Shown here: in pieces, positions 1 through 31,768 of the stretch
Layout: each line of letters opens with the position of its first letter
Numbering within the stretch: the stretch's first letter is position 1
Assembly (NCBI GenBank): GCA_018671205.1
Contig: JABHIC010000005.1
Span: 1 to 31,768, forward strand
From: Gammaproteobacteria bacterium
GTDB lineage: Bacteria; Pseudomonadota; Gammaproteobacteria; GCF-002020875
Length of the DNA stretch: 31,768 nt
Reading direction: 5' to 3'
Notes under the pieces: generated by a model
What the model saw: only the letters and a program-made list of their open reading frames with translations
The model's database searches: none
What the model was told of the DNA's origin: nothing
Position numbers and translations under genes: made by a program

Positions 1-203
1 GACGCTTCTCTCTCTCCCAGAGAGTTTTACGGGCACGCTGACAGGCAGATTTAGAGCAGTAGCTCTGGGTGGGGTTTTGGGGGCGATAGTGAAAATGATC
101 ACCACAGTGGGCGCAGGATTTGGTATCGGTACACATCGGTAAATCCAGTATTGGAAATACCGTAAGTGTGCTCCTCTATCTGTGTGGGGTTAGAGGAAGA
201 GAA

Positions 204-285
204 GGTGGGTCAGTTTGAACGAGCACCAACAGTAGGTGGGTCAACTTCGTGAGCACTGGGTGGGTCAATCTTTGTGAGTGCTAAA
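204..285. repeat. Three GGTGGGTCA-core direct repeats resembling IS21-family terminal repeats (remnant)
   Basis: GGTGGGTCA at 204, 235 and 259, each followed by a GAG(C/T)(A/G)C motif. Copy 1 (GGTGGGTCAGTTTGAACGAGCACCAACA) ends in CA. Its reverse complement TGTTGG...AAACTGACCCACC resembles IS21-family ends from memory. No transposase in the window. Confidence 0.4.
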
Positions 286-335
286 GCCTTTGAGGCTACA
301 AGGTTCAATCTGAAGAGGTTATGGGGGTGTGTTTG

Positions 336-423
336 TGTTAAGGGTTGCCAGACATCTACCCCCTAACCACCTGCTGCCCCAAAACGGATATCTGTAAGGG
401 TAGATGACTGGCAACCCTTAACA
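336..423. repeat. 88-bp element with 26-bp terminal inverted repeats (MITE-like or long hairpin)
   Basis: Arms 336-361 (TGTTAAGGGTTGCCAGACATCTACCC) and 398-423 (GGGTAGATGACTGGCAACCCTTAACA) are reverse complements with one mismatch, around a 36-nt loop. Element starts TG and ends CA. Confidence 0.75.
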
Positions 424-701
424 AAAGCGGCCCTCTAAGATGGTGATGAAGATCTGGAGGTGGCAGTCAGCACCTGACTCTTGGACTAAACCGCTATCGC
501 GGTAGGAGGATTGGCCACCCGAAGTCTGCCTGCCGGGGGCTTGAGCCACTTGGAAGTAACTGTCGATGCAAGTGTGTGCTTTTTTCAAAAGAGAATCTCA
601 ATAGGGCAGAAAAATGGCCCAAATCATCCCATAGATTGCTAGTGAAAGGTTGTTAGTTCATTTATGCAGTATTTTATAACTATTCTTACAAGGGGTAAGC
701 A

Positions 702-1217
702 ATGAAAAAGCAAGTCATTAATTTATTACTACTAATAAGTGTTACTATTTTCCAAGTAACGTTAGCAGCAGGAATGGATAAGGGAGAAGTCAAGCGGATA
801 ATCATCCAAGAAGCGCAAAAAGAGAGGGTGTCCCCTGCACTTGCTCTGGCTGTTGCCAAAGTGGGTTCAGATTTTCAGCACTATACACTGGGTATTTATG
901 GTGAGCGAGGGGTTATGCAGCTCCCAAGAATAGGTCAACAGCTAACGATGGAAGAGAATGTCTCATCGGGAGTGAAGAAGCTTGCAAAACTGATGCGTGC
1001 GCATCGTCAAGATACTGAAAGAGCGCTTGAGGAATATAAAGAGGGGTGGGTTATTGGTATGACCCCAGAGCAGGTAGATAGATTCGTGGAGAAAGTACTG
1101 AGGTGGGAGATGATTTACCATAACCAACAAATAACTTGGAATAATGGAAAATATCACCAGAACTTGAGTTATCTGGATGATCCATCTATTAATAAAAGCT
1201 GGACCCGTGAATGGTAG
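702..1217 (+). CDS. Exported SLT-family lytic transglycosylase-like protein, catalytic Glu apparently lost
   Basis: Signal peptide. ALAVAKVGSDF and RGVMQL match SLT motifs I and II, but the usual E-S is G-S (codon GGT). Similar to the SLT at 19672. Confidence 0.7.
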   Translation: MKKQVINLLLLISVTIFQVTLAAGMDKGEVKRIIIQEAQKERVSPALALAVAKVGSDFQHYTLGIYGERGVMQLPRIGQQLTMEENVSSGVKKLAKLMRAHRQDTERALEEYKEGWVIGMTPEQVDRFVEKVLRWEMIYHNQQITWNNGKYHQNLSYLDDPSINKSWTREW

Positions 1218-1233
1218 AGCAGCAAGGAAGAAC

Positions 1234-2688
1234 GTGTCATTGAATAGAAGTTTTAAAAGCCTGCTAAGTTACCCAGTAGCCAGCGTACTGCTTTGCCTTC
1301 TAACTGGGTCAGGGGTGGCCGCAGATAGCAAATATATAAGCCAATCATTGCTTGAAGCGAGCCAGCATGGCCATGAAAAAGTAAAGGTCATCGCAATGAT
1401 GAAAGCTCCTTCAAAAAATAGGCCACGAGGTTGGGTTGGTTTTAACGACTATGTAAAGCAACTTCAAGATCAAGCTATTAATGAACTGGGGTGGGTTAAT
1501 CTAAACCAAATGATTCGTTATGCAAATATCCCTGCATTGGCAATGTCAGTTGACCAGCAGCAACTTCAAAGTATGGTAACGGCTCAAACTATAGCAGGGG
1601 TTTATCAGGATAGAGTAGAGAAGGTCTCTTTACAAAACTCTATCCCGGCAGTTGGCAGCCAAAAAGTCTGGAAGCAAGGTATTCAGGGTAGTGGGCAGAC
1701 TGTGGCTGTCTTGGATACGGGAGTCGATGCAAATCACCCTTTTTTGCGTGAGCAAGTGATAGAAGAGGCCTGTTTTTCAAGTAACAGTAAAGACTCAGTC
1801 ACCTTGTGTCCGAATAGAAAGGAAAAACAGCTCGGTATGGGGGCTGCAAAGCCATGTGAAAAAGGGTGTGAACATGGCACTCATGTTGCGGGGATTGTCG
1901 CAGGAAATGGGGCCTCATTTACTGGAGTGGCTCCCAAGTCAAAAATACTGGCAGTACAGGTTTTTCATGCAGAAAAAGGGTGTGACAAGAGAGAGAAAGA
2001 CTGTGTTACTGGTGCCTACCTATCTGATATTCTTCAAGGGCTGGACTGGGTTTACAGTAAGCGCTACCAATATAATATTGCGGCGGTAAACTTGAGTTTG
2101 GGAGGCGGGAAGTTTGAAGCAAGCTGTGATCGTGAAAGTTGGCCCTACGCCGTCATGATTGATCTGCTGAAACAGGCCAACATTGCAACCGTAGTAGCCA
2201 GCGGTAATGAATCCTTTGAAAATAGCCTGAATAGCCCGGCGTGTGTTACAGAAGCAGTAAGTGTAGGGGCATATAATGGTGCTGGAGGAGTAGCATCATT
2301 CTCCAATAGTTCGCCATTTTTGGATCTGTTGGCTCCAGGGCAAGCGATACATTCATCTATTCCAGGGCTCCGATTTGCAAAAAAAAGTGGCACCTCAATG
2401 GCTGCGCCACATGTGGCAGGGGCATTTGCACTGATGCGGTCACACAATCAAAAGATAAGCGTTGATGAAATGGTTGATGTAATGATGAAAACTGGGGACC
2501 GGGTTACAGATGCTAAAAATGGTGTAACCACATCTACATTGCGAATAGACAAGGCGCTGGGGGTGGGGCGCACCAAACCAGCAAAGCGCCCGATACTAAC
2601 TGAAGAGAACGATGATTTTGATGGGCTGAAAATTGAGAGAAATAAAACAAAAAATCGAGGAAATGGTTTCCGAACCCTCAATTTTTAA
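1234..2688 (+). CDS. Subtilisin-like S8 serine protease with signal peptide and probable propeptide
   Basis: Intact triad motifs VAVLDTGVD, HGTHVAGIVAG and SGTSMAAPHVAG. Start moved from 1177 to GTG 1234, which follows AAGGAAG and avoids overlap with the upstream gene. Confidence 0.92.
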   Translation: MSLNRSFKSLLSYPVASVLLCLLTGSGVAADSKYISQSLLEASQHGHEKVKVIAMMKAPSKNRPRGWVGFNDYVKQLQDQAINELGWVNLNQMIRYANIPALAMSVDQQQLQSMVTAQTIAGVYQDRVEKVSLQNSIPAVGSQKVWKQGIQGSGQTVAVLDTGVDANHPFLREQVIEEACFSSNSKDSVTLCPNRKEKQLGMGAAKPCEKGCEHGTHVAGIVAGNGASFTGVAPKSKILAVQVFHAEKGCDKREKDCVTGAYLSDILQGLDWVYSKRYQYNIAAVNLSLGGGKFEASCDRESWPYAVMIDLLKQANIATVVASGNESFENSLNSPACVTEAVSVGAYNGAGGVASFSNSSPFLDLLAPGQAIHSSIPGLRFAKKSGTSMAAPHVAGAFALMRSHNQKISVDEMVDVMMKTGDRVTDAKNGVTTSTLRIDKALGVGRTKPAKRPILTEENDDFDGLKIERNKTKNRGNGFRTLNF

Positions 2689-2772
2689 GCCTAATCTTTT
2701 CATAGATTAAGGTGTGCATACTTGGTGTGTGCGGTATGATTTTATAAATGTTAACAAAGTAAGGAGTATGGT

Positions 2773-3720
2773 ATGAAGCAGATATTGAGGACAGCATTAA
2801 CAGTAATGACCAGTGCTGCACTGATGTTGGGGGCTATGGGACTATCTACGGCCACCCAGGCTGCAGGACCTCACGTGATGGTGTTTAGTGATGATGCCGA
2901 TAAAGACACTATCAAGCGCGGTTCTCGGGTCTTTAATCGGGTCTTGAACGAACTCAATAGTGTGTTACACAGTATGGGGTATAACGTCTATGATGAAGCG
3001 GCTGTCTCCTCTAAGGAGTCAATGGATGGCAGTGGTGGCTATGCACAAGGGAGAACTCGCCGCAGTGATGTAGAAATCCTAGATATTGCACGTAGCCAGA
3101 AATCCCCACCGGTTGATGTTGCAGTGCTATTCCAAGTCTATGCCAGTGCAAAAGATATGGACTACACCACCAAAATTAACACTCGCATCTCTGGTCGGAT
3201 GTTGGCAGTCCAGTCTGGACAATTTATGGGGGACTTTGAAGTCACTAACCGTTTTAATGGTCCTGCAGACTGTAATGCTGAGTGTCTGAAAGAGATTGTG
3301 GGAAATAATGCCAAAAAGCTGGCAACGGATCTCGGTGATGCGCTTCGTATCAAGCTCGATGAGATGAGCGGTATGGGTAGCGATAGTGGTAGCTCTCTCT
3401 CTTCTGAAGGGATGAAAAAAGGGTACACGCTTAATTTTAGCCGCTTTAGCAGCGATGAGCGGATGAGAATGGAGGAGTTCCTGGTCAACATCTTCTCCGG
3501 CTATCACCATCTGCGCCCTACCGACTGCTCCAGTATGCACTGTACCTACTGGTATGAGTCTGAACTATCCAGCGCCCACCTCAATCGCAACCTTCGTAGA
3601 ATGTTAGGAGAGGATGAGATGAACATCAAACACCATATCAAGATGAGCGGTAATGAGTTCACCATCGAGAAGATCGCTACCCGTCAGAAGCGTACAACAC
3701 CTCGAAATAGCGGTTGGTAA
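2773..3720 (+). CDS. Exported hypothetical protein (315 aa); C-terminal domain paralogous to 3787-4203
   Basis: AAGGAG RBS and signal peptide ending AQA-like. C-terminal YTLNFSRF...CSSMHCTYWY motif. Confidence 0.75.
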   Translation: MKQILRTALTVMTSAALMLGAMGLSTATQAAGPHVMVFSDDADKDTIKRGSRVFNRVLNELNSVLHSMGYNVYDEAAVSSKESMDGSGGYAQGRTRRSDVEILDIARSQKSPPVDVAVLFQVYASAKDMDYTTKINTRISGRMLAVQSGQFMGDFEVTNRFNGPADCNAECLKEIVGNNAKKLATDLGDALRIKLDEMSGMGSDSGSSLSSEGMKKGYTLNFSRFSSDERMRMEEFLVNIFSGYHHLRPTDCSSMHCTYWYESELSSAHLNRNLRRMLGEDEMNIKHHIKMSGNEFTIEKIATRQKRTTPRNSGW

Positions 3721-3737
3721 GGTCCACATTGTCATGA

Positions 3738-3771
3738 TGTCTCACTGGCTCTTTTTTGATCCAGTGAGACA
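3738..3771. other. Intergenic hairpin, 11-bp perfect stem
   Basis: TGTCTCACTGG (3738-48) pairs with CCAGTGAGACA (3761-71) around a 12-nt loop. Function unknown. Confidence 0.55.
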
Positions 3772-3786
3772 CAATGGAGAAGAATC

Positions 3787-4203
3787 ATGCATCGAATAAA
3801 AACAGTACTGATAGCCATGCTCATGTTGCCGCTCACCGCCTGTGTGACACAGCCAACCGTTAAAGTGGCCTCTGGTGCAAGTGAATATAACCTCACACTG
3901 TTGGGTTTTCAGCAGAGCCAACGCCAGCAGATTGAAGATAAAATAGGTCTCGACCAACTACGTGTAATTGAGTGCTCAACCAACAACTGTGAATACTGGT
4001 ATAGCGGGACCATGACCAGTGGTAAGCTCTACCAAACACTACAAAGAGTGTTGAGCAAACAGCAGCTAAACATCCCATCCAATATCACGTTGCAACAGGG
4101 TAATATCCGTATTGTAAAGATTGCCAGTCGTCGCAATACAACAGCCCCCAAAACCACCCCTAAACCCTCCTCAAGCAAAGGAAGCTGGGTAAATCGCTGG
4201 TAG
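3787..4203 (+). CDS. Putative lipoprotein, hypothetical
   Basis: Lipobox LTAC. YNLTLLGF...CSTNNCEYWY motif shared with the C-terminus of the upstream gene. Confidence 0.75.
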   Translation: MHRIKTVLIAMLMLPLTACVTQPTVKVASGASEYNLTLLGFQQSQRQQIEDKIGLDQLRVIECSTNNCEYWYSGTMTSGKLYQTLQRVLSKQQLNIPSNITLQQGNIRIVKIASRRNTTAPKTTPKPSSSKGSWVNRW

Positions 4204-4254
4204 CTGTAGACCACTGTTTTAACAATCACCTGGCAGAAGTACACCAACTAAGTT

Positions 4255-5418
4255 ATGGCTCTATATCAGGTTATCATTGCAACTACAGAGGGCCCCGTTC
4301 AGCTACTCAGCCTGACTGAAGAGGGCGAAGGGATCGACTCCGTTGTTTGTATTAATCGAACCGTTGAGACCGCCCCAATCAGTCGGGCCTATCACGCCTT
4401 TGTAAAAAAACCTACCGGCCTGATCGAAGAGCAGTTTGGTGGCTCCAGTTATCGTATAGATCTAGACGCTAATATTTCTGCGGGCAGAAGCTGGCAGCTA
4501 GGGGTCTATCTAGCTCACCTGTTGCGAGAACAGGGAAACTTGTCTCATCCAGCAGAGAGCCCCAACCAAGTTTTTTGGGTTACGGGAGAGGTCAATCATG
4601 ATAAAAAAATTCTGCCCATCCATCATATGGGCCAAAAACTGGAACGTTCAACAGCGCTAGTAAAAGAGCTACGTGAGGCGGGTAAGAAAATTCACTTTGT
4701 CATACCAGAGCAGAATTTGCAGGAGGTTATACAAGGTGGTCTTGAAAAGTATAGCCTCAGTGAGAGCGATCTGATACCTGTCTCAAGTCTCAAAGAGCTG
4801 GAGGATTCAGTCAACCAGTTAGAGCAGCTATCTACTACGTCACCAGACCCACTCACAAAAAAAAGGATACCAGGGTGGCAGTTAGCATTGGCAGCAATCT
4901 TGGTATCCGCAGCAGGAATTGCGGGCATCAAAGGCTACTCAACCCCAACATCTCCCACAAAGCCTCAAACCGTACGGTCTCCTGAACCAATACCGATGGT
5001 TAAGCAAATTCTGTTCGCTTGGAAACCAATCTACCGTACACAAGGCCGCTGCAAAACCGACCATCGAGAAAACACACCCTGGAACAGCAATAGCGAACCG
5101 TCACTACCACCTATTGAAGCCAGCCAACTTTGCGCCATCGAGGCGATACCGAGATTGATGATCAATGGTTCTAAAGTTATACCGCTGAAATGGCAACTCA
5201 AACTAAAGGTTAAAAGTAACCAACCCAACAACCCACTATTGAAACAGAGTGGAGAGAGCTACTCAGGGGGCGGGAATGAAGCCGGTTGGTTAATCCCTCT
5301 ATCTTCCCCCGTCATGTCCGATGCAGAACTACACTGGAATATAACGATCAGTGAGGAGAGTCGTGATGAGATACGGCACAGTGTTCGACAAAAAGTAGAA
5401 TATCGGCATCGCTGGTAG
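4255..5418 (+). CDS. Membrane-anchored protein with N-terminal Lon (S16)-like protease domain
   Basis: AGRSWQLG...WVTGEV...KILPI...QKL...FVIPEQN parallels the Lon motifs GPSAG...MTGEI...VLPIGG..EK...LIP.EN. One hydrophobic helix (WQLALAAILVSAAGIAGI) is followed by a C-terminal domain. No AAA+ module. Confidence 0.6.
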   Translation: MALYQVIIATTEGPVQLLSLTEEGEGIDSVVCINRTVETAPISRAYHAFVKKPTGLIEEQFGGSSYRIDLDANISAGRSWQLGVYLAHLLREQGNLSHPAESPNQVFWVTGEVNHDKKILPIHHMGQKLERSTALVKELREAGKKIHFVIPEQNLQEVIQGGLEKYSLSESDLIPVSSLKELEDSVNQLEQLSTTSPDPLTKKRIPGWQLALAAILVSAAGIAGIKGYSTPTSPTKPQTVRSPEPIPMVKQILFAWKPIYRTQGRCKTDHRENTPWNSNSEPSLPPIEASQLCAIEAIPRLMINGSKVIPLKWQLKLKVKSNQPNNPLLKQSGESYSGGGNEAGWLIPLSSPVMSDAELHWNITISEESRDEIRHSVRQKVEYRHRW

Positions 5419-5438
5419 AGCATCCTTAAGAACTAACC

Positions 5439-7094
5439 ATGAATTTTGTTGCTAAACAGACCAAAGCACTCTGGCTCATCACCCTGCTGTTTCTTGTAAT
5501 GCACACAGCCCATGCAAACCCTATGCGAGAGTTGGCTCAGCAACTGTTACAGAGTGTCGAGCCGGGCAAGTCCATTGCACTGCGCCCCATCTTTGAGGGG
5601 GAGACTGCGCTACCACAGCAACTGGCAGATCACTACTACCAACGCCTGCTGGAAGCACTACAACAAAATGGAAAAGCGGTCCGTTTTATAGATCGTAAAC
5701 ATCTCAGGCAGCTACAACAGGAGCAAGAACAGTTCAGTGATGGTGAACTGGATTGGCAGAAACTTGCGGTTGACCTGCTGATCATCCCCCGATTGAATGC
5801 TGAAGCAACGGGAGTGCGGATATCGGCTACACTTGTTTCGGTGAAGAGTGGGGCCACGCTTGCAAGTGGTTCACAATTTTACCCCGGTATGGTGCAGCAG
5901 TTTAATGCACTACCTCTAACAGAAGCCATACATGAACTGGGCCAGCAACTTTTTAACCAATTTAAGGCGATATCACCACCATCGTTGACGGGGGGGAGGG
6001 TAGCTCAGCTGTGCCCCATTATCGAGGCAGAAAGTGGGGTAGTTGGTGCATTTGGTGATGAGTTGGGGAGGCGAGTGATCGATAGCCTCAACCCTCATCT
6101 TTTGAAGCTAGCAAGAGAGCAGCAGCGCAATCAGATGTTGCGAGGTGAGAAACATCAACCATCCCGATCAAATACGCTTTGTCTGAGTGGAACACTACGT
6201 GATCTTGGCGATAGCGTCACCGTGTCACTCAATCTGGAGGGGGTACAAGAGAGCGTCAGCGAGCTGGTGGGTAACCAACATGTAGCGATTCTCAAAAGCA
6301 CAATTCCTGAGTCACTGTTGCCGCTCACCTCTAACCGGGTGGAACAGCAGGGTGGATGGTATAGTGCCGCAGGTTCGGCGGTAGTCTCTGACCAGTTAGA
6401 GCGACAAGATGCCTTGCTGGCAGCACGCAATATGGCGCGAGCACGGATTGTTGCCAACCGATTGGGGCGCTCTGTGCCAGAGAATGGTGTTGCACGAAGC
6501 GCAGCCGATAGTATGGCTGCACTGCAACTGTTGGGAGAGGCTATCCCCTATGATGAAAGTTGGATCAACCCGGATCAGGCAAAGAGCAGCAGGGGTAGTC
6601 ATCTGTCGGTCAAGCTGGAGGCACGGATTAAAACCACGGCCACCCCGCGCCAACTACCGCTACAGGCCACGCTTCTCCCATCGCGTCATCTGCGTGCGGG
6701 TGCCCCCTTCTCTCTAAGATTGCATGGTGCACGTAGTCCACTCTATCTGGGGGTATTTGGATGGTTTTCGGATAATAGTGTGGTTCGACTCTATCCCAGT
6801 CCAGAAAGATTTGAACTGCAAATCAACCCGAACCAGAGAATACAGCTCCCTTCACCATCGGAAATGGAGTTGATAAGTGAACCGCCTCCAGGACAACGCC
6901 GTGCTCAAGAGGCACTGATTATAGCTGCATCGCCTCGCCCAATTGATTTTAATGGCCTGGCTCCGCTGGCTGGAGAGAGTATTACAGAGAGCCAGCAGCT
7001 TGCATCCACCGGAGAATCTTTTTTCAATGCCCTAGCACAGGAGCGACTGGAACAGATGCGATTGATCCTCCTCCCTTATGAGGTCTACCGATAA
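5439..7094 (+). CDS. Exported multidomain protein: FlgO/CsgG-like N-terminus, C-terminal DUF4384-like domain
   Basis: Signal peptide (AHA-NP). PLYLGVFGWFSDNSVVRLYP and QEALIIAAS resemble DUF4384. Paralog of 23231-24973. Domain names are by recognition only. Confidence 0.6.
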   Translation: MNFVAKQTKALWLITLLFLVMHTAHANPMRELAQQLLQSVEPGKSIALRPIFEGETALPQQLADHYYQRLLEALQQNGKAVRFIDRKHLRQLQQEQEQFSDGELDWQKLAVDLLIIPRLNAEATGVRISATLVSVKSGATLASGSQFYPGMVQQFNALPLTEAIHELGQQLFNQFKAISPPSLTGGRVAQLCPIIEAESGVVGAFGDELGRRVIDSLNPHLLKLAREQQRNQMLRGEKHQPSRSNTLCLSGTLRDLGDSVTVSLNLEGVQESVSELVGNQHVAILKSTIPESLLPLTSNRVEQQGGWYSAAGSAVVSDQLERQDALLAARNMARARIVANRLGRSVPENGVARSAADSMAALQLLGEAIPYDESWINPDQAKSSRGSHLSVKLEARIKTTATPRQLPLQATLLPSRHLRAGAPFSLRLHGARSPLYLGVFGWFSDNSVVRLYPSPERFELQINPNQRIQLPSPSEMELISEPPPGQRRAQEALIIAASPRPIDFNGLAPLAGESITESQQLASTGESFFNALAQERLEQMRLILLPYEVYR

Positions 7095-7109
7095 TGATGT
7101 TAAAGTATT

Positions 7110-10025
7110 ATGATTGGAGTGATATATCTGATGATGCGGGGGAATATAAAGGTGGCGCAAGTGAACAGAATTAGAGAAAAATCATCGGTCAGGATCACAT
7201 TACTGCTGCTTACACTTAGCACTGTATGGTTGGCACCGTTGAAAGCCTATGCCGAGTTTAATGATCCCATTGGGGATTTGCTTGAAAATATAGCTCCGAA
7301 TGGAGAGCAGCCCGATGATTCACTGTTTATCAATAGCAAAGAGCAGCGTGACCAATATGACCCGGATAAATTGCCTCAGCCACAACTGGAGAAGCAAGGT
7401 GATTCATTAATATTGCGTTGGAGTGGATTGCGTGCCTATCTGCATCCGGAGGCTTCGACGGTCAATGAAAATGATATGGGTTGGGGAGGTCACCAGCCAG
7501 AACAACAAAATCCGCAACAATTGGCTGAAGATTCAACCGTCCGATTAGTACACAATGCAGGAGAAAAGATACTTCACCGTCGCCTGATAGATACCGTTGA
7601 GCAAGATGCAGAAATACTGCGGGGCCTGCTTAACAAGCAATTGAAAAAATTAGACCAACCGGTGGTGGTGCAAAGCCAACGTAATAATATTGGTTTCTTT
7701 CTGTTGGCGACACCTGTGCTGACACTGGATGTTGAGTGGAAAATTCCTCTCAGAGGTATTGAGGACGTATTAAAGAAACAGCGATTCGTAGCAGAGAAGA
7801 AGCGTAAAGAAGAGAAGAAGCGCCTGGTAGCCGAGCGCAAACGTAAGGTAGCAGAACGTAAACGCAAGGCAGCAGAGGCACGCCTTGCAGCAGAACGTAA
7901 ACGCAAGGTGGAGCAAGAACGTCTGGTAGTAGAGCGTAAACGTAAGGCGGAAGAGCAACGCTTAGCGGCAGAACGCAAACGTAAGGCAGAAGAGGAACGC
8001 CTGGCAGCAGAACGCAAACGCAAAGCGGAAGAAAAACGTCTGGCAGCAGAACGTAAGCGCCAGAAGGAGGTAGAGTTAGTTAAGAAGCGCTGCCGAGAGG
8101 CACTTCCTGTTCGTGATTGGAATCGGGCATGGCAGTTGTGTCCGGGTAGTGTTGTGGCAGGACACAATGTAGTGGTTACACGGCTGGAAGAGGGGGATTC
8201 AGTCGCCGCCCTGGAGGCATTGCAAGAGTTGAAGAAGCGTTTCCCAGCTCATCCACGGGTAAAAAAGTTACAAGATATGCTGCTCTCCCCCTTTAAGTTG
8301 GCCGGGGAGCGTGCGCAGCGTAAATTGCAGCAGTGGGTAATGCGCCCCAGCGAAGTGCCGCCATTTACCGAACGGCCACCTCAAAAGCCAGAGGCACCAC
8401 CACTACCGACTCTGGTCAAGGATGAGTTTGAGACGACTGCAATGTTTCAGAACAGGGTGGAGCAGGCCCGAAAGCAGCGTGAAGAGTTGATTCGTGAAAT
8501 TGAAGAGGATTACATAGCAGAGGTAGACTCATTTAATGCAGCAGTGAAGCGGCATAATGAGATCGTGAAACAGGAACAGGCAGATCGTGCCAGTAACCAG
8601 AAACGGGCACAAATGCGTCGTCAATTTCTTGCTGAGACGATTAGCGAGGTGTTGGGTGATCCGAAACTGGGTGAGCTCAAGTATGATGCAGACAGTGCCA
8701 CCTTCTTTACACGGTTATATACCCGCAATGGCCTGTTTGATGAGCGTGTCACAGTCTCCGTACCGCTCGATCAGGCGCGAGATTTCAAGCGTGGTGCAAG
8801 CGCCGTTGAACCGAGAATTTACTTCAGCGAAGATAATGGTGTGTTGAAGCTGGCCCGGATTGAGGCGCATCTGGAAAATAACCACTACAGCGTAGCACAG
8901 ACGCAAGAGAGCTTTGTCCCTGTGACCTTGAAGCAGCAGGTTGCCGCTGTAGATCTGATGATTGATGAGTTGCCGATGCTGGAGACAGAAGCACTGGATA
9001 CATCAGCGCTGGTGGCAGATAGCGATAACTACTTTAAAGAGGCGTTGCAACTACAAAAGGATCCTCAACTGGCCAAACTGCAACAGCAGGAGGCGGAAAA
9101 CCGTCGAAAACTGCGTGATGCGCAGCAGCGCAGAGCAAGGGAAGAGAGACGCAAGCGTATGGAAGAGGTAGTGCGTGAACAACAACGCCAACTGGCTGTG
9201 TTGGGTGGTCCGGAAGCGGAGGAGCTGAAAGGGTTGGAGCCAAAACGTAGTTGGCGTTTCCAGAGAGCGGCCTCTGATCAAAAAGTTGCTGAGGAGAGCT
9301 ATGCGGTGGTGATTGGTAATCGTAACTATCGTAATGGGGTACCCATGCTCCACTATGCACGCAATGATGCCAAAGCGATGCGCCAGTTCTTCCATGAGGC
9401 GATGGGGTTGCCCGAGGAGAACATTCTCTATCAGGAAGATGCCACCATGGGGGATATGGTGGGTATCTTTGAGTCTAGCCTGCCCAAGCGGGTTCAAGCG
9501 GATAAGAGTAAGGTCTACGTCTATTTCTCTGGCCATGGTATGCCCACGGGTAAGGATGCGCGACTGCTGCCGGTGGATAGCCGTCCAGAGACAGCGGAAG
9601 TGACCGGTTATTCGCGCAAACGGATGCTGCAACAGCTAGCAATGCTGTCGGCCAGTGAGACCACAGTAATGCTGGATGCCTGTTTTACTGGTATATCAGG
9701 TGGTCGCTCACTAACGCCGGGGGCAAAGGCGATCTACCGTCGTGCACCGGATGCAGGGGTGCCAAAAAATATGGTGCTGATCAGTGCCAGTGGTGCCGAT
9801 GAAAGCTCCTGGCAGGATGATGAGGCAGGGTTGAGCTTGATGACACTCCACTTTTTAGAGGGCGTTACAGGTAAGGCCGATCAAGACGGGGATAGAGCCA
9901 TCCATACCAGCGAACTGCAGAGCTATCTGCAGGGAGAGGTAAACAGAGCAGCCGTTATTTTGCATGAGAGCAGTCAACATCCGCAGGTGCGGGGTAGCGC
10001 GCGTTCGCTATTGCGTTATGAATAG
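7110..10025 (+). CDS. Large exported caspase-family (peptidase C14) protein with charged coiled-coil repeats
   Basis: C-terminal YAVVIGNRNY, YFSGHG (His) and MLDACFTG (Cys) motifs. Signal-like segment ending AYA-EF. Exact start uncertain. Confidence 0.88.
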   Translation: MIGVIYLMMRGNIKVAQVNRIREKSSVRITLLLLTLSTVWLAPLKAYAEFNDPIGDLLENIAPNGEQPDDSLFINSKEQRDQYDPDKLPQPQLEKQGDSLILRWSGLRAYLHPEASTVNENDMGWGGHQPEQQNPQQLAEDSTVRLVHNAGEKILHRRLIDTVEQDAEILRGLLNKQLKKLDQPVVVQSQRNNIGFFLLATPVLTLDVEWKIPLRGIEDVLKKQRFVAEKKRKEEKKRLVAERKRKVAERKRKAAEARLAAERKRKVEQERLVVERKRKAEEQRLAAERKRKAEEERLAAERKRKAEEKRLAAERKRQKEVELVKKRCREALPVRDWNRAWQLCPGSVVAGHNVVVTRLEEGDSVAALEALQELKKRFPAHPRVKKLQDMLLSPFKLAGERAQRKLQQWVMRPSEVPPFTERPPQKPEAPPLPTLVKDEFETTAMFQNRVEQARKQREELIREIEEDYIAEVDSFNAAVKRHNEIVKQEQADRASNQKRAQMRRQFLAETISEVLGDPKLGELKYDADSATFFTRLYTRNGLFDERVTVSVPLDQARDFKRGASAVEPRIYFSEDNGVLKLARIEAHLENNHYSVAQTQESFVPVTLKQQVAAVDLMIDELPMLETEALDTSALVADSDNYFKEALQLQKDPQLAKLQQQEAENRRKLRDAQQRRAREERRKRMEEVVREQQRQLAVLGGPEAEELKGLEPKRSWRFQRAASDQKVAEESYAVVIGNRNYRNGVPMLHYARNDAKAMRQFFHEAMGLPEENILYQEDATMGDMVGIFESSLPKRVQADKSKVYVYFSGHGMPTGKDARLLPVDSRPETAEVTGYSRKRMLQQLAMLSASETTVMLDACFTGISGGRSLTPGAKAIYRRAPDAGVPKNMVLISASGADESSWQDDEAGLSLMTLHFLEGVTGKADQDGDRAIHTSELQSYLQGEVNRAAVILHESSQHPQVRGSARSLLRYE
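7791..8063 (+). repeat. Coding tandem repeat, ~39-bp unit (AERKRKAEExRLA), six full plus partial copies
   Basis: Read directly in the DNA and protein of the caspase gene. Confidence 0.9.
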
Positions 10026-10049
10026 TATTCAATAAAAAGGCATAGTCGT

Positions 10050-11093
10050 ATGAAAAGAGATCGGAACCGTCTTTTTGAAGTAGGGGTGCTTACCTTGCTG
10101 ATACTGATGACAGTGAGCAGGGGGGCTATTGCTGAGCTGGTGTGGAAACCTACGGGTGATGCTAGGGGTATAAAGCTGGAGATGATGAAGGTGAGTGAGG
10201 AGCCGGGGGATGCATTGGCTAAGGCTAAGGCAAGAGCAGAGGCTAAGGCAAGGGCAGAGGCCAAGGCTAGAGCAGAGGCCAAGGCTAGAGCAGAGGCCAA
10301 GGCTAGAGCTAATGGTCTTTGGACCGACCCCTACAGTGGGATCGAGTTTGTTTGGATTCCTGCGGGAGAGTTTATGATGGGGAGTCCCACCTCAGAGCCA
10401 GGTAGAGATAATGATGAGCGGCAACATCGGGTTAAGCTGACCGAAGGGTACTGGATGGGCAAATATGAGGTGACCCAGGGACAGTGGAAAAAGGTGATGG
10501 GGAACAACCCCTCCAACTTTACAAGCTGTGGCAGCAGCTGCCCGGTAGAGATGATCTCATGGGAGGATACCCAGAGCTTTATCCGCAAGCTTAACGGCAG
10601 AGGCAACGGCACCTTCAAACTGCCGAGTGAGGCGCAGTGGGAGTATGCGGCGCGGGCGGGGAGCACCACTGCACTCTATAGTGGCAATCTTACGATAAAG
10701 GGTAAAAATAATGGACCAGAGCTAGATCCGATATCTTGGTACGGAGGTAATAGCGGTGTTCACTATAGCGGTGGTTATGACTGCTCTGGATGGAGTGAAA
10801 AACAGTACAGTAGCAACAGCTGTGGAACCCACCCGGTGGGTAAAAAACAGCCCAATAATTATGGTCTGTATGATATGAGCGGCAACGTATGGGAGTGGGT
10901 GAATGACTGGAAAGGGGGTTATCCGACTGGCACGGTAACGGATCCGGAGGGACCCAGCTCAGGTCGGAGCCGCGTGTATCGTGGCGGCAGCTGGCTCCAC
11001 TACGCGGGGAGCCTGCGTTCTGCGGATCGCTACGACGATTCGCCCAGCTATCGCAACCGCTACCTCGGGGTTCGTCTTTTGAGGCAACCTTAG
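10050..11093 (+). CDS. DGR target protein 1: signal peptide, AKARAE repeats, FGE-sulfatase/CLec-fold domain with VR1
   Basis: FxMGS, YEVTQGQW, LPSEAQWEYAARAG, GNVWEW and RGGSW motifs. The 3' end matches the TR except at adenines. Confidence 0.95.
   Translation: MKRDRNRLFEVGVLTLLILMTVSRGAIAELVWKPTGDARGIKLEMMKVSEEPGDALAKAKARAEAKARAEAKARAEAKARAEAKARANGLWTDPYSGIEFVWIPAGEFMMGSPTSEPGRDNDERQHRVKLTEGYWMGKYEVTQGQWKKVMGNNPSNFTSCGSSCPVEMISWEDTQSFIRKLNGRGNGTFKLPSEAQWEYAARAGSTTALYSGNLTIKGKNNGPELDPISWYGGNSGVHYSGGYDCSGWSEKQYSSNSCGTHPVGKKQPNNYGLYDMSGNVWEWVNDWKGGYPTGTVTDPEGPSSGRSRVYRGGSWLHYAGSLRSADRYDDSPSYRNRYLGVRLLRQP
10224..10313 (+). repeat. Coding tandem repeat, 18-bp unit (AKARAE) x5
   Basis: GC(T/C)AAGGC(A/T)AG(A/G)GCAGAG-type units; the last unit ends in N. 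Confidence 0.9.
10959..11083 (+). repeat. DGR variable repeat VR1
   Basis: Ungapped 125-nt alignment to TR 28846-28970 with 19 mismatches, all at TR adenines. Confidence 0.97.
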
Positions 11094-11355
11094 TAGCGCT
11101 CTGCACTTTTACCCTTTTACCCTTTTACCCTCGAATGGGTAGCCGTAGAGGAGTAGGGGCCGGGCGTGCGCAGCCGACCCGAGCACCGGAACCACTACGG
11201 CGGTGGTGATGGTAGAGTCATTAGTTTTGGCACGGATAGACCCACGGGGCGAAGCCCCGACGCGATTTTTTTGCGTGGAGAGGGTCACTCATTAGCCCCC
11301 TCCGTGTCAGGTCTTGCTTTGTGCCTTTGGCTTCACTAATTCACGAGTCAGCAGG
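11094..11355 (+). repeat. Conserved post-target element, copy 1
   Basis: Near-identical to 14975-15230; the first ~170 nt are also shared with 26833-27004. Contains TACCC-TCGAAT-GGGTA (11126-41) and CGGGGC-GAA-GCCCCG (11245-59). Confidence 0.9.
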
Positions 11356-11440
11356 GGATTACAGGGTCAGAGGGGATTACAGAGGGGATTACAGGGTCAG
11401 TTCTAAGGGATTACACTAAGGATTACAGGGTCAGTTCTAA
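11354..11440. repeat. Irregular short tandem repeats GGATTACA(GGGTCAG)
   Basis: Five GGATTACA cores, three followed by GGGTCAG. No unique spacers. Confidence 0.8.
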
Positions 11441-11522
11441 CATTGCTGAAAATAAAAAAGGGACAGATTTATTTTAGAGGCTGCAGAATGTCTAACTTTT
11501 AATCCTCCCTAGTAATACATTT

Positions 11523-11569
11523 ATGTAGCTACCATATTTATTGACACTGCATATTTTTGTAGCTACAAT
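11523..11569 (+). promoter_or_regulatory. Sigma70 promoter of brnTA with two palindromic operator candidates
   Basis: TTGACA (11541-46), 17 nt, TACAAT (11564-69). Palindrome TTGTAGCTACAA (11557-68) overlaps the -10 box, and a second GTAGCTAC lies at 11525-32. Confidence 0.8.
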
Positions 11570-11576
11570 AATAAGT

Positions 11577-11843
11577 ATGAAGATCGAGTTTGATCCAGAA
11601 AAGAACCGCGTCAACATTGATAAACATCAGATCCCTCTAACTGAGGCCCATCGGGTTGAGTGGGACACTTTATGGTGTAAAGAGGATGTTCGCAGGGATT
11701 ATAACGAGACTCGTATGATAGGTTATGCCTATATTGGGCTGCGCCTTCACTGTGTAATTTATACGGATCGTGGTGAGGTGCGCCGCATTATCAGTTTACG
11801 AAAAGCCAATAAACGGGAGTTGAAGAGTTATGCCGAAGCTTAA
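11577..11843 (+). CDS. brnT: BrnT-family toxin (DUF497)
   Basis: MKIEFDPEKNRVNIDKH...RRIISLRKANKRE. Start moved to ATG 11577, downstream of the promoter. Confidence 0.88.
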   Translation: MKIEFDPEKNRVNIDKHQIPLTEAHRVEWDTLWCKEDVRRDYNETRMIGYAYIGLRLHCVIYTDRGEVRRIISLRKANKRELKSYAEA

Positions 11844-12105
11844 ACCCGGAACTATTATTCCTACCGATGAAGAGGATACTGCAATCAATGATGGTATCGT
11901 CGCTGACCCGGATACTTATGAACTTTCTAGCGAGGAATTCAAGCAGTTACGCCCTGTAGGTCGTCCCAAGAGTGAGAATAAAAAGGTGCTACTCTCTGTG
12001 CGTTATAGCCAAGAGGTGGTGGAGTACTTCAAATCTACTGGCAAGGGGTGGCAGACCCGCATGAATGAAGTACTGCAAGAGTATATAGCCTCACACTCTC
12101 ATTGA
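11830..12105 (+). CDS. brnA: BrnA-family antitoxin (DUF4415)
   Basis: VGRPK...SVRYSQEVVEYFKSTGKGWQTRMNEVL; overlaps brnT. Confidence 0.88.
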   Translation: MPKLKPGTIIPTDEEDTAINDGIVADPDTYELSSEEFKQLRPVGRPKSENKKVLLSVRYSQEVVEYFKSTGKGWQTRMNEVLQEYIASHSH

Positions 12106-12122
12106 GCTGTATGATTTCCAGC

Positions 12123-12144
12123 TCCCCGCCTTTGTGGGGATGAC
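12123..12144. repeat. Degenerate REP-like palindrome after brnA
   Basis: TCCCCGC-CTTT-GTGGGGA-TGAC, resembling common TCCCGC...GCGGGAATGAC intergenic repeats. Confidence 0.4.
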
Positions 12145-12238
12145 GGCTTTCTTCGGAATTATTAAAATGAGAACTAATTCAGGTCACTACACCATCATAA
12201 TTGAGGTCAAGATGTTAGGCCTTGCCTTGTTGAATATC

Positions 12239-12658
12239 TCATTGCCCGCTGTCACGAATCTCCCCAAAGGCCCGCACCCGTACCGTATCCCCCTCTATCC
12301 TCTTGCAAGTGACAATATCATGTACCTGCCCGGCAGCGTATAGAGTAGTCTGATCACTCACCCGTCCAGACTCCATCGAAACCTCCTGTATCACCATACT
12401 GGCAACCGCTACACGAATCTCGGCCAGAGCCATGGTTCGTGCGGCCATCACGGCCCGTTGCTGCAGTACTGAATGGGGAGGACAGGGGGACTCGGTACAC
12501 TGATAGGCGATACTGGTTTGCGCCTCGCGTGCCAGTTTATAGCTATCAATGGAGCGCCACTGATCACTACAGCCAGACTCCCCGGACGCAATCACAGAGG
12601 CTGAAAAAGTGACCCATAACAGGGTAGAGAGAGTGCTAAGCGTAGATAAATGGGACAT
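12239..12658 (-). CDS. Exported hypothetical protein, LPP20-like
   Basis: Signal-like N-terminus. AVMAARTMALAEI...MESGRV...AAGQV resembles LPP20-type domains. Divergent from target 2. Confidence 0.55.
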   Translation of the reverse strand: MSHLSTLSTLSTLLWVTFSASVIASGESGCSDQWRSIDSYKLAREAQTSIAYQCTESPCPPHSVLQQRAVMAARTMALAEIRVAVASMVIQEVSMESGRVSDQTTLYAAGQVHDIVTCKRIEGDTVRVRAFGEIRDSGQ

Positions 12659-12763
12659 GTGGATGGGGGTGACCTTACGGATGGTTTAAGCAGACCAAAG
12701 ATAGCACGGTTTCCACACTGCCACTATTTACCACCACACTTTTTATGGGTTACGATGGGCACC

Positions 12764-14974
12764 ATGAAACTTCTCTCTATAGTACCTTCTGCCCTGCTGT
12801 TGATGGCAATACTCTCTCCCCCGGTTTTTTCAGCAGCAGAGCCACCAGTTCCGGTGGTTTTGCAACTGCCTGCAGGTGGCGGTGCCGCCCGCTGTGAGGC
12901 GGGGCGAGAACAGTTCTCAACCGCCCTCAAGACACTCGGTCGACCACTGAACATGGAGCAGGCCAGCCAGCAGTGGAGCACCCTGTTTGATGCTCGTGAA
13001 ACAGAGCACCGACAATGGAAGAGCACAAAAGAGCGGCTACGCCGCAGCTTTCTGCAACAACAGGCCAGCGCCAAACAGCAGAGCGAACGCCTCAGCGAGT
13101 TGCAGGCCGAAAAAACCCGATTAGCGGCCGCTATTCGCCAAAAGCAGGAGGTTATCTCCACCGTAAAGCAGCGTGACAGCTCCTACAGCAAGCAGATCGC
13201 CGACGAGGCTCAGCGTCGGGTCGTGGTACTGTTTGATCTCAACTACGATGGCTGGGGCAACGGTACCTCCTGGGGAGAGGCCTTCCGTCAGGCGCAGTCT
13301 CACTGGATGGGAGAGCTGATCGAACAGTCGATGGGGGTTGGTGTCAGCTCCGAGGCGCGGCTGGTCAACGGCCTGTTGATTGAGCAGCGCGCCAAGAGCC
13401 GGGTTGCCGGAAGTGTCGATCCACGTGGTGATGCCATCCACTGGGCACTCTCCGATACCGCAGATGGGCTCTCTCACAGTCTGGTAGTACAGAGCTTTAC
13501 CGTGAGTCCGCTCAAGGGGGAGATCCCCGCTCAACAAGAGCTGGGTAGTGGTATCCGCATGGGACAAACCCCACGAATGCTCCTACAGCAAGATCAGCTG
13601 GCGGAACAGCTCTCCATGCTCCCCCCCGGACTAAAATCCAGAATTGGCGCACTGATTAAAGAGAGTAACGAGACCAACCAGCGCACAGACCAGAATATTG
13701 CCGGTCTGCGCAGCGAATGGCAGCAGAAACGCCAGAGTCAAAATGTGTCGCAGATGGAGCGTGAGCTTCAAACCCTCAAGCGAAAAAAGCAACAGAGCGC
13801 TATCCAGGTAAAAAAACTGAAGAAGGTGGTAACCGCAGAGAAGCGGACAGAGGCAGAGAGCGCAAAACATCTTCAGCAGCATCAGGCCAAAGAGGTGGTG
13901 CCACTAGAGACACGTCTTAGCAAGCCGGTTGGGGTGCTCTCCCCGCGAGATGTAGCCACAGAGTTGACCCTGGAGGCGTGCAGGGAGTTGATGAAAAAGG
14001 CGAAGGAGAGCCGTCATAGTAGCACCACGACGGTAGAGCAGGGGCGTTTGACTCAGGCACAACAGCAGCAGGGGAGGAGGGCGCTGCAGCTGCAGCAGCT
14101 GGAGCTGTTTCCGCTGGGGTATGGGGTAGAGGCGGGAGAGCGCAAGGTCAAGGTGGCGCTGTATGGGCGCTTTCGTAGTGGCGGGCAGGTCGATGTTGCA
14201 ACTAACAGCAACGACCTGAAGCCAGTGTTGGCTGCTGTGAAACGCAAGGCAGGGGATAGCTGGACCGACCCCTATAGCGGGATCGAGTTTGTCTGGATCC
14301 CTGCGGGAGAGTTTAAGATGGGTAGTCCGTCCTCTGAGCCGGAAAGAGATGATGATGAGCGGCAACATCGAGTGAAGCTGACCGAAGGGTACTGGCTGGG
14401 AAAATATGAGGTGACGCAGGGACAGTGGAAAAAGGTGATGGGGAACAACCCCGCCAACTTTACAAGCTGTGGCAGCGACTGCCCGGTAGAGAAGATCTCA
14501 TGGGAGGATACTCAGGACTTTATCCGCAAGCTAAACGGCAGAGGCAACGGCAGCTTCAAGCTGCCGAGTGAGGCGCAGTGGGAGTATGCGGCCCGGGCAG
14601 GGACAACCACCCCGTTCTCGTTTGGAGACAACATCACCACCTCAGAGGCAAACTATGATGGAAACTACCCCTACAATGGGAATGCCAAAGGACGCTATCG
14701 GCAAACCACGGTAGCGGTGGGCAGTTTCCCAGCAAACAGCTGGGGACTGCATGAGATGCATGGCAACGTATGGGAGTGGGTGAATGACTGGTATGGAAAG
14801 TATCCATCAGGCACGGTAATAGATCCGGAGGGACCCAGTTCAGGTCAGTACCGCGTGTTTCGTGGCGGCAGCTGGCACAACTACGCGGAGTACCTGCGTT
14901 CTGCGTTTCGCTACAGCCTTTCGCCCGGCTTTCGCTACAACCGCCTCGGGGTTCGTCTTGTGAGGCAACCTTAG
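12764..14974 (+). CDS. DGR target protein 2: signal peptide, long coiled-coil region, FGE-sulfatase/CLec-fold domain with VR2
   Basis: Same FGE-domain motifs as target 1. Start moved to ATG 12764 (MKLLSIVPSALLL...), since the ORF-track start at 12650 overlaps the divergent gene. Confidence 0.93.
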   Translation: MKLLSIVPSALLLMAILSPPVFSAAEPPVPVVLQLPAGGGAARCEAGREQFSTALKTLGRPLNMEQASQQWSTLFDARETEHRQWKSTKERLRRSFLQQQASAKQQSERLSELQAEKTRLAAAIRQKQEVISTVKQRDSSYSKQIADEAQRRVVVLFDLNYDGWGNGTSWGEAFRQAQSHWMGELIEQSMGVGVSSEARLVNGLLIEQRAKSRVAGSVDPRGDAIHWALSDTADGLSHSLVVQSFTVSPLKGEIPAQQELGSGIRMGQTPRMLLQQDQLAEQLSMLPPGLKSRIGALIKESNETNQRTDQNIAGLRSEWQQKRQSQNVSQMERELQTLKRKKQQSAIQVKKLKKVVTAEKRTEAESAKHLQQHQAKEVVPLETRLSKPVGVLSPRDVATELTLEACRELMKKAKESRHSSTTTVEQGRLTQAQQQQGRRALQLQQLELFPLGYGVEAGERKVKVALYGRFRSGGQVDVATNSNDLKPVLAAVKRKAGDSWTDPYSGIEFVWIPAGEFKMGSPSSEPERDDDERQHRVKLTEGYWLGKYEVTQGQWKKVMGNNPANFTSCGSDCPVEKISWEDTQDFIRKLNGRGNGSFKLPSEAQWEYAARAGTTTPFSFGDNITTSEANYDGNYPYNGNAKGRYRQTTVAVGSFPANSWGLHEMHGNVWEWVNDWYGKYPSGTVIDPEGPSSGQYRVFRGGSWHNYAEYLRSAFRYSLSPGFRYNRLGVRLVRQP
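14840..14964 (+). repeat. DGR variable repeat VR2
   Basis: Ungapped 125-nt alignment to TR with 20 mismatches, all at TR adenines. Confidence 0.97.
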
Positions 14975-15230
14975 TAGCCCTCTGCTCTTTTACCATTTTA
15001 CCCTTGCAGAGGTAGCCGTAGAGGAGTAGGGGCCGGGCGTGCGCAGCCGACCCGAGCACCGGAACCACTACGGCGGTGGGTAGTGGTACTTTCTTTAAGG
15101 TTGGCACGGATAGACCTACGGGGCGAAGCCCCGACGCGATTTTTTTTGCGTGGAGAGGGTCACTCATTAGCCCCCTCCGTGTCAGGTCTTGCTTTGTGCC
15201 TTTGGCTTCACTAATTCACGAGTCAGCAGG
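14975..15230 (+). repeat. Conserved post-target element, copy 2
   Basis: Near-identical to 11094-11355. Contains CGGGGC-GAA-GCCCCG at 15119-33. Confidence 0.9.
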
Positions 15231-15420
15231 ATTATTAGGTCGGTTGAGAGAGCAAGGGGCAAGCCCTTTGTTGCTTTTATGACCCTTGTTGCTATTCAGA
15301 TTAATTCAAAAAAAATCTAATTTTTCTCTCTCTTTTCTCATTCAGGGAAAAACCACCCAAACCCTTTCATATCCTCGATTGAAACAGCGGTTGTTTTGAT
15401 CAATATTCAGGAGAAGAGAG

Positions 15421-15990
15421 ATGGTTACCAATAGACATCGGTTAAAAATTACTGTGCTGGCACTGTCGGTGGCGGCATTGAGCGGTTGTAACAGCATGAC
15501 GGCGTTGAATCTGAAACAGCAGCAGGGGGATGAGGGGATCGGCTACCGAGAGGTCCGCTTTGATGAAATTTCGCAACAGCGTGAGTATCAGCAGTGCCGG
15601 GATGAGGCCTTCGAGATGGACCGCAAGGCGATGAGTAGCGCCTCTGCCGGGGGATATCTGACCAGTGCGCGGCTACTGGAGAAGTGTGAGTCACGCCTTA
15701 CCGGTAGTGGTGAGATCGATGAGCAGCAACGGATGCAAGGGTATGCGCTATCGGTTCAGAACTACATGAAGGCGGGTGATCTGGACCAGGCGCGTGTCAA
15801 TCTCACCCAATTCAAACAGACCTTCCCCGATCAGGATCTCTACTACCCGGATGGAACCTCCTTTATTGAAACCATGGAGGTGCTGCTGGGGCAGGCCAAC
15901 TCAACCGACTACGGCTTCTTCTCAGTGCTGAATGTGAATACCGATCTCAAGTCCGAGATGGGGCGTCAGAACTACTGGAAGCATAACTAA
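15421..15990 (+). CDS. Putative lipoprotein, helical (TPR-like)
   Basis: Lipobox LSGC; AGGAG RBS. Confidence 0.75.
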   Translation: MVTNRHRLKITVLALSVAALSGCNSMTALNLKQQQGDEGIGYREVRFDEISQQREYQQCRDEAFEMDRKAMSSASAGGYLTSARLLEKCESRLTGSGEIDEQQRMQGYALSVQNYMKAGDLDQARVNLTQFKQTFPDQDLYYPDGTSFIETMEVLLGQANSTDYGFFSVLNVNTDLKSEMGRQNYWKHN

Positions 15991-16000
15991 GGAGCACAGC

Positions 16001-16894
16001 ATGGGATATTTCAAGATGAGACATTTAAACCAAAAAATGGGTGCAGTGGTACTGGCACTGACACTGGCAATATCACTAACGGTGGTAACCGTTCCCGCCT
16101 CTGCTGCAGCCAGTGACTCCTCCTGGAGACCTCAGGTGAGTGAGAAACTGATTCGCCTTCCCGCCAGCTATCTGAAGCGGGCCATTGACCGTGACTTTTC
16201 GCAATCCTCACTGGCCGGGGCCATTGAGCAGAAGAGCAGTGATCTGCAGTTGAAGTCACAGACCATGCAGGATCTACAGAAGGGGATTGAGCGCTCGGAG
16301 GGTGAGCTGAAGACAGAGATGCGCCACCAGTTTCTAGTGGAGAAGGAGCGCTATCTCGACCTCACCGCAGAGCAGATTGATCTGCGTAAAAGGCATGTAA
16401 AGACCCGTATCACCTTCTATGAACGCCTGCTGGGTGAGGTTGAACAGCACGGTGCAGATAGCGAAGAGGAGATGCAGCTACTGGAGCAACAGCAGGATGC
16501 GGTGAAGCGCTTTGAGGGCAGTGTCGCCAAGGTGGATATGAAACTGTTCGGACAGATGGGCACCCAGCAGAGTAAGTACAGCAAGGAGTACACCAAGAAC
16601 CTCTCCGCGATTGAACGTCTGGTAGGTGCGATTCAGGGCCATAAGATGAACGCCACCACCCAGGTAGATGGAGAGGCGATCTCCAAGCCCGACTACCTGC
16701 GCCGGATGATCACCGAAAGTGAGTCCGAGGTGGCCCTGCTGGAGCAGGAGGAGACCATCCTGGGCTATATGGCAAAACTGATCTCACTGGATGCGCTTGC
16801 CCTCTCGGAAGAGGTGGATGATCCAGAGTGGGTAGACAGTGAGGTGATCAGTACCAGCGTGGCATCGGCAATTGATTTCTTCGTCAGTGAGTAA
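16001..16894 (+). CDS. Exported coiled-coil hypothetical protein
   Basis: AAGGAG RBS, signal peptide ending ASA, E/Q/K/L-rich helical sequence. Confidence 0.75.
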   Translation: MGYFKMRHLNQKMGAVVLALTLAISLTVVTVPASAAASDSSWRPQVSEKLIRLPASYLKRAIDRDFSQSSLAGAIEQKSSDLQLKSQTMQDLQKGIERSEGELKTEMRHQFLVEKERYLDLTAEQIDLRKRHVKTRITFYERLLGEVEQHGADSEEEMQLLEQQQDAVKRFEGSVAKVDMKLFGQMGTQQSKYSKEYTKNLSAIERLVGAIQGHKMNATTQVDGEAISKPDYLRRMITESESEVALLEQEETILGYMAKLISLDALALSEEVDDPEWVDSEVISTSVASAIDFFVSE

Positions 16895-16918
16895 CCGAGC
16901 TTGAACAGGAGTAGAGAG

Positions 16919-17350
16919 ATGAAAGACAAGAATAAGGTAAGTAACAAAATGGGTAACAAGGTAGATAAGAGGATGGTTCAGGTGTTGGCGGCAGTGGCAC
17001 TCAGCGGTGCGGTGGTATTTGCTGCCCAGGCCGGTACGCTGGAGAATATGGAGCGAGAGAGAGCACTAATGATCGATGCGATGCTATCCAAGGATTTGAC
17101 TGTGCAAGAGCGTAAATCACAGATGGGGCAGTCGCGTAATCGGCTGGTGGACCTGGAGAGGATGGTGCTTCGAGACCAATCACTACGAGGCAAGCAGAGC
17201 ACGGCGGTGCGTAAGGCCTTTGAGAATTATGACCTCACCTTTCTGGTCCATGCATCGGTTGAGAACAACCGCCTGCTCTCGGACCAGTGGTTGGAACAGT
17301 TGGGTATATCCACCAAAAGCCTGCTGACCACCCATGTAGGGAGACGCTGA
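16919..17350 (+). CDS. Exported hypothetical protein
   Basis: AGGAG RBS 7 nt before ATG 16919; hydrophobic segment ending AQA-GT. Confidence 0.7.
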   Translation: MKDKNKVSNKMGNKVDKRMVQVLAAVALSGAVVFAAQAGTLENMERERALMIDAMLSKDLTVQERKSQMGQSRNRLVDLERMVLRDQSLRGKQSTAVRKAFENYDLTFLVHASVENNRLLSDQWLEQLGISTKSLLTTHVGRR

Positions 17351-17351
17351 G

Positions 17352-17891
17352 ATGTCCCACTCCGTAACGGTTATTGGGCGAGACCACCAGGGGGTGCGCA
17401 GGGCGACCGGCTATTTCCTGGGTGGAGGGGCCATTGCGCTGGCAGCGGTGGTGATGACCACCTCTACCCTGCCGGGTGAGTTGATTGACCGGGGGTTGCA
17501 GCTCTTCAGCCAGCTCTTTGTCGGCCTACTGGCGGCACTGGTCTTTCTCTCCCTCTATAGCTGGGTGCGGCTAATCTATGGAGATCGTAGAGAGCAGCTA
17601 CTCTGGTTGCAGAGCGGTGTGCAGTCAGCAAACGGGATCACCACACTGGCACTCACCTACACCCTGTACGGTATCAGTTTGGGGATTGGGTCACTGGCGG
17701 GTGAGTCGTTAACTCCTGAGACGATTCAGCAGGTGATCCAATCCCTGACCGACCACTTCAGTATGGCCTTTATGACCACAGTGGTGGGTCTACCGCTCTC
17801 TGCGCTGCTGCGCTCACTGCTACTGGTGAGCTATGAGCGTCATCGATCAACCATTATTGAGCAGGGTAACCTGCAAGGAGAGTTGGAATGA
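17352..17891 (+). CDS. MotA/TolQ/ExbB-like membrane protein
   Basis: About four hydrophobic segments. TTLALTYTLYGISLG and SMAFMTTVVGLPLS resemble the ExbB/TolQ TM2 and TM3 motifs. Confidence 0.6.
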   Translation: MSHSVTVIGRDHQGVRRATGYFLGGGAIALAAVVMTTSTLPGELIDRGLQLFSQLFVGLLAALVFLSLYSWVRLIYGDRREQLLWLQSGVQSANGITTLALTYTLYGISLGIGSLAGESLTPETIQQVIQSLTDHFSMAFMTTVVGLPLSALLRSLLLVSYERHRSTIIEQGNLQGELE

Positions 17892-18343
17892 GTTCGTGGA
17901 TTTTTAATATTGCGGTTGTAGGTTCATTGGCCTACCTCTATGCGGCGGATGGAGATCTGGATCGGTTCAAGGAGAAGGTCTCACAGGATGCCAAACAGGT
18001 TGTAGAGCAGGTTCAAAAGTGGAGACAAGAGCACCCACCGGCCCAATCGGCTCAATCGGCTCAATCGGCTCAATCGGCTCAATCGGCTCAACTGGTGAGA
18101 GAGGAGGAGATTGTCGTCAGTGCAGAGGTAGAGGCGGTTAGACAAGAGATTCTTGGTCCGGAATCTGCCATCGATGCCATGCCACCGATAGAGCCCTACC
18201 CGCCAGCGGCCAGTAATCCGTATGAGATTGTTGAGCAAGAGACCAACCTTGCTGGGTTGATGAGTTCCAGTGAGCGTCGCCAAGCACTACAGCGGTTGGC
18301 TGAGGATATGGAGATGCGTTATCTGCAGAGGGGGGCCTTCTGA
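17888..18343 (+). CDS. Membrane-anchored hypothetical protein with AQS repeat
   Basis: N-terminal hydrophobic helix; start/stop overlaps with both neighbours. Confidence 0.7.
   Translation: MSSWIFNIAVVGSLAYLYAADGDLDRFKEKVSQDAKQVVEQVQKWRQEHPPAQSAQSAQSAQSAQSAQLVREEEIVVSAEVEAVRQEILGPESAIDAMPPIEPYPPAASNPYEIVEQETNLAGLMSSSERRQALQRLAEDMEMRYLQRGAF
18041..18091 (+). repeat. Coding 9-bp tandem repeat GCTCAATCG (AQS x5 plus AQ)
   Basis: Read directly. Confidence 0.92.
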
Positions 18344-19209
18344 TGAGCGGCGGTGGGTGGGTTGCTCTGCTGGCAGGGGCGGGCCTTGCACTCTATCTAC
18401 TGGTGGATGAAAACGGAGTAAAGGTAGAGTTGAAGCAGATGGAGCAGCCACTGAAGGTTGAACAGGTGTCAGTACCCATTCAGATGCCCCCTCCACCACA
18501 ATTTAGCCCGATTCAGCCTATTAAGAAGAGTTCAAAGCCTGCCGAGAAGAGGCTTGAACGGGCTGTTGTTGAGAAGGCGATTGAGCTGTTAAAGGTTGAG
18601 CCGTTAAAGGTAGAGCCGTTAAAGGTAGAGGAGAGGAGAGCAGAGGTGACATTGGCCCAACAGCAGCGTGAAGTTGAAGACCGTGCGAATGGTCGGGTTA
18701 AGTTGAAGGTGATGGAGTTGGGGAAAGGGCCACTGATAGAGATTGCATGGCCCCCCCAACAACAGGCCCAATCTCATCTTCAACGCTGGATGGAGCAGTG
18801 TGCCGATATGGAGATTGCACTGATCAATGGAGCGGGTGATCTATTTATCGATACGGGGGAGCGGGGCAAGCGTTGGGAGCTGAATCTGGACCGTTACAGT
18901 GGTTTTGTGCGTGAAGTGGGCCGCAACAGTCGGATTGTAGACGCCACAAAGGTGGCCTCGATTCGTAGCAAACATGGGGCGGCTGTGCAGGGTGCAGCCC
19001 CGGTTGCAGTCTTCTCCAGAAAGGTGGATGCACAGCTACTGGGTGGAATTGGCCGTATTGTGGGTTCTCGCTATATGGACTCCAGAAAAATTACTGCACG
19101 CTATGTAATGAAGCAGGGAACGCCTGTGGTGACGGCGCTACAGGTAGATGGTGAGTCGGTCTCCGGTGAGATTGCGTTGAGAGTGAGAAACAGAAAGGGG
19201 TGTATCTAA
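18343..19209 (+). CDS. Single-pass, Pro-rich TonB/TolA-like architecture protein
   Basis: N-terminal TM, MPPPPQ linker, LKVEP x3 (15-bp repeat 18586-18630) and a globular C-terminus. The call is architectural; no TonB C-terminal motif recognised. Confidence 0.5.
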   Translation: MSGGGWVALLAGAGLALYLLVDENGVKVELKQMEQPLKVEQVSVPIQMPPPPQFSPIQPIKKSSKPAEKRLERAVVEKAIELLKVEPLKVEPLKVEERRAEVTLAQQQREVEDRANGRVKLKVMELGKGPLIEIAWPPQQQAQSHLQRWMEQCADMEIALINGAGDLFIDTGERGKRWELNLDRYSGFVREVGRNSRIVDATKVASIRSKHGAAVQGAAPVAVFSRKVDAQLLGGIGRIVGSRYMDSRKITARYVMKQGTPVVTALQVDGESVSGEIALRVRNRKGCI

Positions 19210-19210
19210 G

Positions 19211-19657
19211 ATGGAATATGGTGGATCAAATAACGCAATGAGTGAGATTGCACTGGCGTTGGCAATGGGGTTTTTCAGCTTGATGATTTTGACCATGGTA
19301 TCGATGCAGGTAAAGAGTGGTGCCGCCGGACAAGAGGCTGCAAAACCGGCGTGGAAGATCGCTGCAGTGATGGTTGACCCTGTGAAGGAGGATGCCGCTG
19401 CAAGCAGTGTGATTGAACCGGAGAAGGAGGATCAGTTTCTGATCTATGCCGATGGAAGGTACTACGACCGGGATCTATCGGTGCTGGATCCTGCGCAATG
19501 GACAGCCCATAATGGAAGGGTGATTCTTGGTGTAAGCCCCTCTCTGTCGATCTCAGAGACCCTCTCGGTGCGCAGCCGTATTGATCACCAGGCGCTGGTG
19601 GTGACTACACTCAATCAGCAGTGGATGAGTGCGCTGAAGCTGCGTAGTATCCAGTAA
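19211..19657 (+). CDS. ExbD/TolR-like single-pass membrane protein
   Basis: NNAMSEIALALAMGFFSLMILTMV has an acidic residue at the start of the TM, as in ExbD. 148 aa; same operon as the ExbB-like gene. Confidence 0.5.
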   Translation: MEYGGSNNAMSEIALALAMGFFSLMILTMVSMQVKSGAAGQEAAKPAWKIAAVMVDPVKEDAAASSVIEPEKEDQFLIYADGRYYDRDLSVLDPAQWTAHNGRVILGVSPSLSISETLSVRSRIDHQALVVTTLNQQWMSALKLRSIQ

Positions 19658-19671
19658 CGGAGGATGACAGA

Positions 19672-20181
19672 ATGCGATTGAATCGAATCCTCGTCCTTTC
19701 TCTGGTTATTACAATCAGTGGTTGTATGCAGGTAGAGAAAAGGTCAGCAGTAAATCAGTCGCAACGATACACCCATGCGGATGTGGCTAAGGTAAAACAG
19801 ATCCTCAAACAGGAGTCTGCAAGGGCTGGAATAGCGCTCCCGCTGGCCCTTGCTGTGGCTCATGCAGAGTCCAGTTTTAACCCAAAAGCAGAGAGTGTAG
19901 CGGGTGCGCGAGGGGTGATGCAGATTATGCCGATGACCGCCGAGAGGGAGTACGGCATTCATCGTAACCGGCTCTGGGAGCCTGAAATCAATATTCGTAT
20001 GGGGCTACACTTTCTGAAGCGCCTGCTGCTGCGTTACCACGGTAATGAAAGTTTGGCGCTCTCTTACTACAATGGGGGATCAGCCGTTGGGTCGTGGCCC
20101 AATGCAAGGGTTATCCCTGCAACCAGGGGATATGTGAACAAGGTGCTAAGACTAAAGAGGCAGTACTCCAGATATGCGTAA
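19672..20181 (+). CDS. Lipoprotein SLT-family lytic transglycosylase
   Basis: Lipobox ISGC. AVAHAESSFNP (catalytic Glu), ARGVMQIMP and ALSYYNGG motifs. Confidence 0.92.
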   Translation: MRLNRILVLSLVITISGCMQVEKRSAVNQSQRYTHADVAKVKQILKQESARAGIALPLALAVAHAESSFNPKAESVAGARGVMQIMPMTAEREYGIHRNRLWEPEINIRMGLHFLKRLLLRYHGNESLALSYYNGGSAVGSWPNARVIPATRGYVNKVLRLKRQYSRYA

Positions 20182-21682
20182 TGTTTTTCCTTTTTTGCAG
20201 CAGGGGGTCAGCAGTGACCTCAAGTCAGTTTTTGAGCTGCTGGAGACCACCGAGATTGATGGTCAGAACAAATACAGCGCCAAAGGGCACCAGAAATTGA
20301 TGTTGCTGGTGGTCTGCCGCAACTATAGCAAGGCGCTGCTCGAACTCTGTTATCTGATTGTTATGGTGGTCTCTCCTCTGCAGAGTGAGAAGCGAAAAAA
20401 GGGGCTCTACCACTTCTTCTTCGGTATCTCACCCGCTGCAGCCAGCCAATATAGCCACCATTTCGGTGATACTGGCGACAATATTGGTGATGAGCCACTG
20501 CGTTCGATAGAGGTAGAGGGGGGAGAATTCTCAATCTATTTCTCTAGAATGCCGGTGCTGGTTGAGTTGATGGAGTTGATGATTACGCTGCTGGACTACA
20601 GGGAGATCGAGGGGATACTGACTCCGTTGATGGAGAGAGAGTCACTGAGTAAGCCCCTGAACAAGAAATTGGTTTCAGAGGTGGCCAATGCGCTCAGCGC
20701 CCAGTTCTATCAAGAGATGAACCACCATCTTCCCGCAGCGCAGCAGCAGCGGAAGTATCAGCAGATTGCACAGTTTATGTTGTCACGGCACCCAGATGGT
20801 TTTCGTTACCACCAGATTGGCGATGATGAGGTGCTGGAGTTCTGGAAGGCGTTCAGTGAACAGCAGAGTCGATCTGCTGAAGACTTTGTGAAGTATGCCT
20901 CGGTATTGGGTGGCTTCATGGACTTCTACCGCACCTCCAAGGTGGTCTATGAGATGGAGGTGAGTAGAGCATACTCATCACATGAGAGTATGAGTGAGGG
21001 GGAGATCGCACAGAGCTTGCACGATGTGATGGTAGAGGAAGAGGAGTTACCGTTAGAGCAGTTGAGTGAGTCACCAGTCGATCGGGTGAAGTTTCTCAAT
21101 AAACGGGAGCTGGATCAGCTGCGTTGGCTGTTTGAGAGTCCACAGCCCGTTATTCAGCACTTTATGTGCTCCTGCCTGAGAAGCCGGTTGTTTGGGTCGA
21201 TCCAGAACCAGTTGATTGAACAGCTGCGGCGTAGAGAAGGTGCAGGGGCGGAGATGGATCTGCTGATTGAACAGATAATGGGGTCGGATTGGCAAGGCTA
21301 CCAACCGCTGTTGGATCAGGACCAGAAGTTGAGCCAGTTTTTGCAACGTCTGCTGTTTGCATCACTCCATCCACTGTTTCAGCGTGAGCAGCAAGTGACA
21401 GATTGGGGGGCGCTGATCGGGCCAGAAGAGAGTGAATGGAATCTGCGCAAGCGGGCAAGGTCTGAATTTTCAAAAATCAGCAGAAAAGGGTTTGAAAAAC
21501 AGAATAGTGGTGAGCAGGCGGAGATCTTTATCCAGGCAATACCGATCCTGCTGGGAATTCGCAAGCGCTTCTCCAGCTATCAGCAGTGGCTGCAACAGGA
21601 TGAACGCATTGAGCAGCGCAGTAGAGAAGATCAAAGGGTGTTTAAAAAAGTGCTGAAACAGATTTATCAGATAAGGAGATAG
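20174..21682 (+). CDS. Cytoplasmic helical hypothetical protein (502 aa)
   Basis: Long ORF coupled to its neighbours. No signal peptide and no motif recognised. Confidence 0.7.
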   Translation: MRNVFPFLQQGVSSDLKSVFELLETTEIDGQNKYSAKGHQKLMLLVVCRNYSKALLELCYLIVMVVSPLQSEKRKKGLYHFFFGISPAAASQYSHHFGDTGDNIGDEPLRSIEVEGGEFSIYFSRMPVLVELMELMITLLDYREIEGILTPLMERESLSKPLNKKLVSEVANALSAQFYQEMNHHLPAAQQQRKYQQIAQFMLSRHPDGFRYHQIGDDEVLEFWKAFSEQQSRSAEDFVKYASVLGGFMDFYRTSKVVYEMEVSRAYSSHESMSEGEIAQSLHDVMVEEEELPLEQLSESPVDRVKFLNKRELDQLRWLFESPQPVIQHFMCSCLRSRLFGSIQNQLIEQLRRREGAGAEMDLLIEQIMGSDWQGYQPLLDQDQKLSQFLQRLLFASLHPLFQREQQVTDWGALIGPEESEWNLRKRARSEFSKISRKGFEKQNSGEQAEIFIQAIPILLGIRKRFSSYQQWLQQDERIEQRSREDQRVFKKVLKQIYQIRR

Positions 21683-21685
21683 GCC

Positions 21686-22219
21686 ATGAACAGCGTAAAT
21701 ATGGAGCGGGTTAAAGAAGAGCTTTTTGTCTCCCTGTCACTGATGAGAGATGCAAAAGAGGGGCGCAGAGAGGATGTAGTGAGAGGGGCATCGGCCTCTG
21801 AGATCTATCACTATGTGATGGGTGGAGAGGTTAATGGTGTGATGGATGCAAAAATTTCAGACGACCAGGGCTCCAGTGAACTCTATCGACAGTTTATTGA
21901 AGCACATGCACGCTTCTACATTCCTCAGGCCGCTGCTGCCAGTAGTGATCAGCAGTTGATGAGCAGGGAGAGCAATGAGGTTGTGGTCCGCCTGATACCC
22001 TCCAGAACTGAACCCGAGCAGATCTACCTTGTGGTTGAATTCAGATACGACCGGAAGGGTAAAGAACGTGCTCGATTGACCGTGTTTGGTAAAGAGGGGG
22101 AACAGGCACACATTCAGCTCACCGGGATTGCTGCCGGGCGCTGTCAGTTACTGATGAAGAGAGATACAGCGCTGATTCAGCTACTGCAACAGGTCGATTC
22201 AGAACTGTTTATTGTTTAG
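21686..22219 (+). CDS. Cytoplasmic hypothetical protein (177 aa)
   Basis: Coupled ORF. Helical N-terminus, PQAAAAS linker, beta-rich C-terminus. Confidence 0.65.
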   Translation: MNSVNMERVKEELFVSLSLMRDAKEGRREDVVRGASASEIYHYVMGGEVNGVMDAKISDDQGSSELYRQFIEAHARFYIPQAAAASSDQQLMSRESNEVVVRLIPSRTEPEQIYLVVEFRYDRKGKERARLTVFGKEGEQAHIQLTGIAAGRCQLLMKRDTALIQLLQQVDSELFIV

Positions 22220-22307
22220 GAGTGTGGAGCAAAGAACAGGTACAATCAAAAAAACATAGATAGACCCATGCAACTCTAAATACACGGTTACTCAGGAGCA
22301 TACAGCA

Positions 22308-23225
22308 ATGAACAGAGCACGATCCATACTATTCATTATTCTACTCTCACTCACGTTTGGCTCGGCCCAGGCCATCATCGGCAGCTTCAAACTAAACGCC
22401 CCGGCAATACGTGCGGTCGATGTGGACAGCAACATACCCGCAGGAAGAGCGGCCGGAGAGTACGATATCGCCCTGTTGATTGGCAACCGCAACTACCCGC
22501 GTGAAGGCATACCCAATGTCGACTACGCCCATAATGACTTGAAGACCATGCGCAACTACCTTCAGAAAACCATGGGCTTTCGTGCTGACAACATCATAGT
22601 AGAGAAAGACCTCACCAAAGGCAGCTTCGAGACCCTGTTTGGTACCGCCGCCAACCCCAGAGGAAAATTGCAGCGTTACCTGATGGCTGGTGAGAGCAAG
22701 CTCTTTATCTACTATGTAGGGCATGGCGCACCCGATCCAGAGAGCGGAGATGGCTTCTTTGTACCGGTAGATGCCGACCCTGACTACATCGCCAACTCAG
22801 GCTATAAACTGGCCACCTTCTACGCCAACCTGAAACGGCTACCAGCCAAACAGACCATAGTGGTACTCGATGCCTGTTTTTCAGGGCGTACCCAAAAAGG
22901 GCTGCTGTTTAAAAATGTCAGCCCTGCACTGCTCAAGGTGAATGAGAGCCAATTCGGCCTAAGCTCAGGTGCAGTCTTCTCCAGTGCACGCGGTAGCCAG
23001 CTCTCCACCTGGTACCCAAAAAAACGCCATAGCATGTTTAGCTACTACTTCTTCAAGGGGATGCAAGGTGCCGCAGACAGCAACAGTGATGGCAAGATTA
23101 CCAGCGGAGAGATGCAACACTATGTGGCAAAAAATGTTCGTTATATGGCCGGCAGAGTGGCAGGCAAAGATCAAGAGCCACAAATGGAAGGGGAGAAGGG
23201 GCTGGTGCTGGCCCACCTGCGTTAA
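22308..23225 (+). CDS. Exported stand-alone caspase-family (peptidase C14) protein
   Basis: Signal peptide ending AQA. ALLIGNRNY, YYVGHG (His) and VLDACFSG (Cys) motifs. Confidence 0.9.
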   Translation: MNRARSILFIILLSLTFGSAQAIIGSFKLNAPAIRAVDVDSNIPAGRAAGEYDIALLIGNRNYPREGIPNVDYAHNDLKTMRNYLQKTMGFRADNIIVEKDLTKGSFETLFGTAANPRGKLQRYLMAGESKLFIYYVGHGAPDPESGDGFFVPVDADPDYIANSGYKLATFYANLKRLPAKQTIVVLDACFSGRTQKGLLFKNVSPALLKVNESQFGLSSGAVFSSARGSQLSTWYPKKRHSMFSYYFFKGMQGAADSNSDGKITSGEMQHYVAKNVRYMAGRVAGKDQEPQMEGEKGLVLAHLR

Positions 23226-23230
23226 GGCGA

Positions 23231-24973
23231 ATGGCCAAGCTGAATTTACCGACCATGCAGTTCCCTCCTCCTATCAGGGGGAGGGTTAGGGAGGGGGTTA
23301 AGTGGTTGAGTTATGCTCTCCACTCCACCTCCATCCAAGCCCTACTGCTGCTCTCTCTACTGCTCTCTCCGCTATCTGCCCAGGCAGAGAGCGACACTGC
23401 ACCCATTTTTAAACGCTTTGCCACCCAGCTAACCCAGCAACTTCCACCACAGAGCCGAGTAGCAATAGAGCCACTGCGCTACCAGCCGATCGGTATACCC
23501 AGAGAGATTGCCGCACAGATCGATGATCAGATCTACCACGCCCTGCACCAGCAGCGCAAAGCAGAGATGAGGCTGCTGGCAAGGTCTCAACTACGACAGA
23601 TCTGGCGAGAGATTGGTGAATTTGAGAGCAGAGAGATCAACCAACAGCTAGAGGATGCCAGAGCTGATATCCTGGTTCTTGCACGCACTACAGCAGTAGC
23701 TACTGGAGTAGAGCTGCGTTATCAGGCATACGCCCTGCAAGATGGAAAAACAGGACAACTGCTCGCCTCCACCGAACCGGCAATCTTGACCCACAAACAG
23801 CTCACCCCCACCCCGCAGCGGCTTGAGATTGCCATTGCCCAATCGGTAGAGAGGGTGCTACCACAGCTTACCTTGCTGCTGAATGGAGAGCCGTTGCAGA
23901 TTAAACAGATCGGCCCTGTCGGTGATCTAAGAGACTACATCACCATCCCCCTGATCCAACAACTTATACAGCGCACAGCAGAGCAGGCACGGAAGCAGGA
24001 GGTAAATATCAGCCGTTCTCTCGAACGATCCAAACCGCGCCCAACCACCACACTCACACTACAGAGTGATCTCTGGAAACAGCCAGATAGCCTGAAGATT
24101 CAGCTCACCTTGCAGAGCCCAGACCAGCAGCAGATTCAACTCACCCTGATGATTGCGCTAGATCCGACACTACAGCAGATGCTACAAGGGGTGCCACTGG
24201 GGCGAATCCATAACGGCTACCGGCAGACCACAGCCGGCGCTGAAATTGGCAGAGCCTTTGAAAATCGTCGGGCCGCCACCCAGGCCGCCAGAATTGCCGC
24301 CCGAGCAGCGCTGATCCGTATGGCCCTGATGCCGGGTAGCGTGCAAAATAGCGCAACAGTAACGGCCTCACCTCTAGCCGCACTCAGCCAGCAACCCCCG
24401 CTGATGCGTGAAACCCAGAGAGCAATCACCGTAGATGAGCAGTGGCAAGGCACACCCCATGGCAATCGGGTCGAGCAGACCCTGCGTGCCCGGGTGGTCC
24501 AACTTGCCAATCCGCCACCACAAAATTTGAAAGCAACGCTGCAAACAGAACAGATTCTGGCCGGAGAGCCGATACAGATCAATCTCACCCCCACCACTCG
24601 CCACAAGCTCTATCTGGGTGTTTTCGTCTGGCAGGCGGATGACACAGTAGTACGCATCTATCCACAGCCCTCCAAACCACAATTCACCCTCAATACACCA
24701 CTACAGATCCCGCAACCCTACGAGGATCAACTCACCAGCTACCCGATGCCGGGAGAGCGGGCCAATCAAGAGGCGATCATCCTGCTGGCAAGCCAGAGCC
24801 CACTCGATTACGCCGCCATGGCCCCCACTGTCCGAACCGATATTGGTCAACCCTTCAAGGCCCGCCCCGTTGCACAGTTCTGGAAGGCGATCACTGAAAT
24901 CGGACTAGAGTTGCCTCGGCTGCAGCTACAGGTGCTACCCTACAGCGTGCATCAATCCACTGATAGAGAATAG
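23231..24973 (+). CDS. Exported FlgO/CsgG-like plus DUF4384-like protein, paralog of 5439-7094
   Basis: KLYLGVFVWQADDTVVRIYP and QEAIILLASQSPLDY align with the paralog. Signal ending AQA-ES. True start uncertain. Confidence 0.65.
   Translation: MAKLNLPTMQFPPPIRGRVREGVKWLSYALHSTSIQALLLLSLLLSPLSAQAESDTAPIFKRFATQLTQQLPPQSRVAIEPLRYQPIGIPREIAAQIDDQIYHALHQQRKAEMRLLARSQLRQIWREIGEFESREINQQLEDARADILVLARTTAVATGVELRYQAYALQDGKTGQLLASTEPAILTHKQLTPTPQRLEIAIAQSVERVLPQLTLLLNGEPLQIKQIGPVGDLRDYITIPLIQQLIQRTAEQARKQEVNISRSLERSKPRPTTTLTLQSDLWKQPDSLKIQLTLQSPDQQQIQLTLMIALDPTLQQMLQGVPLGRIHNGYRQTTAGAEIGRAFENRRAATQAARIAARAALIRMALMPGSVQNSATVTASPLAALSQQPPLMRETQRAITVDEQWQGTPHGNRVEQTLRARVVQLANPPPQNLKATLQTEQILAGEPIQINLTPTTRHKLYLGVFVWQADDTVVRIYPQPSKPQFTLNTPLQIPQPYEDQLTSYPMPGERANQEAIILLASQSPLDYAAMAPTVRTDIGQPFKARPVAQFWKAITEIGLELPRLQLQVLPYSVHQSTDRE
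23261..23300. repeat. G/C-rich palindromic repeat unit at the 5' end of the 23231 ORF
   Basis: CCCTCCTCCT-ATC-AGGGGGAGGG followed by TTAGGGAGGGGG; translates as FPPPIRGRVREG. Confidence 0.55.
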
Positions 24974-24979
24974 AGAAGA

Positions 24980-25040
24980 AGATAGACCCACTATCATGAG
25001 AATAGCCCCCCTCATCATACTGTTGCTCCTCCACCTTCCC
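24980..25040 (+). pseudogene. Degenerate duplicate of the RBS and 5' end of target gene 3
   Basis: AGATAGACCCACTATCATGAGAATAGCCCCC... aligns with 25734-25791. Encodes MRIAPLIILLLL versus MRTAPYIILLLL, then stops after 24 codons. Confidence 0.8.
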
Positions 25041-25062
25041 AGTCTTGAAAGAGTTGATAATA

Positions 25063-25079
25063 GTAACTAGGTGAGTTAC
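25063..25079. promoter_or_regulatory. Candidate HigA operator
   Basis: GTAACT-AGGTG-AGTTAC inverted repeat about 40 nt upstream of higB. Confidence 0.5.
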
Positions 25080-25120
25080 ATTGAAACAAAGAGGGTCGTA
25101 AGTCTTAGAGGGCTGGTCTG

Positions 25121-25417
25121 GTGATTATAGGTTTTAGGGATAAGTGGTTAGAGCAATTTTATCTGCAGAATAGAGGAACCAAAAAAATCCCAGCATCTGT
25201 GCGTGATCGGTTATTTCGTAAGTTGCAGCTGATAGATGATGCATCATCTGATGTGGATTTACGAGTACCAACCAGTAACCATTTTGAAAAATTATCCGGA
25301 CGACTGGAGCCGTTCTGCTCAATACGGGTTAACAGGCAGTGGAGATTAATTTTTCGTTGGAATGGTGAGAGGGGTGAGGCAGAGTCTCTCTACTTAGACA
25401 ACCATGATTATCGTTGA
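25121..25417 (+). CDS. higB: HigB-family (RelE-like) toxin
   Basis: MIxxFRDKWLEQFY...DLRVPTSNHFEKLSG...SIRVNRQWRLIFRW; toxin precedes antitoxin. Confidence 0.9.
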   Translation: MIIGFRDKWLEQFYLQNRGTKKIPASVRDRLFRKLQLIDDASSDVDLRVPTSNHFEKLSGRLEPFCSIRVNRQWRLIFRWNGERGEAESLYLDNHDYR

Positions 25418-25423
25418 GGTGAA

Positions 25424-25732
25424 ATGATGAATATTACAAAGCGTAAACCGGTAGGGGTTGGAGAGATGTTAACGGAAGAGTTTATGGCACCCCTTGATAT
25501 AACTCAGAGTAAGCTTGCAGAAGCAATGGGGGTTAGTAGAAAGACAGTGAATGAGTTATGTAATGATAGGCGCTCAATTACGGCAGAGAGCGCATTAATG
25601 TTAAGCCGCGTGTTTGGTAATAGCGCAGATTTTTGGCTAAATCTTCAGCAAAGAATAGATATCTGGGAGGTGTTGAACTCACCTAAACGAAGGCATCGAA
25701 TAGAGATGGCTCACCCTATTACCGTGAATTAA
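25424..25732 (+). CDS. higA: HigA-family antitoxin (XRE HTH)
   Basis: GEMLTEEFMAPLDITQSKLAEAMGVSRKTVNEL...ITAESALMLSRVFGNSADFWLNLQ. Confidence 0.9.
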   Translation: MMNITKRKPVGVGEMLTEEFMAPLDITQSKLAEAMGVSRKTVNELCNDRRSITAESALMLSRVFGNSADFWLNLQQRIDIWEVLNSPKRRHRIEMAHPITVN

Positions 25733-25749
25733 GAGATAGACCCACTACC

Positions 25750-26832
25750 ATGAGAACAGCCCCCTACATCATATTGCTACTCCTCCTTCCCGGTCTGCTG
25801 TTTGCGGCCGATATTCCAACCGTCACTTCACTGGAGATGGAACAGAAGCTGGATGAGCTTCACCTCAACTACACCCTGGAGAGCCCCACGGGGGCCTATG
25901 CCGAGGTACTGCTGGAGATCAGTGAAGATCAGGGCGGAAATTGGCGTACCCCCAAAGGGGCGAAGGGGGATATCGGCAGTGGAATCCCCGCTGGAGCCAA
26001 CCGGATCATCTGGGATATCTATAGCGAATACCCTAAAGGGATTCAGGGGGTGGTCGATTTTAAGCTTCAGACCCGTGCCGAACAGCAGCAGACCCCGGAA
26101 CAAAAGGCTGGGGATAGCTGGACGGACCCCTATAGTGGAATAGAGTTTGTGTGGATTCCTGCAGGAGAGTTTATGATGGGTAGCCCATCCTCTGAGCCAG
26201 GTAGAGATGATGATGAGCGGCAACATCGGGTTAAGCTGAGCGAAGGGTACTGGCTGGGCAGATACGAAGTGACTCAGAGGCAGTGGAAAAAAGTGATGGG
26301 GAACAACCCCTCGAAATTCACAAGCTGCGGCAGCGACTGCCCGGTAGAGAAGATCTCATGGGAGGATACCCAGGACTTTATCCGCAAGCTAAACGGCAGA
26401 GGCAACGGCAGCTTCAAACTGCCGAGTGAGGCGCAGTGGGAGTATGCGGCCCGAGCAGGGACCACCACCCCGTTCTCGTTTGGAAACAACATCACCGCCT
26501 CACAGGCAAACTATGATGGAAACTACCCCTACAACGGCAATGCCAAAGGACGTTACCGGAAGACTACTGTAACGGTGGGCAGTTTTCCAGCCAACCGATG
26601 GGGACTGCATGAGATGCATGGCAACGTATGGGAGTGGCTGAATGACTGGAAAGGGAATTATCCGTCGGGCACGGTAACAGATCCGGAGGGACCCGGCTCG
26701 GGTCAGTACCGCGTGATTCGTGGCGGCAGCTGGAACCGCTACGCGGGGTCCCTGCGTTCTGCGAATCGCAACTACTATTCGCCCGGCGGTCGCGGCTACG
26801 ACCTCGGGGTTCGTCTTATGAGGCAACCTTAG
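25750..26832 (+). CDS. DGR target protein 3 (cassette-proximal): signal peptide, beta-rich N-domain, FGE-sulfatase/CLec domain with VR3
   Basis: Same FGE-domain motifs as the other targets; 3' end matches the TR. Confidence 0.95.
   Translation: MRTAPYIILLLLLPGLLFAADIPTVTSLEMEQKLDELHLNYTLESPTGAYAEVLLEISEDQGGNWRTPKGAKGDIGSGIPAGANRIIWDIYSEYPKGIQGVVDFKLQTRAEQQQTPEQKAGDSWTDPYSGIEFVWIPAGEFMMGSPSSEPGRDDDERQHRVKLSEGYWLGRYEVTQRQWKKVMGNNPSKFTSCGSDCPVEKISWEDTQDFIRKLNGRGNGSFKLPSEAQWEYAARAGTTTPFSFGNNITASQANYDGNYPYNGNAKGRYRKTTVTVGSFPANRWGLHEMHGNVWEWLNDWKGNYPSGTVTDPEGPGSGQYRVIRGGSWNRYAGSLRSANRNYYSPGGRGYDLGVRLMRQP
26698..26822 (+). repeat. DGR variable repeat VR3
   Basis: Ungapped 125-nt alignment to TR with 19 mismatches, all at TR adenines. 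Confidence 0.97.
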
Positions 26833-27004
26833 TAGCCCTCTGCTCTTTTACCCTTTTACCCTCGAAGAGGTAGCCGTAGAGGAGTAGGGGCTAGGCGTGC
26901 GTAGCCGCCCCAAGCCCCGGAACCACTGCGGCGGTGGATAGTTGTACTCTCATTAAGGTGGGCACGGATAGACCCTCGGGGCGAAGCCCCGACGCAATTT
27001 TTTT
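26833..27004 (+). repeat. Conserved post-target element, copy 3
   Basis: Contains CCTC-GAA-GAGG (within 26857-72) and a perfect TCGGGGC-GAA-GCCCCGA (26976-92). Confidence 0.88.
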
Positions 27005-27020
27005 GGATAATCGGATGTTG

Positions 27021-27497
27021 ATGAAGGTGATAACGCTACATTTTAGTGTGGTGATGAATGGCTTTGACGATACCCCGCTGACAGCCTTTATTCAGGATAA
27101 GTCGGTGCTGTCGTTACGAGACCACTTTTTTGTCCACAATGAAAAACCCTATCTGGCCGTGGTTGTGGTCTATGACCCGGTTGCAGAGCCGACAGGAAAG
27201 GGAAAAGGCGCTACCCGGAGGGGTTCTCGCGATGAGTCCTGGCGTACTCTGCTCAGTGATGAGCAGATGCCGTTATTCGATACCCTGCGCAGCTGGCGTG
27301 CAGAACAGAGCAAACAGGAGGGGATTCCTCCGTATGTGATCTGTAACAATCGGCAGTTGGCGCAAATTGTAGCGGCACGTCCGCAGACACTCTCGGCACT
27401 GATGCAGATCGATGGGTTGGGTAAGGCCAAGGTGGAAAAGTATGGTCAACCCCTGCTGGATCAACTGTTGGCAGAGAGTGGTGATGCAAAAGAGTAA
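27021..27497 (+). CDS. HRDC-domain DGR accessory protein
   Basis: LFDTLRSWRAEQSKQEGIPPYVICNNRQLAQIV...LMQIDGLGKAKVEKYG is an HRDC domain. HRDC accessory genes are known from some DGRs. Start moved to ATG 27021. Confidence 0.85.
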   Translation: MKVITLHFSVVMNGFDDTPLTAFIQDKSVLSLRDHFFVHNEKPYLAVVVVYDPVAEPTGKGKGATRRGSRDESWRTLLSDEQMPLFDTLRSWRAEQSKQEGIPPYVICNNRQLAQIVAARPQTLSALMQIDGLGKAKVEKYGQPLLDQLLAESGDAKE

Positions 27498-27828
27498 TCA
27501 AGATCTGCCGGTTTTTGTGAAGTGGATCGACTTTTTGGAGTGGTTACTGCCAGTGACCGAGCGCTTTCCAAAGCGTGTGCGGTTCAGTTTTTCGGAGCGT
27601 ATTAATCAGTTGGCACTGGACATCGTCGAGGATCTGGTCGAGGCGCGTTATAGCAACAACAAGCGGGAGATACTGCGGCGTGCCAATTTGCGTTTAGAGA
27701 AGTTGCGAGTACTGCTGCGCATCTCCAATAAGCAGAAATTCCTCGATTACAAACGCTATGAGTATGCGATGCAAGAGATCAATCAAGTCGGTAAGATGTT
27801 GGGTGGCTGGTTGAAGCAGCAGCAATGA
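27484..27828 (+). CDS. avd: Avd (accessory variability determinant), four-helix bundle
   Basis: FPKRVRFSFSERI...ANLRLEKLRVLLRIS...EINQVGKMLGGW; 114 aa; overlaps the RT start. Confidence 0.93.
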   Translation: MQKSNQDLPVFVKWIDFLEWLLPVTERFPKRVRFSFSERINQLALDIVEDLVEARYSNNKREILRRANLRLEKLRVLLRISNKQKFLDYKRYEYAMQEINQVGKMLGGWLKQQQ

Positions 27829-28838
27829 GACGGGTAGGGCACGTTTTTTCGCAGGTAGTCGGGTTTGAGAACCTATTGCAGGCGGCTCATCAAGCAGCAC
27901 GTGGTAAAAAAATGCAGCTACGTGTTGCACATTTTATATTTCATCTGGAGTCTGAGTTGTTGCAGATACAGGGTGAGCTGGAGCAGTCTAACTGGCAGCC
28001 CGGTAACTTCCGTATATTTGAGATCAGTGAACCAAAGCCACGGCGTATCAGTGCTGCCGACTTTCGGGATCGAGTTGTTCACCACGCAATTTGCAAGGTA
28101 TTAGGGCCAATTTTTGATAAACGCATGATCTTTGATAGCTGGGCATGCCGTAGCGGTAAAGGTTCACACCGGGCCGTGCAGCGAGCAAAACGGTTCAGTG
28201 GTAAATATCCCTATTACCTTAAATGCGATATTCGGCGCTACTTCGACAATGTAGACCACGCTGTTCTGAAGCAGTTGTTGCGCAGAATACTCAAAGACCG
28301 GCCTATGCTGGATGTTCTCGATAAAATTATTGACCATCCACTGCCTGGAGCGGCACCGGGAAAGGGGTTGCCCATTGGTAATTTACCCAGCCAGTATTTC
28401 GCCAATCTCTACCTTGGAGAGCTGGATCATGAGCTGAAAGATCGATACGGTATCAAGGCGTATCTGCGTTATATGGATGATATGTTGGTGTTTGCGCAAG
28501 ATAAGCAACAACTGCATGATGTTCTTGCTACGATAGAGCACTTTATTGAGGTTAAGTTACAGTTGAAATTAAAGCCTTCAGCAACCTGTATTGCGCCGGT
28601 TACTGAGGGGGTGCCCTTTTTGGGGTTTAGAATTTTTCCCGGATTAGTGCGCTTGAACGCGCAAAGCTTGCGTAGATTTCGTCGACGTCTATCATTATGC
28701 GAGCAAGAGTACCGTTTGGGAAAAATAGATGTGGATCAGTTAGCCGCATCTGTACAGAGTATGTTGGCCCATTTGCAACATGCGGATACGCATCGGTTGA
28801 GGCAGTCGTTACTCTCCTCCTCTTTTGCGTTGGGATGA
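27825..28838 (+). CDS. DGR-class reverse transcriptase
   Basis: FRDRVVHHA, YLKCDIRRYF, GLPIGNLPSQYFANLYL and YLRYMDD motifs. 337 aa with no maturase or endonuclease extension. Confidence 0.97.
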   Translation: MRRVGHVFSQVVGFENLLQAAHQAARGKKMQLRVAHFIFHLESELLQIQGELEQSNWQPGNFRIFEISEPKPRRISAADFRDRVVHHAICKVLGPIFDKRMIFDSWACRSGKGSHRAVQRAKRFSGKYPYYLKCDIRRYFDNVDHAVLKQLLRRILKDRPMLDVLDKIIDHPLPGAAPGKGLPIGNLPSQYFANLYLGELDHELKDRYGIKAYLRYMDDMLVFAQDKQQLHDVLATIEHFIEVKLQLKLKPSATCIAPVTEGVPFLGFRIFPGLVRLNAQSLRRFRRRLSLCEQEYRLGKIDVDQLAASVQSMLAHLQHADTHRLRQSLLSSSFALG

Positions 28839-28845
28839 TGGGAGA

Positions 28846-28970
28846 TCAGGTCAGAACCGCGTGAATCGTGGCGGCAGCTGGAACAACAACGCGAAGAACC
28901 TGCGTTCTGCGAATCGCAACAACAATTCGCCCAGCAATCGCAACAACAACCTCGGGGTTCGTCTTATGAG
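28846..28970 (+). repeat. DGR template repeat (TR)
   Basis: Starts 8 nt after the RT stop. 36 adenines and 14 AAY codons in the VR frame. May extend 3 nt upstream (AGA versus AGC/AGT/GGC in the VRs). Confidence 0.97.
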
Positions 28971-29049
28971 TACAAAACAGTGCCAGATGAGGTGGATTTA
29001 CGGATCTCTCTCCCGTGCATAAGGATTGTCCAGCCCCATCAATCCTGTG

Positions 29050-29146
29050 TCTGAACATAGTGCCTATGTTCAGAACAAAAAGCTGAAGTAGATATCCGGC
29101 GTTTGGTAGTCTTGTTAATGCAAGGTCGAAGAACGTCGGATTATCT
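29050..29146 (+). other. Structured 3' flank of TR
   Basis: Perfect TCTGAACATAG-TGC-CTATGTTCAGA (29050-74), plus ATCCGGCGTT/AACGTCGGAT arms (29094-103 and 29132-41). Confidence 0.65.
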
Positions 29147-29248
29147 CAATAGGCCTCTAGCGTATTTAGTGACGACTTGGTATCCGTTATGTTTCATGGT
29201 TCCTTTTTGGGAGGTGTAACGACGCTGGTTGGTTCCTATTATCAATGA

Positions 29249-29536
29249 TCATCCTAGATGATTAACCCGCTCCCGTAACTCTTTCCCAGGTTTGAAGTGG
29301 ACGGTGTATTTTTCTGGAATCAATACGCTCTCTCCACTCTTCGGGTTTCTCCCATTTCTCGCTTCATGGTGACGCAAAGAGAAGGCCCCAAAGCCTCGGA
29401 TTTCAATTCGCCCTCCACTCCCTAAGGTTGCCTGCATCTTCTCGATAATGGCATTCACTACAGCATCACTATCTTCAAGACTAAGGTGGTGGTTATTCTT
29501 CAAGTAGAGGCGGTTGATTAGCTCAGATTTGGTCAC
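29249..29536 (-). CDS. ihfB: Integration host factor beta subunit (orphan copy)
   Basis: TKSELI...GRIEIRGFGAFSL...GRNPKSGESV...HFKPGKELRERVN. GTG start at 29536 inferred from the family N-terminus. Confidence 0.9.
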   Translation of the reverse strand: MTKSELINRLYLKNNHHLSLEDSDAVVNAIIEKMQATLGSGGRIEIRGFGAFSLRHHEARNGRNPKSGESVLIPEKYTVHFKPGKELRERVNHLG

Positions 29537-29607
29537 AAGAACTCCATATTTCTGTGTTGTCATGCTTTATTGTAACATGTAAGTTCATGATAATAAAAAC
29601 ATAATAC

Positions 29608-29636
29608 TTGACATTCATAAAATGATTTGATAACAT
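29608..29636 (+). promoter_or_regulatory. Candidate sigma70 promoter
   Basis: TTGACA (29608-13), 17 nt, TAACAT (29631-36) in an AT-rich tract. Confidence 0.5.
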
Positions 29637-29773
29637 ATATAAAAATGCTGATGAAAGTTATCAGTCATTGGCGACCGTTTTACGTGGCAGGTTCGGCGGA
29701 ATATAAGGGAAAAGTCACACGGAGAGTTGGTACCAATCTCCATCTAGGATCAGCAGATCCGCACTATCTACAG

Positions 29774-29795
29774 GCCCCACTTCGGGGCATTTTTT
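29774..29795 (+). terminator. Rho-independent terminator
   Basis: GCCCC-ACTTC-GGGGC followed by ATTTTTT. Confidence 0.65.
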
Positions 29796-29932
29796 ATGAG
29801 GGAAAGTAAAATGAGCAGAGACCATCTGAGGGTGAATTGCGCGTGCCCGAAAAAAAGAGGTAACCGTTTTAAAGCACTGTTACAGCGTGCCTTGTCCAGC
29901 TACTCCGGAAGCAAGCGTAAGGAGGGCATTAG

Positions 29933-30199
29933 ATGGGGTACCTCACTACAGCGAACATCAGAGTGTATGAGTGCGACACATTACACAAGCGGCAGGATGA
30001 CAGCATGAATAAGAGAGAGGCGGGGTACAACCCCATGTTCGGCTCTAGAGAGAGCATCATCGATGCTATCGAATACCTTAACCAGACGGTGGCATGCAGT
30101 GAGCCACCGGCTATAGAGCATCTTGCGGGCTTTATGGTAGTGATCAACACCATGGCTATTGAGATAGAAAGACTATCGGAGTGTCGCCATGTGCTATGA
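29933..30199 (+). CDS. Small hypothetical protein (start uncertain)
   Basis: ORF coupled to the next gene; no motif recognised. Confidence 0.35.
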   Translation: MGYLTTANIRVYECDTLHKRQDDSMNKREAGYNPMFGSRESIIDAIEYLNQTVACSEPPAIEHLAGFMVVINTMAIEIERLSECRHVL

Positions 30200-30404
30200 G
30201 AGAGAGCAGCCACTGCAGGTCAGCATAACCATCAGCACGAGTAACGATGCCTTTATGGCCGATCCCACCCATGAGGTGTGCCGCATCCTTGCCAATACCA
30301 TTATCCGTTGGGAGGGCTGCAGCATGGTAAGCCACCTATTGAGAGACCATAACGGTAATCAGGTCGGCCACGCAATCATCCAGACAACGAAAGAGGGAGG
30401 TTAG
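30189..30404 (+). CDS. Small hypothetical protein of a type seen in mobile elements
   Basis: ITISTSNDAF...EVCRIL...LRDHNGNQVG resembles small phage/plasmid hypotheticals (recollection only). Confidence 0.45.
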   Translation: MCYEREQPLQVSITISTSNDAFMADPTHEVCRILANTIIRWEGCSMVSHLLRDHNGNQVGHAIIQTTKEGG

Positions 30405-30610
30405 AAGAGCAGGCAAAACAGAATAGAGTTATCACCAACGGTTGGTGCCATCAACACCAACAAACCAAACTTAACCGTCCCATCAAGGGGCAACCACTGC
30501 CTTTCCAGCTAGAAATACCCAACGGCCTAAGCGTTGATCCATGCATAGGTTGGTTTCGCTCGTGCTGAGAAAAGTGAATCAAGCATACCAAGTAACAACA
30601 GGAGAAACAC

Positions 30611-31192
30611 ATGACTGCAAAAATAATGATCGTAGATTCAACCGGCTGGAACCTTGCCGTATCCAGTATGGCCAAAAATGACGTGCGCTACGCACTCAAC
30701 GGCATTGTACTGTTTACCGATGGCTCTGTCGGTGCCACCAATCGTCAGGTGGCCAGTGTCGCCAACAATGTAGTGGTCTATGAAAACCTGATCGAGACCA
30801 TTGTTGATTATGAGCTGATTGGTGAGCATGGTGGAGCCAAGGCCGGGGTGATTCTCAAGCCACAAAAGACGCTTCCAAAGAAGGCGGCTTATGCCGTAAT
30901 CGATATCGACCGCAAGATGATCATCCCGTATGACCAAGAGAGCAAGCCACTAACGCCCATCTTGTTTGAGTGGATAGATGCGGTGTTTCCTGATCTCACA
31001 ACCTACTTCAATGAGAGAGAGGAGCCGAGAGAACAGATCACCTTCAGCCCAGGGCTGCTTACACGTCTGGTGTCTAACTTGGATAAGGAGGAGGGGGCTC
31101 ACTTTGAGTTCTACGGACCAGACCACTTCTTTCGCATGAAGTACAAAAACATTGATGCCCAATCAATCGTGATGCCGATGCGAGGTCAGTAG
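30611..31192 (+). CDS. Beta-clamp (DnaN) domain-like protein, 193 aa
   Basis: SSMAKNDVRYALNGI...GATNRQVA and DAVFPD parallel the DnaN motifs MAxQDVRYYLNG...ATDGHRLA and DGxFPD. About half the length of DnaN. Good RBS. Confidence 0.55.
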   Translation: MTAKIMIVDSTGWNLAVSSMAKNDVRYALNGIVLFTDGSVGATNRQVASVANNVVVYENLIETIVDYELIGEHGGAKAGVILKPQKTLPKKAAYAVIDIDRKMIIPYDQESKPLTPILFEWIDAVFPDLTTYFNEREEPREQITFSPGLLTRLVSNLDKEEGAHFEFYGPDHFFRMKYKNIDAQSIVMPMRGQ

Positions 31193-31228
31193 GCCAGCAA
31201 CTTCTACAGACAAACCCAGGAGATGTTT

Positions 31229-31645
31229 ATGAACATATTAATGCTAGAGCATGGGGGGTACCCCTTGCCGATTACAAGAGAGTTGATTGAAGTATTGGAG
31301 GAGGAGTCAGAACGCCGAGACTTTGATCCCACCAAAACTGGAATCATCTTCAGTTTCAAAGCCCCCGCCTACACACCAGAGGCGGGAGGTTTCCACCCAG
31401 TAGAGATTGCACTGGGTACCAATTTACGGCTGCTGTACATCACAGATTTTGCCTACTACGGTCAGCCTCCGTTTGCGGAGCTAGAGAAGGAGATTGACTT
31501 CGACTTCTCCGGATGGACGCTCAGCCATCAGGGGGAAGAGTACCCTATCGAAGAGCAGGCAGAGCTATATGAGGCGTGGCAATACAATTTTATTGCTTAC
31601 TACCGGATGGGAGCCTATGAAATTTCCGTATCGGAGCTCTACTGA
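31229..31645 (+). CDS. DUF2787-like protein
   Basis: FKAPAYTPEAGGFHPVEI...YITDFAYYG...ELEKEIDFDF. Start at 31229 fits the AGGAG spacing. Confidence 0.7.
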   Translation: MNILMLEHGGYPLPITRELIEVLEEESERRDFDPTKTGIIFSFKAPAYTPEAGGFHPVEIALGTNLRLLYITDFAYYGQPPFAELEKEIDFDFSGWTLSHQGEEYPIEEQAELYEAWQYNFIAYYRMGAYEISVSELY

Positions 31646-31768
31646 TGAACAGTCGAAAGCCCTATCAGCAGGGAGATCTAGACGGGTACTGCGGCCCCTA
31701 TTGTGTGATCAATGCTCATCAATACATTGTTGGTCCGATCTATAGGGAGCACGCGTGGGCCTATCTCA

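Follow-up and report, generated by a model that had tools for sequence, protein, structure and literature searches.

A probable rearranged copy of an unnamed proteobacterial envelope gene cluster, accompanied by an active DGR

RESULTS

Gene content of the locus

The window, the whole 31,768-nt stretch of DNA that was analysed, carries 26 genes on the + strand between positions 702 and 26832 and, behind them on the same strand (to which all coordinates below refer), the core of a DGR. The co-orientation remarked on in the initial annotation is thus real, and so is the preponderance of exported, lipid-anchored and membrane proteins: 20 of the 26 genes encode a signal peptide, a lipobox or a TM segment, and the six with no export or membrane signal are A, B and two toxin–antitoxin pairs. 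For comparison, 74 related loci were grouped by protein A identity into 23 lineages, and the family counts given below were taken over the 16 lineages whose locus is at least 12 kb long (individual relatives are designated L002, L006 and so on).

The core marker, A (20174..21682), is a cytoplasmic, all-helical protein of 502 aa whose family has 922 representatives at E ≤ 1e-3. Its model (pLDDT 87.6) has no fold match in the PDB and its AFDB relatives are unnamed only. Directly after A lies B (21686..22219), a cytoplasmic protein of 177 aa found in 16/16 lineages, for which alignment and model indicate a helical N-terminal part, an invariant AAASSG loop and a beta-sandwich; the model (pLDDT 85) gives no clear fold match. 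As far as prediction goes, A and B both have confident models that resemble no known fold. The third core gene, C (4255..5418), encodes a cytoplasmic Lon-like Ser-Lys domain (residues 1–190), a TM helix (205–223) and then a variable periplasmic domain. Its usual site is after B (14/16 lineages) but in the window it is displaced. S79 and K128 are invariant in the family alignment, the profile has weak matches to Lon in the PDB (E 0.02–0.4), with CalpL chains also among the weak matches, and the model of the Lon-like domain gives TM-scores of 0.65–0.70 against models of Lon_C, RadA and ChlI.

C would be one of the four protease genes of three classes that had been proposed from the sequence. C14a (7110..10025; Pfam Peptidase_C14, E 3e-17) and C14b (22308..23225; E 6e-16) are exported caspase homologues of 971 and 305 aa, both with an intact His-Cys dyad (SGHG and DACF in C14a, VGHG and DACF in C14b), and C14a contains a Lys/Arg/Glu-rich region of 39-nt repeats (7851–8068). 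C14a is 43% identical over 645 aa to its L037 orthologue; C14b is 62–63% identical to two L037 genes and 57% identical to one L021 gene, all of which lie beside A-B-C. Peptidase_C14 is present in 5 of 21 related genomes, with one or two copies each. Two congeners without A-B-C have a caspase operon that includes a weak DUF4384-like gene, so such a pair can stand alone. The remaining protease, an exported S8 subtilase (1177..2688; Pfam Peptidase_S8, E 3e-45), is an accessory member that keeps its D, H and S motifs and adjoins the cluster in L021 and L082.

The two SLT homologues reported earlier are both found by Pfam. SLTa (702..1217; SLT, E 2.7e-5) is an exported lytic transglycosylase homologous to the first of the two canonical SLTs; its match in relatives is the longer SLT encoded upstream of A. 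SLTb (19672..20181; E 1e-22) is a lipoprotein lytic transglycosylase encoded directly upstream of A; an SLT adjoins A in 11/16 lineages. P315 (2773..3720), a canonical member of the cluster, is an exported protein of an unnamed family with 26 homologues beside A at other loci; it has a conserved Gly-x-Trp at its C-terminal end and no match in Pfam or the PDB. Its C-terminal domain is shared by P138 (3787..4203), a lipoprotein with a lipobox that is 30% identical to P315 residues 218–313 and has homologues in L021, L064 and L093. The pair of DUF4384-type proteins also stands. DUF4384a (5439..7094, exported; Pfam DUF4384, E 7.7e-5) and DUF4384b (23231..24973; E 7.4e-5) each score 23 bits, under the 27-bit Pfam cut-off, and their relatives score 51–65 bits. 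The true start of DUF4384b is likely to be the TTG at 23306, past a 46-nt palindromic element. DUF4384 proteins flank the cluster in 6/16 lineages.

The M module and the motor label

Between target 2 of the DGR and SLTb lie seven genes, M1–M7. M1 is a lipoprotein of 189 aa, M2 an exported coiled coil of 297 aa and M3 a protein of 149 aa; the three, together at 15421..17350, match no family and are colinear in L002 and in 6–7/16 lineages. M4 (17352..17891, 179 aa) is a four-helix membrane protein and a divergent candidate for a MotA/ExbB/TolQ-like protein. The PF01618 model does not match it; its best named matches are the PADLOC ZorA models (weak, E 6.5e-4 to 0.02), hhalign against the MotA/ExbB set of the same genome gives a probability of 54%, and comparison with MotA_ExbB in the Atlas gives a feature score of 0.88 and a TM-score of 0.59. 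The likeness suggested by these profile and model comparisons is weak but consistent across methods. M5 (151 aa, anchored), M6 (288 aa) and M7 (148 aa) occupy 17888..19657; alignments show M6 to be a single-pass, Pro-rich protein whose C-terminal domain is conserved, and M7 to have a single TM helix with an invariant Glu12. Neither M6 nor M7 matches ExbD, MotB or TonB models or PDB sequences. Of the ExbB/ExbD/TonB-like set originally proposed, the convergent if weak MotA/ExbB/ZorA signals of M4 survive, and the ExbD and TonB labels for M7 and M6 are unsupported. The ion-motor label accordingly goes back to the weak similarity of a single protein, M4. The ordinary MotA/ExbB/ExbD-type sets of the same genome are encoded elsewhere.

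The DGR, its targets and the insertions

Three exported FGE/CLec proteins are targets of the DGR, in agreement with the initial annotation: target 1 (10050..11093; Pfam FGE-sulfatase, E 2.7e-45; VR1 10956–11083), target 2 (12650..14974; E 1.7e-47; VR2 14837–14964), which has a long exported coiled-coil N-terminal region before its FGE/CLec domain, and target 3 (25750..26832; E 1.3e-44; VR3 26695–26822), in which a signal peptide and a small beta domain precede it. Genes with the architecture of target 3 sit downstream of C14b orthologues in L037. The targets share a portable 3' cassette of ~300 nt. The DGR core (26934..28970), assigned by Pfam and by the repeat family, comprises an HRDC protein, bAvd, the reverse transcriptase and the TR (28843–28970). 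VR1, VR2 and VR3 differ from the TR at 20, 21 and 21 positions, 62/62 of these mismatches falling at TR adenines and 0 at other bases, and in near-identical contigs from other samples 41–72% of the differences lie inside the VRs (1.8% of the length); the DGR is therefore active. The other DGRs of the same genome have no such neighbours.

Two toxin–antitoxin pairs were identified by Pfam. BrnT/BrnA (11541..12105) is an insertion outside the system and is absent from all related loci; HigB/HigA (25121..25732), also an insertion, is flanked by a 53-nt duplication of the target 3 5' end. Each of the three targets is followed by a GC hairpin with a T-run, so the region comprises several transcription units. 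Four seawater metatranscriptome runs from three studies gave contigs of 100% identity on M1–M6, SLTb, A, B, C14b and DUF4384b, although DNA carry-over is possible in such libraries.

Conservation of the cluster

Across the related loci the recurrent gene order is P315(+P138), DUF4384, M7, SLT, SLT, A, B, C, M1–M6. B is present in 16/16 lineages, C in 14/16 and SLT in 11/16, the M module in 6–7/16 and P315 and DUF4384 in 6/16 each, whereas the accessory families are rarer (C14 4/16, FGE 4/16, S8 2/16) and the DGR was found in 0/16 and at none of the other loci compared. No M gene lies within the sampled stretch in 7–9 of the 16 A lineages, and in several A-B-C stands by itself with neither M gene nor SLT. 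The window contains all the canonical members, in a rearranged order that puts C and SLTa 15 kb from A-B. From these comparisons the constant core is cytoplasmic A, cytoplasmic B and membrane protein C; its usual companions are two lytic transglycosylases and its frequent ones P315/P138, DUF4384 and the seven-gene membrane/periplasm module M1–M7. A, B, C, M1–M7, P315 and P138 match no Pfam, NCBIfam or PADLOC model except for the weak ZorA-model hits to M4, and the 13 unnamed families are known here from sequence and predicted models alone.

To this cluster the marine lineage has added two exported caspase–DUF4384 pairs, an S8 protease, three exported FGE/CLec proteins and the active DGR. Similar proteins recur next to A-B-C elsewhere. 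Around A-B-C in L037 (Ca. Thiodiazotropha) there are nine FGE genes, three caspases and one DUF4384 protein, the caspases and FGE proteins all having signal peptides; S8, a caspase and P315 are neighbours of the core in L021, a caspase adjoins it in L024, L063 and L087, L093 has an FGE gene at the head of the cluster, and in L006 and L034 C carries a fused FGE domain on its periplasmic side. L002, the nearest relative of the motor block, has an AbiEii gene among its neighbours and lacks caspases, FGE and DGR within the 19.7 kb of its contig. Exported caspases, FGE proteins and S8 proteases sit beside A-B-C at a rate well beyond chance for families this rare (co-location within 10 kb of A is expected in under ~1% of genomes).

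A search of 14 genomes from the same genus did not find A, which makes it accessory there, and phage and plasmid records contain no match to it. The cluster occupies a fixed site amid housekeeping genes in eight Terasakiella and Methylocystaceae genomes, and PAS-GGDEF genes adjoin A in two lineages.

DISCUSSION

The neighbourhood comparison largely supports the view that most genes grouped in the initial annotation belong to one conserved, unnamed envelope cluster common to dozens of other lineages. What does not extend to relatives is the DGR, by which hypermutating receptor genes were added only here, and the two toxin–antitoxin pairs; caspases, FGE and S8 are missing from most lineages, and FGE proteins accompany the cluster in L037, L093, L006 and L034 but not in L002. 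We hold, with somewhat more confidence than doubt, that the window is one complete, rearranged copy of a widespread proteobacterial cluster and that this cluster serves in signalling, as an envelope-to-cytoplasm sensing device with a protease output. The established features are the gene content, the synteny, the activity of the DGR, the Lon-like fold and the occurrence in RNA libraries; the signalling steps that follow are all inferred. Periplasmic binding domains, free and hypermutable here and fused to C in some relatives, would catch an envelope or external ligand; C would relay the signal across the inner membrane and cleave or release a cytoplasmic partner, most likely B at its invariant AAASSG loop, which might alter the state of A. 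The M module and the SLTs may assemble and power a connection across the peptidoglycan, and the caspases and S8 could be periplasmic processing or effector proteases. The recognition-to-proteolysis scheme of the initial annotation stays a proposal, with the FGE–C fusion rather than the caspases as its strongest support. A new kind of sensing machine is now testable.

Other explanations have to be weighed against this one. The cluster might serve anti-phage or anti-competitor defence, with the membrane module sensing an envelope breach as in Zorya, the DGR-varied FGE proteins recognising invader surface molecules in the periplasm, and the caspases, S8 and C performing abortive or protective proteolysis. 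Its patchy distribution (with no A found in the 14 congeners), the toxin–antitoxin pairs in the window and AbiEii in L002, the ZorA models as the best named matches of M4 and VR turnover between samples are all consistent with this, and conflict-system sensors and effectors have been proposed from DGR-diversified FGE domains and caspase-type peptidases (PMC7159879, PMC10907252). We nevertheless consider defence unlikely, as PADLOC models match no component but M4, the cluster contains no nuclease, NTPase, TIR or pore effector, the fixed site in Terasakiella/Methylocystaceae is unlike a defence island, and A is without a match among phage and plasmid records.

A surface-structure or adhesin assembly or export machine, comparable to Agl-Glt/Nfs or type IX secretion, seems to us a decidedly doubtful reading. 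Here the M module would supply power, the SLTs would make openings in the wall, the roles of cargo or structural parts would fall to P315, DUF4384, the proteases and FGE, and the DGR would only vary an adhesin. A pair of dedicated SLTs is typical of wall-spanning machines, a MotA/ExbB-like protein is encoded with a Pro-rich anchored protein and a lipoprotein, the Gly-x-Trp of P315 could serve as a sorting signal, every accessory protein is exported, and there are the adjoining PAS-GGDEF genes; however, the cluster has no recognisable outer-membrane channel, secretin or barrel protein, several lineages have A-B-C without M genes or SLTs, and the joining in C of a cytoplasmic Lon-like domain to a variable, sometimes FGE, periplasmic domain looks like a sensor and not a conduit. 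Finally, mobile DGR and target cassettes, caspase–DUF4384 pairs and toxin–antitoxin modules might have landed by chance around an unrelated envelope operon, with no joint function. The broken canonical order, the portable 3' cassette, the position of HigBA between duplicated copies of the target 3 5' end, the L002 block without these genes and the lack of such neighbours at the other DGRs of the genome fit a mosaic of this kind, which is nonetheless quite improbable: caspase, FGE, DUF4384 and S8 recur beside A-B-C in independent lineages and varied arrangements, at a frequency well above the chance expectation given above, and two lineages have an FGE–C fusion.

Among known systems, conflict systems that employ caspase- or trypsin-type peptidases have DGR-diversified FGS/CLec sensors (Kaur et al., 2020, PMC7159879; Dore et al., 2024, PMC10907252); they use MoxR-vWA, STAND or GTPase switches with adaptor domains and are mostly cytoplasmic (PMC7159879, PMC10907252). 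The window resembles them in its C-terminal FGE/CLec domains hypermutated by a neighbouring RT-Avd DGR with several targets per template, in its nearby caspase-family genes and in the proposal of the binder as sensor; it differs in having no NTPase or adaptor, in the signal peptides on all targets and caspases, and in the conserved partner, which is the A-B-C, SLT and M-module cluster. Like Tol-Pal and TonB-ExbB-ExbD, it encodes together a MotA/ExbB-like protein of the inner membrane, a small single-pass partner whose TM helix has an invariant acidic residue, a Pro-rich single-pass protein and a lipoprotein, but the Pfam MotA_ExbB, ExbD and MotB_plug models miss M4 and M7, and TolB, Pal, a TonB C-terminal domain and a TonB-dependent receptor are all lacking from the cluster. 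In Myxococcus, Agl-Glt and Nfs likewise form a wall-spanning complex from a TolQR-like motor encoded with TPR lipoproteins, Pro-rich TonB-like proteins and periplasmic and cytoplasmic partners; this likeness is drawn from gene types and not from sequence, and to our knowledge Agl-Glt/Nfs have no counterpart of A, B or C. With Zorya, the ZorAB stator-like defence system, the cluster shares a membrane module, cytoplasmic proteins of unknown action, a patchy distribution and the matches of M4 to ZorA models; M4 at 179 aa is without the long ZorA tail, however, and ZorC, ZorD, ZorE and the peptidoglycan-binding domain of ZorB are all missing. C differs from CalpL (Lon-SAVED) in being a membrane protein with its sensor outside, its Lon-like domain inside and no SAVED domain, and from CalpL/BlaR1-type signalling in that no sigma/anti-sigma pair was recognised and cleavage of B by C is putative. 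What C would share with CalpL, and with BlaR1-type receptors, is the joining of a ligand-binding domain to a protease domain that cleaves, or in the case of C is predicted to cleave, a small partner encoded nearby.

Composition of the window and activity of the DGR

The window is a 31.8-kb contig of a marine metagenome-assembled genome (2.63 Mb, 84% complete), and the genes located below between 702 and 28970 are on the + strand unless stated otherwise. The parts that the initial annotation had identified by name were confirmed by Pfam matches, catalytic motifs and adenine-only template mismatches. These are two SLT lytic transglycosylases (SLTa and SLTb, 702–1217 and 19672–20181), an S8 subtilase (1177–2688, E 3e-45) whose translation holds all of the triad motifs LDTG, HGTH and GTSMA, two Peptidase_C14 proteins (971 aa, 7110–10025, E 3e-17, and 305 aa, 22308–23225, E 6e-16) that both keep the caspase His-Cys dyad (SGHG/DACF and VGHG/DACF), three FGE-sulfatase/CLec targets (10050–11093, 12650–14974 and 25750–26832) and an HRDC–bAvd–reverse transcriptase set (26934–28838). 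The two DUF4384 proteins (5439–7094 and 23231–24973) were recovered as weak Pfam matches, but at 23.1 and 23.2 bits they fall under the curated cut-off of 27 for PF14326; homologues beside the cluster at two related loci, L025 and L024, reach 64.9 and 51.5 bits. The second of them (DUF4384b) probably starts at TTG 23306. The description of nearly all genes as exported or membrane-bound also held, as 20 of the 26 + strand genes between 702 and 26832 encode a protein in which a signal peptide, a lipobox or a membrane helix was recognised, and the six with no export or membrane signal are the BrnT/BrnA and HigB/HigA toxin-antitoxin pairs (Pfam) and the core genes A and B. A Pfam scan of 31 window proteins revealed no MoxR, STAND, GTPase switch, vWA or adaptor domain. 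At least four tandem 39-nt units (7851–8068) of the gene for the large caspase encode a Lys/Arg/Glu-rich repeat, AERKRKAEE.RL, which probably forms a coiled-coil spacer preceding the caspase domain. A 139-aa ORF on the − strand (12239–12658), between BrnA and target 2, has no family match and is annotated as a gene in sister contigs. The right flank of the DGR (29249–31645) encodes an HU and a DUF2787 protein.

The DGR is real and active. Its reverse transcriptase (RVT_1, E 4.5e-21), bAvd (E 2.3e-21) and HRDC matches adjoin a template repeat (TR, 28843–28970) that matches the final 128 nt of each target, placing a variable repeat (VR) at the 3′ end of all three FGE-sulfatase proteins. The TR–VR mismatches number 20, 21 and 21, and all 62 fall at TR adenines and none at other bases. 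Contigs from other samples are 99.5–99.98% identical to the window; for the four of them with any difference in a VR, 41–72% of the differences lie inside the three VRs (1.8% of the length), and most of the others are repeat indels. Between-sample in-frame indels were seen in the KARAEA repeat of target 1 (10254–10271) and in the SAQ repeat of M5, one of the small membrane/periplasm genes (18044–18061), and a 12-nt indel between sample populations lies in the spacer before BrnT (11408–11419).

A common non-coding cassette with a GC hairpin and T-run follows every target (11094–11355, 14975–15230 and 26833–27004); copies 1 and 2 share an extra 90 nt at 100% identity, and the cassette has the look of a portable, terminator-like unit. 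Two more DGRs occur in this genome, on contigs C436 (about 494–2759) and C16 (about 6414–8708), each with an FGE target, Avd and a reverse transcriptase 41–43% identical to that of the window; their targets are plain FGE proteins. A weak resemblance of the N-terminal part of target 2 to a 368-aa cluster protein of Terasakiella (23% identity, pairwise E 0.001) was dropped, and is treated as a generic FlgT_N/LPP20-like motif rather than a link.

A conserved gene cluster marked by A

The cytoplasmic protein A (502 aa, 20174–21682) was used as a marker, and a profile of its family was searched against 1.84 billion proteins, giving 922 representatives at E≤1e-3. No A was detected in 14 genomes of the same genus, nor any match to it in plasmid or phage records. 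Loci were taken from species genomes (26) and metagenomes (44), with several more added by identity, to a total of 74 that fall into 23 lineages at 60% A identity, the window's own population being left out; six-frame ORFs of these loci were searched with all window proteins. The order that recurs is P315(+P138), DUF4384, M7, SLT, SLT, A, B, C, M1, M2, M3, M4, M5, M6, where P315 and P138 are exported families and M1–M7 small membrane or periplasmic proteins (examples are L093, L064, L056, L074, L078, L072, L058, L025 and L029). Component counts were based on those 16 lineages whose locus spans at least 12 kb: B is found in all 16, C in 14, SLT in 11, the M genes in 6–7, and P315 and DUF4384 in 6 each. 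The conserved co-occurrence that was to be checked for the whole region thus holds for a recurrent ordered cluster but not for all parts of the region: C14 and FGE genes each occur in 4/16 lineages, S8 in 2/16 and RT or Avd in 0/16, and no DGR was present at any related locus. As judged from gene order and sequence, we conclude that a real, conserved and unnamed envelope cluster exists, and that the DGR is a lineage-specific addition to it.

In the window all canonical members occur once each and the order is broken. The left part holds SLTa, P315 and P138 (2773–4203), C (4255–5418) and one DUF4384 gene, and M1–M7 (15421–19657), SLTb, A and B (21686–22219) follow 10 kb further right, with targets and toxin-antitoxin pairs between. 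When the window was compared with the A-B-C cluster, A, B, SLTb, SLTa and C were all present and the A–B adjacency was intact; C and SLTa have been displaced through rearrangement.

Several features of these loci were noted in passing. The P315 family ends in Gly-x-Trp even in distant relatives (NSGW, GEGW, GDKW; L021 and L003 included), and Trp is also C-terminal in the window's SLTa, P138 and C (ends at 1206–1217, 4192–4203 and 5407–5418; P315, 3709–3720); this may be a C-terminal signal for recognition or sorting. PAS-GGDEF diguanylate cyclase genes directly adjoin A in two separate lineages (L003, 8940–9893; L031, L032 and L038), which hints at a tie to c-di-GMP signalling. At L002, AbiEii-like genes lie upstream of the cluster and a 1203-aa ankyrin-repeat protein and unnamed genes, one with a FliG_C domain, lie 3′ of it (10368–19584).

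The core proteins A, B and C

None of A, B, C, M1–M7, P315 and P138 matched a Pfam or NCBIfam model, PADLOC gave weak ZorA-model matches to M4 only among the unnamed cluster proteins, and A, B, C, M4, M6, M7 and P315 had no significant relative among solved structures. The predicted model of A is all-helical and confident (pLDDT 87.6, pTM 0.83); against the PDB it has no relative (best Foldseek E 0.4; best VIA-align Z 7.1, to helical segments), and its relatives in the AlphaFold DB are all unnamed. Thirteen P315 members share no family in Pfam, and the P315 profile found nothing significant among PDB sequences.

B (177 aa, cytoplasmic) is modelled at pLDDT 85 as a helical N-terminal part, an exposed loop and a beta-sandwich. 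The loop, P-x-AAASSG followed by Arg, is invariant in 22/22 B sequences (residues 80–94, window 21920–21970) and is a candidate protease site or docking motif. The B profile found nothing significant among PDB sequences, and a MATH/TRAF-like fold, suggested by weak matches (E about 1e-3, Z up to 4.2), was not used.

The Lon-like protease of the initial annotation survives as a probable Lon-like domain but not as a canonical Lon protein. Residues 1–190 of C contain Ser79 and Lys128, 49 residues apart and invariant in 18 sequences, and Atlas models give TM-scores of 0.65–0.70 to Lon_C, RadA and ChlI domains, whereas Pfam Lon_C has no match to C at E≤0.01 and there is no AAA match, the Lon-like domain beginning at residue 1 and being followed by a TM helix. 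The family profile has weak PDB matches that are almost all Lon chains (E 0.02–0.4), plus CalpL. C is a membrane protein with one TM helix that joins this Lon-like domain to a periplasmic part differing from lineage to lineage. A complex prediction for the C N-domain with B scored 0.01, which counts neither for nor against binding.

The M module

What remained of the proposed ExbB/ExbD/TonB-like set is a set of weak MotA/ExbB signals in M4, a 179-aa protein with four membrane helices, but no ExbD, MotB or TonB match for M7 and M6. PF01618 misses M4 even at E≤10, yet finds eight other genes of this genome; PADLOC ZorA models match M4 at E 6.5e-4, hhalign against the genome's own MotA/ExbB set gives a probability of 54% (residues 95–150), and Atlas gives a feature score of 0.88 and a TM-score of 0.59. 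M4 thus weakly resembles MotA/ExbB/TolQ. M7 has a single membrane helix, with Glu12 invariant, and an AFF motif that recalls MotB; ExbD and MotB_plug models do not match it at E≤10, and the ExbD label was dropped, hhalign against the genome's ExbD and MotB sets giving less than 1% probability. M6 spans the membrane once, is rich in Pro and has a conserved C-terminal domain, for which a TonB/TolA assignment was rejected, there being no Pfam, NCBIfam or PDB match and a likeness in layout alone. Profiles of M4, M7 and M6 found nothing significant among PDB sequences.

Caspases, FGE proteins and S8 as accessories

At L037 (Ca. Thiodiazotropha taylori) A-B-C lies amid nine FGE genes, three caspase genes, one DUF4384 gene and one SLT gene. 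Identity to the window is 62–63% for these caspases against the 305-aa protein and 43% against the 971-aa protein; for A, B and C it is just 27–31%. All 10 caspase, FGE and DUF4384 genes checked there have a signal peptide or lipobox. A DGR is not claimed for L037, as the FGE array has no TR-like repeat and that genome yielded a single, distant RT (28% identity) on a different contig. The order at L021 (Sedimenticolaceae) is P138, P315, S8, caspase, SLT, A, B, C; a caspase adjoins the cluster in L024, L063 and L087, and an FGE gene is first in the L093 cluster. A fusion is seen in L006 and L034, whose third core protein consists of a Lon-like domain, a TM helix and an FGE domain, the last 38% identical to the window targets. 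Because Peptidase_C14 is rare (5/21 related genomes, one or two copies each), repeated caspase placement within 10 kb of A is far beyond chance, and we conclude that caspases, FGE proteins and S8 are recurrent, not random, accessories of the cluster. Against such an association, L002, which is closest to the window in the M block (colinear, 50–89% identity), has no caspase, FGE or DGR on its 19.7-kb contig, and two congeners have a caspase operon without A-B-C, in which one gene is weakly DUF4384-like (phmmer E 3.7e-5 for one congener).

Expression and transcription units

Four seawater metatranscriptome runs from three studies contained assembled contigs 100% identical to the window over M1–M6, SLTb, A, B, the small caspase and DUF4384b, although such contigs give neither strand nor level and may include carried-over DNA. 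Some bridge junctions (M2-M3-M4; caspase to DUF4384b). As a GC hairpin and T-run follow each target, the 25 genes probably form several transcription units. Between the small caspase and DUF4384b lies a 46-nt palindromic element (CCCTCCTCC...GGGGGAGGG, 23259–23304), which recurs in RNA-library contigs of other loci, at a summed depth of about 100 and with many loose ends, and of which a further copy was found on contig C115.

Proposed mechanism, alternatives and known systems

A variable outside domain and an inside Lon-like domain, encoded after two cytoplasmic proteins, together make the layout of C that of a receptor acting by proteolysis. C would read periplasmic binding domains and act, with cytoplasmic A and B, by proteolysis, the invariant loop of B being the likeliest cleavage or docking site. 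From the FGE–C fusion of relatives it is clear that the outside input of C can be an FGE/CLec domain, and the free hypermutable FGE proteins of the window may therefore be read as exchangeable inputs of the same pathway. The SLTs and the M module would build and energise a link across the wall, and in the periplasm the caspases and S8 would serve for processing or as effectors. The interpretation first proposed for the region is partly supported: the envelope cluster is conserved and the DGR is lineage-specific, while the recognition-to-proteolysis function, for which the FGE–C fusion is the strongest argument, is putative.

Taken to its furthest, this would be a novel type of machine for envelope sensing or immunity, in which C, A and B read periplasmic binders, a proton-driven module and wall-cutting enzymes assist and the DGR makes the receptors programmable, a reading that we put forward tentatively and think more probably wrong than right in this full form. 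The alternatives rank below the mechanism outlined above. One is that the neighbours form a chance mosaic, and the two further DGRs of the same genome fit this, having no caspase or A-B-C neighbours within their short contigs, but caspases recur within 10 kb of A though rare in related genomes. A Zorya-like defence system would account for the weak ZorA-model matches, but these are to the 179-aa M4 only, and the long tail of ZorA, ZorB, and ZorC/D or ZorE were not found. A surface-assembly or export machine is likewise placed below the proposed mechanism.

Were the sensing reading correct, a free-living marine bacterium would possess an adaptive set of receptors outside its cytoplasm, coupled to caspases of the periplasm. 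The cluster itself comprises about thirteen co-inherited families with no Pfam, NCBIfam or PADLOC model, bar the weak ZorA-model matches to M4, and these form an ordered cluster that seems never to have been named; no paper describing this gene combination was found in the literature. It ties together stator-like membrane modules, cross-membrane regulated proteolysis and bacterial caspases, which are usually studied apart. It also offers a definite conserved partner for DGR-diversified CLec proteins in free-living bacteria, directly so where FGE is fused to the Lon-like membrane protein, and so opens to testing what the targets of chromosomal DGRs signal to; the core is carried by cultivable Terasakiella isolates, among them Terasakiella sp. 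A23 (L030), which has P315, SLT, GGDEF, A, B and C on one scaffold.

With Tol-Pal, TonB and Zorya the cluster has at most an M4-like protein in common. The layout of C compares with those of CalpL and BlaR1, which act by proteolysis. DGR-diversified FGE/CLec domains also occur beside caspase-type peptidases in cytoplasmic conflict systems, which are built on MoxR-vWA or STAND switches (PMC7159879, PMC10907252, PMC8195603). The window differs from these in dispensing with such switches and in that everything variable in it is exported.

Follow-up and report, generated by a model that had tools for sequence, protein, structure and literature searches.

A probable HRDC-type DGR with one template and three predicted exported lectin-fold targets in an uncultured marine gammaproteobacterium

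Described DGRs and the present locus

Multi-target DGRs, DGRs with non-adjacent targets and caspase-lectin targets have all been published; multi-target DGRs are, as the original prediction stated, a known class. In the Treponema denticola DGR (HRDC "Architecture C"; Wu et al. 2018, PMC5758913), a single TR serves several non-adjacent targets, and the target TvpA has a lectin fold of the FGE-sulfatase subclass with a C-terminal VR and without the FGE catalytic cysteines. These features recur at the locus described here, which lies in a window of 31,768 nucleotides (the whole stretch of DNA analysed). An HRDC gene is present in both cassettes, and the reverse transcriptase (RT) of the window clusters with RTs of HRDC-bearing loci, one of which comes from a Treponema genome bin. 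In contrast to T. denticola, Avd occurs alongside HRDC, the TR lies behind the RT, the three targets stand within 18 kb on one strand, two of them adjoin genes for predicted exported caspase and DUF4384 proteins, and the host is a small-genome marine gammaproteobacterium. The DGR of Trichodesmium erythraeum IMS101 (Pfreundt et al. 2014, PMC4143802) also has its TR 3′ of the RT, represented by an abundant discrete RNA, and this one TR supplies numerous scattered genes, which have a terminal FGE-sulfatase domain behind different N-terminal parts, one of them with a caspase domain; its activity was likewise inferred from natural populations. However, its 12 targets are mostly cytoplasmic kinase fusions and the cultured strain has only a pseudogene for the RT, whereas in the window the caspase is a separate, predicted exported protein that is not fused, and natural alleles provide direct evidence.

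The CLec-sensor DGRs of cyanobacteria and Thiohalocapsa (Vallota-Eastman 2020, PMC7517822; Kaur 2020, PMC7159879; Dore 2024, PMC10907252) resemble the locus in placing C-terminal CLec/FGE domains on different N-terminal modules within one genome, in serving remote targets from one TR, in the association of caspase-type peptidases with the targets, and in the unequal diversification among targets of one DGR locus. They differ in that no MoxR, vWA or STAND component was found here, that export is predicted for the targets as well as for the caspases and DUF4384 proteins, and that there is no sign of a multicellular host. With the DGR of Bordetella phage BPP-1 (mtd-avd-TR-brt), the locus shares adenine-specific mutagenesis, an Avd together with an RT resembling 8UB7 along its entire length, and a VR that forms the C-terminus of a lectin-fold protein. 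Unlike BPP-1, it is cellular rather than phage-borne, has three targets in the gene order target-HRDC-avd-RT-TR, and shows neither a recognisable IMH/IMH* pair nor a perfect GC hairpin directly behind its VRs. The locus, from an uncultured marine gammaproteobacterium, is a natural example of a known system type, in which one template serves the binding tips of three lectin-fold proteins with predicted export. It very probably represents a chromosomal DGR of the HRDC type, with one TR, three targets and no phage link, and it displays TR/VR mismatches at adenines only, a full set of enzymes, many VR alleles of all three targets beside a constant TR among near-identical genomes of different samples, and an RNA spanning the TR at high abundance.

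The cassette, its repeats and its targets

Features of the locus are collected in Table 1. The cassette is complete, in the order target 3, HRDC, Avd, RT and TR, and the TR starts 8 nt past the RT stop codon. By analogy with established DGR biology, RNA containing the TR would be made from the region directly 3′ of the RT gene; the RT and Avd, probably with the HRDC protein, would copy it into cDNA with misincorporation opposite adenines, and this cDNA would replace the last ~120 nt of coding sequence in three genes on the same contig, with the shared 3′ flank acting in target recognition.

Table 1. Coordinates of the DGR, its targets and neighbouring genes in the window
Feature	Position	Strand	Description
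DUF4384-type protein 1, predicted exported	5439..7094	+	Paralog of 23231-24973; Pfam match below gathering score
Caspase-like protease 1, predicted exported	7110..10025	+	PF00656; His/Cys dyad intact; directly 5′ of target 1
Target 1	10050..11093	+	347 aa; signal peptide, Ala/Lys/Arg/Glu repeat linker, FGE-sulfatase/CLec domain
VR1	10959..11083	+	Gap-free to TR
Target 2	12755..14974	+	~739 aa; signal peptide, ~500-aa N-terminal region (putative coiled coil), FGE-sulfatase/CLec domain
VR2	14840..14964	+	Gap-free to TR
Caspase-like protease 2, predicted exported	22308..23225	+	5′ of target 3, with DUF4384 gene and HigBA between
DUF4384-type protein 2, predicted exported	23231..24973	+	Paralog of 5439-7094; signal peptide
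Target 3	25750..26832	+	360 aa; signal peptide, ~100-aa N-terminal region, TvpA-like FGE-sulfatase/CLec domain
VR3	26698..26822	+	Gap-free to TR
Non-coding 3′ flank of VR3	26823..27014	+	GC hairpin 26976-26992, then T run at end
HRDC-domain accessory protein	27015..27497	+	~160 aa; PF00570, E 1e-20
Avd accessory protein	27484..27828	+	114 aa; PF22296 bAvd, E 2e-21
DGR RT	27825..28838	+	337 aa; RVT_1 match; IGNL(P/T)SQ and YMDD motifs
Candidate TR-RNA (metatranscriptome contig)	28562..28986	+	426 nt at word depth 63, matching window without differences
TR	28846..28970	+	125 nt; 36 adenines, 89 non-A positions

A gap-free scan of both strands with the 125-nt TR matched exactly four sites, namely the three VRs and the TR itself. 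It reproduced the predicted alignment exactly, with 19, 20 and 19 mismatches for VR1, VR2 and VR3: all 58 of 58 fall on TR adenines and 0 on the 89 non-A positions, and the probability of such a distribution by chance is ~1e-31. The VRs differ mutually at 22-24 positions, implying that each underwent its own independent diversification, as predicted. Two targets had been placed about 14 and 18 kb from the TR; the measured distances are 14.0 kb for VR2 and 17.9 kb for VR1, and VR3 is 2.1 kb away. No further VR copy, full or partial, is present in the 2.63-Mb, 84%-complete assembly, which the original prediction had proposed to search. The TR has 14 in-frame AAY codons, corresponding to 15^14 = 2.9e16 variants, in agreement with the ~3e16 given before; with all A-containing TR codons counted, there are ~7e19 stop-free protein variants per target.

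Each target ends in a common cassette, in which an FGE-sulfatase/C-type-lectin domain and then the VR are followed by a non-coding 3′ flank, conserved over ~170 nt. The first 14 nt past every VR are identical among the VRs, unlike the TR. As TR/VR homology stops 4 nt past the last mutated adenine, no classical IMH/IMH* pair is evident. A perfect hairpin or cruciform directly behind all three VRs was not found, the proximal hairpins being imperfect only, nor was a perfect repeat common to all three flanks.

The RT carries the motif IGNLPSQ in the window and IGNLTSQ in most other assemblies, which fits the IGxxxSQ hallmark of DGR RTs, and its closest PDB match is the Bordetella DGR RT (8UB7, E 1e-50). 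Together with the Avd and HRDC genes, these matches bear out the predicted DGR identity. Avd gene calls in other assemblies are 114 aa, and a longer Avd ORF from 27412 probably does not represent the true start. HRDC gene calls elsewhere are 158-160 aa, and in homologs adjoining related RTs the alignment begins at residue 26-28 of the long HRDC ORF. The HRDC gene stands just 5′ of the RT or of Avd-RT in 16 of 37 related loci. The phylogenetic placement that had been suggested for the RT was obtained in a tree whose members do not include the reference sequences of the published tree: the window RT falls, with support 95/96, in a clade with all 17 HRDC-bearing loci, the Treponema bin among them. 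On this placement the element belongs to the HRDC-type DGRs of the Architecture C clade (Wu et al. 2018).

Each VR lies at the 3′ end of an ORF with a C-terminal FGE-sulfatase domain (PF03781, E 1e-44 to 1e-47). This common C-terminus is joined to three unrelated N-terminal parts, as had been predicted. The linker of target 1 is of variable length, with an 18-nt repeat-unit indel, and the target 2 ORF is open from 12650, gene calls in other assemblies being 736-739 aa. TvpA (2Y3C) is the best structural-database match by sequence (E 1e-25), in an alignment that runs through the VR, as well as the best fold match by Foldseek (E 2e-16, TM 0.67), and the targets are accordingly TvpA-like C-type-lectin proteins of the FGE-sulfatase subclass and carry the VR in their C-terminal binding region. 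The FGE mutant entries 2AFT and 2AFY were also named in the fold comparison. The targets differ from formylglycine-generating enzymes: in alignment to human FGE, they lack the catalytic cysteine pair (human C336, C341), one position being a 3-residue deletion and the other a hypervariable residue, and the TR encodes no cysteine. N-terminal signal peptides, called by a hydrophobicity heuristic, are present on each of the targets and on the two caspases and two DUF4384 proteins, and on this basis the predicted export of the targets is upheld and extended to their neighbours.

Natural alleles and TR-spanning RNA

Mapping of deep reads from one population had been suggested as a check; contigs and assemblies were compared in place of raw reads within one sample, and in this weaker form adenine-restricted polymorphism with an invariant TR was observed at each of the three VRs. 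All 10 independent metagenome assemblies carry an identical TR, and across them there are two DNA alleles of VR1 (differing at 23 A positions), three of VR2, with one more in run X1, and six of VR3. Between the window and the independent assemblies L044-L047, 218 of 218 within-VR substitutions lie on TR adenines. Of 35 VR differences listed for public runs, 34 are at A positions, and one listed VR2 difference, in run X1, is at a non-A base (14905). Between alleles of a VR, 18-25 adenine positions differ, while the ~20 kb around them is nearly without other point substitutions; changes outside the VRs are limited to indels of repeat units, a single recombined patch in a flank, and point changes numbering 1-3 per locus over 8-21 kb. 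Alleles vary over TR positions 8-121 (28853-28966). The adenine at 28969 is invariant across alleles, the A immediately 5′ of the TR is constant within each paralog, and the first position of the AAG codon of the TR is never T, which would create a stop. With protein-cluster members added, target 3 has nine protein alleles; in this cluster of nine proteins, residues 1-318 are essentially identical, and every variable column of the VR part (residues 317-360) corresponds to an A-containing TR codon. These differences between contigs of separate assemblies, rather than raw reads within a sample, indicate that the DGR has recently been active in nature. Three assemblies (L044, L045 and L046) share the same VR1 and VR2 alleles; thus, diversification is episodic.

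The metatranscriptome contig takes in the last part of the RT gene together with the complete TR and extends 16 nt past the latter, and the adjacent bin within the RT gene has a depth of 0. The contig is a candidate for an abundant TR-containing RNA. DNA in the RNA run is conceivable; the uneven depth argues against it.

Caspase and DUF4384 neighbours and competing explanations

The element might be a fossil, with VRs diversified long ago and a cassette now dead, and the alleles shared by three assemblies would fit such a history. This is very improbable, since the ORFs for RT, Avd and HRDC show no disruption and hardly vary across assemblies, VRs have diverged on near-identical backgrounds beside a constant TR, and TR-containing RNA is abundant in the metatranscriptome. 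A phage-borne DGR, the targets of which would be prophage receptor-binding proteins, could be imagined from a RusA-like resolvase match (phrog_3007) 1.6 kb past the TR, followed by a DUF2787 gene. However, none of 10 unassigned ORFs matches a phage structural family in PHROGs, Pfam finds no such family on the main ORFs, the targets bear Sec signal peptides, and the RT belongs to the HRDC/Treponema clade, for which evidence of phage association is least according to Wu et al. (PMC5758913), all of which makes a phage origin exceedingly improbable. The published cytoplasmic DGR-linked conflict systems of multicellular bacteria (the MoxR-vWA "VMAP ternary" or STAND NTPase types) likewise use FGE/CLec sensors diversified by DGRs in combination with caspase-type effectors (PMC7159879, PMC10907252). 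That the locus is one of these is nevertheless very improbable: Pfam and NCBIfam scans of the main ORFs of the window gave no MoxR, vWA, STAND NTPase, TIR, trypsin or EAD domain, signal peptides mark the targets and both pairs of neighbours, and genomes of the genus are small (1.5-3.1 Mb).

The role of the targets is best considered with their neighbourhood. The window has two copies of the caspase/DUF4384/target arrangement, composed of diverged paralogs. Target 2 has no directly adjoining caspase gene, the nearest being caspase 1, ~2.7 kb upstream, with target 1 and a toxin-antitoxin pair between. Caspase relatives are followed by an FGE-type gene in 4 of 6 other, unrelated loci (L062, twice, L063, L064 and L067), making a functional link between caspase and lectin-fold protein plausible from gene neighbourhood, and at L001, among the closest RT relatives (45% identity), a caspase gene lies between the RT and a second target. 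Fusions of caspase and FGE domains are found in many proteins (PMC3501461, PMC7517822). The variable lectin-fold proteins may be periplasmic or surface ligand binders that operate together with the neighbouring caspases and DUF4384 proteins and serve the proteases as recognition partners, a proposal given slightly less than an even chance. They could instead be free-standing adhesins or particle binders, as proposed for Treponema TvpA, with the caspase and DUF4384 genes nearby by coincidence. Among solved structures TvpA is the nearest relative, cellular DGR targets are for the most part exported binders thought to act on extracellular substrates (PMC8144416), and both target 2 and the two caspase relatives without an FGE neighbour would be explained; the duplicated arrangement, its recurrence at the other loci and L001, and the known domain fusions speak against mere proximity, leaving free-standing binders a possibility well short of even. 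A further proposal goes beyond recognition partnership and is rather unlikely: the DGR would have become linked to a conserved extracytoplasmic module in which an exported caspase-like protease is combined with one or two exported FGE/lectin-fold proteins and often also with a DUF4384 protein, the lectin-fold proteins being interchangeable recognition subunits that direct or gate the protease. If true, this would be a hypervariable "binder plus protease" system for surveillance or surface remodelling outside the cytoplasm, in which binder and protease are encoded by separate genes, in contrast to the published caspase-lectin fusions. The caspase/DUF4384/FGE module of this proposal also occurs elsewhere at loci without any local DGR.

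Adenine-restricted variation in the template and variable repeats

A gap-free scan of both strands with the 125-nt template repeat (TR) as the query revealed, besides the TR itself, exactly three matching sites, the variable repeats VR1, VR2 and VR3. They differ from the TR at 19, 20 and 19 of its 36 adenines, respectively, and at none of its 89 non-adenine positions; by chance alone, the probability of finding all 58 mismatches at adenines is approximately 1e-31. The original prediction of a gap-free alignment with mismatches confined to TR adenines was thus reproduced exactly, and the VRs, which show 22-24 differences from one another, carry different substitutions as it had stated. In the target frame, the TR contains the predicted 14 AAY codons, for which 15^14 was recomputed as 2.9e16 variants; all adenine-containing codons together would allow approximately 7e19 stop-free variants per target. 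The proposed genome-wide search for additional VR copies found none, full or truncated, elsewhere in the source genome assembly. A diversity-generating retroelement (DGR) acting on all three targets is very probably the mechanism.

The locus is present in at least 12 DNA runs of marine or seawater metagenomes with 11 study codes. Contigs from three runs, belonging to three different studies, match the window identically over kilobases, with differences clustered in VR2 and VR3, and 34 of the 35 listed VR differences in public-run contigs are located at TR adenines. Four independent assemblies covering the locus (L044-L047) show 218 VR substitutions relative to the window, all of them on TR adenines, and differ outside the VRs only by repeat-unit indels, one recombined flank patch and one to three point changes per locus (8-21 kb). 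The 10 assemblies compared for the TR all have one and the same TR sequence. Two VR1, three VR2 and six VR3 alleles were distinguished at the DNA level, each with zero non-adenine mismatches to the TR. Across these 11 alleles, the variable span covers TR positions 8-121; adenine is kept at 42% of the TR adenine sites and replaced by G (24%), T (24%) or C (10%), and the stop-creating change (T at the first base of AAG) was never observed. At the protein level, the 90%-identity cluster of target 3 comprises nine 360-residue proteins from different assemblies, in which residues 1-318 are identical save for one substitution in the window's protein and a target-2-like stretch in one member; all variable columns in the VR part (residues 317-360) correspond to adenine-containing TR codons. 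The population test that had been suggested, adenine-restricted VR variation with an invariant TR, therefore gave the expected outcome in assembled contigs and assemblies rather than raw reads, as evidence that the element is active. As three assemblies have the same VR1 and VR2 alleles, VR rewriting is episodic.

Cross-mapping among the three VRs was rejected as the cause of the read-level differences, as each alternative allele shows at least 21 differences from any of the other VRs in the window. A further pattern was seen in VR3 of L045, which is the same as that of L044 at both ends and differs only in the middle third; this could reflect either a partial replacement event or the consensus of a mixed population. 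Length differences between assemblies consist of whole repeat units (see table).

In one metatranscriptome, a 426-nt contig with a depth of 63 extends from the last part of the RT gene through the complete TR to 16 nt past it, with a depth of 0 in the adjoining bin inside the RT gene and from <1 to approximately 11 in target-gene bins. This TR-spanning RNA resembles the abundant TR-RNA of Trichodesmium (PMC4143802). A promoter/terminator scan found neither terminator-like sites nor plus-strand promoter-like sites around it, the RNA structure just 3′ of the TR is not significant (z -1.7), and an Rfam scan of the window gave no matches.

Coordinates of features in the window
Feature	Position	Remark
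DUF4384 protein	5439-7094	
Caspase 1	7110-10025	
Target 1	10050-11093	
Repeat-unit indel	10292-10309	18 nt, target 1 Ala/Lys/Arg linker
VR1	10959-11083	
Flank patch	11207-11272	after target 1
Repeat-unit indel	11412-11427	12 nt, intergenic
BrnT/BrnA	11541-12105	toxin-antitoxin; Pfam calls in other assemblies
Target 2	12755-14974	
VR2	14840-14964	
Flank patch	15080-15147	after target 2
Block of exported or membrane proteins	15421-22219	without family assignment
ORF	17352-17891	three hydrophobic segments
Repeat-unit indel	18048-18065	18 nt, Ser-Ala-Gln repeat of ORF 17888-18343
SLT lytic transglycosylase	19672-20181	
Caspase 2	22308-23225	
DUF4384 protein	23231-24973	
G/C-rich segment	23259-23304	~45 nt, partly palindromic
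HigB/HigA	25121-25732	toxin-antitoxin
Target 3	25750-26832	
Divergent block	26460-26599	
VR3	26698-26822	
HRDC gene start	~27015	by alignment with homologs
RT residue 188	28386	C>A in most other assemblies
TR-spanning RNA	28562-28986	
TR	28846-28970	
HU/IHF-type DNA-binding gene	29249-29563 (-)	just past the TR
RusA-like resolvase family match	30611-31192	phrog_3007; past the TR
DUF2787 gene	31223-31645	past the TR

Lectin targets and the caspase/DUF4384 neighbourhood

An FGE-sulfatase domain (E 1e-44 to 1e-47) forms the C-terminal end of all three target ORFs. Among solved structures, TvpA of Treponema denticola (2Y3C) matches them best in fold as well as in sequence, and the sequence alignment runs through the VR. 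In human FGE, the catalytic cysteines are those altered in PDB entries 2AFT (C336S) and 2AFY (C341S). Since C336 and C341 align to a three-residue deletion and a hypervariable residue in the targets, these proteins would be binders, not enzymes. A simple hydrophobicity heuristic predicted a typical N-terminal signal peptide on each target, in line with the proposed export. The N-terminal parts are unrelated, as had been claimed. In the structure model of target 3, the lectin domain alone is confident, and residues 1-116, which include the putative beta-rich domain of the original description, have a pLDDT of <50. The DNA common to the three targets comprises, at 74-98% identity, approximately 700 bp of lectin-domain coding sequence and approximately 170 nt of non-coding 3′ flank, extended to approximately 290 nt of flank in targets 1 and 2; at its end, the VR 3′ flank has a GC hairpin and then a T run. 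The exception is the divergent block, in which target 1 is only approximately 40% identical to targets 2 and 3, and targets 2 and 3 also diverge from each other in one short window. Considering the shared lectin coding sequence and flank against the unrelated N-termini, the unit copied among the target genes is the lectin domain together with the VR and 3′ flank.

A patch of approximately 65 nt in the 3′ flank after targets 1 and 2 occurs in two forms, a and b: in the window and in L044, target 1 is followed by a and target 2 by b; both sites carry b in L045 and a in L046. This pattern reflects either gene conversion among the cassettes of the targets or mis-threading during assembly. P0011, a member of the target 3 cluster, carries a target-2-like central stretch (residues 246-283) and a VR in common with another protein, P0006, which suggests recombination among paralogous lectin domains or a chimeric assembly.

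Almost all proteins encoded in 702-26832 have a signal peptide or lipobox. Directly upstream of target 1 are a DUF4384-type gene and a gene for a caspase-like protein of 971 residues, and a second caspase/DUF4384 pair precedes target 3, with HigBA between. The paralogs of the two pairs are only 28-32% identical, and both caspases keep the His (GHG)/Cys (LDAC) dyad. Identity between caspase 1 and its relatives is 41-58%, with alignments of approximately 640 residues for the three full comparisons; a lipobox is present at the N-terminus in three of the four relatives read, the fourth gene call starting further in. Among the relatives' loci, an FGE-sulfatase gene directly follows the caspase gene in L062 (twice), L064 and L067, and in L063 (Ca. 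Thiodiazotropha taylori) a DUF4384 gene lies between the two; L065 and L066 have no FGE-sulfatase gene after the caspase relative. In L062-L064, no TR/VR pairs were found in the 10 kb to either side of the caspase-FGE modules. The layout target-TR-HRDC-Avd-RT-caspase-target 2 is seen in L001, a genome bin of Enterobacterales that is among the closest RT relatives (45% identity). Fusions of caspase and FGE-sulfatase domains have been published, some as DGR targets (PMC3501461, PMC7517822). These recurrent gene neighbourhoods, the L001 layout and the published fusions make a functional partnership of the variable lectin proteins with the exported caspases plausible, if tentative. A complex prediction for residues 337-971 of caspase 1 and the lectin domain of target 1 scored 0.00, which weighs neither for nor against it. 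The DUF4384 protein, used as a query for homologs, matched only itself, and no MoxR, vWA or STAND components or phage structural genes were found in the window ORFs scanned.

The toxin-antitoxin pairs BrnT/BrnA and HigB/HigA lie within the cluster. In all four runs, the G/C-rich segment between caspase 2 and the DUF4384 gene reaches approximately 15 times the k-mer depth of the sequence around it and has many different flanks, and the source assembly contains only one copy; it may be a repeat element that is shared in the community or left unassembled.

Cassette composition and origin

Target 3 is followed by an HRDC-domain gene, an Avd gene (PF22296), the RT gene (RVT_1) and the TR, which begins 8 nt from the RT stop codon. 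The RT contains the motifs IGNLPSQ and YMDD; the former reads IGNLTSQ in most other assemblies, with residue 188 being Pro in the window and Thr in three DNA runs as well. Its nearest solved structure is the Bordetella phage DGR RT (8UB7, full length, E 1e-50). Among one-genome-per-species references, the closest RTs are at most 46% identical and spread across at least eight phyla, and 16 of 37 related RT loci have an HRDC gene directly upstream. The suggested RT phylogeny, by maximum likelihood, placed the window RT within a clade of 95/96 support that includes every one of the 17 HRDC-bearing rows, a Treponema genome bin among them. This position agrees with Wu et al. (PMC5758913), in which the HRDC "Architecture C" is restricted to the Treponema DGR clade. 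Close relatives of the RT are absent from 14 congeneric genomes, which makes horizontal acquisition of the element probable.

The source 2.6-Mb assembly contains two further DGR cassettes with the layout target-Avd-RT-TR and without HRDC, on contigs C436 (494-2901) and C16 (6200-8710), whose RTs pair together outside the HRDC clade. The C436 pair (VR 1098-1218, TR 2781-2901) has 16 mismatches, at adenines only, and no remote targets of its TR were found; the C16 pair has 16 adenine and four non-adenine mismatches.

Relation to known systems and remaining genes

Multi-target DGRs are a known class, as originally noted. Non-adjacent targets occur in 45 of the 372 cases of Wu et al. 2018 (PMC5758913), in which FGE-sulfatase is the largest target class and HRDC is present in 4%; in Trichodesmium, one TR serves 12 targets (PMC4143802), cyanobacteria have 76 remote targets in 21 genomes (PMC7517822), and the targets of one Thiohalocapsa locus are diversified to differing levels. 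Cellular DGR targets mostly have a signal peptide or membrane anchor (PMC8144416). The present locus leaves the understanding of the DGR mechanism unchanged and is distinctive in its split-gene exported caspase/DUF4384/lectin arrangement, the combination of HRDC and Avd in one cassette, and the quality of its natural allele record, an unusually clean one of DGR action in trans on three genes. As genomes that are nearly identical over 20 kb but have different adenine-restricted VR alleles are present in many marine metagenomes, it is a good field system in which to measure the frequency and evenness of rewriting by a cellular DGR at near and distant targets. The caspase-lectin theme was earlier described mainly in filamentous cyanobacteria and other multicellular bacteria; here, in a marine gammaproteobacterium with a small genome, DGR-diversified lectin proteins adjoin caspase-like proteases that are exported, an arrangement suggesting a testable partnership of variable binder and protease outside the cytoplasm.

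The block between target 2 and caspase 2 is found at 100% identity in many marine assemblies. An ExbB/ExbD/TonB reading of 15421-20181 was not confirmed, having only sub-threshold hints, all on the ORF with three hydrophobic segments (MotA_ExbB, E 0.14; ZorA, E 0.012). The HU/IHF-type, RusA-like and DUF2787 genes could be what is left of a mobile island.
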